DNA of 64,000 nt from Eledone cirrhosa (Eukaryota): positions 682,001 to 746,000 of the forward strand of contig OZ024764.1 of assembly GCA_964016885.1 (NCBI GenBank), written 5' to 3'. The position numbers were made by a program, and so were the translations under genes. Shown piece by piece: positions 1-64,000 of this stretch (within the stretch, counting starts at the first letter, position 1; every line of letters starts with the position of its first letter). The notes beneath the pieces are model-generated. The model did not search any database. It was not told the origin of the DNA and saw only the letters and a list, made by a program, of their open reading frames with translations.

Positions 1-639
1 ATGTATAAAAATCAATACAATATAATTACCTCATTACCAGAGGTTTCCCGAATGAGGCGAATACGAAATAAACGACTTCATTCGTTCGTCTATTAATATA
101 TATATATATATATATTGTTATACTTGGGGAGGGTCATATTTGCGTAATATTGCCAGAATTAATAACAGAACACACTCACTGTTTGGTTGGTTTTCGCTTC
201 TCGCTGTCTTTTATATCTGCGATCTAACTTACTCGGTCCTCAATGTTGCCATTGACTGACCGACGGTCAAAAATAATACAGATACAATATAGACACAAAC
301 ACATATATATAGTTTACATAATTTACATAAATCTTTCGTTGCACATCTGCAACATCGTCACTGGTGTTATATTTTTTTCCTCCTGTTGTGTTGTATGTCT
401 ACGCCATTTTTTTATTCAGTCTGTCTATATATTTATTTATTTATTTGCTTGTTTGTTTATTTTATTTTGTCTTCTTTGCGCATGCGTTTGCGTGTGTGTA
501 TAGTGTTATGTGTGCTGTGTGTATAGTGTTGTGTCTGTTGTGTGACTAGTGTTTGTTTATGTGCTTGTTGTTATTGTGCTTGTGTATGTATTTATTTATC
601 TTATTTTATTTTATTTACTTATTTATACTTCTCTTAGGT

Positions 640-3281
640 CAGTGTTGTTTGTTTGGGTGTTGTTCCACTCATTCTTTCTGTTTAGCTTTGGTCTTCTAAT
701 TTCTATTTCACTGGCCTCTCTGATTTGCCTATCTGCTGGGTCATTCCTATGTTTAGATATTATTCTAATTTCTATGTTGTCTAGCATGTTCGTATAGTAC
801 TGACCCGTTTTTTCGTCCTTTTAGTTCCCCCAAGTGTTGGTCTATCCTTTCACCTATGCTACGAGCTGTCTCACCTATGTATGTTGTTGTCATGTTTCTG
901 CAAGTACCCTCTGTACATCTTATGCTATAGACTACGTTTCTAGTTTTACAGTTTATCCGGGGGTTCACCTTACATATGATACATTTCCTATTGGTACAGT
1001 GGGTTTTCTTAAAAGGGTAGGTTTTGCTGATCAGGGATTTTATGGTGGTTCCTGGCTTTTCTACCACCTTTATTTTTAAGTGGGTCTTTCTCAGGGCCTT
1101 TCTACACTGGTTAGCTAATTTCCCTCCAGGGGTGCCGTCCACAAACATGACACTCTGATATCTCTGGTTGTCGTACCATGATGTGGCCTTCCCTATCTTA
1201 TGTCTAGCCCTATCTAAGCTATTCCATGATTTGCTCCTGTATAGTGGGCAAATTCCTTTCATGTCCAGTTCTATGAGGGTCTTATACTTTTCCATGGCTC
1301 CTTCGTATACTCTGACTCTGTCTCTTTGGTTGTAGCCAGAGAACTGCATGCGGTTGATGAAGTGTTGGATGTGTCTTTCCATTTCTGTTGGGTCGCACAT
1401 GCTGGACACATTCTTCATCACTCGTACCAAATCTGCGATCAGAATATTAAACTTAGCACTACTGGACATTGCTGAGTTTTTGAGTATCAGGTATTTGGAG
1501 GCCATAGGTTTAGCATAGTGTGAGTGGAGAATTTGGGCTCTCTCGTCTATAGTGTTAATCCAGAGTTCTGTGTCTAATACAGGTAGTCTATTGTTAGGGT
1601 GTTTGGAAGGGAAGTCGATAGTTACAGTTATACTCTGGTGTATGGAATTAGCTATCTGCTGGATGCTTTCCATCGTGCTACGTTCTAAATCAAACTTGTT
1701 AGTGCTCTCTAGTGGGGGTGTTCTTATAACTATATTGATATCGTCTACATAACGAGAGTACATGATGAGGTCTATGGAGCTTTCATTAGGGAGATCTTTA
1801 AGTCTCCTTTCCCACCTACCATGAAAAGGTTGGCAACATCACAAGCTATGCTGACGCCGATGGCTTTTCCCTCATTTTGGGTGTAGATTTTCTCATTGAA
1901 CTTGAATATGTGGCTCTTTAGGGTAGTTTTGATACTAGCCCCTATTGCATGTGCGACCATTTTTCTTACCTGATCAGTGTTTTGGGGGGTCCGTATAGCT
2001 TTGGTCCACCCAATCCACCTTCCTATGGGAGTCTTTTTTGCCATTGAGGTTATGGTGGGGGGGTCTACCTCTTATAGGTCTACTAGGGCAGAAACATCTA
2101 AGGTCATGGCTGTCTAGGTAGTCAGTGTCGTAGGTAAGTCTAAGTAGGAGGCCCAGTTCGTCTGTGTCGACGTCGCAGAACTCCACCTCACTCTCATTGA
2201 TCATCTCCACACATCTTTTCACAGCAAAATCAATGTTAATGGATGGGTACAGTGACACCACATCCATGCTGCCTATTATGCAGTTGGATAGGCTCCTGTT
2301 TTTGTTGCACTCACTGATTCTGCTGAGGAGGTCCTCTGTACTTTCACATACATCTGGGGACATCTTGATTATGGGGCGTATAACCATTGAGAGGAAGTAG
2401 GAGATCCTGTAGTTGTTAGCTATATTAGCTCCGCATACGGGTCTTGTTGGTGGTCCTGTTGTCGGGTCGTCGACTGTCTTGTGGTCTTTGCGGAGCCCAT
2501 AAAAGGGTGGTATGCCATTGTTAGACGCCTGGAAGTTGTTGGCAGTGCGTCTGCTTGGCTTTAGGATGTCAGTCCACATCATGTGAGCGTTGAGGATTTT
2601 TTCTCTCCCATCGTGTGTTTGTTGTGCAACTTCGCTCGTGTTGGTGATGTGGGGTTGCATAGCCTCGATGTAGTTCGGCATGTTATCTATTGACATCCTA
2701 CCAGACTTATCTGTGGGTAGACACACTACCTCACCATCCCTTGTGCGCTGCTTGAGGCTAACCAAGCCTTCTACAGGTTTTCTCCCAAGTTGTTGGGCCT
2801 CTGGTCTGCTCTGTCTCATAGTATACCTGTCTACTACTTGTCTAATCTTATTTCTAGCTATGGTGAACTGTGCCTCCGTCTCGTCATCTATTTGCTGTGG
2901 TATGCAAACTCTTTTATTAAAGGGTAACCTCGTAGAATAGATATTACCCATCTTATATGTTTTGTCAGCTGGGTTGAAAAATAGTTTCTCTAAGGGGTTG
3001 TCATTATATCTATCGTCATAGTTGTGTGTGTTGCTATTATTGTTATCATGGTGGTTGTTGTTGTTTCTATCATTAGCATTATTATTGTTATGATTGCTAG
3101 ATGTATTGTTGTTTACTTCACCGTTATTGTTGTTGTTGTTACTGTTATTTCTACCATTGTGGTTGTTACTATTATTATGTTTCTTGTTTTTGTTGATGTT
3201 GCTACATGTACTATTTCCATTATTACCACTGCGGTTATTGTTGTTGTTGTTCCCCAAGTATAACAATATCTGTTTCGACAC
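640..3281 (-). mobile_element. Penelope-like retroelement (Neptune/Poseidon-type) RT + GIY-YIG endonuclease, frameshifted
   Basis: ORFs 1974-3281, 1772-2044 and 765-1763 carry RT motifs (PTDKSG, GSMDVVSLYPSI, GKAIGVSIACDVANLFM, RYVDDI), a Cys-rich linker (CTNRKCIIC) and GIY-YIG (VVYSIRC...YIGETAR). The endonuclease C-terminus continues in another frame (DRQIREA...LNRKNEW) to ~640. The N-terminus is Asn-rich. Confidence 0.92.
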
Positions 3282-3747
3282 ACGATTTCATATAAAAAAC
3301 CTCGCTAAACTATATATATATAATTGGTTATGCACGAGTGCATTAATGTTTTCCAGGACACAGTGTTATGTACCGTGTAGTGGAATGTCAGCTTACAACA
3401 GAGTGGTGTTCAACGAAATGCAGAAAAAAGGTGTATATTCCAGTTTAGCTATATTCCGGGGCGTGTATAAAGAATTAAAAAGAACAGAAAGATGCAGTAA
3501 AAGAGATTTATTCGGTTCTTACGTACGTTTCAATAGACATCTATTTGCCTAGATCTCGCTACATCTATAATATTATATATTTAGTAGAGCATTCGATATC
3601 CAATGCACAATCGATCCCATATCATCAGAGATATGCGTTTATTAGTATTTTTAAGAAGGTATAAGGTAGCTTCAGTAATTTAACAATGTATTATCACAAA
3701 AAATTATAAAATTATTGTTACAGGATTAACAAAGACATAATAATATA

Positions 3748-3970
3748 TATTCCTGCCTAATTAACAAGTAATCAAAACACTATTAACAGTCAGGCAAAAT
3801 TAGCTCAGGGATATCCCGCGCTCGGATACTTTACACACACACACAGCAACACATAGGATTAGCACAGACACAATGGTATATTCCTGCCTAATTAACAAAC
3901 AATCGATTAACAATTGATGGTCAAGAAAATGTACTCAGGGATATCCCGCGCACGGATATTTACATACATA
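3748..3970. repeat. Two diverged ~130-bp direct repeats
   Basis: atattcctgcctaattaacaa...ctcagggatatcccgcgc(t/a)cggata occurs twice in tandem. Confidence 0.75.
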
Positions 3971-4006
3971 CAACAGGATGAACAGTACTGGTGACCGTGT
4001 GGGCCC

Positions 4007-4094
4007 GATATCCATTATGCGTATGTAGTCATCTGCATAGCTCCAGGCACGATATCCATTATGCGTATGTAGTCATCTGCATAGCTCCAGGCAC
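4007..4094. repeat. Perfect 2 x 44-bp tandem duplication
   Basis: gatatccattatgcgtatgtagtcatctgcatagctccaggcac starts at 4007 and again at 4051. Confidence 0.95.
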
Positions 4095-4099
4095 AGCTG

Positions 4100-4822
4100 G
4101 TCTTGTTTAAAAGTTCATGGATCAACTGGGATTCACTATTCCTGCCACGGTTAGCTTTGCCTTTCATCTTTAGGAGCTCGATAAAATAAAGTACCAGTAA
4201 CACACTGTGGTCTATTAAAACGACTTTCCTTTCCCCCCCCTAAAAAACTGTAGGCCTCGTGCCGAAATCAGGAACCATGAGGGTCGGACGACATGCTTTG
4301 TAGCATAGTTACGCCCCTTTATGGTCTGAGTTCAAATCCTGTCGAGGTTAACTTTGCCTTTCATTCTTACGGGGTAATGTACTTGGATAATTTCTGGCCT
4401 TGTGCCAAAAGTAGAAACAATTATTATAAGAACTGTAGATTGGCAGAATCGGGAGAGCGTCCAACGTGTTTTGCGGCACAGAGTTACGTCCCTTTGCGTT
4501 CTGAGTTCAAATCCTGCTGAGGTTAGCTTTGCCTTTCATCCTAACAGGGGTCGATAAAATAAAGTACCAGCTGTGCCAGGTTTAGGACAAATGAGGCCCT
4601 GTACTAGTTAAATTATGAGGCCCTTTACTTGAGGCTCTGGAGGAAGCAAACACATTTTTTGGCAGGAAGATGGGTCACTCTGGACAACAGGGCCCGCTGC
4701 TTAAGCACACCTAAAGACTATGGTAAATCCGGAACTGAGTACTAGTAACGCACTGGGGGTCGATTTAATAGACTTTCCCCTGCCCCAAATTATTGGCCTT
4801 GTGCCCGATCTAGAAACAATTA
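4100..4822 (+). mobile_element. Three tandem, diverged tRNA-derived SINE copies (cephalopod-type)
   Basis: B-box GAGTTCAAATCC at 4328 and 4503 and A-box-like TGGCAGAATCGG at 4441. The core tta(a/g)ctttgcctttcat occurs three times, twice followed by cgataaaataaagtaccag. Followed by a CA-rich tract. Confidence 0.75.
4571..4737. mobile_element. hAT-type MITE inserted into the third SINE copy
   Basis: Imperfect TIRs ctgtgccaggttta / taaatccggaactg (10/14). 8-bp flanking duplication agtaccag (4563-4570) / agtactag (4738-4745). The SINE resumes after it. Confidence 0.7.
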
Positions 4823-4823
4823 T

Positions 4824-4905
4824 AACACACACACACATACAAACACACACATTTACACATACACATTTTTTCACACAGACACACACATTTACACATATAG
4901 ACACA
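4824..4905. repeat. (CA)-rich microsatellite
   Basis: acacac/acacat runs. Confidence 0.85.
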
Positions 4906-5044
4906 TTCTCATATTTTTTAACTCCTTAACATTTCAAGCGAGTGAGAAAGAAAGTCTACCTCTGCGTATACGCATAGAGCTTAACTAGCTACCGTCACAT
5001 ATTTGGTAGGTTAGACGTGATCATTGCGATTCACATACGACATA

Positions 5045-6300
5045 CCATACCAATTCATCGAATATTTAATATTATCTCGTTTTAGGTCCCATAGTAGGCT
5101 AGATAGCGACGTTGAAGATTTTTTGTTTGGATCTGTGAAAGAATTTTTATGATTATTGAAGCGAAATTTAAATTCTGTCGAGGTGGAACCAACATATTTA
5201 AATGAATTTAAATTGTTATTTAACGGACAGTTAGATTTATTTCTACAGTATTTAATTGAATATTGTTTGGGTTATTATTGGTATTTTGGTTAGGTTTTAA
5301 ATTCCTATTATTAATTCTATTAATATTTTGTGCTAAATTTTTGGTGGAGGAGTAAGTTAATTTTATAGTGTGTTTATTAAAAATTGAGTAATATTTATGT
5401 GTTCTAGGGAAGCGTGTGTCAAAAGCTTTAAAGAATAGTTTAGCAATAGGGGTTTTAATATTTAGTGAGAAAGGGGGAGCAAACCATAATATATTTCTAG
5501 TTCTATTTCTTTTCTGGCTTTTAGAATTATTGTAATGTTTTCTATTATAGTTGTTAAAGTTGTTACCGTAATTAAAATTGTTGTTATATTGGTTAGTTTG
5601 CCTATTATTATCGATGTACATAATTTTATCACTATATCCTGCTCTAGCTAATGCTTCATTGTAATACTGCGCTTTTTCGTCGAAAATATTTTTATTAGAT
5701 GAAATTCTTGAACAGAGTTCACTATAGTATTTTTAACAGATCTGGGGTGATTAGAGTTAAAACTGACATAATTCAAGTTTTCATTTAGTTTGTGAAATGG
5801 ATAATGAAGGCATGTGTTGAGATTTAGTGTTACATCTAGGAAATTGACTATTCTATGGTTATTCTCTATTTCTATTTTTAGATTAAGGTAATTAAAAAAT
5901 TGTATAATTTGTTTTCTTTTTCTATTTAGTTCAGAGTTAATATTTTCAATAAGTAAAAGCATGTCATCACGATATAATCCTCCGGTTACACCAGGTATTT
6001 TTCTATGCAGCGAATTAATTATAAATAGGCCCACAAGGTCCGTTACCTGAGCTGAGTCAGATGATCCCATAGTAATGTCGAAATTATTATCTCTATCTGC
6101 CCTAGTCCATAGTTGGTTATTAAATTCTATCAATGTTTTCCTTGCCGATAATATAATGTGCATTTCATTGCTAGTTAGGTCTGTATGTTTGAATGCGTAA
6201 TTTAGTGCCTTATTTAGTAGATTAGGGGTAATAGATGAATAGTAATTAGCAATATCTAGTTGAATAAATTTATTATTATTGTTATATTTAATTTCTTTAA
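5045..6300 (-). mobile_element. Naiad-type Penelope-like element fragment A (RT C-half, linker, partial GIY-YIG)
   Basis: ORF 5648-6163 (DITMGSSDSAQ, GLYRDDML, NFLDVTL) and ORF 5220-5621 (RNILWFAPPFS...IFNKHTIKLTYS). Manual translation of 5220->5045 gives YVGSTSTEFKFRFNNHKNSF...LWDLK. Ends at a TTAA next to a piggyBac TIR. Confidence 0.9.
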
Positions 6301-8403
6301 CCCTTTAGCATTCACATTGAATTGTCAAATGTCATGTTCATCTATTCGCATTATTTTCACTTAATTATACTCAAGAGGGTTATCAATTTTATTTGTTTCT
6401 AATTACTTTAATTTTCTATGTGCAGACTTGAAATTTTGTCAGTAGACGTTTAAAGAACTATAATTTACAATTATATATTTTTACCTGATTTTTTTTTGTT
6501 AAATTTGACTTTTATGGGCAGGTAAAATTAATTAACAGGTGTAAAAGTAATAACTTTATGGATAAACACAAAAATTAAACTTTATCTGCCTTACCTGTTA
6601 GATTTGTTGCAAAAAAATCCAATAATGATCTAGATGCTGATTTCCATCAATTCTAGCAGTTTTCCGAACAGGTGAATTAATTAAAAATGCAGGTGTAATC
6701 AGTACAATGTTTTAGTCTTTCTCTACATTCCAGGCAAATATTTTCATTGAAAAAAATGTATAAAACCTTTTCACCAGTCAAAATAATATTGGCAATGTAC
6801 TCTTACACAATGTACAGTGTAAAATTACGTAACAGAATGTTCCCAATATATAAGTTCATTAACAGGTGTGATGCAGGTGTGTCACAGGTGAATGCAGGTG
6901 TTTTTGTATGTGTGCTAATATATTTTTAAAATAGTGTTTTCAATATTGTTAGACAATATTTCGATCGTGATACTGCCCAAAGCACCCTTTACATAAGGGC
7001 ACTTTGCAAAAGGAACACATAAATAGGGTTTGGATTGCGTAACCTTTAACAGTTTTTCTCTTTTGCAAAGAGCACAATCGGCAAACCTTCCTCCTACCAT
7101 CAATTCTCTCCACTTTATGAAAATCAATATTTTCTTTGTGGACCACTGCTAATTTTGATTTTTTCCCAGCTTTGTGTTTGCGAGAAGTATATCCCCCACG
7201 TAGCTGGGATGCAATGTCCACTCGAAATTTCATGTGGCAGTAGTCCTTTGGTGGTGGCGGATCCTTGTGGCTTTTAGTAAATACAATATAAGAATTCACA
7301 ATGGTTAAATTCACTAAAAACCACAAGATGTATCTCCACCATTTCTTTCCAGGGCGTCCAACTGGGTAATACGCGCAATATTGGTCGGATTTGTCAACCC
7401 CACCCATATATTTATTGTAGGAGAGGTTAACTAAAGGTCTACCCTCAGCCCCAACACCTGGTTGTTGGTTAGAACTCAGGAACAAAATTTGCCGTTTGTC
7501 TTTGAACACTGTGGCTAACATGTTCTCTTTTTGCATTTGGAGAATGTCTCCTCTGTTTTTTAGTTTCGCAACTTTTATTTCTTGGGGTAGCCCTTTCCGA
7601 TTGCTCATTATTGTGCCGCAGGTGTACGTATTTACAAGGGCAAGATCCTCTGCTAAAAGCACCGACGAAAAAAATGGTCAAAATAAATGTGTCTGTGTTG
7701 AAAGTGGAAGGGTTGAGTCAGCGACCACACAACATTGAAATTGTTTAATACCAAACATAATGTTTATGGTAAAAAACGCTTTCATTTCGGCAGGATCTGT
7801 CGGACGCCATAACAGATCGGGTTTTCCTCGATTAGAAATTTGTTGTTGTGCATAGCGATTTGTCTCTTCTGCCACAACTTCGAAGAAAGTTTGTGGTAGA
7901 AATAATAAAAAATAATCCAGAGCTTTAGCATCGGGTGGTAATGTGTGTTGTGGTCCAGAATTTTCATTAAAATCCGAAACATGTATTGGTGTTGTTTCTT
8001 TCAACCACGTTGGTGTTTTTTCACTGGTGTCAGATATCTCTTCGCTTTCACTTTCAAAGTGACTATCATCATCATCAGATATATCAGAAATAAATATATC
8101 TGATTCATTTGAAGATAAATCACTGATATTATCTTCTGTTTCTTTTTTATCTTGAATGTCGTAGGATGTAAAACCTTCAAAATCGTTGTCGCTGCTTTCG
8201 GAAGCCATGTTACAATTTCAAAGTTAAAAACACGTGTTATCGCAAGGTCTTTAACTATACTAAGAGTTAATTTTCGCGCGTAATGGCCTTATCTCGCTGT
8301 AATCTCGAATTGACGAGATTTTGATGATGTCAATGTTTATTTTTAGGAGATCTACGAGTGGTCTGAAATGTCGGTTTTTGTCGGTTTGAATAAATGAAAG
8401 GGG
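6301..8403 (-). mobile_element. piggyBac DNA transposon, internally deleted transposase, 3' TIR intact
   Basis: TTAA (6297-6300) followed by TIR ccctttagcattca. ORF 7678-8208 has the acidic N-terminus and ETNRYA. ORF 6949-7662 has YNKYMGGVDKSDQ, KKWWR and the C-terminal Cys-rich domain CRLC...CSFCKVPLC..CFGQYH. A deletion after GIKQF (~7737) removes the first catalytic Asp region. The 5' end is cut ~30 bp short of its TIR. Confidence 0.93.
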
Positions 8404-9088
8404 ATTAAGGTAATTTCTTTTTCTACTTAGTTCACAGCTATTATTTTCTATAAGTAAAAGCATGTCATCACGATATAATCTTCCGTTTACACCTGGAATT
8501 TTTTTATGTAGTGAATTAATTATAAATAGGCCCACAAGGTCCATTACCTGAGCTGAGTCTGATGATCCCATAGTTATGTCGAAATTATTATTTCTATCTG
8601 CCCTAGTCCGGAGTTGGTTATTAAAATCTATCAATGTTTTCCTTGCCGATAATATAATGTGCATTTCATTGCTAGTTAGGTCAGTATGTTTAAATGCGTA
8701 ATTTAGTGCCTTATTCAGTAGATTAGGAGTGATAGATGAATAGTAGTTAGCAATATCCAGCTGAATAAACTTATTACAGTTATATTTAATTTCTTTAAAC
8801 CAATCAATAACCTCACTAGTCCCTTTCTATAATTTTAAGTAAGATAAATTAGGTAAGTTTATAATTTGTTGTATTACCCTGTCTAGAATATTTTTGCTAA
8901 GTTTTCCCAGGTCAGATTTGGATGGTGCAATTAATCTGACTGGTAAATCATTTTCAAAGTTTCTTTTGTGATCCTTCATATTGATCTTGGGGTTCCTAGG
9001 CATGAAGGGTTGTGTTTTATTCTCAATGTCTAATTCATGCATTATACAAGATACATCTGTATTCAGTTTTTCAAGTTCGTCCTTACTA
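8403..9088 (-). mobile_element. Naiad-type Penelope-like element fragment B (second copy of the same family, RT N-half)
   Basis: 8403-8799 is closely similar to 5881-6300 (DITMGSSDSAQ, LYRDDML). It continues past the TTAA without a piggyBac into KDHKRNF...RLIAPSKSDLGKLSK (ORF 8827-9042). Confidence 0.9.
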
Positions 9089-9172
9089 TATATTAATATA
9101 TATATATTAATAAATTATTAAAAAAATAATGAATAAACAAAGAAACAGTTCCTTATATTAAACAAAAAAAGT

Positions 9173-9314
9173 TCATTATTTTACGATCGTTTCTAGGACA
9201 TATATGTGTTAGAATTAGTATGCATATTCTATAGATCTATGTACAATATTTATACAAACTATCAGAGGGAATATACATACCTTCACATATATATGCTGTC
9301 TTCAGAAATAATGA
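9173..9314 (-). ncRNA. Type I hammerhead ribozyme (Penelope-associated), long stem II
   Basis: The minus strand reads UCAUUAUUU-CUGAAGA-[stem II CAGCAUAUAUAUGUG ... CACAUAUAUGUCCUA]-GAAA-C-GAUC-G-UA/AAAUAAUGA. Stem I is a perfect 9 bp, the core is intact, stem III is minimal and palindromic, and the cleavage triplet is GUA. Stem II pairs at 13/15 positions but its core-proximal pair is C-A. Confidence 0.8.
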
Positions 9315-9439
9315 TGCTTGTTTATTGATAAGAACAAAGATTCAATACAATAGGTCTGTTTGGGAACAGGTTTTGAATAGACAAATGAAAAAGAGATTGA
9401 AATATATAAAAAAATCTATCAAGAAATATAGTTAGGTGT

Positions 9440-9530
9440 GTGTATATGTATGTAAATACGCTCACAGATGTGCATATATGTATGTAAATACGCTCACAGA
9501 TGTGCATATATGTGTATGCACATGTATACG
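9440..9530. repeat. 2 x 32-bp repeat in (TG/TA) microsatellite
   Basis: tatatgtatgtaaatacgctcacagatgtgca occurs twice in tandem. Confidence 0.85.
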
Positions 9531-9641
9531 TATAGTGAAAAAGTGTAAATCTAAAATTTAGGGCAAATGTATCTGTATGTCTGTAATCTACAGACAGAAT
9601 AGATACATCATAAGTATATGAATATGAAGGCGCGCGCATAA

Positions 9642-10434
9642 ACACGCCTCGTTTTGGCCATAATACTAGATATATAAGGGTCACCAAACCTTATATCAGT
9701 ACTCCAATAATTCCACAGTCGTGGAAATTGTTTAATACCAAACATAATGTTTATGGTAAAAAACGCTTTCATTTCGGCAGAATCTGTCGGACGCCATAAC
9801 AGATCGGGTTTTCCTCGATTAGAAATCTGTTGTTGTGCATAGCGATTTGTCTCTTCTACCACAACTTCGAAGAAAGTTTGTGGTAGAAATAAAAAAAAAT
9901 AATCCAGAGCTTTAGCATCGGGTGGTAATGTGTGTTGTGGTCCAGAATTTTCATTAAAATCCAAAACATGTATCGGTGTTGTTTCTTTCGACCATGTTGG
10001 TGTTTTTTCAATGGTGTCAGATATCTCTTCGCTTTCACTTTCAAAGTGACTATCATCATCATCAGATATATCAGAAATAAATATATCTGATTCATTTGAA
10101 GATAAATCACTGATATTATCTTCTGTTTCTTTGTTATCTTGAATGTCGTAGGATGTAAAACCTTCAAAATCGTTGTCGCTGCTTTCGGAAGCTATGTTAC
10201 AATTTCAAAGTTAAAAACACGTGTTATCACAAGGTCTTTAACTATACTAAGAGTTAATTTTCGCGCGTAAGGGCTTTATCTCGCTGTAATCTCGAATTGA
10301 CGAGATTTTGATGATGTCAATGTTTATTTTTAGAAGGAGATCTACGAGTGGTCTGAAATGTCGGTTTTTGTCGGTTTGAATAAATGAAAGGGGACATAAT
10401 TTTGTCGGTTTTTGTCGCTTTGAACGCTAAAGGG
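9642..10434 (-). mobile_element. piggyBac 5' fragment with intact 5' TIR
   Basis: Near-identical to 7737-8403 but continues GIKQFPRLWNYWSTD...ISSIMAKTR. Ends tgaacgctaaaggg + TTAA (10435-10438), 13/14 complementary to the TIR at 6301. Confidence 0.92.
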
Positions 10435-10519
10435 TTAAGAAAATTTAGAAATTATAAGGTGACACTAATATTGATTCATGGTGATATAAGGAATATATCA
10501 GGAATACAAGAAAATTTTA

Positions 10520-10890
10520 GGTGTTGCAATTAGCAGCAGTCCAACAATAGAGTGTTCGAATGAGACCTTTATAAACAGATGCGATGTCCACACTAGATGA
10601 GTGGAGTATTACAATATAATGGAAACATCGTAGGTTAGACAATCCCAAAAGTTCATACTTCAAAGTTCAATCCGCAGATGTGCATTCATAAAGTTGAGCA
10701 CTCAGGCAAAAATTATTGGTTGACAAGATGTATCCGTAAACATATCTCAAGCAGGAACATATGCTGGGAAGGTTGCAGGCAAATTCTTATATAGCAATGC
10801 GAACATCAAAAGGCAAACAGTTGAGGTGCATATCAGTGAATAAGCAGGCAAAAGCAGATGGTTCAATACGGTTAGGTGAAGCAGGTTATT
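10520..10890 (-). mobile_element. Possible very old CR1/L2-type LINE remnant
   Basis: Only a weak motif (VYKGLIRTLYCW, resembling YKxLxRPxLEYC) in a stop-riddled frame. Confidence 0.2.
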
Positions 10891-11074
10891 ATTATGCATA
10901 CCACTTAATATAAAATACTAAATACAAAATACAAGTGGGAAATTTAACACTCAACAACGTGCATAGCAAATAGCTTTCAAAGCCGATAACCTCTCAAAAT
11001 CACAACACTGAGTAACGTCGCTGGCATCACAAGAATATAGATAGAAGGCACGCAATAGGGTTAGCCCAGAGACA

Positions 11075-11075
<1 letters not shown>

Positions 11076-11109
<34 letters not shown>

Positions 11110-11148
11110 CATATATACATATATATACACACACATACACACATAACA
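11076..11148. repeat. (TA)n/(TACA)/(CA)n microsatellite
   Basis: Direct inspection. Confidence 0.9.
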
Positions 11149-11540
11149 CCGGTCACCCAAATTTACGCGGATATATTGCACAAAGTGTCTTACCCAGCTA
11201 TCAAAAGTCATAAACCCATAACAGGTGTTTTCACTGGTCACAGATAATATAGTTTCACAGTAATAGAGGAACAACAACCAATAGGAGTAATTAACCAGAG
11301 TAATCACGATTAAACTTAAAATTAAACCCTATGAGAAGATAAGTATTCACATGTGTAGTCACCAGATTCAAGTATAAACAAACATATATATATAAAAGGA
11401 ACGATCGACTTTCGTCAAATCGGACCGAAGGAACAATGTTTCCGTTGGTCTTTCCAATTGCTAATACTATCTATCGGTCGCAACTCCAGGTAGAAGGAGC
11501 AACGTGAAATAAAGTGTCTTGCTGAAGGACGTAACACATA

Positions 11541-11790
11541 TTGTTATACTTTGGGAGAGTCATGTTGCTAATAAGAAACACACGCACCAGTTGCTTTCAC
11601 TTCAATTTATTATAATAAATTTATAAATTTCCGGTTGGTTGGTTGGTTCCACAATCAGATGATTGTTTATATACTGTCAAAGTTCTTTCGTCACACATTC
11701 TGTCACCTCTTCAGTGATTGGGGATTCTTTTCTTTGTTTTTGTGCCTCTCCTTTGTTCTGTCCTACGCCAAGATGACGTATAAATTGAAT
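11541..11790 (-). repeat. Interspersed repeat resembling a Penelope terminal (pLTR-like) segment
   Basis: Begins ttgttatactttgggagagtcat, similar to ttgttatacttgggagagggtcat at ~115. Contains a degenerate CUGAAGA...GAAA on the minus strand (11686-11714). Confidence 0.4.
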
Positions 11791-12127
11791 ATATATATCT
11801 TTTAAAAAAAAATTTTCCTTCAACGTCTGTCCCCTCGTGTTGCTTCAACGAACCAGCCAAATCAAATAAGGTGAAATAGAGAAGAAAAAAAAAATGTTTG
11901 TTTTAGAATATATCCACGTTGGATATCAACAATAGGTAGCCAGTGGCTAAAAATCTCTTAGAAAAAGGTAAGGCATGTATATCCCCTGCGGGGCAGTAAT
12001 GTTCACAAAAAAAGTTTCTTCTCTTTTCTCTTGATCAGTCATGGAACACACACGCAATTCCAAAAATGTCCCCGTCCTGGCGGAAAATTACAAAACGGGG
12101 AAGGAATGCAACGTCATCTTGGAAAAA

Positions 12128-12132
<5 letters not shown>

Positions 12133-12160
<28 letters not shown>
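12133..12160. repeat. Poly(T)28 run (poly-A on minus strand)
   Basis: Homopolymer ~530 bp downstream of the Naiad GIY-YIG stop codon on the minus strand. Confidence 0.85.
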
Positions 12161-12693
12161 GTGTAAGTTGCGAAAAGGTTGGCAACGGCAGTGAAATATT
12201 CAAGTGAATAAAAAGGGCTGCTTTAAATTATTTACACGAATGAATAAAAAGGCTGCGTTAAATTCTTACGTCGGTCACCAGTGTGGTAAAATGTAATGTA
12301 TCCTAGTTGGATAGTTCATTGACATAGACGTGAGGGAAGGTCCCTCGTCTATTTACCATTTTGTGTTTGTGAGAATTATGACAAAGTGAGTGAGTGAGTG
12401 TGTGCGCAAACAAGACAATAACCACAACGAGAGTTAAATTCAACAAGTGTAAATAATGGTGATTTATTTATACTACAAATGGAACGTACCAAATGTTGAC
12501 GTGGTCAGTTGTGGTGACCATTCAAAAGTATTGTGGGGTTTATTGTTTGCTGTTCCCTTGGCTGCTTTCTGTGGCGTGTGATCAGTCTGCTTTCTAGTGG
12601 CTGTCTGTTTTCTCCTCGTGTTCTCAACCAGCGGGAGATAACTAGGGTTGTTCTATTATCCCGGCAAGAGGCGTGAGGCGTCTTACTACAAGT

Positions 12694-13388
12694 TCAAGGC
12701 GGTTGAGTTATCATAGGAATGTCAATCCAGTTACAGATCAGATGTGATTTCAGATGAGGACAACATCTGAAGATCTCGGTCTTTGAGTTCAGGCAAGCAG
12801 AAGTGGCTCTCAAGTTTAACAAAATCCTATATTTTTCTGTGGTACACAAAGAACAATTCTTTGTGCCTCTTTGGTACTCCCTCGAATGGTCTAAAATAGA
12901 CCAATCGATAGAGTACGGGATGTTATTATCCTTGAATTCCCACACCTTACTTGCAAGGGCCGTTGTTGTTGTTGGTTTATCGGAGTGCTTAAAAGAAGCG
13001 ACATGTGAGTAAAACCTGGTTTTAAACCTGTCCTGGGTCATGCCGACATATCGCTCACTCCTGGCTGGCTGGTTGTTGATAACTGGCGTTATCTTAGCCT
13101 CATAAACAACAGATTTTGTGTTACATTTACCCTGCAATGGGCATTCATCCGGCTTCCTGCAACTGCATCCTGGATTTGTTCTCGTATGATTTGAACTAGT
13201 GATCTTGGACTTCATGGATGGGCAACAAGAGTAACTGATCTTAACTACGTTCCTATTAAATATCTTATAATATCTATGATTAGGAGGAAAATGTTTATCT
13301 AAGAGTTCAAGGAATTTCCTTCCTACATTAGTTTTGACAGTTAGAGAGAAGGGGTGTGTGAACCAAATAATTTTCCTTTTCCTGTTAT
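12694..13388 (-). mobile_element. Naiad-type Penelope-like element C: linker + complete GIY-YIG endonuclease
   Basis: ORF 12694-13215: CSCRKPDECPLQGKC...VVYEAKI...YVGMT..FKTRFYSH...CSLCTTEK...LNSKTEIFRCCPH. The upstream frame reads VKTNVGRKFLELLDKHF...IFNRNVVKISYSC. Confidence 0.92.
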
Positions 13389-13401
13389 GGGGGGGGGGGG
13401 G

Positions 13402-14650
13402 AATTTGTTCTGTAAAACCGCTGTTTTTAAGGGCTTTATTATAATAAGGGCGGCTTTATTAAAAATGGATTGTCTCTCTGTTTCCCATTTCTTTACACAG
13501 TCCTTTGCATTATTATTAAATTCTGCGAGATCTTTTAAGCTGCACTGGTTGGGTAGTAGGGGGAAAACAAGGCAAATATCACCTGTTGATGGAGAATCCC
13601 CGCTAGCCATTGCTGCTCCCCTACTGGCGACGGCCCTATATGAGGTTCCCCCATTTCAGTATCTTGTGTCGCTACTCCGCTATCTTGTGATTCAAATAAA
13701 TCGTTGTTTGACTGATCACATATAAATTCTTCGTTTTTAGATGATTGTTCTTTTTGTAGCAAGCAATGAAGGCATTAGTGTCATCTTTGCTCTAATTGCG
13801 ATGTTATTTGTACAATCTATAAGCTTGTTATCGGCTTGTTCAAAATGTCTGCCACTGTACTCAGTCTTGCAATATTCATCTAAATTGTTAACAGGTTTTT
13901 TTTCTAAATCTTTAGTATAAGGAGCACAAGATGGAGTCGAAGAAGGCAGATTAGTTCTGTGGGACAGTTGTCGGCAGACACGATAAGTCGGGTTTGTTTT
14001 CATTATCCTTTTCATCCTCCAAGATGGCGGCTACTAGCCAGGAGGTCTTTATCTTGAGTGGTACATTTTTGTATGGTAACCTTGTTACCATTGGCGACAG
14101 TGATGATGCTGGACAGAGTAAGTTACCAGGTAATCTTTACTGTTCTTTCTTCTGTCCTAATATTTCGGGACCCAAAATTCCTTTCGTCAGAGTTTAAGGA
14201 ACTTTCAGAGAAGAATGTTCCAGTTTCTTCTCTTTCGGATTAAATTTTGATTTAAATTTCTGAAGTTGTTTTCAAGAAAAAACGTTTTAAAGTGTCGGTA
14301 AAATGTTAGTTTATTAATCTCATTTGGTTCCTCGTTCTTTTGTCCTTGGTTCAGGTTTGAAAAAAATGTTTTGTTTCGCAGAGGTTTTGAAGATTTTCGC
14401 TGATTTCAGAAGTTGTGTATTTGGTACCAATTTCCTCGTTGTTTTCTTGGGTTCAAATGTTGAGTTTGTTGAAGATTGTTAACAGGTTTGTGTTAATTTT
14501 CTTGAGTTCTTTCAGTATCTCTTCATTTACGGTAGAACTTGATCCAGGGAACCGGCGAAGGCGTCTTGCATCTCCATCACTCGGATATCTATCTGACTGC
14601 TTGCCGGATTATTCGAAATTTCTAAAGAAAGCTAAAAAGTAGAAAAGAGG
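13402..14650 (-). mobile_element. Broken coding region, probably the N-terminal part of Naiad element C (RT deleted)
   Basis: Consecutive minus-strand reading-frame pieces (13341-13610, 13535-13762, 13737-14015) with charged low-complexity composition, joined to the linker at a G13 run. No diagnostic motif. Confidence 0.4.
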
Positions 14651-14689
14651 AAGAGAGATTCTAGGCCCTAACGCGCTAAAAAAAAAAAC

Positions 14690-15590
14690 CTGAGGCAATC
14701 ATCCCCCGGACCCGGCAAGGGTTCATAAAGGAGAAAAGGGGATTAGACGACAGGCATCCACAGTGGCGGGGACCCGGAAGCATCCAGAGACCCCCATACC
14801 GCACGCGAGCCGACAACTCGAAACCAGCTGGTTTCTATTCCAGCATCTCTAGCGTAGCTAGCATCGCACAACGGCACAGAAGCCTCCTGAACACATCACC
14901 CACGATCCCCAGAGCAGATAATGTCTCTTCAGCCGCGTTCGACCAAGCACCACAAGCTCCGATAGGAGAGCCATGAACCAGGACTCTCCCAGCTGTTTCA
15001 TTTTCCAGCAGCGCAGTCAAGGGAAGGTACACGTACCTTCACCGCCGCGGCGTCATTCAAAACGCTTCCCTGCTCGTATCTCACCGTGACATCCACCACC
15101 ACCGTCATACCCCATCTCATTACCAGATCCGGAATGAGCCTCGCATTGTTCACACGATAAGAGGGCCCCCATCCCACCCTCCAACCATGGCGTATACACT
15201 CGTCCGCAATCAGTTGGCACAGCTGGTCGGTCCTGGCCAAGCGCCTTCTCTTCAGAAGAGGGCACTGGCCACTGATACGGGCGATTGTCTCGGCAACCAT
15301 TCTACAGGTTTTAGGTCTGCGACCACCTCTCGCCAGGCATTCCCGGGTGGGAAACGTATTGGTTCGCAATTTAAGAGAGCTTAAAAAGGTCCCCTCAGAA
15401 ACCACACCCGGGCGGAGCAGCCAATCGTTGCCGATTCGGTGGCTCCTAAACGACCTCGCACACGCCCCCTGGACAGGCTGAGACGCTCAGGCCTCAGCGT
15501 ATTCCCGTCGAAGGTCAGGCGCGTACGTGGTCTCGCCCAGCGGAACCGGTGGCTGACCATAGCGCACCGCTATCACCCTTGTCGAAAGCT
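14690..15590 (-). mobile_element. R2-like non-LTR retrotransposon 3' end (zinc knuckle + restriction-like endonuclease + 3' UTR)
   Basis: ORF 14998-15405: KLRTNTFPTR, degenerate CCHC (CR..ETIARISGQC), RTD for the RHD motif, IPDLV...VVDVTV and K..VY. Continues in ORF 14835-15032 (GSPIGACGAW). GC-rich relative to its flanks. Confidence 0.85.
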
Positions 15591-16548
15591 ACAAATTTTC
15601 TCCCTTGCTGGAGCATATCCCTTGCGTTAGAGATGTCAAGAGTTATAAAATCTTGTTTTTTGTTCAGTTTCAGCGAAAGACATTTTTTTTTGTGGTGTTG
15701 CTGTTGTTGTCATTGTCGGCCTCGGTGTTAGAAATCGCAATTTCTTGACTAGGTGAAACTTGATAGATGTATCTATATCTGGGATGAGGTGATAAAAACC
15801 GACCTTACCCAATGACACACGACCGTGACCTCTGGCGTCACGCAGTAATACAGAGTACCCAACCTCCCATGGGTACAAGCTGAAGCATACAGACAATATG
15901 CCCCCACACCCTCCCACTGCAAAGTGGTCGTGGAGGGGCCACGGCAAAAAAGCACCCAGCACTCACTGTAAATGAGGTTGGTGTTAGGAAGGGCATCCAG
16001 CTGTAGAAATCAAGCCAGAATCAGTTCCTGTATGAGCAAGGCATGGTCAGCCGACCAGACACTGCCCACAACAGGACAACCCGTCTAACCCATGCTAGCG
16101 TGGAAGAACGGATGTAAAACGGTGATGATAATGCTCGTTTCGTTATTTTTTTGGTGGTGTTGTGGTTGTCGGTTTTTCCGTTTGTAGTTGTGTCAATTGT
16201 TTTTTCTGTTGATTCTGGTGTCTGTTGTAGACTGTGATTCAATTTATGGTGTCTACTTCACTTTTCGTTACACAAAACTTTGTTGTTAACTACATCGATA
16301 CAGGCATAGCTCTTAGCAACATTAAATTCTTTTCTTTTTCCTTCAACGTCTGCTAGCGTTCTTTGTACGCTTGCCATTGCTGATTTGAAATTAATGTTTT
16401 CAAATTAATTTCAAATTAAATTTTCGCTGACAATTCAGCCTGGGGGTTAATCTACAAAACAATGTATTTTTTTAAACAAGAATTTTTGTTTTTTGTAAAT
16501 AAATTGACAGAAACTTACCAGCGAAATTGTGTGCGTCCAACTACCAAG
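15590..16548 (-). mobile_element. Tx1-like LINE 5' end (5' UTR + ORF1 N-terminus), interrupted by a SINE
   Basis: 15590-15730 encodes MSFAET...DISNARDMLQQGRKFV (across a frameshift), matching the SFAQT...DITNAK..RKYV block of the other ORF1s. The 5' end abuts (GATA)n at ~16548. Confidence 0.75.
15732..16133 (+). mobile_element. SINE with (GAT)n-type tail (RTE-partner type, cephalopod-like)
   Basis: Contains aaaaaagcacccagcactcactgtaaatgaggttggtgttaggaagggcatccagctgtagaaa, identical to the copy at ~43563. Ends cggatgtaaaacggtgatgataatg. Confidence 0.75.
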
Positions 16549-16561
16549 ATAGATAGATAGA

Positions 16562-19500
16562 TAAATTTCTTTATTCGCCACAAGGGCGCAAAAAGATGGG
16601 GACAAATACATACATATAGTGGGGAGTTTACATACAGGCGTGTAAAGAAAAAAGAATTAATAACAATAATATTAAATTTAACAATCGAAATCCCCAATAG
16701 GGGGGAGGCATTACACATGGGTTGTACACACCCCGAAAAAATGTACAACCCTCATCTCCTGGAGCACGAAGAGTGAGCACTCCTTTCCTCTTTTTCCTTA
16801 ACCTACAGGTTTATATAGAGAGAAGGCCCAACCACTCGGGCCATTCTTGCCACATTCAACCACCTTTAGGAAAATTTGAAGGAAGGTGGCGGTTCGATTG
16901 TAATAATGGACTCGGTGGTCAACTGGATTTGTCCCACCCGCGACAGTAGCCCTTCTGCGTAGCTCCACAGGTCGGTAACGTCCGGGCAGTGTACGTGACG
17001 GTTTCCTCATCTTGCACACATCTCGGACAGATCTTTTTCGAGGGATCCCTGCCAGGGTGTCCGTGTCTGTAGAGCTTGTCTCGAATGGGTAGAACTCCTC
17101 GGTAGCCCTGCCAGGCCATGGACTTTTGAGAGTTGTCCATCGGTCCCGGGCGGACGGTCCTACCGAACAGACTTGCTGCACACCAAACCTCTATAGAATG
17201 ACGAGGTGGAGTGTCCACTGAATGCCGGGTCCACTTGCCAGAGGACTGCGCGCCTGAGCACATTCGACGTGCCAGTCGCCCAGTTTTGCAGCTCGGTCAG
17301 CGAGACGAGTCGTGGCAAGGCTCGCCTCATGAACGGGGCCCACACCGGTTGTTCGGTGAGGAATATGAGGAGGTGCCGCAGCCTGAGCGCGCGTTTGTGC
17401 ATCATCAGCCACGGCATCCCCAGCCCTCCGTTGGAAGGGTGTTGACAGCAGATGGACCTTCTCACCAAAGGAGCCTGCTTCTTCCAATGGAATTGAAAGA
17501 GCGTTCGCTCCATTTTGGCGAGCGTTTTACGTGGACAAGGCATGACGGACGCTATGAAAGTGTTCGCCACCTCCACTCGACCTTTCAAGGATAGTTTGCA
17601 CTCGGCCCATTTCTGGGTGACCGCAAACACCTTGGCCGTCACCTCGTTCCAGTTTTTTTTCACCTGGAGGTCCGGACCAAACCAGACCCCGTGCAGCTTC
17701 ACCGGTCCTTCCGTCCAGCATCCGACGACGTCGTCAGAAGGCATCGGTTTGCCTCTCCACGTTCCGAGTTACAAACCGACAGACGTGTCCCTGTTCAGCT
17801 TCGCGCATGTCAACCTTTCGTATTCCTTCAGTAAGTTGCCGACCTCTCCGATTTGCGAGGTGTTCAACACCATTACTCTCATGTCAGCGTAGCCAGACGC
17901 AGTCCCGGTTCCAATGAGATGCCCTGCAGTAGCTCCAACTTCCGCAGTAGTCGCTCGACAGTCAGCATGTACAGAATGGAGGAGAGAGGGCATCGCTGGC
18001 GGATGGATCGCGTGATTTGGAACGGCTCCGAGAGGTAGCCATTCACCTTGACCCTTGAGCAGATGTTGCTGCTGTGCATAGCAGCAATGCAGCCTCTGAA
18101 CACGAGTCCGAAGCCTGCCGCCGCGAGCACCGTATCCAGGTATCGATGGTCGACCCTATCGAACGCCTTAGACTGATTCAAATTGATGAGAGCCCCACCG
18201 AAGCCGGGTTCACATCCTACTCTCTCTACAATGTACCGCATGAGGTGGAGGTTGTCGTGTATGGACCTGGTCGGAATTGCGCACGTCTACGCTTCTCCCA
18301 CCAGGTTTTCGACAAGCGCCAGCCTCTTTGCTAACACCTTGGCCAAAATCTGAAACTGTGTTTAGCAGAGTTATGGGCCCGAAGTTACTTATGTCGTCCC
18401 CCTTGTTCTCATCCTTCATGTCCAGCGTGACTACGCCCTTGGTCACAGAACTGGCAATTCTCTCGTTCTGCTGCCAGTTGCAGTAGACCGCTTCGAGGAG
18501 GCCGGAGAATAAGTCTGACATTGCTACGTAAAATTCGTAGGGTAGACCGTCGAGACCTGGTGATTTGCATTGGCTCAGCGGCCGAAATCGGCCTTTCGCA
18601 GATCTTTGCCACCGCGGCAGGCCGTTGAGGTATGGACCAAAATCCATAGCCCCTTCCGGCGTGGTGCACTGCCCAAACAGCCGTGCAAAGTGTCACTGAA
18701 AGGCCGCACACATCTGCTTCGGTTCAAGTAGCACGCGTCAGTCTTGGTCCTTCAAAGACCGAATCGTGGACTGGTGTTGCCACTGTTCGCCTCCGTCACT
18801 CAGGCCCAGCCAACAGCTTTGGCTCCCTCGTTCCATAATTGGAAGAATGGTGTGTATTTTTATTTTCTGTGTCCTTCTACCCATGTACGTAGGGTAGAAG
18901 GTGGATGTAATAGGCTTTACCGAAAGTTTTTTTGCCGTCTCCTGGTCCTTCATGAGAATGAATAGACTCCCATAGAGTCTATCCTTTTGTATGAACAGAA
19001 TGTCTTTCATTACATCTTCTAAGACCAGCTCTATCTCACTCTGTGATGGTTGAGCTGGTCTTTTCGTTTTATTTAACACTGTCCTAAACATCACTGTGTT
19101 TAGGACCCTCTGACTTTTTAGTTGCGGTGTGGATTGGATCGAAAATGACCCATTTTCCCTGTATACTATGTATTTTTTGGCTTCTGTCAGTAGCTCCTTA
19201 GCGTTGCTTATGTCTACTGGCAGGTATTCAAGGTTTTTTTTTCGCAGTTTGGGCAAAGGAAGCCTTTCCATTATCCTTGTACTCATTATTTTCTTTTTCG
19301 TTGCTTTTTTCTATTTTTTCTGTGTTTTCTTTTTTCCATGTTGATGTTGTTTTGCAGTTTCTGTGTGTTTGTGTTGTCATATAATTTCATGTTAACATTT
19401 TTGGGGTTTTTACCCACATTTTCACAATCTGCAGTAGAAACATTGTCCATAATCGTATTTGAAAGTGAGAGGGGGGGAGTTTCAATTACATTCATTTGTC

Positions 19501-19750
19501 TTACTTTCGTCAGGGGGCGTGGCAGAGTTGTTGTTGTTCATGGCGTCCATTATTGACATATACGTCAACAAAATTTTTTAAAAGGAAATTTTTACCCCTA
19601 AAAGGGGTAAAAATAAAATTACCCCCCCGTCTACAAACTTAGGCGGGAGGTTAATTCACACGGGGACACAACATACAAACACTTACTGTTAACATGTAAA
19701 ATATTCCAAAAAGGCAGGAGCTGAAGTTACCTACGTCTATACCATCCAAG
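16562..19750 (-). mobile_element. Tx1/L1-clade LINE, both ends present, multiply internally deleted (endonuclease missing)
   Basis: 5' UTR 19545-19750; ORF1 18835-19545; RT pieces (KSPGLDGLPYEFY, PITLLN, NQSKAFDRVDH, GYADM, LSLKGR); zinc-finger CTD (CPRCVQDEET); 3' UTR with AATAAA next to (ATCT)n. Confidence 0.92.
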
Positions 19751-19771
19751 GATAGATAGATATGTTTCTTT

Positions 19772-22700
19772 ATTAGCCACAGGGGCACAAAAGAAGGGGA
19801 CAAATACAAAGGGGGAAGTTTACATACAATAAAAAGGTGTAAAATATTATCACAAATGCAATTTAAAAATTAATCGATTTTCCCCAATAGGGGGAGACAG
19901 TTCATATGGGTAACACATATCCCCGAAAAAATGTGCAGGAGTACGAAGAGTTTGTACCCCTTTCCTCTTCCTCTTTTTCCTCAACCTACAGGCTGATATA
20001 GAGAAAAGGCCCATTCACTCGGGCAATTCTTGCCACTTTCACCCACCTTTCATAAAACTTGCTGGGGTACAGCCCCTCTCTCTCCATCCTGATTCTTCTT
20101 CCAAAGTGATATTTGAAAAAAAGAACCAGTTGTTGGCCGGAGAGAAATGTGTCTGACCCCAGCCCTTTTAACCTCTTTCACCATAGCTATCACACAAAGA
20201 AAAACCACCTCTCCTTCGTTTTTGAAGAAGGATGGCGGTTTGATCATAACAATGGACTCGGTCAACCGGATTGGTCCCACCCATGGTAATAGTCGTATGT
20301 ACAGAAGGGAGGAGATAGGGCATCCCTGTTGAAAGGATCGCGTGATATGGAACGGCTCCGAGAGGTAGCCATTCACCTTGACCCTTGAGCAGATGTTGCT
20401 GCTGTGCATTGCAGCAATCCAGCCCCTGAACATGGGTCCGAAGCCTGCCGCCTCGAGCACCGCATCCAGGTAACGATGGTCAACCCTATCGAAAGCCTTA
20501 GACTGATCCAAGTTGATCAGGGCCCCACCGAACCCTCTCTACGATGCATCGCATGAGGTGGAGGTTGTCATGTATGGACCTGGTCGGCATTGCGCATCTC
20601 TGCGCTTCTCCCACTAGGTTTTTGACAAGCGCCAGCCTCTTTGCCAACACCTTGGCCAAAATCTGTAACTGTGTTTAACAGTTATGGGCCGGAAGTTGCC
20701 TATGTCATCCCCCTTATTCTCGTCCTTCCTGACTAGGGTGACTACGCCCCTGGTCACAGAACTGGGAATTCTCTCGTCCTGCTGCCAGTTGCAGTCGACC
20801 GCTTCCAGGAGAACAGAACAAGTCCAGCATTGCTATATAAAATTCGTAGGGTAGACCGTCGAAACCTGGAGATTTGCGTTTGCCGCATTGGTTGAAATCG
20901 GCCTTTCGCAGAAGTTCGCCTTGCTGTCCGAGAGTCGCGGCAGTCCGTCGAGGTATGGACTGAAATCCATAGCCTCTCCTGGCGCGCCGAACAGCTGAGC
21001 AAAGTGCCGCTGAAAGGCCGCGCACTTCGGCTCAGGTATCACACATCTGTCTTGGTCCTTCAAAGACCAAATCGTGGACTTGTTGCCACTTTTTGCCTCC
21101 ATCACCCGGGCCCAGCTAACAGCTTTGGCTCCCTCGTTTCCCAGAGCACGTATTTCGCTTCTGACAACGCAGCTCTCGTGCTTTGCGTTGAAGAACTGGT
21201 CCAAGGTCGTTCTCGTTGCTAGCACGCTGGCTACGTTGCCACTTTTAATTGACTCTTCTACTTTATCTACCAGTTCCTTCTCGGTCCTATTTCTATCTAA
21301 CACTAATTCTTTACTAAAAACTAACGAGTCTAATCTAACTGCCCTCTTGAGAGAGTACCACCATCTGTTGTTGACAATGGCCCCTATCAAGTGCTGTTTA
21401 ACTAAAGTGCTAATCCGTCAACTGTAGGCTTTGTATGTCGGTAACGACAAGTTCAGCTTCCAGTAGCCAGGTCCTTGTCTATGGGTTCTATCAAGGTTGA
21501 CCATGCAGGTTAGTAGTTTGTGATCTGAATAGGCAACCATGAACATTTGTGGACAGCTTAACATGTCCCTATCTTTATTTCTAACTAGAACTCTATCTAG
21601 GTACGATCTGGATGTTCCGCTGCGATTAGTCCACGTCCACAGTGGCACAGTTGGAAAATCTAGTCGATATCTATCGGCCGATTAACTGTTTGAGGCTGTT
21701 ACACCCCCCCCTTTATCGGGACATGCTCCCACATAGTCCCAACGTGCATCTAGGATTCCATTCCAGTCCCCCACTAAAAGCAAGGAGCGGGACGTTTCTA
21801 GAAAAGTCCCTAGATGTTTGAAGAAGTCTGGCCGCGGTGTCCCGGATGGGGCATATGCGGCCACCAGCCTGAAGGCTCCACCTTCATTACTATCAACGTC
21901 TAGGACCACCAGTCGACCCTCTGAGTTCAGATGTACCGTCTGTGATTCGAGGTCCAGGTGTTTCCGCAGCAAAACGGCAACCCCACCTCCCGGCTGACAG
22001 AGAGATGCGTACATCTCAAAGTCGTCAAAGATGGAGGCCAGCTGTCGCTCGTTGTGGATCCTGGACTCGCAATGGCTACTACATCCATACTGTGCGACCT
22101 GACGTCGTTTAAGAGTTTGCCCTGTTTCCAGGCCACGTACAATCACACATCCAACTCATATTGGCCATGTTGGTGCTGAAAAGTTAAAAGAAGAGGAAAA
22201 GAAATCACTCACCTCTTCGTCTCCTGAGGACCAGGCTGCACAATTTCGATGGGAGTGTTGGAGGGGTTGTCTGGGTGGGTGGGTGGTGGGGAGACATTTG
22301 AGAAGGATGCGGTTAAGTGGTTTCATGCAGGAATTCCCCCACATCATTTTCAAATGTTTCTTTTAGGGACCTATAAGTTTGTATAGGGACCCTAATCAGT
22401 TTTAGGTTCGGTTTTTTATTATTTTTATTAGTGTGCGAAAGTTTTCCCTTCGGTGAAAACCGAAGGGTTGTTTGTGATGGTCTCCATTAGTTTTCAGTGT
22501 TTATGTATGTGTAAGTGTAATTTTCTTGAGCTGTGTTTGTTTTCGTCTGTAGTTCTTGTGTGTGCTTTCGTTTTGTTGTAGGTGTTTGTGTTTGGAATGA
22601 TGTCGGGGTTTTTGTTTGTAATGTTTGTGTTGTTTGTGTTGGTGGTTGTATGTTTGTTGCTTTTTTGTTCTTGTGGTGTCTTTTCTTCTTTCTTTTCGAA

Positions 22701-23590
22701 CGGAGAGGCTCTCCCTCATCACCACTTGATGATGAGGGGGCCTCGTCCGTTGTGGTGTCTGTTATTTGGAAGGGGTATGTTTTGGGGAGCTGTTGTGTTT
22801 GTGGGTGTGTTTGCAGTGGTTTTAGGTGGAGTGGGGTTGTGTGGGACTGTGCTTGCAGTTTGGTTTGTTGTTCTTGTTTTGGTTATGTTTGCGTGTTGTT
22901 GTGGTGGTGGTGGCTGTGTCGTTGTTTTGGGTGTAGGCAGTAGTACCTCTTTTTTTTTTTTTTTGCAGCTAGCTGAGGACAGTAAGCCTTCAGGTGACCA
23001 CTGCTTAAACAGTGGTAACATGAAGGCCGCCAACCCTCAACAGAAATGTTTATGTATGAAATCCCATCCAGAGGCACACGTTTATTTTAGCTATCTGTTC
23101 TGGCCTCATTTGGACTAGAACTTCCAGGTTTGTACCATTGAATGTGCCCCTGGAGGACTTTCCCACTGAAATGATGGTGTCTTCATCGAAATCGATGAAT
23201 CCAGTCAAAATCCACCAGATGTTTACATTTGGTGCAATGTTCGAAATTTTAATTTTCTGGGTTCTTTTTCCCACATATGTGGGGTAAAATGTGTAAAGTG
23301 GGGACACAATTGGCGACACAATATATTTTTGTGTCGTCAATTGGTCTTTTATCAACACTGAAATGCTTCCAATAAGTTTACCTTTTTGGATGAAGGCAAT
23401 ATCCTTCATTGAATTTTTCAGAACCAGTCAATGTCGTTTTGGAATAATTGGACTGGTTTTTTTGACACATTTGAAACTGTCCTAAAAATTATTGTTTTTA
23501 GGATAGTTTCTCTACATGACTTGAGAAGTGATGCTGAAAGCACCACTCTCACCAAAAGTTACGTACTGTTTTGCATCTCTTAACAATTCC
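19772..23590 (-). mobile_element. Tx1/L1-clade LINE with ORF1, APE endonuclease, partial RT and 3' end
   Basis: ORF1 22160-23590 (CYHCLSSGHLKAYC knuckle). APE 21420-22150 (FRLVAAYAP, LVGDWN, WTW...SYLDRVLV, SDHKL). RT (KSPGFDG, DQSKAFDRVDH, QGCPIS). 3' UTR with AATAAA abutting GATA repeats. Confidence 0.93.
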
Positions 23591-24285
23591 CTAGCAGTGT
23601 ACAATTGCGTGCAAGACGGTTTCAATGTCCTGCTCGCATCTTGGACACATCCTCTTGGAAGGATCCCTGTCGAGGCGTTCGTGCCTGTAGATCTTACCTT
23701 GAACGGGTAGAGCTCCTCGGTAGCACTGCCAGGCCAGGGACCTCTGGAAGTTGTCCATAGGTCCCAGGCGGAAACTCCTACCGAACAGAGTGGTGAGCTC
23801 GTCGTCCTCGACGCCTAGAGTCTCCCCGAGCACTTGTAAAGTACTAACCCTCTATAGAATGTCGAAGTGGAGTCTCCACAGATTGCTGTGCCAGGTGCCC
23901 ATCTTCTTCGGTCTTCGCTTGACCAAGGACCAGCTCCGTCAGCGAGACAAGTTGTGGGAAGGCCTGTCTCACAAACTGCCCACACCGGTTGGTTGGTGAG
24001 GAATACCTGAAGATGCCATAGCCTCAGCACATGTTTGCGCATCATTAGCCGCGGCATGCCCAGCCCTCCATTGGAAGGGTGTTGACAGCAGACGGATCTC
24101 ATCACCAGTGGAGCCTGCTTCTTCCACAGGAAGGAACAGCAAGAGCATGCGTTCCATCTTGGTGAGGTATTCACGGGGACAAGGCGCGGTAGTAGATGAC
24201 AGACGCTATGAAAGTGTTCGCCACCTCCGCTCGACCTTTCAAAGACAGTTTGCACTCTGCCCACTTTTGGGTGAGCGCAAATACC
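23590..24285 (-). mobile_element. Tx1 ORF2 C-terminal fragment
   Basis: CCQHPSNGGLGMP, PMDNFQRSLAWQCYRGALPV, CPRCEQDIETVLHAIVHC. Confidence 0.9.
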
Positions 24286-25611
24286 AAAGAAAGTCGTCAA
24301 TCGGGAGGGGGCGTTTTGGGGGTGGCACACACCCCAGAAAAATGTACGACCCTTCTCGGGAGCACAAAGGGAAGGCGCTCCCTTCTCTTATCCTCTCCAC
24401 CTACAGGCTGATATAGAGAGAAGAGAGAAGGCTCATTCACACGGGCCATTCTCGCTACTTTCACCCACCTTTCATAAAACTGGCTGGGGTGCAGCACCTC
24501 TCTCTCCATCCTGATCATTCTTCCGAAATGGTATCGGAAAAAAAGGACCAGTTGTTGGCCGGAAAGAAAGGTCTCCGACCTCAGCCCTTTTAGACGCGTC
24601 TACCATATAACCTCTTTTACCATTGCTATTACACATAGGAAGACCGCCTCTCCTTCATTTTTGAAGGGGGGAGGCGGCTTGATCGTTACAATGGACTTGG
24701 TGGTCAACCTAATTGGTCCCACCCGTGACAGCAGTTGTTCGACATAGCCCCACAGATAGGTAACGCCTGGGCAGTGCACCAATGCGTGCGCGATGGTTTC
24801 CTCATCGCGCACGCATCTGGGACAGATCTTTTTCGAGGGGTCCCTACCCGGGCGCCCGTGTCTGTAGAGCTTATCCCGAACGGGCAGAGCCCCTCGGTAG
24901 CATTGCCAGGCCAAGGACTTCTGGAAGTTGTCCATAGGTCCCAGGCCGAAAGTCCTACCGAATAGACTGGCCAGTTCGTCCTCCTCCATGCCTAGGGTTT
25001 CTCCGAGGGCGTCGTCACACCTGCTAACCACCAGCCCTCTATAGAATGACGAGGTGGAGTCTCCATCGATAGCCGGGTCCGCCTGCCAGAGAGCCGTGGG
25101 CGCCTGGGCACACTATGTGTGCTAGTCGCCCAGTTTTCTCGGTCTTTGCTTCACCCAGGACTGCAGCTCGGTGAGCGAGACGAGCCTCAGGAAGGCTCGC
25201 CTCACAAACGGGGCCCACACCGGTTGACCGGTGAGGAATACGTGGAGGTGCCTTAGCCTCAATGTGTTTTTACGCATTTTTAGCCACGGCATCCCCAGCC
25301 CTCCTTTCAAAGGGTGTTGACAGCAGATGGATCTCCTTACTAGAGGAGACCTCTTCTTCCAAAGGAAATAAAAGAGAGCGCTCCATTTTGGCGAGGATCT
25401 CACCCGGCCAAGGCATGACAGTCATGCGGTAATAGATGACGGACGCTATGTAAGCGTTCGCCACCTCTGCCCGACCTTTCAGGGATAGTTTGCACTCGGC
25501 CCACTTCTGGGTCAGTGCAAACACCCTATTCGTCACCTCACCCCAGTTTTTCTCCACCTGGAGGTCCGGTCCGAACCAGACCCCAAGCAACTTCACCGGG
25601 CCCTCCGTCCG
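24286..25611 (-). mobile_element. Tx1 ORF2 C-terminal domain + part of 3' UTR
   Basis: KLLGVWFGPD...LSLKGRAEVAN, GGLGMP, CPRCVRDEETIAHALVHCP, FYERWVKVARM. Confidence 0.92.
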
Positions 25612-27215
25612 ACGAAATTGGGACTTTCACCATTTTCAGGTTAGGGAGTCCCATTGCGAAATTCGCCCCTTCGGTTTGTACCGAAGGGTTGTTGTCTATT
25701 TTTTTTGTTTATGTATGTGTAGAGTTTTTGTGTTGTTTGTTTTTGCTTGTTGTTCTTGGGTGAGCTTGCGTTTTGTTGTCTGTGTTGTGTTGTCACGTGG
25801 GGTTGTTTTTGTTTGTCTGGTGTGTGTACGTTTTTTCCTTTTGACTTTTTGGAAGGGAGCCCCCTCGTCTTTCGAGGATATGAGCTCCTCTTCCGTATTG
25901 GAGGGGAGGGGTATATTTTCAGGTTGTGTATGCACTGCGTGTGTTTTTGTATTTGTGATCTGTGGGGAGGGGTTGGGTGGGACCGTGTTTTGGGTTGTTT
26001 TCTTGAGCTGTTGTTGTTGTTGTGGTGGTGGTGTTGTTGGTTTTTGTTGTCGTTGTGGTGGTGATGGTGGTGTATTTTGTTGTTTTTGTGGTGGTGGTGG
26101 TGCTGGTTGTTTTTGTTGTTAGTAGAGGGCAGGCAGTCCTCAGGTGACCTCTGCCAGCGCAGTGGTAACATGAGGGTCTCCTGCCTTCCACTGTAATATT
26201 TATGAAGGTTCGCCCATCCAGTAGGACTCGGTCGGGTATTCCGGCGTGCTCTCAGGTGTCATCTGTAAGAGAACCTCCAGACTTTTCCCCCCGAACAGTC
26301 CACTGGTGGACTTCCCTGCTGAAATAAGGATGTCCTTTTCTAGGTCCGTGAAACCTGTCAGGAAGGACCAGATGTTTACTTCTGGCGTTGAGCTCCACAT
26401 TCTTAGTCTTTGTGTTCTTCCTTTATATGTGGGGAAGAAGGTGTATTGTGGTGACACTATAGGTGCCACCGAGCATTTTTGAGCCAGAATTTCGTCCTTC
26501 ATTCGGACCATAATGCTGGCATACAGCTTTCCTCTTTCAATAAAGAGTATGTTTTCTTTTATGTCTTTCAGCACCAGTTCAATTTGACTTTCTGTCAATT
26601 GAGCTGGCTTTCTTGTTGTGTTGGATATAGTCCTGAAGGTTATGGTATTCCTATATACCTGTTGACGAACTTCTTCTGGGGAGTTGATTGTAAAAGAACC
26701 ATCCTCCCCAAAAGATACGTATTTTCTGGCATTTAGCAAGTTCTGCTTAGCGTTTGTAATGTCTATGGGCTTGTATTCAATAGCTTTCCTGACCGTTTGG
26801 GCAAAAGAAATTTTGTTGTCTTTGTTGCTTGTTGTTGCAATGTTGTTGGTTTCATCTTTTGTGGTGTTTATTTTCTTATTTTTTTCTTCAAAATTTGTTT
26901 TCACTCGAATTAATATTCTTTTTTTATTCGAGAGGGGCTGTTCAACAGTTTGAATTGTTGTTCCCTCTTTCTCGCTTTTTTTGGTAGGCGTGGCGTTAGC
27001 TTCCAATATGGCTTCATCGTTTTCAACGATATCGATGAACATTTTGAATTAAATATTTTTCACCCCAAAAGGGGTGAAAATATATTTAGCCTACGTCTAC
27101 GGTCCCAGACTAGGGGTTAGAGTCAATAATAAAAAACAATTCAAATAATGCACTCACAAATATTCCAGGTAAAAATTCCAAATCGAAAAGCCGATATGAA
27201 AGACGTCTACTATCC
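25612..27215 (-). mobile_element. Tx1 complete 5' UTR + ORF1 (family with CYHCAGRGHLRTAC knuckle)
   Basis: ORF 26200-27042 plus a frameshifted continuation with a CCHC knuckle and Thr-rich linker. 5' UTR hairpins at 27057-27120. The 5' end is followed by cagacagac. Confidence 0.9.
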
Positions 27216-27224
27216 TCAGACAGA

Positions 27225-27772
27225 CTTGTGCCGCAATGCCAGATGAGGTGCAAGCAGTCACCTTGTAACCCTCACTGGCAACCTTTTCTACTATCGCATT
27301 GCCAGTTCCCTCGGGTGCGTCCACGAAAAAGTTTTTTCCCGAATTCTGCCTCACCGATTCCAATACGGAGTCATAGTGCGCCCACTGATCAGCATTCAGG
27401 GAGTTTTCAACCTCGAAAATGGACTCCGAGCTTGCTGTGCTCTCATAAGAAATCCCAATGTTCTGATTCTCGGGCACTCCAACCTCCTCGATTTGCTGGG
27501 GAAGGTTGCAAGTATCCATTTTGTGCCATAATTTAGCAGGTAAGCGTAAACCTGGTGCCATGCCCTATTGTGTATGATATCCACATCAGCAGTGGGGTCT
27601 GCTCGGGCTAAATCATGTGACATCCAGTCTTTGTGGTCATTCCACAGTGACAGGGCGTCAGTCGGCTTCCAATAATGGATAAGCATTGCGAACATCCTCC
27701 GCATCATGCGGGGCCTCATCGAAATCTGAGCATCATGCAATACTAAACTGATTTCGTTGTCCTCCGTGAAAT
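27225..27772 (-). mobile_element. Helitron RepHel fragment (pre-helicase region to damaged Walker A); repeated at 34854-35393 and 43201-43558
   Basis: PRMMRRMFAMLIHYWKPTDALSLWNDHKDWMSHDL; SLNADQWAHYDSVL...FFVDAPEGTG...ACTSSGIAA. Confidence 0.9.
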
Positions 27773-29410
27773 TTATTTTCAATGTTTTATAAAAGTTCAT
27801 TGGGACTTTAATCATTATTAAATGAGGTAGTCCCACAGCAGTTATAAAGTTCGGCCCTTCAGTTTGGACCGGAGGGTTTGATGATTCAGTAGTTCTTTGT
27901 TGTCTGTGTTCATGTATGTATATTGTAAAGTCTTTTTTTGTGTAGCAGTTAGTGTTGTGTGACGGGGAGGGGTGGTTTGTGTGTAGCTTATGTTCTCTTG
28001 GGCAGGGTTAAAGTTAACAAGTGCGTCTGTGGTGCGTCTCCTCTTTCTTTTTACTGTTTGGAAGGGATCTTTTTCGTCTTGCGACGAAAGGGGTTCGTCT
28101 TCCTTGTTGGGTGGGAGGGGTATGTTTTCTGGTAGTGTTTGCGGTGTGTGTTTTTGTATTTGTTTTCGGTGGGACAGTATTCTGTGTTGTTTGTTGTTGT
28201 GGTTGTTGTTGTGTTGGTGGTGTTGGTGGTGTTGTTGGTTTTTGTTGTTGTTGGGGTGGTGTGAGTGTTGGTAGCAGTGTTTTTTTCTGTGTGAGCTGGG
28301 GACAGGCAGCCCTCGGGTGACCTATTGCCACAGAGGTAACAGGAGGGACGCGTACCCTCCACAATAATGTTGAGGTGGGTACGGTCATCCAGCATGACGC
28401 GCTCAGGGATTTGTGCGATACGTTCTGGCCTTATTTGTGTCAGAACTTCGATACTCATTCGACTGAACGTGTTGCCGGATGCCTTCCCTATTGAAATGAG
28501 GTTGTCCTCGTCTAAATTGAGGAAACCGGTTAGTAACCACCAGTAGTTTGTTTGGGGTGATGGTGGTTATCCATATTCTCTGGGTTTTTTTACCCATGTA
28601 GGTGGGGAAGAAGGTGTAGTGTGTGGAACGAATTGGCGACACAGAATTTTTTCGGCGCCAATTCGTCTTTCATCAATATGGATAAACTCCCATAGAGTTT
28701 ATCCTTTTGTATAAAAGTGATGTCTCTCATCGCGTCTTTCAGTACTAACTGAATTTCAGCTTGAGATGGTTGTGCTGGTTTTTTTTGTCTTACTTGAAAT
28801 TGTACGGAATACGACAGTTCGTAATTCCGTCTGTTTTTTTAGTTCTGGAGGCGAATTTATAGAAAAAGAACCATTTTCGCCAAAAGATACATAATTTTTG
28901 GCTTTTGAAATATCTTCAAGCACATATGTGACTGATAATTTAGCCGTTTGTGCAAAAGATATTTTGTTTTCGTTGTTGGTGTTTGTATTGTTTTGTTTCT
29001 CGTCGTTTGAGTTATTTTCATTTTTGTTGTTGTTGTCTTTCTCGTTTGGTGTGTGGATACTGGAGACGTTTGTGACGTCAGGCGTGTTCAGTTGTTTGCC
29101 AGCAGCTAGATGTTGAGGCGATGAAGTTGGCTTTTCTTTGTTCATGTCTGCTACTACCTACTGGTCAAGTGGGCATGGCTTTCCCTTCCCATCTTCTTGT
29201 TTTGGCAAAGAAGTAGGTGCTTCGGCCATAAAAAATGTGGTTTTGCAAAAAAAAATTTTTTTTTTTGAAGATGTTTTGGATGTTTTTGCCCTGAGGGGCA
29301 CTATATTTTGGAGGACTGACCAGATCAAAATTTGACCTGTCAGTCCCTCTACAATTTGGTATAAAATTAAAAGTTCACAATGATGAATTTCTAAGGAAAT
29401 TTAAACAAAA
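27773..29410 (-). mobile_element. Tx1 ORF1 + 5' UTR (family with CYLCGNRGHPRAAC knuckle); duplicate at ~35394-37065
   Basis: ISFAQTAK...YVSFGENGSFSINSP..., FFPTYMGKKTQRI, IIVEGTRPSCYLC, Gln/Thr-rich linker. Confidence 0.9.
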
Positions 29411-29411
29411 C

Positions 29412-30553
29412 TTGTTAATAGAGGGCAAGCCGTCCTCAGGTGACTTCTGCCAGCGCAGTGGTAACATGAGGGTCTCTTGCCTTCCACCGTAATATTGATA
29501 AAGGTTCGCCCATCCAGTAGGACTCGGTCGGGTATTCCGGCGATTCTCTCAGGTGTCATCTGTAAGAGAACCTCCAGACTTTTCCCCCCGAACAGTCCAC
29601 TGGTGGACTCCCCTGCTGATATAAGGATGTCCTTTTCTAGGTCCGTAAATCCTGTCAGGACGCACCAGATGTTTACTTCTGGCGTTGAGCTCCACATTCT
29701 TAGTCTCTGAGTTCTTCTTCCTTTATACGTGGGGAAGAAGGTGTATTGTGGTGACATTATAGGTGCCACCGAGCATTTTTGAGCCAGCATTTCGTCCTTC
29801 ATTCGGACCATAATGCTGGCATACAGCTTTCCTCTTTCAATAAAGAGTATGTTTTCTTTTATGTCTTTCAGAACCAGCTCAATTTGACTTTCTGTCAAAT
29901 GAGCTGGCTTTCTTGTTGTGTTGGATATAGTCCTGAAGGTTATGGTATTCCTATATACCTGTTGATGAACTTCTTCTGGGGAGTTGATTGTAAAAGAACC
30001 ATCCTCCCCAAAAGATACGTATTTTCTGGCATTTAGCAATTCTGCTTAGCGTTTGTAATGTCTATGGGCTTGTATTCGATAGCTTTCCTGACCGTTTGGG
30101 CAAAAGAAACTTTGCTGTCTTTGTTGCTTTCGCTTCGTTCATTGTTGCTTTCGCTTCGTTCATTGTTGCTTGTTGTTGGTTTCATCTTTTGTGGTGTTTA
30201 TTTTCTTGTTATATTTTTCTTCAAAATTTAGGTTTTCACTCGAATTAAGTCTTTTTTCCATTCGAGAGGAGGCGTTGTTCAACAGTTTGAATTGTTCCCT
30301 CTTTCTCGCTTTTTTTGGTAGGTGTGGCGTTAGCTTGCAATATGGCTTCCTCGTTTTCAACGATATCGATAAACATTTTGAATTAAATATTTTTTCGCCC
30401 CAAAAGGGGGCGACAATATATTTACCCTACGTCTATAGTCCCAGACGAGGGGTTAGAGTCAACAATAGTAAAACAATTTAAATATTACACTCTCAAATAA
30501 CCAAGTAATGATTCAAAATCGAAGAGCCGATATGTAAGACGTCTACTATCAAA
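29412..30553 (-). mobile_element. Tx1 5' UTR + ORF1 to zinc knuckle; duplicate at ~37067-38211
   Basis: ORF 29401-30039 ending ...PSCYHCAGRSHLRTACP. The 5' end abuts the gacagacaggcagaaagttagata microsatellite. Confidence 0.9.
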
Positions 30554-30576
30554 GACAGACAGGCAGAAAGTTAGAT

Positions 30577-32712
30577 ATATTTCTTTATTTACCATAAAGG
30601 TATAAAAAGAAGGGACAAATACAAAGAGGGAGTTTACATAAAACCGAGTAAAAAGGGTATAAAATGAAAATAATCAAAAACAACCTCAAAAGGGAGGGGT
30701 CGTGATGGGGGTTGCCCCCCCCCCCCCCCCCCCCCCGCAAAAGTGTGCAATCCTTTGCCCGGGGAGCACATAGAGAAGGTGCTCCCCTCTCCTTCACTTT
30801 TTTACCTACAGGATGGTATACAGAGAAGGCCCATTTACACGAACCATTCTCGCCACTATCACCCACCTTTCATAAAACTGCCTGTGGCCAAGCACCTCTC
30901 TCTCCATTCTTATCCTTCTTCCGAAGTGATATCGGAAGAAGCAGACAAGACTATGGCCAGAGAGGAAGTTGCCTGACCTCAGACCTTTCAATCGTGTCCA
31001 CCAAACAACCTCTTTCAACATGGCTATTACGCACAGAAAAACCGCCTTTGCTTCCTTTGTGAAGAGGGGAGGCGGCTTGATTGTTATCACGGACTCGGCG
31101 GTCAATCGAATCGGCGCCACCCGCGATAGCAGTCGTTCGGCGTAGCCCCACAGATCAGCCACGCCCGGACAGTGCACCAATGCCTGCGCAACGGTTTCTT
31201 CGTGACGCACGCATCTAGGGCAAATCTTTTTCGAGGGATCCCTGCCTGGGCGCCCGTGTCTGTAGAGCTTTTCTCGAACGGGTAGAGCCCCCCCGATAGC
31301 ACTGCCAGGCCAGTGACTTCTGGAAGTTGTCCATTGGTCCCGGGCCGAAAGTCCTACCGAACAGGCTGGCCAGTTCGTCCTTTTCCATGTCCAGCGACTC
31401 TCCAAGTGTGTCATCGCCCCTGCTAGCCACCAGCCCTCTATAGAATGACGAGGTGGATTCTCCACCGATGGCCGGGTCCGCTTGCCAGAGAGCCCTGAGC
31501 GCCTGGGTACACTCAATGTGCTAGTCGCCCAGTTTTCCCGATCTTTGCTTGACCCAGGACTGCAGCTCGGTGAGCGAGACGAGTCTCGGAAAGGCTCGTC
31601 TCACGAACGGAGCCCACACCGGTTGACCAGTGAGGAATACCTGTAGGTGCCGTAGCCTTAATGCGTGCCTACGCATCATCAACTACGGCATCCCCAGCCC
31701 TCCTTTCGAAGGTTGTTGGCAGCAGATGGATCTTCTCACCATAGGAGAGCGCTTCTTCCAAAGAAATTGAAAGAACATGCATTCCATGGTGGTGAGTGTT
31801 TCCTTAGGGCAAGGCACGACAGTCAGACGGTAGTAGGTGACGGACTCTATGTAAATGTTCGCCACCTCCGCCCGACCTTTCAGGGACAGCTTACACTTGG
31901 CCCATTTCTGGGTCAGTGCAAACACCTTGCTCGTAACCTCGCCCCAGTTCTTTTCCACCTGGAGGTCCGGTCCAAACCAGACCCCAAGCAACTTCACCAG
32001 GCCCTCTGTCCAAGCATATTTTTTCGCCGTCGATTCGTTCTTCATAATAATGGCCAGGCTTCCATACAGCCTGTCTCTTATGAAAGTGGCTTCATTAAAT
32101 ACTTCTCTAAGTACCGCTTTAATTTCTACTTGTGTTGGTTGTTGCGGCTTTTTTGAGATGTTGATGGTGCGGAAAACGACCGTCCGACTTTCAATATCTT
32201 TGGTGAGTTCTTGGGGCATTTTCCCCTTGAGTTATGAATTGTTTGCCGTTTTTTATTCTTCGTGCCACATCTGAAATATTTTCAGTTTCAAATTATTTTT
32301 TTTCGTTGTTGGAATCCAAGTCCAGATTTATGTTTTCGTCATTTAATTTTTTCTCCGCAGATTCGTCCGTTTTTATTTTAATTTTTCCTTCCTTCTCTAT
32401 GACGTTAGTTGGGAAGGAAGGGGGGACTAAAGCGTGCGAGCTTACAACTCTTACCGCTGTCCCCCCACCACTATTTTTGTTAGCTTCATTTAACATTTCT
32501 CCCAGACGATTGAAATTTTATGCAACAAAATTTTTTTAAAAACATGTTTTTCACCCCTGGGAGGGGCGAAAATGAGCTGACCCACCGCCTGACAGTTCAG
32601 ACGGGGGGTCAAGCTACACAATAGTATCAAAATTAAAATTAAACTTACAAAATTTCCGCAATAAATTGGAACAAAACTTCTGCGCGAAGTGAATTACGTC
32701 TACGCTATCGAA
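30577..32712 (-). mobile_element. Tx1 element with both ends: 5' UTR/ORF1 N-half fused to ORF2 CTD and 3' UTR; duplicate at ~38235-40364
   Basis: ORF 31683-32219 switches from ORF1 (RTVVFRTI...RLYGSLAIIMK) to ORF2 (WTEGLVKLLGVWFG) at ~32013. CTD CPRCVRHEET. Microsatellite at both ends. Confidence 0.9.
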
Positions 32713-32747
32713 CAGACGACAGCTAGTATGATAGACAGCTAGATAGA

Positions 32748-33645
32748 TATGTTTCTTTTTATTTGCCACCAGGGCATCAAAAAGTGGGACAAGTACAATG
32801 GCTCCACATTCTTAGTCTCTGAGTTCTTCCTTTATACGTGGGGAAGAAGGTGTATTGTGGTGACACTATAGGTGCCACCGAGCATTTTTGAGCCAGCATT
32901 TCGTCCTTCATTCGGACCATAATGCTGGCATACAGCTTTCCTCTTTCAATAAAGAGTGTCTTTTATGTCTTTCAGCACCAGTTCAATTTGACTTTCTGTC
33001 AATTGAGCTGGCTTTCTTGTGTTGGATATAGTCCTGAAGGTTATGATATTCCTATATACCTGTTGACGAACTTCTTCTGGGGAGATGATTGTAAAAGAAC
33101 CATCCTCCCCAAAAGATACGTATTTTCTGGCATTTAGCAAGTTCTGCTTAGCGTTTGTAATGTCTATGGGCTTGTATTCAATAGCTTTCCTGACCGTTTG
33201 GGCAAAAGAAACTTTGCTGTCTTTGTTGCTTTCGCTTCGTTCATTGTTGCTTGTTGTTGCAATGTTGTTGGTTTCATCTTTTGTGGTGTTTATTTTCTTG
33301 TTATATTTTTCTTCAAAATTTAGGTTTTCACTCGAATTAATAGTCTTTTTTCATTCGAGAGGAGGGGCTGTTCAACAGTTTGAATTGTTGTTCCCTCTTT
33401 CTCTTGTTTGGTAGGCATGGCGTTAGCTTCCAATATGGCTTCCTCGATTTCAACGATATCGCTGAACATTTTGAATTAAATATTTTTCACCCCAAAAGGG
33501 GTGAAAATATATTTACCCTACGTCTACAGTCCCAGACTAAGGGTTAGAGTCAATAATAGAAAAACAATTTAAATAATACACTCACAAATAATCCAAGTAA
33601 AGATTCCAAATCAAAGAGCCGATGTGCAAGACGTCTACTATCAAA
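32748..33645 (-). mobile_element. Tx1 5' UTR + ORF1 N-half joined to a ~50-bp 3'-end stub; counterpart at ~40400-41993
   Basis: Same family as 26200-27215 (ORF 41290-41817). The 3' stub tttatttgccaccagggcatcaaaaagtgggacaagtac is next to GATA repeats. Confidence 0.88.
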
Positions 33646-33671
33646 GACAGACAGACAGACAGAAAGTTAGA

Positions 33672-33905
33672 TTGTCTTTCTCGTTTGGTGTGTTGGTTTT
33701 GTCATTGTCATTGTTTGTGTTGGAGTTGTAATAAATTGGGTTTGCACCCGTATTTAATTGTTTGTCTGGCATATCGCCTTTTACCAAGTCTTTTACAACG
33801 TTGGCGCGAGAAAGCAAAACGCTTTGTACCGCTTGCTTCTTTCTCTCTTCTTCCTTAGTGAGCGTGGCGTTATCATCCACACGTGCTGCAGACATGGCGT
33901 CAATT
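33672..33905 (-). mobile_element. Tx1 ORF1 N-terminal fragment of a further family; duplicate at ~42020-42253
   Basis: MSAARVDD...KQLNT...TPNEKDN shares KQLNT and TPNEKDN with ORF 28756-29145. Confidence 0.65.
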
Positions 33906-33909
33906 TTTT

Positions 33910-34542
33910 ACCATGTGAGTCATCAAAAAATTTTTGGAGTAGTTAGGGTATATCCTATCCATCAATGGGTCAGGCATGTCACCTGTCATGAGAAACTGAG
34001 GGGGAACTTCAAAGTCGTGGGTCCTCCGATTGTCCTGTCTGCGATTGGCGACACCATCCCCAATCCTCAAAAGGGGGGGCTTTAAAATCAGTGGAAGCCT
34101 GATCGACCCCGTTGACCCTCATGTTTGTATTCAACTTGAAAATGTTGAAAGTATCCCACGATGGGTGATTTTTTAAAGTAGAAGCGACAATTTGTGGTCG
34201 CTCTCCATTAGGAACAACTGGGAGAACTTGTTGCCAATCGCCGGAGAGTAGCATGGTGACACCTCCGAAGGTTTTCTTGGATGGTTCCACCCCTCCGCGG
34301 ACGAATCTTAGAGTTTTATCCAAAAACTCCATCAGGTCCCTACTGAACATGGGGGCCTCGTCCCAAATAATCAGGTCAAGTTTCGCAAGTTCCTTTGCGA
34401 GTTTTGATCCCTTCTGGATACTAATCGCTGTTTTATCTTGAGGATTCAAAGGCAACTTCATCCTTGAGTGCAAGGTTGTGCCGCCTTTAAGCAATAGTGC
34501 CGCAATGCCAGATGAAGCGCAAGCAGTCACCTTGTAACCCTC
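33910..34542 (-). mobile_element. Helitron PIF1-like helicase fragment; duplicate at ~42258-42890
   Basis: ACASSGIAALLLKGGTTLHSRMKLP, IIWDEAPM, FGGVTMLLSGDW(R/Q)QVLPV, LNTNMR, LLRIGDG. Confidence 0.95.
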
Positions 34543-37500
34543 TGTGAAATTTATTTTCAATGTTTTATAAAAGTTCATTGGGACTTTAATCATTTTTAAA
34601 TGAGGTAGTCCCACAGCAGTTATAAAGTTAGGCCCTTCAGTTTGGACCAAAGGGTTTGATGATTCAGTAGTTCTTTGTTGTCTGTGTTCATGTAAGTATA
34701 TTGTAAAGTCTTTTTTTATGTAGCAGTTAGTGTTGTGTGACGAGGTTAGAGTCAATAATAAAAAACAATTCAAATAATGCACTCACAAATATTCCAGGTA
34801 AAAATTCCAAATCGAAGAGCCGATATGAAAGACGTCTACTATCCTCAGACAGACTTGTGCCGCAATGCCAGATGAGGTGCAAGCAGTCACCTTGTAACCC
34901 TCACTGGCAACCTTTTCTACTATCGCATTGCCAGTTCCCTCGGGTGCGTCCACGAAAAAGTTTTTTCCCGAATTCTGCCTCACCGATTCCAATACGGAGT
35001 CATAGTGCGCCCACTGATCAGCATTGAGGGAGTTTTCAACCTCGAAAATGGACTCCGAGCTTGCTGTGCTCTCATAAGAAATCCCAATGTTCTGATTCTC
35101 GGGCACTCTAACCTCCTCGATTTGCTGGGGAAGGTTGCAAGTATCCATTTTGTGCCATAATTTAGCAGGTAAGCGTAAACCTGGTGCCATGCCCTATTGT
35201 GTATGATATCCACATCAGCAGTGGGGTCTGCTCGGGCTAAATCATGTGACATCCAGTCTTTGTGGTCATTCCACAGTGACAGGGCGTCAGTCGGCTTCCA
35301 ATAATGGATAAGCATTGCGAACATCCTCCGCATCATGCGGGGCCTCATCGAAATCTGAGCATCATGCAATACTAAACTGATTTCGTTGTCCTCCGTGAAA
35401 TTTATTTTCAATGTTTTATAAAAGTTCATTGGGACTTTAATCATTATTAAATGAGGTAGTCCCACAGCAGTTATAAAGTTCGGCCCTTCAGTTTGGACCG
35501 AAGGGTTTGATGATTCAGTAGTTCTTTGTTGTCTGTGTTCATGTATGTATATTGTAAAGTCTTTTTTTGTGTAGCAGTTAGTGTTGTGTGACGGGGAGGG
35601 GTGGTTTGTGTGTAGCTTATGTTCTCTTGGGCAGGGTTAAAGTTAACAAGTGCGTCTGTGGTGCGTCTCCTCTTTCTTTTTACTTTTTGGAAGGGATCTT
35701 TTTCGTCTTGCGACGAAAGGGGTTCGTCTTCCTTGTTGGGTGGGAGGGGTATGTTTTCTGGTAGTGTTTGCGGTGTGTGTGTGTTTTTGTATTTGTTTTC
35801 GGTGGGACAGTATTCTGTGTTGTTTGTTGTTGTGGTTGTTGTTGTGGTTGTTGTTGTGGTTGTTGTTGTGTTGGTGGTGTTGTTGGTTTTTGTTGTTGTT
35901 GGGGTGGTGTGAGTGTTGGTAGCAGTGTTTTTTTCTGTGTGAGCTGGGGACAGGCAGCCCTCGGGTGACCTCTATTGCCACAGAGGTAACAGGAGGGACG
36001 CGTACCCTCCACAATAATGTTGAGGTGGGTACGGTCATCCAGCATGACGCGCTCAGGGATTTGGGCGATACGTTCTGGCCTTATTTGTGTCAGAACTTCG
36101 ATACTCATTCGACTGAACGCGTCGCCGGATGCCTTCCCTATTGAAATGAGGTTGTCCTCGTCTAAATTGAGGAAACCGGTTAGTAACCACCAGTAGTTTG
36201 TTTGGGGTGATGGTGGTTATCCATATTCTCTGGGTTTTTTTACCCATGTAGGTGGGGAAGAAGGTGTAGTGTGTGGAACGTATTGGCGACACAGAATTTT
36301 TTCGGCGCCAATTCGTCTTTCATCAATATGGATAAACTCCCATAGAGTTTATCCTTTTGTATAAAAGTGATATCTCTCATCGCGTCTTTCAGTACTAACT
36401 GAATTTCAGCTTGAGATGGTTGTGCTGGTTTTTTTTGTCTTACTTGAAATTGTACGGAATACGACAGTTCGTAATTCCGTCTGTTTTTTTAGTTCTGGAG
36501 GCGAATTTATAGAAAAAGAACCATTTTCGCCAAAAGATACATAATTTTTGGCTTTTGAAATATCTTCAAGCACATATGTGACTGATAATTTAGCCGTTTG
36601 TGCAAAAGATATTTTGTTTTCGTTGTTGGTGTTTGTATTGTTTTGTTTCTCGTCGTTTGAGTTATTTTCATTTTTGTTGTTGTTGTCTTTCTCGTTTGGT
36701 GTGTGGATACTGGAGACGTTTGTGACGTCAGGCGTGTTCAGTTGTTTGCCAGCAGCTAGATGTTGAGGCGATGAAGTTGGCTTTTCTTTGTTCATGTCTG
36801 CTACTACCTACTGGTCAAGTGGGCATGGCTTTCCCTTCCCATCTTCTTGTTTTGGCAAAGAAGTAGGTGCTTCTGCCATTTTTTAAAAAATGTGGTTTTG
36901 CAAAAAAAAATTTTTTTTTTTGAAGATGTTTTGGATGTTTTTGCCCTGAGGGGCACTATATTTTGGAGGACTGACCAGATCAAAATTTGACCTGTCAGTC
37001 CCTCTACAATTTGGTATAAAATTAAAAGTTCACAATGATGAATTTCTAAGGAAATTTAAACAAAACTTGTTAATAGAGAGCAAGCCGTCCTCAGGTGACT
37101 TCTGCCAGCGCAGTGGTAACATGAGGGTCTCCTGCCTTCCACCGTAATATTGATAAAGGTTCGCCCATCCAGTAGGACTCGGTCGGGTATTCCGGCGATT
37201 CTCTCAGGTGTCATCTGTAAGAGAACCTCCAGACTTTTCCCCCCGAACAGTCCACTGGTGGACTCCCCTGCTGATATAAGGATGTCCTTTTCTAGGTCCG
37301 TAAATCCTGTCAGGACGCACCAGATGTTTACTTCTGGCGTTGAGCTCCACATTCTTAGTCTCTGAGTTCTTCTTCCTTTATACGTGGGGAAGAAGGTGTA
37401 TTGTGGTGACATTATAGGTGCCACCGAGCATTTTTGAGCCAGCATTTCGTCCTTCATTCGGACCATAATGCTGGCATACAGCTTTCCTCTTTCAATAAAG

Positions 37501-40500
37501 AGTATGTTTTCTTTTATGTCTTTCAGAACCAGCTCAATTTGACTTTCTGTCAAATGAGCTGGCTTTCTTGTTGTGTTGGATATAGTCCTGAAGGTTATGG
37601 TATTCCTATATACCTGTTGATGAACTTCTTCTGGGGAGTTGATTGTAAAAGAACCATCCTCCCCAAAAGATACGTATTTTCTGGCATTTAGCAATTCTGC
37701 TTAGCGTTTGTAATGTCTATGGGCTTGTATTCGATAGCTTTCCTGACCGTTTGGGCAAAAGAAACTTTGCTGTCTTTGTTGCTTTCGCTTCGTTCATTGT
37801 TGCTTTCGCTTCGTTCATTGTTGCTTGTTGTTGGTTTCATCTTTTGTGGTGTTTATTTTCTTGTTATATTTTTCTTCAAAATTTAGGTTTTCACTCGAAT
37901 TAAGTCTTTTTTCCATTCGAGAGGAGGCGTTGTTCAACAGTTTGAATTGTTGTTCCCTCTTTCTCGCTTTTTTTGGTAGGTGTGGCGTTAGCTTGCAATA
38001 TGGCTTCCTCGTTTTCAACGATATCGATAAACATTTTGAATTAAATATTTTTTCGCCCCAAAAGGGGGCGACAATATATTTACCCTACGTCTATAGTCCC
38101 AGACGAGGGGTTAGAGTCAACAATAGTAAAACAATTTAAATGTTACACTCTCAAATAACCAAGTAATGATTCAAAATCGAAGAGCCGATATGTAAGACGT
38201 CTACTATCAAAGACAGACAGGCAGAAAGTTAGATATATTTCTTTATTTACCATAAAGGTATAAAAAGAAGGGACAAATACAAAGAGGGAGTTTACATAAA
38301 ACCGAGTAAAAAGGGTATAAAATGAAAATAATCAAAAACAACCTCAAAAGGGAGGGGTCGTGATGGGGGTTCCCCCCCCCCCCCCCCCCCGCAAAAGTGT
38401 GCAATCCTTTGCCCGGGGAGCACATAGAGAAGGTGCTCCCCTCTCCTTCACTTTTTTACCTACAGGATGGTATACAGAGAAGGCCCATTTACACGAACCA
38501 TTCTCGCCACTATCACCCACCTTTCATAAAACTGCCTGTGGCCAAGCACCTCTCTCTCCATTCTTATCCTTCTTCCGAAGTGATATCGGAAGAAGCAGAC
38601 AAGACTATGGCCAGAGAGGAAGTTGCCTGACCTCAGACCTTTCAATCGTGTCCACCAAACAACCTCTTTCAACATGGCTATTACGCACAGAAAAACCGCC
38701 TTTGCTTCCTTTGTGAAGAGGGGAGGCGGCTTGATTGTTATCACGGACTCGGCGGTCAATCGAATCGGCGCCACCCGCGATAGCAGTCGTTCGGCGTAGC
38801 CCCACAGATCAGCCACGCCCGGACAGTGCACAAATGCCTGCACAACGGTTTCTTCGTGACGCACGCATCTAGGGCAAATGTTTTTCGAGGGATCCCTGCC
38901 TGGGCGCCCGTGTCTGTAGAGCTTTTCTCGAACGGGTAGAGCCCCCCCGATAGCACTGCCAGGCCAGTGACTTCTGGAAGTTGTCCATTGGTCTCGGGCC
39001 GAAAGTCCTACCGAACAGGCTGGCCAGTTCGTCCTTTTCCATGTCCAGCGACTCTCCAAGTGTGTCATCGCCCCTGCTTGCCACCAGCCCTCTATAGAAT
39101 GACGAGGTGGATTCTCCACCGATGGCCGGGCCCGCTTGCCAGAGAGCCCTGAGCGCCTGGGCACACTCAATGTGCTAGTCGCCCAGTTTTCCCGATCTTT
39201 GCTTGACCCAGGACTGCAGCTCGGTGAGCGAGACGAGTCTCGGAAAGGCTCGTCTCACGAACGGAGCCCACACCGGTTGACCAGTGAGGAATACCTGTAG
39301 GTGCCGTAGCCTTAATGCGTGCCTACGCATCATCAACTACGGCATCCCCAGCCCTCCTTTCGAAGGTTGTTGGCAGCAGATGGATCTTCTCACCATAGGA
39401 GGGCGCTTCTTCCAAAGAAATTGAAAGAGCATGCATTCCATGGTGGTGAGTGTTTCCTTAGGGCAAGGCACGACAGTCAGACGGTAGTAGGTGACGGACT
39501 CTATGTAAATGTTCGACACCTCCGCCCGACCTTTCAGGGACAGCTTACACTTGGCCCATTTCTGGGTCAGTGCAAACACCTTGCTCGTAACCTCGCCCCA
39601 GTTCTTTTCCACCTGGAGGTCCGGTCCAAACCAGACCCCAAGCAACTTCACCAGGCCCTCTGTCCAAGCATATTTTTTCGCCGTCGATTCGTTCTTCATA
39701 ATAATGGCCAGGCTTCCATACAGCCTGTCTCTTATGAAAGTGGCTTCATTAAATACTTCTCTAAGTACCGCTTTAATTTCTACTTGTGTTGGTTGTTGCG
39801 GCTTTTTTGAGATGTTGATGGTGCGGAAAACGACCGTCCGACTTTCAATATCTTTGGTGAGTTCTTGGGGCATTTTCCCCTTGAGTTATGAATTGTTTGC
39901 CGTTTTTTATTCTTCGTGCCACATCTGAAATATTTTCAGGTTTCAAATTTTTTTTTTTTTTTGTTAGAATCAATCTCCAGATTTGTGTTTTCGACATTTT
40001 TTTTTCTCCGCAGATTCGTCTGTTTTTATTTTAATTTTTCCTTCCTTCTCTATGACGTTAGTTGGGAAGGAAGGGGGGACTAAAGTGTGCGAGCTTACAA
40101 CTCTTACTGCTGTCCCCCCACCACTATTTTTGTTAGCTTCATTTAACATTTCTCCCAGACGATTGAAATTTTATGCAACAAAATTTTTTTAAAAACATGT
40201 TTTTCACCCCTGGGAGGGGCGAAAATGAGCTGACCCACCGCCTGACAGTTCAGACGGGGGGTCAAGCTACACAATAGTATCAAAATTAAAATTAAACTTA
40301 CAAAATTTCCGCAATAAATTGGAACAAAACTTCTGCGCGAAGTGAATTACGTCTACGCTATCGAACAGACGACAGCTAGTATGATAGACAGCTAGATAGA
40401 TATGTTTCTTTTTATTTGCCACCAGGGCATCAAAAAGTGGGACAAGTACAATGGCTCCACATTCTTAGTCTCTGAGTTCTTCTTCCTTTATACGTGGGGA

Positions 40501-43500
40501 AGAAGGTGTATTGTGGTTACACTATAGGTGCCACCGAGCATTTTTGAGCCAGCATTTCGTCCTTCATTCGGACCATAATGCTGGCATACAGCCTTCCTCT
40601 TTCAATAAAGAGTATGTTTTCTTTTATGTCTTTCAGCACCAGCTCAATTTGACTTTGTCAATTGAGCTGGCTTTCTTGTTGTGTTGGATATAGTCCTGAA
40701 GGTTATGGTATTCCTGTATACCTGTTGGCGAACTTCTTCTGGGGAGTTGATCGTAAAAGAACCATCCTCCCCAAAAATATGTATTTTCTGGCATTTAGCA
40801 AGTTCTGCTTAGCGTTTGTGATGTCTATGGGCTTGTATTCAATAGCTTTCCTGACCGTTTGGGCAAAAGAAATTTTGTTGTCCTCAGTGGACCTCTGTGA
40901 CCTCTGCCAGCGCAGTGGTAACATGAGGGCCTCCTGCCTTCCACCGTAATATTAATAAAGGTTTGCCCATCCAGTAGGACTCGGTCGGGTATTCCGGCGT
41001 TCTCTCAGGTGTCATCTGTAAGAGAACCTCCAGACTTTTCCCCCCGAACAGTCCACTGGTGGACTCCCCTGCTGAAATAAGGACGTCCTTTTCTAGGTCC
41101 GTGAAACCTGTCAGGAAGGACCAGATGTTTACTTCTGGCGTTGAGCTCCACATTCTTAGTCTTTGTGTTCTTCCTTTATACGTGGGGAAGAAGGTGTATT
41201 GTGGTGACACTATAGGTGCCACCGAGCATTTTTGAGCCAGCATTTCGTCCTTCATTCGGACCATAATGCTGGCATACAGCTTTCCTCTTTCAATAAAGAG
41301 TGTCTTTTATGTCTTTCAGAACCAGCCCAATTTGACTTTCTGTCAATTGAGCTGGCTTTCTTGTGTTAGATATAGTCCTGAAGGTTATGATATTCCTATA
41401 TACCTGTTGACGAACTTCTTCTGGGGAGTTGATTGTAAAAGAACCATCCTCCCCAAAAGATACGTATTTTCTGGCATTTAGCAAGTTCTGCTTAGCGTTT
41501 GTAATGTCTATGGGCTTGTATTCAATAGCTTTCCTGACCGTTTGGGCAAAAGAAACTTTGCTGTCTTTGTTGCTTTCGCTTCGTTCATTGTTGCTTGTTG
41601 TTGCAATGTTGTTGGTTTCATCTTTTGTGGTGTTTATTTTCTTGTTATATTTTTCTTCAAAATTTAGGTTTTCACTCGAATTAATATTCTTTTTTTCATT
41701 CGAGAGGAGGGGCTGTTCAACAGTTTGAATTGTTGTTCCCTCTTTCTCTCTTTGTTTGGTAGGCATGGCGTTAGCTTCCAATATGGCTTCCTCGATTTCA
41801 ACGATATCGCTGAACATTTTGAATTAAATATTTTCCACCCCAAAAGGGGTGAAAATATATTTACCCTACGTCTACAGTCCCAGACTAAGGGTTAGAGTCA
41901 ATAATAGAAAAACAATTTAAATAATACACTCACAAATAATCCAAGTAAAGATTCCAAATCAAAGAGCCGATGTGCAAGACGTCTACTATCAAAGACAGAC
42001 AGACAGACAGAAAGTTAGATTGTCTTTCTCGTTTGGTGTGTTGGTTTTGTCATTGTCATTGTTTGTGTTGGAGTTGTAATAAATTGGGTTTGCACCCGTA
42101 TTTAATTGTTTGTCTGGCATATCGCCTTTTACCAAGTCTTTTACAACGTTGGCGCGAGAAAGCAAAACGCTTTGTACCGCTTGCTTCTTTCTCTCTTCTT
42201 CCTTAGTGAGCGTGGCGTTATCATCCACACGTGCTGCAGACATGGCGTCAATTTTTTACCATGTGAGTCATCAAAAAATTTTTGGAGTAGTTAGGGTATA
42301 TCCTATCCATCAATGGGTCAGGCATGTCACCTGTCATGAGAAACTGAGGGGGAACTTCAAAGTCGTGGGTCCTCCGATTGTCCTGTCTGCGATTGGCGAC
42401 ACCATCCCCAATCCTCAAAAGGGGGGCTTTCAAATCAGTGGAAGCCTGATCGACCCCGTTGACCCTCATGTTTGTATTCAACTTGAAAATGTTGAAAGTA
42501 TCCCACGATGGGTGATTTTTTAAAGTAGAAGCGACAATTTGTGGTCGCTCTCCATTAGGAACAACTGGGAGAACTTGTCGCCAATCGCCGGAGAGTAGCA
42601 TGGTGACACCTCCGAAGGTTTTCTTGGATGGTTCCACCCCTCCGCGGACGAATCTTAGAGTTTTATCCAAAAACTCCATCAGGTCCCTACTGAACATGGG
42701 GGCCTCGTCCCAAATAATCGGGTCAAGTTTCGCAAGTTCCTTTGCGAGTTTTGATCCCTTCTGGATACTAATCGCTGTTTTATCTTGAGGATTCAAAGGC
42801 AACTTCATCCTTGAGTGCAAGGTTGTGCCGCCTTTAAGCAATAGTGCCGCAATGCCAGATGAAGCGCAAGCAGTCACCTTGTAACCCTCTGTGAAATTTA
42901 TTTTCAATGTTTTATAAAAGTTCATTGGGACTTTAATCATTTTTAAATGAGGTAGTACCACAGCAGTTATAAAGTTAGGCCCTTCAGTTTGGACCAAAGG
43001 GTTTGATGATTCAGTAGTTCTTTGTTGTCTGTGTTCATGTAAGTATATTGTAAAGTCTTTTTTTATGTAGCAGTTAGTGTTGTGTGACGAGGTTAGAGTC
43101 AATAATAAAAAACAATTCAAATAATGCACTCACAAATATTCCAGATAAAAATTCCAAATCGAAGAGCCGATATGAAAGACGTCTACTATCCTCAGACAGA
43201 CTTGTGCCGCAATGCCAGATGAGGTGCAAGCAGTCACCTTGTAACCCTCACTGGCAACCTTTTCTACTATCGCATTGCCAGTTCCCTCGGGTGCGTCCAC
43301 AAAAAAGTTTTTTCCCGAATTCTGCCTCACCGATTCCAATACGGAGTCATAGTGCGCCCACTGATCAGCATTCAGGGAGTTTTCAACCTCAAAAATGGAC
43401 TCCGAGCTTGCTGTGCTCTCATAAGAAATCCCAATGTTCTGATTCTCGGGCACTCTAACCTCCTCGATTTGCTGGGGAAGGTTGCAAGTATCCATTTTGT

Positions 43501-43560
43501 GCCATAATTTAGCAGGTAAGCGTAAACCTGGTGCCATGCCCTATTGTGTATGATATCCAT

Positions 43561-43712
43561 GCAAAAAAAGCACCCAGCACTCACTGTAAATGAGGTTGGT
43601 GTTAGGAAGGGCATCCAGCTGTAGAAATCAAGCCAAAAATCAGTTCCCGTCCCACCCTTGCAAGCAGGGAAAAAGCGGACGTAAAATGAAATGATGATGA
43701 TGATGATGATGA
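43561..43712 (+). mobile_element. Truncated (GAT)n-tailed SINE at a Helitron deletion
   Basis: Same core as 15945-16030. Ends cggacgtaaaatgaaatgatgatgatgatgatgatga. Confidence 0.85.
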
Positions 43713-46533
43713 CATCAAAAAGAAGCCTCACACGTTCCATGAAACTCCTGCAAATTAGATCAGGCCTAAATTTTGCAGTTTCATCTTTATTATTGCGAGA
43801 TAATTCCTCTATTTCAGGCAGTTTAGGATTGGAGGTCATGGTCACAAAAAGGTCTGGACATCCAAATTCTCTGACCAGTGCCATTGAATCTCGGTACAAT
43901 TTTTTGTACCACTCTGGAGTCCCAGGAGTCGAGTCGGACAGGACGCCGCTGACTCCGACCTCTGCAGGATTTTCACAATCCTTTAGAGTGTCGACCGATT
44001 CAAACCTATATGACCCCTTAATCCTTTGCTGATGCTTAACCTGAAACTGGAAATTAATGTAATCCAGACACATTTTCATGTCTATCGCATACTGGTGCAA
44101 CAGATTACGGCTCAATATAAGAGGGTTGAAAAAATTGTCCCAGACCATTAAATAGTACTTGATATACTGCAACAAAGTTTCTTTATGGCCAGTTTCTGTT
44201 TTCGGGTTCCTACGGCACCACCCATTCTGACCATAATTGAAAATAAGGGGATAGCCCAGAGGTTCATAAAACGGGCTTAGGAAGTCAACATGGACGTATC
44301 CTTCTTTGCCTGCCCGTTTTCTCACTAAAATGACCCTCCCAAGTTCCTTAATATCCTTCTCTTGGTAGAGTCCCGCTATTTCAGACACCGTAGGGAGGAG
44401 ATGAGTTTTATTGGCAGGCAGACAATCCCCTAACACCAGTCTATATTCGGGCATCTGTTCGAGCATTTCGTATCCCATTTTGAAAGTTCTTGATAGAATA
44501 TTCTCATCCGGGATGAAATCATTGAACTTAGCCTGGATATAGTTCAGAATTGCACGGTACCGAGGCTCGAACTCAAATTTTTCCCTCTCGAGTTTTTGGC
44601 TCTCCTTATCAAAGATGTGCACCTGCGCATATCTAGGTCTTTGGCCTGCTTGCGGCTCAAGTGGGACCATCGTTTGATACGAAAACCCAAGAATTTTCAT
44701 ACTCGGCTTCACTTCACCGATTGGAAGCTCAGTACAGTGCATATTACTGAAGGCAAATCCTGTGTTAAGGCACCTTGAGGATTTAGCGAACATTTTTGCA
44801 TATTCGTCATTACCCTCATATAAACTGGCGATTTCCTCCCCTGGGCGTTCAAATTCAGGGAGCTTAACCTTGCCATTCATGCAACACAATCCAGGTGGCT
44901 CTAAGGGCAATTTGTACGCCCTGCAATGCTCACACGGAGTGTCCTTATATTTGAGATGGATTATCTCTGAGTCGAAATCCACCATCTTAAAAAGCAATAC
45001 GGAAGTATTTTGGGTCCTTTTTGAAGGTCCTATTGTAATAGGCCTCAGAGTGCCCAACTTTGTCCTTGTTCAATCTGATTTCCCGTTCTTCGGTAGTCTC
45101 AGATTCACGCAATTCATTCATGCTATTACGAACTTTGCTTAATCTGATTTCCCGTTCTTCGGTATTCTCAGATTGCCAAGTAGCATCTTTATGCTCACCG
45201 TCTTTTTCCTTCCTTATGCCTTTTGAGTCCTTAGACTTGTAGTACAAACAATGTTTGTTAACTTATATGGTTGAAGTTACCTACATTCCGCGGGCTCACA
45301 TACAGACTCCTGACCCCTAGAACACTGCCTATCTTTTCGCTGCTTTTCAAGTCGCTTATTTCTTTGCGACTCGGTTTCAGAGGCCTTTTGAACTTTTCTG
45401 CGTAAAGCTGTTTTCGCAGAGGCTTCGGTGCACTTATGCTGAGCCATATACTCAGCAACTAAAACTGGATCCAAAAAATATTTGGGCTTGCGTTGGGAAT
45501 CTTTTTTCGGTTTTGCAGGCGGCAAAGTTTCATCAGCTGGAGGCGAAACTACCGCAGCTGGCAATACGTCTGCAGTGATTCCAGGCAATTCGTTTCCAGT
45601 TTTAGTTATTTTTGGACTTTTTTGATCTTCCTCAATTATAATTGGCTTTTTATTGCCTTTTATAGTTGGGATTTGAGCTAAAACCGGGTTGGACAGAAAG
45701 GTTGAGGTTTTTCCATAATGATTTTCTTGGAAATTTATCATCAAGGGGTCAGATAGGTGTGCAGCCAGACTTAGTTGATTTAAATTAGAAAGAGTTTTTC
45801 TAATAGGGTCAAAAACAAAAACATTCTCATATAAAATGGAATTCACAACTTCCCTGCGATTTAAAAAATTACACTCCAAAATTTTATTGATATTATAGCA
45901 GCAATCCCTGAAAAATTTTCTGAGCAGATTAATTTGATTCTGAGTGGAAAACTCAAGATTTGTGGGATTAGAATTTAGAACCCATATCAAAGAATATAAA
46001 ATTGCAAAAAGACCACAATCAGTTCCATTAGTCTGCTGCTGCACATTTAGAACCCTGAACCTAAAAACGAAATTTTGGGTCAAGGAAAAAGTTTTGAATC
46101 CATTCAGAATTCCAATTTTTTTCACTGTAGCCCTGTGTCCATCATCAAGATAATATTTAATCCGATCAAAAAAGTCAAAATTTTTTAAGTGAAGACCCGA
46201 ATCTGCCAGCTCAAGCACAGGGAATGAGTCTGCATAACCAAACTTGAAAGTCAAGAAATGGTGACTGTCGCAAATAACGCCAACAGAGGCAGACTCATTA
46301 GAGCCAATAGAATTTTCCCAAAAATAGTATGGGCCAAAGCCGAAAAAAATTTTGTTTGGCAGCTCTAATTGCGCCTTAATTTTATTCAAAAAATTGTATA
46401 CTAACATATTCGAATACCAGGCACTATTGGAATCAACAATAGCAGCGTCCTGAGGGTCATTACAAAACACAAATTCGCGAGAATTAGTGTTTAAGGCTTG
46501 GAAGGTGGTAAAAAAACCCACAAAATCTTCCAT
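43713..46533 (-). mobile_element. Helitron RepHel N-terminal half: Ulp1/C48-like protease, coiled-coil repeats, zinc finger, start of Rep domain (frameshifted)
   Basis: ORF 45277-46533 has HHF...DSG...QQQTNGTDCGLFAI followed by ETESQRNKRL. ORF 44987-45247 has EEREIRL repeats. ORF 43372-45057 has CEHCRAYK...CCMNGKVKLP, PRYAQVHIFD, YEPLGYPLIF..GQNGW and Rep motif I (GCPDLFVTMTSNP...RPDLICR). Confidence 0.92.
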
Positions 46534-46715
46534 TCTTTTTTTTTTTAAATTTATTTTTAATATTTAAATAACTGGCGGTTAGAAAAAAATATTCCTATGA
46601 AATTTTAATCATACCATTAGGTGTGAATAAGGAAATATTTTTTTATTGTCAAAACAAATGTTCAAAAGTTAAACTTCAATTTTTTGAATTATTTCCAATT
46701 TTTTCATGAAATTGA

Positions 46716-49700
46716 AGCCAGCAATAGCCCACCAGAAGTCCATTGTGGGCAGCATTGTCTGTATTTTTACTCTCTGTGTTCTTCTACCCATGTAGGAGGG
46801 ATAGAAGCTGTATGCTGTTGATGAGTGGGCTTAGGGAAAGCCTCTGTGCTGTTTCTTTGTCTTTTGTTAAGACCGAAATGCTGCCATAGAGTCGGTCCTT
46901 TCATATGAAGAGAATATTCTTCATATGGTCTTTTAGGACCAACTCTATCTCCATTTGGCTGGGCTGTGCTGGCTTTCTTGTCTGGTTCAGTATAGTTCTG
47001 AAGAGAACTGTGTTCTCTGTTCTTTCTTTCTTGAATTCTGGGGGGGGGGGGGGGGGGGTTAATAGGCAGTTAGCCTTAACGTGTCCCCTTTCCGTGCATA
47101 AATAGCATGCTGGTCTTCTCCCCTCTACAATTATATCTATTGCTTAGTTAAAAATACCTGGGTGCTGGCAGCAGATGGATCTCCTCACCATGGGAGGCCG
47201 CTTCTTCCAGAGGAACTGGAAGAGCATGCGCTCCATGATGGTGAGCGTTTCCTTGGGGCAAGGCACGACGGTCAGGCGGTAGTAGATGACGGACGCTATG
47301 TAAGTGTTCGTCACCTCCGCCCGACCTTTCAGTGATAGTTTGCACTTGGCCCACTTCTGGGTCAGCGCAAACACCCTGCTCGTCACCTCGCCCCAATTCT
47401 TCTCCACCTGGAGGTCCGGTCTGAGCAGCTTCACCGAGCCCTTCGTCCACCGCCCGACGACACCGTCTAACGGCATCGGTTTGCCCCTCCACGTTCCGAG
47501 TTGCAAACCGACTGACTTGTCCCGGTTCAGCCTAGCCCCCGTCAGCCTTTCGTATTCCTCCAGTAGGGTGGCGATCGCCCCGATTTCCGAGGCGTCTGCC
47601 ACCATTACTGTTACGTCGTCGGCATAGGCCGAGACCGCTTTGTGCAATCCCGGTTCCAGGGGTATGCCCCGCAGCAACTCCAACTTCCGCAGCAGTGGTT
47701 CGAGAGCTAATACGTACAGAAGGGAGGAGAGGGGGCACCCCTGCCTGATGGACCGGGTGATTTGAAACAGCTCCGAGAGGTAGCCGTTTACTTTAACCCT
47801 AGAGCAGGCGTTGCCACTGTGCATGGCAGAAATCCAGCCCCTGAAAACGGGTCCGAAACCCGCCGCCACTAGCACCACATCCAGGTAACCATGGTCGACC
47901 CTATCGAACGCCTTAGATTGATCCAAGTTGATCAGGGCCCCACCAAAGCCGGGTTCGTTCCCAACCCTCTCTATGATGTATCGCATGAGGTGGATGTTGT
48001 CGTGAATGGATGTGGACGGGATAGCGCATGACTGCGTGATGGTGGTGGTGATGTTTGTGTTGTGGTTGGTGGTGGTGGTGTTTGTGTTGTGGTTGGTGGT
48101 GTCTGTATTTTGTTTGCTGTGTGTGGTATTAGTGTATTTTTTGGAGGTGGGTGGTGTTGGTGTACTGTTTGTGGTGGGTGTGGGCAATAGTCCTTTTTGG
48201 AGGATACGTTTCGAGCAGTTAGCCTTAACATGTCCCCTTTCCGTGCATAAATAGCATGCTGGTCTTCTCCCCTCTACAATTATATCTATTGGGGTGAGGT
48301 CATCCAGCCAGATGCGATCCGGGATTTGTGCCACTCTTTCGGGCCTCATTTGGACTAGTAGGTCGAGGCCCATTCCCAGGAACGCATCTCCAGATGCCTT
48401 CCCCATTGACAGCACTGTGTCCTCGCCCATGTCTATGAAGCTAGCAATAGCCCACCAGAAGTCCATTGTGGGCAGCATTGTCTGTATTTTTACTCTCTGT
48501 GTTCTTCTACCCATGTAGGAGGGATAGAAGCTGTATGTTGTTGATGAGAGTGGGCTTAGGGAAAGCTTCTGCGCCGTTTCCTTGTCTTTTGTTAAGACCG
48601 AAATGCTGCCATAGAGTCGGTCCTTTCATATGAAGAGAATATTCTTCATATGGTCTTTTAGGACCAACTCTATCTCCATTTGGCTGGGCTGTGCTGGCTT
48701 TCTTGTCTGGTTCAGTATAGTTCTGAAGAGAACTGTGTTCTCTGTTCTTTCTTTCTTGAATTCTGGGGGGGGGTTAATGGGCAGTTAGCCTTAACGTGTC
48801 CCCTTTCCGTGCATAAATAGCATGCTGGTCTTCTCCCCTCTACAATTATATCTATTGCTTAGTTAAAAATACCTGGGTGCTGGCAGCAGATGGATCTCCT
48901 CACCATGGGAGGCCGCTTCTTCCAGAGGAACCGGAAGAGCATGCGCTCCATGATGGTGAGCGTTTCCTTGGGGCAAGGCACGACGGTCAGGCGGTAGTAG
49001 ATGACGGACGCTATGTAAGTGTTCGTCACCTCCACCTGGCCTTTCAGTGATAGTTTGCACTTGGCCCACTTCTGGGTCAGCGCAAACACCCTGCTCGTCA
49101 CCTCGCCCCAATTCTTCTCCACCTGGAGGTCCGGTCTGAGCAGCTTCACCGAGCCCTTCGTCCACCGCCCGACGACACCGTCTAACGGCATCGGTTTGCC
49201 CCTCCACGTTCCGAGTTGCAAACCGACTGACTTGTCCCGGTTCAGCCTAGCCCCCGTCAGCCTTTCGTATTCCTCCAGTAGGGTGGCGATCGCCCCGATT
49301 TCCGAGGCGTCTGCCACCATTACTGTTACGTCGTCGGCATAGGCCGAGACCGCTTTGTGCAATCCCGGTTCCAGGGGTATGCCCCGCAGCAACTCCAACT
49401 TCCGCAGCAGTGGTTCGAGAGCTAATACGTACAGAAGGGAGGAGAGGGGGCACCCATGCCTAATGGACCGGGTGATTTGAAACAGCTCCGAGAGGTAGCC
49501 GTTTACTTTAACCCTAGAGCAGGCGTTGCCACTGTGCATGGCAGAAATCCAGCCCCTGAAAACGGGTCCGAAACCCGCCGCCACTAGCACCACATCCAGG
49601 TAACCATGGTCGACCCTATCGAACGCCTTAGATTGATCCAAGTTGATCAGGGCCCCACCAAAGCCGGGTTCGTTCCCAACCCTCTCTATGATGTATCGCA

Positions 49701-52700
49701 TGAGGTGGATGTTGTCGTGAATGGATGTGGACGGGATAGCGCATGACTGCGTGATGGTGGTGGTGATGTTTGTGTTGTGGTTGGTGGTGGTGGTGTTTGT
49801 GTTGTGGTTGGTGGTGTCTGTATTTTGTTTGCTGTGTGTGGTATTAGTGTATTTTTTGGAGGTGGGTGGTGTTGGTGTACTGTTTGTGGTGGGTGTGGGC
49901 AATAGTCCTTTTTGGAGGATACGTTTCGAGCATTTAGCCTTAACATGTCCCCTTTCCGTGCATAAATAGCATGCTGGTCTTCTCCCCTCTACAATTATAT
50001 CTATTGGGGTGAGGTCATCCAGCCAGATGCGATCCGGGATTTGTGCCACTCTTTCGGGCCTCATTTGGACTAGTAGGTCGAGGCCCATTCCCAGGAACGC
50101 ATCTCCAGATGCCTTCCCCATTGACAGCACTGTGTCCTCGCCCATGTCTATGAAGCTAGCAATAGCCCACCAGAAGTCCATTGTGGGCAGCATTGTCTGT
50201 ATTTTTACTCTCTGTGTTCTTCTACCCATGTAGGAGGGATAGAAGCTGTATGTTGTTGATGAGAGTGGGCTTAGGGAAAGCTTCTGCGCCGTTTCCTTGT
50301 CTTTTGTTAAGACCGAAATGCTGCCATAGAGTCGGTCCTTTCATATGAAGAGAATATTCTTCATATAGTCTTTTAGGACCAACTCTATCTCCATTTGGCT
50401 GGGCTGTGCTGGCTTTCTTGTCTGGTTCAGTATAGTTCTGAAGAGAACTGTGTTCTCTGTTCTTTCTTTCTTGAATTCTGGGGGGGGGGGGGGGGGGGGG
50501 TTTATGGGCAGTTAACCTTAACGTGTCCCCTTTCCGTGCATAAATAGCATGCTGGTCTTCTCCCCTCTACAATTATATCTATTGCTTAGTTAAAAATACC
50601 TGGGTGCTGGCAGCAGATGGATCTCCTCACCATGGGAGGCCGCTTCTTCCAGAGGAACTGGAAGAGCATGCGCTCCATGATGGTGAGCGTTTCCTTGGGG
50701 CAAGGCACGACGGTCAGGCGGTAGTAGATGACGGACGCTATGTAAGTGTTCGTCACCTCCGCCTGACCTTTCAGTGATAGTTTGCACTTGGCCCACTTCT
50801 GGGTCAGCGCAAACACCCTGCTCGTCACCTCGCCCCAATTCTTCTCCACCTGGAGGTCCGGTCTGAGCAGCTTCACCGAGCCCTTCGTCCACCGCCCGAC
50901 GACACCGTCTAACGGCATCGGTTTGCCCCTCCACGTTCCGAGTTGCAAACCGACTGACTTGTCCCGGTTCAGCCTAGCCCCCGTCAGCCTTTCGTATTCC
51001 TCCAGTAGGGTGGCGATCGCCCCGATTTCCGAGGCGTCCGCCACCATTACTGTTACGTCGTCGGCATAGGCCGAGACCGCTTTGTGCAACCCGGTTCCAG
51101 GGGTATGCCCCGCAGCAACTCCAACTTCCGCAGCAGTGGTTCGAGAGCTAATACGTACAGAAGGGAGGAGAGGGGGCACCCCTGCCTGATGGACCGGGTG
51201 ATTTGAAACGGCTCCGAGAGGTAGCCGTTTACTTTAACCCTAGAGCAGGCGTTGCCACTGTGCATGGCAGAAATCCAGCCCCTGAAAACGGGTCCGAAGC
51301 CCGCCGCCACTAGCACCACATCCAGGTAACCATGGTCGACCCTATCGAACGCCTTAGATTGATCCAAGTTGATCAGGGCCCCACCAAAGCCGGGTTCGTT
51401 CCCAACCCTCTCTATGATGTATCGCATGAGGTGGATGTTGTCGTGAATGGATCTGGACGGGATAGCGCATGACTGCGTGATGGTGGTGGTGATGTTTGTG
51501 TTGTGGTTGGCGGTGGTGGTGTTTGTGTTGTGCTTGTGGTTGGTGGTGGTGGTGTTTGTGTTGTGCTTGTGGTTGGTGGTGTCTATTTTGTTTGCTGTGT
51601 GTGGTATTAGTGTATTTTTTGGAGGTGGGTGGTGTTGGTGTACTGTTTGTGGTGGGTGTGGGCAATAGTCCTTTTTGGAGGATACGTTTCGAGCAGTTAG
51701 CCTTAACATGTCCCCTCTCCATGCATAAATAGCATGCTGGTCTTCTCCCCTCTACAATTATATCTATTGGGGTGAGGTCATCCAGCCAGATGCGATCCGG
51801 GATTTGTGCCACTCTTTCGGGCCTCATTTGGACTAGTAGGTCGAGGCCCATTCCCAGGAACGCATCTCCAGATGCCTTCCCCATTGACAGCACTGTGTCC
51901 TCGCCCATGTCTATGAAGCTAGCAATAGCCCACCAGAAGTCCATTGTGGGCAGCATTGTCTGTATTTTTACTCTCTGTGTTCTTCTACCCATGTAGGAGG
52001 GATAGAAGCTGTATGTTGTTGATGAGAGTGGGCTTCGGGAAAGCTCCTGCGCCGTTTCCTTGTCTTTTGTTAAGACCGAAATGCTGCCATAGAGTCGGTC
52101 CTTTCTTATGAAGAGAATATTCTTCATATAGTCTTTTAGGACCAACTCTATCTCCATTTGGCTGGGCTGTGCTGGCTTTCTTGTTTGGTTTAATATTGTT
52201 CTGAAGAGAACTGTGCTCTCTGTTCTCGCTTTCTTGAATTCTGGGGGGAGTTAATGGAAAACATTCCGTTCTCCCCCAAGACAATGTGTTTTTTTGCTTC
52301 GGCCAGTTTTTCTCTGGCGGCAGTTAAGTCTATTGGTGTATATGTTATGGACTGTTTTGTTTTCTGGGCGAACGTTGCCTTGTTGTTATTTGTGTTCTTA
52401 TTTTCTGTTTGTTTGTTTTCTGTTTGCTCGTTTTCCGTAACATTTGTTTTTTCATTTTCCTTGTTTGTTTCGTTGTCTAGTTTTGTTGTATCTATTTCTT
52501 TTTGTTCTTCAGACTTGGGGGGCGTGGCAGAGCTAATGGCAGACATGTCTGCCATCTTTTCCGCCATGCTGCCAAGAAAGAGATTTTACAGCAAAATAGA
52601 TATTTATTTTACCCCCTAAAAAGGGGGTAAATGTAAAAATGTTTCCCTAAATAACAGGGGTAAGTGTTTCAAATATGTTGCACTGAAAAAATTCTCTGGT

Positions 52701-52768
52701 ACTTACTATAGTAAGGGTAAATTCCGATGGAATAGCGGAGCCGATGTGAAGCGTGTCTTACTCTATCA
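46716..52768 (-). mobile_element. Tx1 element rearranged into three ~1.72-kb tandem units (ORF1 C-half fused to RT core), with 5' UTR at the right end
   Basis: ORF ends at 47144, 48859 and 50586 (spacing 1715 and 1727). ORF1 N-terminus 52190-52567; 5' UTR 52568-52768. Confidence 0.93.
47144..48514 (-). CDS. 456-aa chimeric ORF: Tx1 ORF1 C-half (CCHC knuckle) fused in frame to RT core; second open copy at 48859-50229
   Basis: CYLCTERGHVKANC, then a Thr/Asn linker, then QSCAIP, LDQSKAFDRVDH, RQGCPLS, AYADDVTV, LSLKGR. No endonuclease. Expression unknown. Confidence 0.5.
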   Translation of the reverse strand: MGRRTQRVKIQTMLPTMDFWWAIASFIDMGEDTVLSMGKASGDAFLGMGLDLLVQMRPERVAQIPDRIWLDDLTPIDIIVEGRRPACYLCTERGHVKANCSKRILQKGLLPTPTTNSTPTPPTSKKYTNTTHSKQNTDTTNHNTNTTTTNHNTNITTTITQSCAIPSTSIHDNIHLMRYIIERVGNEPGFGGALINLDQSKAFDRVDHGYLDVVLVAAGFGPVFRGWISAMHSGNACSRVKVNGYLSELFQITRSIRQGCPLSSLLYVLALEPLLRKLELLRGIPLEPGLHKAVSAYADDVTVMVADASEIGAIATLLEEYERLTGARLNRDKSVGLQLGTWRGKPMPLDGVVGRWTKGSVKLLRPDLQVEKNWGEVTSRVFALTQKWAKCKLSLKGRAEVTNTYIASVIYYRLTVVPCPKETLTIMERMLFQFLWKKRPPMVRRSICCQHPGIFN

Positions 52769-52831
52769 AGATAGACAGACAGACAGACAGAAAGTTAGAT
52801 AGACATCAAGATAGATAGACAGACAGATAGA

Positions 52832-52867
<36 letters not shown>

Positions 52868-53137
52868 AAGTTAGATAGACAGACAGACAGACAGAAAGTT
52901 AGATAGACAGACAGACAGATAGAAAATTAGATAGACAGACAGACAGACAGAAAGTTAGATAGACAGATAGACAGACAGACAGAAAGTTAGATAGACAGAC
53001 AGAAAGTTAGATAGACAGACAGAAAGTTAGATAGACATCAAGATTGATAGATAGACAGACAGAAAGTTAGATAGACATCAAGATAGATAGATAGACAGAC
53101 AGACAGAAAGTTAGACAGACAGACAGATAGATAGATA
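52769..53137. repeat. Compound (GACA)n/(GATA)n microsatellite with recurring GAAAGTTA interruption
   Basis: Repeats of gacagacagaaagttagata and gacatcaagata. The same motif occurs at ~30554, 33646, 38212, 41994, 54478-54673 and 55139-55260. Confidence 0.95.
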
Positions 53138-54477
53138 TATTTCTTTATTTACCATAAAGGCATAAAAAGAAGGGACAAATACAAAGGGGGAGTTTACATA
53201 CAATCGAGTAAAAAGGGTATAAAATGAAAATAATCGAAAATAACCGCAAAAGGGAGGTGATGTGATGGGGGTTGCACACACCCCCGAAAAAGTGTGCAAT
53301 CCTTTACTTCTTTACTTACAGGATGGTATACAGAGAAGGCCCATTTACACGAGCCATTCTCGCTACTATCACCCACCTTTCATAAAACTGCCGGTGGCCA
53401 AGCACCTCTCTCTCCATTCTTATCCTTCTTCCGAAGTGATATCGGAAGAAGTAGACCAGACTATGGCCAGAGAGGAAGTTGCCTGACCTCAGACCTCATT
53501 CAGCCAGATGCGATCCGGGATTTGTGCCACTCTTTCGGGCCTCATTTGGACTAGTAGGTCGAGGCCCATTCCCAGAAACGCATCTCCAGATGCCTTCCCC
53601 ATTGACAGCACTGTGTCCTCGCCCATGTCTATGAAGCTAGCAATAGCCCACCAGAAGTCCATTGTGGACAGCATTGTTTGACTCTGTGTTCTTCTACCCA
53701 TGTAGGAGGGATAGATGCTGTATGTTGTTGATGAGAGTGGGCTTAGGGAAAGCTTCTGCGCCGTTTCCTTGTCTTTTGTTAAGACCGAAATGCTGCCATA
53801 GAGTAGGTCCTTTCTTATGAAGAGAATATTCTTCATATAGTCTTTTAGGACCCACTCTATCTCCATTTGGCTGGGCTGTGCTGGCTTTCTTGTTTGGTTT
53901 AATATTGTTCTGAAGAGAACTGTGCTCTCTGTTCTCGCTTTCTTGAATTCTGGGGGGAGTTAATGGAAAACATTCCGTTCTCCCCCAAGACAATGTGTTT
54001 TTTTGCTTCGGCCAGTTTTTCTCTGGCGGCAGTTAAGTCTATTGGTGTATATGTTATGGACTGTTTTGTTTTCTGGGCGAACGTTGCCTTGTTGTTATTT
54101 GTGTTCTTATTTTCTGTTTGTTTGTTTTCCGTTTGCTCGTTTTTCGTAACATTTGTTTTTTCATTTTCCTTGTTTGTTTCGTTGTCTAGTTTTGTTGTAT
54201 CTATTTCTTTTTGTTCTTCAGACTTGGGGGGCGTGGCAGAGCTAATGGCAGACATGTCTGCCATCTTTTCCGCCATGCTGCCAAGAAAGAGATTTTACAG
54301 CAAAATAGATATTTATTTTACCCCCTAAAAAGGGGGTAAATGTAAAAATGTTTCCCTAAATAACAGGGGTAAGTGTTTCAAATATGTTGCACTGAAAAAA
54401 TTCTCTGGTACTTACTATAGTAAGGGTAAATTCCGATGGAATAGCGGAGCCGATGTGAAGCGTGTCTTACTCTATCA
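53138..54477 (-). mobile_element. Tx1 both-ends deletion derivative (5' UTR + ORF1 N-half joined to last ~360 bp)
   Basis: 53497-54477 duplicates ~51778-52768 (offset 1709). The 3' piece matches 54674-55033. Confidence 0.9.
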
Positions 54478-54572
54478 AGATAGACAGACAGACAGACAGA
54501 AAGTTAGATAGACAGACAGAAAGTTAGACAGACAGACAGACAGAAAGTTAGACAGACAGACAGACAGAAAGT

Positions 54573-54604
<32 letters not shown>

Positions 54605-54673
54605 AAGTTAGACAGACAGACAGAAAGTTAGATAGACATCAAGATAGATAGATAGACAGACAGATAGATAGAT

Positions 54674-55138
54674 ATATTTCTCTATTTACCATAAAGGCAT
54701 AAAAAGAAGGGACAAATACAAAGGGGGAGTTTACATACAATCGAGTAAAAAGGGTATAAAATGAAAATAATCGAAAATAACCGCAAAAGGGAGGGGACGT
54801 GATGGGGGTTGCACACACGCCCGAAAAAGTGTGCACTCCTTTACTTCTTTACTTACAGGATGGTATACAGAGAAGGCCCATTTACACGAGCCATTCTCGC
54901 TACTATCACCCACCTTTCATAAAACTGCCGGTGGCCAAGCACCTCTCTCTCCATTCTTATCCTTCTTCCGAAGTGATATCGGAAGAAGTAGACCAGACTA
55001 TGGCCAGAGAGGAAGTTGCCTGACCTCAGACCTTTCAATCGTGTCCACCAAACAACCTCTTTCAACATGGCTATTACGCACAGAAAAACCGCCTTTGCTT
55101 CCTTTGTGAAGAGGGGAGGCGGTTTGATTGTCATCACG
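54674..55138 (-). mobile_element. 5'-truncated Tx1 copy flanked on both sides by GATA/GACA microsatellite
   Basis: TIKPPPLFTKEAKAVFLCVIAM...FYERW plus 3' UTR. The truncation point runs directly into (GACA)n. Confidence 0.9.
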
Positions 55139-55260
55139 GACAGACAGACAGACAGAAAGTTAGATAGACAGACAGACAGAAAGTTAGATAGACAGAAAGT
55201 TAGACAGACAGACAGACAGAAAGTTAGATAGACAGCTAGATAGATAGACAGACAGACAGA

Positions 55261-58200
55261 TTTCTGTTTATTTGCCACTAGGGCACAAAAGAAAGGGAGA
55301 TGTACATGGGGGAAGGGGGTGTTTACATATAAATCGAGTAAGAAAAATGTAAGAAAAATAAAATTGTAACAAGGTCCTCAAATAGGAGGGGTCGTTTTGG
55401 GGTCACACACACCCCCGAAAAAAAATGTGTGACCCTTCTCCACGGGAGCACAAAGAGAGGGTGCTCCCTTCCTTTTCCACCTACAGGCTGAGGTAGAGAG
55501 AAGGCCCATTCACACGGGCCATTCTCGCAACTTTCACCCACCTTTCATAAAACTGGCCTGAGTGCAGCACCTCTCTCTCCATCTTGATCCTTCTTCCGAA
55601 ATGGTATCGGAAGAAAAGGACCAGTTGTTGGCCGGAGAGAAAGGTGTCCGACTTCAGCCCTTCAACCGCGTCCACCATACAACTTCTTTTACCATGGCTA
55701 CTACACAGAGGAAAACCACCTCTCCTTCATTTTTGAAGGGGGGAGCCGGTTTGATGGTAACAATGGACTCAGTGGTCAACCGGATTGGTCCCACCCACGA
55801 CAGCAGTCATTCTGCATAGCCCCACAGGTCTGCAACTCCCAAGCAGTGTACCAATGCGTACTCGACGGTTTCTTCGTCACACACGCATCTGGGACAGATT
55901 TTTTTCGTGGGGTTCCTACCCGGGCGCCCGTGCCTGTAGAGCTTGTCTCAAACGGGCAGAGCCCCACGGTAGCACTGCCAGGCCAGGGACCTCTGCAAGT
56001 TGTCCATCGGTCCCGGGCCAAATGTCCTACCGAACAGGCAGGCCAGTTCTTCCTCCTCCATGTCTAGGGGTTCTCCGAGGGCGTCGTCGCACCTGCTGCT
56101 GACGAACCCTCTATAGAATGTCGAGGTGGAGTCCCCACTGATCGCTGGGTCCGCCTGCCGGAGAGCCGTGGGCGCCTGAGCACACCGTGTGTGCCAGGCG
56201 CCCAGTTTTCTCGGTCTTTGCTTGACCCAGGATTGCAGCTCGGTAAGCGAGACGAGTCTCGGAAAGGCTCGCCTTACAAACGGGGCCCACACCAGTTGAC
56301 CGGTGAGGAATATCTGGAGGTGCCGTAGCCTTAATGCGTGTTTACACATCAGCAGCCACGGCATCCCCAGCCCTCCTTTCGAAGGGTGTTGACAGCAGAT
56401 GGATCTCCTCACCAAAGGAATTGGAAGAGTGAGCGTTTCTTTGGGCAAGGCACGACGGTCAGGCGGTAGTAGATGACGGACGCTATATAAGCATTCGCCA
56501 CCTCCGCCCGACCTTTCAGGGATAGTTTGCACTCGGCCCACTTCTGGGTCAGCACAAACACCCTGTTCGATACCTCACCCCAGTTCTTCTCCACCTGGCG
56601 GTCTGGCCTGAACCAGACCTCAAGCAACTTCACCGGGCCCTCCGTCCAACGCCGTCTGAGGCCATCGGTTTGCCCCTCCACTAGCTGAGTTGCAGAGCGA
56701 CTGACTGGTTCCGGTTCAACTTAGCCCCTGTCGATCTTTCGTATTCCTCCAGTAAGGTGCCGATCACTCCGATTTCCGAAGCAGTCGACACCATTACTGT
56801 CACGTCATCGGCGGAGGCCGATACAGCTTCCCGCAATCCCGGTTCCAAAGGGATGCCATGTAACAACTCCAACTTCCGCAGCAGTGGCTCTAGGGCCAAT
56901 ACATACAGAAGGGAGAAGAGAGGGCATCCTTGTCGGATGGACCGCGTGATTTGGAACGGCTCCGAGAGGTAGCCGTTTACCTTGACCCATGAGCAGATGT
57001 TGCTGCTGTGCATAGCAGCAATCCAGCCACTGAAAACGGGTCCAAAGCCTGCTGCTGCGAGCACCGCATCCAGGTAACCATGGTCGACCCTATCGAATGC
57101 CTTAGATTGATCAGGGCCCCACTCCCTACCTTCTTTACGATATATCACATGAGGTGGAGTTTTCGTGTATGGACCTGGACGGGATTGCGCATGTCTGCAC
57201 TTCTCACACCAGGTTCCCGGCGACAAGCACTACACCTTGGCCAAAATCTTTAACTCTGCGTTTAACAGAGTTATGGGCCTGAAGTTACCTATATGGTCCC
57301 CCTTGTTTTCGTCCTTCCTCACTAGCAAGACTATGCCCTTGGTCTCAGAACTGGGAATTCTCCCGTTCTGTTGCCAGTTGCAGTAGACCGCCTCGTGGAG
57401 ATCGGAGAACAAGTTGGCATAGCTACGTAAAGTTCGTATGGTAGACCATCAAGACCCGGAGATTTCCGTTTGCCGCATTGGCTCAGCGCGTCCCCTATTT
57501 CAGCGGCTGAAATCGGCCTTGCGCAGGACTCGCCTCCCCGTCCGAGAGACGCGGAAATCCATAGTCTCTCCCAGCGCGCTGCCCCTCCCGAACAGTCGTG
57601 CAAAGCCCCGCTGAGAGGCCGCACACATCTGCTCCGGTTCAAGGATCACACGTCCGTCTTGGTCCTTCAAAGACCGAATCGTGGACTTGTTTCCACTTTT
57701 TGCCTCTGTCACTCGTTTCCAGCTAACAGCTTTGGCTCCTTCGTTTCCTTGAGCACGTGTTTTACTCCTGACAACGCAGCCCCCGTGCTTCGCGTCAAAG
57801 AACTGGTCTAAGGCCGTTCTTGACGCTCTCGTCAACTGTTGCTTAACTAATGTGCTAATTCGACTACTGTACCCTTTGCTTGTTGGTAACGACAAGTTCA
57901 GCTTCCCGTAGCCGGGTCCCTGTCTCTGGGTTCTATCAAGGTTGATTATGCAGGTCACTAATTTGTGATCTGAATAGTCAGCCATGAAAATTTGTGGACA
58001 GCTTAACATGTCCCTATCCTTATTTCTAACTAGAAACCTATCTAGGTACGATCTAGATGTTCCGCTACGGTTGGTCCACGTCCACAGTGGCACAGTCCGT
58101 ATCTATCGGCCAGTTCAAATCGGCCGATTAACTGTTTGAGGCTGTTACCTCAATTACTTACCTCTTCGTCTCCTGGGGACCAGGCTGCACAATTTCTATG

Positions 58201-59018
58201 GGGGTGTTGGAAGGGTTGTTTGGTGGGGTGGGGGACATCAGTGTGTGGTGGGGAAACATTTCAATAGGACGTGGTTAAATGGTTTGGTGCTGGAGGACCC
58301 CACATTCAGGTTCTTTTTCAGTGATACATAGGTATCCATTGGGACCCTAATCATCTTTAGGTGTGGTTTGCCCGCTGCGTGGGTGAAAGTGATCCCTTCA
58401 GTTTCCACCGAAAGGTTATTGTCTATTGCTTTCATCAAAGTTTTATTGTTCTTGTTAATGTATGTATAGTGTTTTTGTTTGTTGTTCTTGTGTGTGTTTG
58501 CATTTTGTTGTATGTGTTTTGTTTTCGGGAGGGGTGATTTTTGTTTGGTCTGTTTGTTCTGTTTGTGTGTTTGTTTCGTTTTTGTTCATGTGGTGTCTCC
58601 TTTTTTTTCTTTTCACGGGTTGGAAGGGTTCCCCCTCATCGCCACTGGGTGACATTGAAAGGGGGTTCTCGTCCGTGTTGTATGGAAGGGGTATATTTTT
58701 GGGTTCTGTTGTCTGTGTGCTTTTGTATTTGTTTTGGGTAGGACGATGTTTTGTGTTGTTTTTTCTTGTTGTTTTTGTTGTTGTGCGTGGCTCCGTGAGA
58801 TATAGTAATGGCGTCCATTACTACTGGCAAATTCGTCAACACATTTTTACAATGAAAATTTCACCCCAAAAAGTGGCGAAAATTATTAACCCCAATGTCT
58901 GCAGTCTCAGGTGAGGGGTTAAATTAAATAATTAAAACAAATTTAACAATAAACTCAGAATTATTTGTGTAAATACCCACAATACTCGAGGAGCGAAGTA
59001 AACCACGTCTATTGTCAC
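55261..59018 (-). mobile_element. Tx1 element with both ends and most of ORF2 (several deletions and frameshifts)
   Basis: 5' UTR 58820-59018; ORF1 remnants 58150-58820; APE C-end (SYLDRFLV, SDHKL); RT (KSPGLDG, NFRPITLLNAELKILAK, QSKAFDRVDH, RQGCPL, SADD replacing YADD); CTD; 3' UTR. Confidence 0.93.
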
Positions 59019-59030
59019 CAAGATAGATAG

Positions 59031-60800
59031 ATGTATTGTTTTATTAGCCACAAGGGGACAAATACAAATGGGGAGTTTACATACAGGTATATGAAAATAA
59101 AACTATTAATACAATAACAAATAACAATTGATATCCCCAATAGGGGGGAGGCGTTACACAGGGGTTGTACACACCCTGAAAAAATGTACAACCCTCATCT
59201 GCAGGAGCACCAAGAGTGAGTACTCCCTTCCTCTCTTCCTCAACCTACAGGTTTATATAGAGAGAAGGCCCAACCATTCGGGCCATCTTTGCCTCATTCA
59301 CCCACCTTTTATAAAATTTGGTGGGGGAGGGGTGTCTGGGGTGGAGGTGGTGGGGAAAAATTACAAAAGGACGCGATTGATGGGTCTAGTACAGGAGTTC
59401 CCCACGTCCTCGGGGAAGTTCTGTTTGAGCATTGCGTAGGTGTCCCTTGGGACCCTAATCATTTTTAAATGCGGTTTAGTCGCCGAGTTGGGGGCATTTA
59501 GAAGGGGACAGGAAGTCTTCAGGTGACCACTTCTTGAACAGTGGTAGCATGAAGGCCACCTGCCCTTGACAAATGTTTATGAAGGCAACTCCATCCAGGG
59601 ACACACGCTGTGGTATTCTTGCTATCTGTTCTGGTCTCATTTGGACCAGAACTTCAAGGCTATTGCCGCCGAATATGCCCCCGGTGGATTCACCTATCAA
59701 AAGGATTGTCCCCTCATCGTCTAAGAACCCCGTTAGCACCCACCAAATGCTCGCATCTGGCCTGATGCCCGAGATTCTTATTTTCTGAGTTCTTTTCCCC
59801 AAATATGTGGGGGAAAAGGTGTATGATTTGGATACAATTGGCGATACAGAGTATTTCCATGCCACCAATTGATCTTTCATTAGCACAGTTATGCTTCCAT
59901 ACAGTTTCCCGTTCTGTATGAAAGCGATATCCTTCCAGGCACTACTTAGGACCAGCTCAATTTCGCTTTCAGATAATTGAGCCGGTTTCCTAGTTGCGTT
60001 GGAAATTGTTCTAAAGATTAAAGTTCTGAGGACTGTTTCCCTTCTAATTTCTTCGGGGGAGGTAATTGTGAATTCCCCACCTTCCCCAAAAGTTACACAA
60101 TTTCTTGCCTCCTTCATCAACTCCCTGGCATTCGAGATGTCCAGTGCCTTGTAAGTCTGTGTCTCTCGGAGCGCCTGTGCGAAAGAGACTCCAGTCGTGG
60201 GTCCGCTCTCTTTCGTGTTGTTGTTCTAGTTGTCACTGATGTTGATATTATTCGTATTTTCCTTGGTGTTGGTGTTGTTGTCTTTGATGCTGGTATTATT
60301 GGTGTCATTTGTGTCGTTTGGATTTGAATTTGTTTTTACAATTTGATTTCGTCTTTCCATCTCCATAGTGTCTTTTTCATGTGTATGCATGTTAATCGGT
60401 TTAATTCCTGTGTTTTCATGTGAGTTAGTGTTATTCTACTCTGCTTCGATGGTAGAAATTTTAAAATCTTCAAGTGGTAATATATTTTCCTCTTTGTTGA
60501 CAGTTGTATCTATGGCAACGTCCATAGTAGCAGAAGCAGATATAACATTAATATCTGCTTCTTTCTCTATTGACGTTCTCCAGCGTTCTTGTGTTGCTCA
60601 AGTTATATAATTGGCAAAATTTGATATTTTAAAACAATCTTTAAAATAAAATTTTCGCCCCTAAAGGGCCAAAAAATGGGATTGCCACCCAGCCAGCTTG
60701 GGGGTTAATCTACAAAGTAATATGTTTTTTCAAACAATTTGTTCTATTTTTCGTATATAGATTTACAAAAAATCTTACCGGCGATGATTCACCCGTCAGA
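59031..60800 (-). mobile_element. Tx1 both-ends derivative: 5' UTR + ORF1 joined to 3' UTR
   Basis: ORF 59476-60120 (VTFGEGGEFTITSP...FSPTYLGKRTQKIRI). The 3' UTR 59031-59320 closely resembles 16562-16880. Confidence 0.9.
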
Positions 60801-60819
60801 CAGAAAGAGAGATACAAGA

Positions 60820-61770
60820 TATATTTCTATTTATTGCCACTAGGGCGCAAAAGAAGGGGACAAATACAAGGGGGTGAGTTTACACAAAAAGGCGAGTAAA
60901 GAAAACAAGTAACAAATATAAAATTAACAGTAAAGTCCTCAATAGGGAGGAGGCGTTTTTGGGGGTCGCACACACCCCCGAAAAAAGTGTGCAACCCTTC
61001 TCAGGAGCACAGAGAGGGGGTGCTCCCTTGTTCCTTCATCTTTTCCACCTACAGGCTGATGTAGAGAGAAGGTCCATTCACACGGGCCATTCTCGCCACT
61101 TTCACCCATCTTTCATAAAAATGACTGGGGTAGAGCACCTCTCTCTCCATCCTGATCCTTCTTCCGAAATGGTATCAGAAGAAACGGACCAGTTGTTGGC
61201 CAGAGAGAAAGGTGTCTGACCTCAGTCCTTTCAGACGCGTCCACCATACAACCTCTTTCGCCATGGCTATTACGCACAGAAACACCGCCTCTCCTTCGTT
61301 TTTGAAGGGGGGAGGCGGCTTGATCGTTACAATAGACTCGGTGGTCAACTGGATCGGTCCCACCCTTGACAGCAGTCGTTCGACATAGCCCCACAGATCG
61401 GCTACGCCCGAGCAGTGTACCAATGCGTGTGCAACGGTTTCCTCGTCGCACACGCACCTGGGATAGATCTTTTTGGCGAGGTCCCTACCTGGGCGCCCGT
61501 GTCTGTAGAGCTTTTCTCGAACGGGTAGAGCTCCTCGGTAGCACTGCCAGGCCAGGGACTTCTGGGAGTTGTCCATAGGTCCCGAGCTGAATGTCCTACC
61601 GAACAGGCTGGCCAGTTCGTCTTCCTCCATGTCTAGGGCTTCTCCGAGGGCGTCTTCGCACCTGCTGCGTACCAGCCCTCTATGCTCCACAACTGGCCTT
61701 ATTTGGGTCAGAACTTCGATGCTCGTTCCACTGAACACGTCGACGGATGCCTTCCCTATTAAAATTAGGT
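60820..61770 (-). mobile_element. Tx1 3' end (CTD + 3' UTR) joined to an ~85-bp ORF1 piece
   Basis: ORF 61175-61738 runs from FSGTSIEVLTQIRP (ORF1) into RGLVRSRCEDALGE...ETVAHALVHC. Confidence 0.9.
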
Positions 61771-62000
61771 TGTAATATCAAGGTCTTCGCCTGCATCACC
61801 GATGATTATCGCTAATTGATGAAACATGTCATAACAATCTCTTGACACTCGACTTTTCCATGCTTCTAGCTTTCGTTTCTGTCCGTCGATCTTGTCTGCC
61901 ATTGTAAAACACGAAGCCATCCTTCCCTGCATGGAGGGGTTGAGATCATTAAAGATGGCAAAGATATCAGCCAAATAAGCCAGCTTGGCTAGCCAATCCA
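61771..62000 (-). mobile_element. hAT (Charlie/Buster-type) transposase fragment
   Basis: WLAKLAYLADIFAIFNDLNPSMQG...KRKLEAW is the conserved LAYLxDIFxxLNxLNxxLQG block. Confidence 0.88.
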
Positions 62001-62775
62001 CATCATCATCATCATCATCAGTGGCAGTCTCAGGAGGTGAAGCTTAATGCACCGGGGAGTTATGTCTAATCACTGGTGACGTCTGCTGTGACTGTGCAGG
62101 CCGATGCATGAGTGACAGTCCTTGTTGCACTTGGTGTAGATATATGTAGAACCCTCGGTTGTTGATATGTCTGCGATGTGCTTTATCCGGTCCCTTTTTT
62201 TCTGCTGCAATTGATCTCTTTTCACATCTGCATCCGTGATGCCCTTGTCGACAGTCTTAAACAGGCAGGGGCAACCTTTTTCAAGCAGTGAGCTGCATAG
62301 GATGTGGCCCATCATATGATTCAATTTTGGAATTAGGAGTGCCATTCAAAACGCCAGACGGGCCGCGTGTGGCTTGAGGGCTGTGGACTGCCTGGTCTAA
62401 CGCCAGGTCCTGCGTCTCCCCCCAGGAGGGATGTTGCAGGCTTTCATGTTTCTCTAGAAGTAGGAGAGTCTAGTTACTGGCAATGTTGGCTCCAGACTGG
62501 GCATGTTGGTGGTCCTGTCAGCCAGTATCTGTTGTGTGGTCTTTAACATACATAGGGGTTGCATTGACGAACATTACACTCTGGTATTTATTTCTATCAT
62601 ACCATGAGTTGATTTTATTTGCCTTATTCCTGATCCTTTCGATCCTGTTCCAAAATGTGCTCCTGTACAGGGGCACTCATTGTGAAGGGCCGTCCACGTT
62701 CCTGTGCCAGTGCGCTGCCAACAGGACTGGTTTTAAATAGAATAAGATAGAGTTGACACTGACGCAGCCCTTGCG
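62001..62775 (-). mobile_element. RTE-clade LINE 3' end with (ATG)n tail
   Basis: C-terminal CNKDCHSCIGLHSHSRRH zinc finger; (CAT)6+ tail at 62001-62020 on the plus strand. Confidence 0.85.
62262..62394. mobile_element. Small hAT-type MITE inside the RTE
   Basis: TIR caggcag/ctgcctg. Flanks gtcttaaa / gtctaacg resemble a decayed 8-bp TSD. Internal ggccgcgtgtggc motif. Confidence 0.55.
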
Positions 62776-62778
62776 CAG

Positions 62779-64000
62779 GTGGTGCCTTATTCTCAATCCT
62801 TTCTATCCTGTTCCATAATTTGCTCCTATATATGGGTCGAGTCCCTTTCGCATCATTTCCTACATTTTTTGTTTTCTGTTCTAACTATATTATATCTCTA
62901 CACGCTTACACGGCCATCTACATCACCTCTCGATTACCATCTTCACCAGTCTTATCCTGTAGGATTTCAACCACCAGCTCAACCCCGAATCAATTCGCCG
63001 TGACCGACTTTTTCACTTTTCCCCAAACTCTCTCCCAAAACTTTTTCTCTCAGTCTCCCATTTTTCTGTTTGTAGTTCCATACATGTTTATGATAATTTT
63101 GTATTGATTTTTTCCTCCCCCATCTCTGTTTATCCTATTTGCATTCACCCCTTTCGTTCCACTTCCCCCTTGCACCACACGGTACTCCTCTCCTCCACCG
63201 CACCCACCATGCCCAGCCTGAAATCCTTCCTCCACCAACTCCACACCACCCGCCTTAAACACTTCCTCGGCCCTCCAACTCTCCTCTTCGTGAACACCCG
63301 GCATTCCAGCCCCCCCCCCCCCCCCCCCCACGGCTTCCGACTGCACTCCTCATGTCTCCACCATCCGCGACCTTCACTTCAAACTCTCCCAACACTCCAT
63401 CCTCCTCTTCTTCCTCACCTCCACCAAAGCCCTTAATCTACACTCACCCCCCCCCCTCCATATCACCCTCCCCCACACACACTTTTCACCACACCCTTTG
63501 ACCTCGCCCTCTCCACACCTGACCAACGACCATCTCCTTGGACGCCGGCGCCTGCCGTAGCACAGGAAGTCTCCTCGCACTCACTCCGCAGCCAAGATGA
63601 CATCGTCATCAAACGCGCGGACAAGGGAGGTGCAGTGGTGATGTGGCGCCCTGACCTCTACACGGCCGAAGCCCTCGGGCTGTTCCGTACCGCCCTCTAC
63701 CAACACCTCGTCTCCTCCCTGCCACCTCATCGTCTGCACCCCCACCACCTACTTCCTCCCCAACATTCACAACCCCGTCCCATCGTCTCTGCCTGCAACT
63801 GGCCCACACAGCTCATCTCCGCCTATCTTGACTCCACCCTCCTCCCACATCTCCAACCACGCCCTTCGCCTGTTCGTCTCCCTCACTTTCCCACCCTCCT
63901 CTTCACCCTACATGTCAAGTCCCTCTATACTGTCATCTCCCACGACGACGTCCTGCGTGCTCCAGCAAAACCTCGACCTTTCTCCCCCCATCCCCTGCAC
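62779..64000 (+). mobile_element. Degenerate Penelope-like RT on the plus strand
   Basis: Manual translation gives VPYSQSFLSCSIICS (62779), DDIVIKRADKGGAVVMWRPDLYTAEA (~63595), YFLPNIHNP and LFTLHVKSLYTVISHDD (~63900). C-rich. Confidence 0.8.

Follow-up and report, generated by a model that had tools for sequence, protein, structure and literature searches.

A one-way block of transposable element and viral fragments behind FKBP6 in Eledone cirrhosa: a candidate read-through piRNA cluster

Why do coding fragments of many unrelated transposable elements (TEs) run in one direction over tens of kilobases of an octopod genome? The question is raised by a 64,000-nucleotide stretch of Eledone cirrhosa contig C25 (hereafter the window; negative positions lie to its left), in which a sequence-only reading had placed every coding TE piece on the minus strand and proposed a flamenco-like piRNA cluster of ~62 kb. 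The polarity is borne out: among open reading frames (ORFs) of at least 85 aa, a TE-type Pfam domain (GIY-YIG, DDE_Tnp_1_7, RVT_1, zf-RVT, PIF1, Helitron_like_N, and others) occurs in 25 of the 124 on the minus strand and in none of the 97 on the plus strand. Self-BLAST of the window returns 177 same-strand and 0 opposite-strand HSPs, and tblastn with a library of 55 TE ORFs covers 32,886 bp minus and 0 bp plus in positions 1-62,800. The proposed size, however, falls short. The window takes in the right-hand portion of a larger one-way block of TE and viral sequence, ~163 kb long (window -100,800 to +62,700), which extends ~100 kb further to the left (loci L030 and L001-L010). In this left part, the same library covers 55,836 bp minus against 1,494 bp plus, and Pfam matches are found in 28/91 minus-strand and 0/46 plus-strand ORFs. 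Over C25:581,184-744,700 the cover amounts to 88,938 bp minus versus 1,494 bp plus, a figure inflated by the derivation of most of the library from the block itself (36,789 versus 1,494 bp with self hits removed). Dense one-strand TE fragments over tens of kilobases, a feature of uni-strand clusters, are thus present here over 163 kb, with 98% of the TE and virus protein matches on the minus strand; the exceptions include two opposite-strand Penelope-like pieces, at -85,622 and -48,756. Comparison regions are mixed in strand (339/903 bp in the FKBP6 gene body, 3,063/1,179 behind AKAP1, 2,694/5,778 bp right of the block), and TE and viral coding sequence covers 0.55 of the block (0.23 without self hits) versus 0.04-0.08 of neighbouring genes and flanks. 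The left edge lies at C25:581,864 (window -100,136), 0.7 kb past the FKBP6 stop codon. The right boundary had been correctly placed, near 62.7-63.5 kb; the first opposite-strand piece beyond it matches a minus-strand piece at -29,284 at 68%, the two in opposed orientations.

What the block contains is only partly settled by domains. Among the class labels first given to the window (table 1), Pfam upholds piggyBac, the Tx1-type LINE domains, Helitron and a GIY-YIG Penelope-like element (E 0.003), and a 98% relative upholds hAT; the finer names Neptune (given in the sequence-only reading to the leftmost Penelope-like element), Naiad, R2-like, Tx1 and RTE we presume from sequence motifs and homology among copies. 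In an Atlas search, one Penelope-like ORF adjoins RVT_1/GIY-YIG clusters. The left part holds Merlin, Tx1, Penelope-like, Helitron, gypsy, piggyBac, Tigger/pogo, mariner and RTE pieces. Rfam and ARAGORN gave no matches on the window, and Pfam gave no credible match on 73 short gap ORFs. SINEs, said to lie on the plus strand, do so at three window loci, but one left-part piece is on the minus strand, and four loci are too few for calling a bias. The cargo families are young and dispersed, with copies elsewhere at up to 99% for piggyBac (88-99% genome-wide for the window's element), up to 98% for hAT and 94% for Tx1, which also forms tandem arrays of 5.7 kb. The sequence-only reading overlooked a parvovirus-like capsid fragment (13,598-13,759), which sits in a single-copy contig of short-read runs X1-X3.

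Table 1. Features of the window and of the block (window positions unless a locus is named).
Feature	Position	Strand	Evidence or remark
Penelope-like element (presumably Neptune type)	658..2579	-	357-aa ORF; 90% DNA copy elsewhere on C25
tRNA-type SINE pieces	4140..4575	+	A/B-box-like motifs (presumed reading); flank copies
Penelope-like (Naiad-type), piggyBac-interrupted, locally duplicated	5029..9093	-	weak GIY-YIG match
piggyBac, young, internally deleted and rearranged	6294..10441	-	DDE_Tnp_1_7; TTAA at both ends, inverted repeats
Penelope-like (Naiad-type) fragment, second	12691..13455	-	93% DNA copy in left flank
Parvovirus-like capsid fragment (PLA2 region)	13598..13759	-	51% to left-block viral insert, E 6e-10
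R2-like (presumed clade) non-LTR element, 3' part	14648..15574	-	78% DNA to RT-bearing C18 copies
SINE, TGA-repeat tail	15881..16135	+	motif reading, flank copies
Tx1-type LINE mosaic, several families	16436..61771	-	RVT_1, zf-RVT, Exo_endo_phos
Helitron (Rep/helicase, Ulp1-like protease)	42251..46563	-	Pfam matches; contains plus-strand SINE 43,557-43,706
hAT transposase fragment	61768..62004	-	copies 94-98% elsewhere; relative with Dimer_Tnp_hAT, E 0.0004
RTE-type (presumed) LINE, 3' end	62010..62260	-	copies 72-84% elsewhere; translation
Penelope-like piece, block's right end	62554..62676	-	homology; last minus-strand piece
RT piece, first opposite-strand beyond block	63531..64000	+	second copy at 66,737
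Densovirus-like insert	L002:419-2397	-	left part of block

Later copies of internal duplications (at least 90% identity) account for 17.3 kb of the window, which therefore holds fewer independent events than is apparent. Within the Tx1 mosaic 6.1 kb is duplicated at 98% (27,115-33,221 / 34,744-40,882) and a 1.7-kb unit is repeated in tandem (46,713-52,257), the Helitron has partial duplicates at 27,115-27,967 and 33,904-35,596, and the left part carries a duplicated 10.4-kb unit. Even so, with Tx1 and duplicated copies removed, 42 of 44 runs are minus, in 11 classes that include gypsy and densovirus-like pieces overlooked at first. The binomial probability of this is 1e-10 for an even chance (0.5), 3e-5 if the underlying bias is 70% and 0.004 if it is 80%. 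One of these runs is a 41-aa 'mariner' match at 58,846 that could be an artefact of the library. The target of piggyBac is the palindromic TTAA, yet the orientation of three independent piggyBac insertions, found in two blocks, agrees each time with that of the block. Is a similar bias found elsewhere? In part: four of eight control regions, a small sample, are also single-strand, yet each holds at most two TE classes.

The neighbourhood suggests what the polarity may follow. The nearest gene upstream of the block is FKBP6, ortholog of the piRNA factor Shutdown: a complete plus-strand gene of 13 coding exons (C25:550,944-581,184), to which the block elements are antisense. The possibility of an ordinary intron, raised at the outset, recedes here, since the block begins behind the stop codon and thus is not a coding intron. 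AKAP1 was rejected as host gene or source of an intron, its exons ending ~94 kb before the block (those found end at 487.8 kb, aa 1133/1157) and the DNA behind it being of mixed strand; two flanking genes have their best matches in Octopus sinensis, which supports an octopod origin. A putative plus-strand, uni-strand, TE-antisense piRNA precursor is still the best explanation of the block. The position of FKBP6 lends independent support to that putative direction of transcription, and the layout agrees better with read-through from a host gene than with a separate promoter of the flamenco type. We consider the block a probable read-through (downstream-of-gene) uni-strand piRNA cluster, at a probability of roughly 0.7. 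Polymerase II from the FKBP6 promoter would pass the gene's 3' end and transcribe up to ~163 kb of the plus strand. Elements would arrive by ordinary insertion routes; antisense insertions would be retained for making the transcript a source of primary piRNAs directed at densovirus-like viruses and at families still active, those in sense would mostly be purged, and deletions and tandem duplications would yield the dense mosaic of coding fragments. Read-through, piRNA production and selection are what we infer from this layout. Against this reading, poly(A) signals persist on the plus strand, and their depletion was discarded as a cluster mark, the left part showing none (105 plus versus 98 minus AATAAA; window 41 plus versus 69 minus). 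As a trace of germline transcription, substitution asymmetry was sought in an underpowered set of 102 polarised changes, with none detected (A>G 10 versus T>C 14).

The arrangement recurs. Five further loci, chosen for their viral inserts, have a one-way organisation too (leaky in one case), with 42 of 43 Pfam-matching ORFs on the strand of the insert; they were selected from ~33 other NS1 loci for clustered same-strand NS1 matches, a choice that was not blind. The FKBP6 block itself holds two viral inserts. At JADE, FAN1 and NAF1 (the last identified from its more upstream exons) one-way blocks lie ~2-12 kb past the last coding exon with their TEs antisense, so that a start directly behind an intact host gene, a feature of read-through clusters, is present at these genes and at FKBP6. 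An Atlas search with the C12 last exon gave no usable match, and no host gene was recognised in the 34 kb upstream of the C27 block (the last 8 kb by eye). Opposite-strand insertions number five in the C3 block (58.19-58.25 Mb), two of them piggyBac, and two in the C12 block. Among the further loci, piRNAs are predicted from the plus strand at C25:7.91 Mb and C12:8.97-9.09 Mb and from the minus strand at C18:15.04-15.09 Mb. With at least five more one-way blocks in the genome, the notion of a master locus gives way; on the best reading, the block would be one of several such loci rather than a flamenco-style master with its own promoter. More tentatively, and with the odds against it, octopods may store TE and virus memory in genome-wide read-through clusters behind ordinary genes, a large one lying at FKBP6/Shutdown.

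Among the alternatives, the one that survives best, itself unlikely, is a passive bias in a long transcribed tail (an extended 3' UTR, a non-coding last intron or a lncRNA) that makes no piRNAs, sense TEs being lost because they shorten the transcript. Intronic TEs nearby do lean antisense (306 plus versus 2,448 minus in AKAP1, and likewise in FAN1), and a non-coding exon past the block is possible: the right-flank ORFs searched gave no host Pfam match, in a scan of low sensitivity that caught 2 of the 13 FKBP6 exons. Yet every FKBP6 coding exon lies left of the block, the pile-up of TE and viral coding sequence is left unexplained, and, with 11 classes involved, 98% is more than even a bias of 80% would account for. 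Improbable to a similar degree is a uni-strand cluster with a promoter of its own, as in flamenco proper, FKBP6 being adjacent incidentally. Poly(A) signals do stand 1-2.4 kb past the FKBP6 stop codon (the first AATAAA at 1.1 kb), and flamenco, in the available part of its description, likewise follows a gene, DIP1, but is driven by a promoter of its own (PMC4269861). Nevertheless, the 1 kb that precedes the first Tx1 piece, considered as a shared promoter and rejected, consists of common repeats and found no match in other blocks among 40 candidates scored, and the pattern is that of read-through, in that four blocks each follow a different host gene and are in every case antisense to it. Very unlikely is a mechanistic polarity, by which target-specific Tx1 arrays, nesting and tandem duplication would have amplified a few co-oriented founders. 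Head-to-tail Tx1 arrays occur genome-wide (including control C7), and the duplicates of window and left part given above are considerable, but the polarity persists without either, no polar target is common to TTAA-flanked piggyBacs, Merlin, mariner, hAT, Helitrons and viral pieces, and a link to host-gene direction is not predicted. Assembly artefact or foreign DNA merits hardly any credence: the composition is unlike the flanks, with fewer microsatellites and SINEs, and a triplication at 99.9% could be misassembly, but N gaps are absent at both boundaries, the families are native (94-99% copies genome-wide), single-copy pieces are found in short-read contigs (from three runs resembling genomic DNA from a single sample, possibly the same one), and large-chromosome controls are equally microsatellite- and SINE-poor, for which reason that scarcity was also dropped as a cluster mark.

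A read-through cluster behind FKBP6 would have counterparts in other animals. Core clusters of Aedes and other mosquitoes are described, in the accessible text, as read-through behind a host gene (bioRxiv 10.1101/2022.08.22.504762), and Aedes EVE cluster 38 measures 143 kb (PMC7161354). As far as these sources go, the block shares with them a position directly behind a host gene, one-way orientation, antisense non-retroviral viral inserts alongside TEs, a length above 100 kb and several loci per genome. Unlike them, its inserts are of ssDNA densovirus-like origin, its cargo is mostly Tx1, Penelope and Helitron, and the gene it follows is itself part of the piRNA machinery; in mosquitoes, moreover, read-through and piRNAs are demonstrated, whereas for the block they are predicted from the DNA layout. 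Mammalian piC-DoGs (Zim2, TMEM181) follow, in the portion of the report at hand, a downstream-of-gene model in which read-through can surpass 100 kb (PMC11615739); they too hold tightly packed antisense TE fragments immediately downstream of an intact gene, although their cargo is L1/ERV and that of the molluscan block a far wider class mix. The resemblance to flamenco proposed at first is weaker. Both consist of TE fragments that run one way for more than 100 kb, and selection for antisense insertions has been proposed there (PMC10643416, PMC4269861, as excerpted). However, flamenco has its own promoter and, in the same partial account, owes its strand bias to gypsy alone, as flam-like clusters do to gypsy/ERV elements (PMC10643416), whereas here at least 11 classes are biased and gypsy is a minority, with 6 of 50 de-duplicated runs; the presence of gypsy pieces also speaks against the idea that the block is aimed at other elements rather than gypsy LTRs. 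Uni-strand clusters are already known in molluscs: in the slugs Arion vulgaris and Deroceras laeve they are mostly uni-strand, with a TE-antisense example, and 90% of piRNAs come from the ~20 strongest clusters (PMC11615739, PMC12506671). The block resembles these non-cephalopod clusters in being molluscan, one-strand and TE-antisense; a link to upstream genes or viral inserts is not described in the available text of those reports.

Our searches of the open-access literature turned up no description of piRNA clusters in a cephalopod, nor of any cluster situated behind FKBP6; small-RNA data from the arm of O. bimaculoides are available (PMC12479628). If confirmed, read-through would be a route to piRNA clusters that a mollusc shares with mosquitoes and mammals, suggesting a solution that is either old or was arrived at more than once, and cephalopod biology, for which LINE activity in the brain is a live question, would gain named, mappable defence loci. 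If the more tentative, octopod-wide reading is true, the FKBP6 unit would supply both a piRNA-loading co-chaperone and a precursor of 160 kb, and thereby couple the two or close a feedback loop. A link of that kind, through the promoter of a piRNA-biogenesis gene, would be directly testable. On the same tentative reading, the inserts of densovirus-like origin would be a source of antiviral piRNAs that a mollusc can inherit. A one-way TE block behind a gene end, with viral inserts as markers, would make a search rule that needs only DNA. The genome holds four Piwi-domain genes, Ago and Piwi undistinguished.

The sequence-only reading placed every coding TE piece it identified between 640 and 62,775 on the minus strand, and this polarity was borne out. 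TE-type Pfam families were matched by 25 of 124 minus-strand ORFs (at least 85 aa), with no Pfam match among the 97 on the plus strand; tblastn with 55 TE ORFs, drawn mostly from the one-way array itself (hereafter the block), covered 32,886 bp of the minus strand and 0 bp of the plus strand up to 62,800; and the window, compared with itself, matched 177 times on the same strand and never on the opposite one. The list of TE classes was broadly correct, the subtype names Neptune, Naiad, R2-like, Tx1, and RTE being presumed from motifs and homology among copies. The proposed size of ~62 kb was an underestimate: the block reaches ~100 kb further left, where 28 of 91 minus-strand but 0 of 46 plus-strand ORFs have Pfam matches (the scan took in 137 of the 175 ORFs and omitted 38 duplicates from the triplication), and minus-strand cover is 3.3-7.9 kb per 10-kb bin from -100 kb to +60 kb (window coordinates are C25 positions minus 682,000, negative to the left), falling sparse and mixed in strand beyond either side. 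This left part adds Merlin, gypsy, Tigger/pogo, mariner, RTE, and a densovirus-like insert. Class runs across the block lie almost all on the minus strand, 62 of 64 in total and 48 of 50 without duplicated copies.

Two plus-strand FKBP exons surfaced from a scan of unique flank ORFs, and their homolog is FKBP6, which is listed as the mouse equivalent of Shutdown, a piRNA co-chaperone (PMC4269861, in part). All 13 coding exons were placed in order just left of the block, whose leading antisense element, a Merlin retaining both ends, starts 680 bp past the FKBP6 stop; the gene supplies the transcript direction that the sequence-only reading had to assume. Octopus sinensis gave the best named matches, 82% for the FKBP6-like and 41% for an AKAP1-like KH/Tudor protein, which makes an octopod the most likely source. 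TE-protein cover (plus/minus, bp) is 339/903 inside FKBP6, 1,494/88,938 in the block, 2,694/5,778 to its right, and 3,063/1,179 behind AKAP1; exon positions and strand cover thus rule out the block as a coding intron of either gene.

Given this polarity, position, and cargo, we consider the block probably (about 70%) a read-through piRNA cluster behind FKBP6. Polymerase starting at the FKBP6 promoter would continue beyond the gene end, the extension, antisense to nearly all captured elements, would be processed into primary piRNAs, and antisense insertions would be retained while sense insertions are lost. Read-through, piRNA output, and selection are proposed here by analogy with mosquito core clusters, described as beginning behind genes and capturing viral inserts in antisense (bioRxiv 10.1101/2022.08.22.504762; PMC7161354; both in part), and with mammalian piC-DoGs, another model for read-through clusters (PMC11615739, in part). 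AATAAA depletion was not seen on the plus strand of the left part; read-through would therefore need to run past many such signals. Substitution asymmetry in the block is flat, in an underpowered comparison. Passive orientation bias in a transcribed tail is unlikely: without Tx1 and duplicates, 42 of 44 runs, from 11 classes, are minus (p ~1e-10 at even odds, 0.004 at an assumed 80% bias, the runs being only roughly independent). A cluster with its own promoter seems quite unlikely. Insertion mechanics with duplication are very unlikely to account for the array. Later copies at at least 90% identity make up 17.3 kb of the window, duplication forming much of 27-55 kb, and Tx1 head-to-tail arrays also occur outside the block, so that Tx1 carries little weight for polarity. 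Three piggyBacs, of which two lie in the block and one on C18, keep TTAA and inverted ends with differing flanks; the elements therefore came in via normal transposition, and, TTAA being palindromic, the common piggyBac orientation points to selection following insertion. The families are young and dispersed, with copies elsewhere at 88-99% (piggyBac), 94% (Tx1), and 94-98% (hAT) identity. An artefact is scarcely credible.

NS1 had 73 matches in the 3.0-Gb genome, spread over about 34 loci, and five loci (C25:7.9 Mb, C12, C18, C27, and C3) were selected, not blindly, for clustered same-strand matches. Opposite-strand TE library cover was 0 bp over 180 kb of these loci, and 42 of 43 Pfam-matching ORFs lay on the insert's strand, the exception being a non-TE repeat family (150 of 158 ORFs scanned; the other 8 are all majority-strand). 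Five opposite-strand insertions within 60 kb of the C3 extension, and two on C12, count against a clean one-way picture. A host gene ending on the upstream side was predicted and was looked for at four of the loci. At C25:7.9 Mb lies a plus-strand JADE gene, and a long exon that is probably its last has its stop ~12 kb ahead of the first minus-strand element; on C18 the last nuclease exon of minus-strand FAN1 lies ~2 kb ahead of plus-strand elements; on C12 the proline-rich last exon of plus-strand NAF1, assigned by position, lies ~3 kb ahead of minus-strand elements; on C27 no upstream gene was identified within 34 kb. Of eight control regions, a set short of a genome-wide null, four were two-stranded and four single-stranded with at most two classes; TE cover was ~0.3 in three of the eight, and dense TE cover by itself therefore does not single out a block on large chromosomes. 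The DNA case is unusually strong, the gene-end rule recurs, and the host gene is intriguing. Candidates for further one-way blocks include the NS1 clusters at C841 (all plus), C7:5.23 Mb, C23:3.3 Mb, and C26:9.27 Mb.

Slugs are known to have uni-strand clusters antisense to TEs (PMC11615739, PMC12506671), and published work covers molluscan clusters in which gypsy and DNA transposons abound, as well as somatic piRNAs, octopus included (PMC6128900, PMC12479628; all in part). One likeness to flamenco did not hold: bias in flam-like clusters is gypsy-driven (PMC10643416, in part), unlike in the block. Searches of the open-access literature yielded no report of cephalopod piRNA clusters, cephalopod densoviral inserts, or a cluster behind FKBP6.

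In four densovirus-like inserts the capsid ORF, which bears PLA2, precedes NS1 on the same strand, whereas parvoviruses usually have the two the other way round; the capsid ORF matches that of Penaeus monodon metallodensovirus (E 8e-9), and the only relatives of NS1 are unnamed or from uncultured densoviruses. That no element is intact fails as a general rule, some one-way blocks carrying long uninterrupted TE ORFs. Two hold ankyrin-repeat ORF pieces on the TE strand, which may stem from a host gene, from TE cargo, or from a virus. GACA/GATA repeats bordering Tx1 pieces are a possible Tx1 target site. A 10.4-kb triplication is either a tandem expansion that happened very recently or a misassembly. 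Among block duplicates, 23 of 49 C>T/G>A changes fall at CpG, which suggests methylation.

Coordinates of features in and around the one-way blocks (L-numbers, excerpted loci)
Feature	Coordinates	Details
FKBP6 coding exons	C25:550,944-581,184	plus; stop at -100,816
AKAP1-like gene	L040:1314-5453 (C25:451-488 kb)	first coding exon very long, low-complexity; upstream of FKBP6, same strand
Densovirus-like insert, block	L002:419-2397 (window -89,581 to -87,603)	capsid then NS1; Parvo_NS1 E 1e-18; PLA2 E 2e-12
Other capsid-then-NS1 inserts	L044:2346-5645; L045:1890-4900; L058:5335-9315	
Opposite-strand exceptions, block	-85.6 kb; -48.7 kb	both Penelope-like
Helitron ORF	L049:356-6757	2,134 aa
piggyBac ORF	L052:1558-3198	547 aa
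gypsy pol ORF	L053:7044-9998	985 aa
Penelope-like ORF	L010:7889-9826	646 aa
Ankyrin-repeat ORF pieces	L001:8933-9286; L041:3134-7739	minus; minus, tandem
10.4-kb unit	L002:7710 to L005:8885 (window -82,290 to -51,115)	three copies, 99.9% identity
Tx1 ORF1-RT fusion frames	window 47,147-48,625; 48,862-50,340	493 aa; fused via internal deletion; within 1.7-kb tandem unit
GACA/GATA repeats	window 52,768-55,260	
Young Tx1-type head-to-tail arrays	C2:103.44-103.47 Mb; C3:358.75 Mb; C2:402.74 Mb	5.7-kb period
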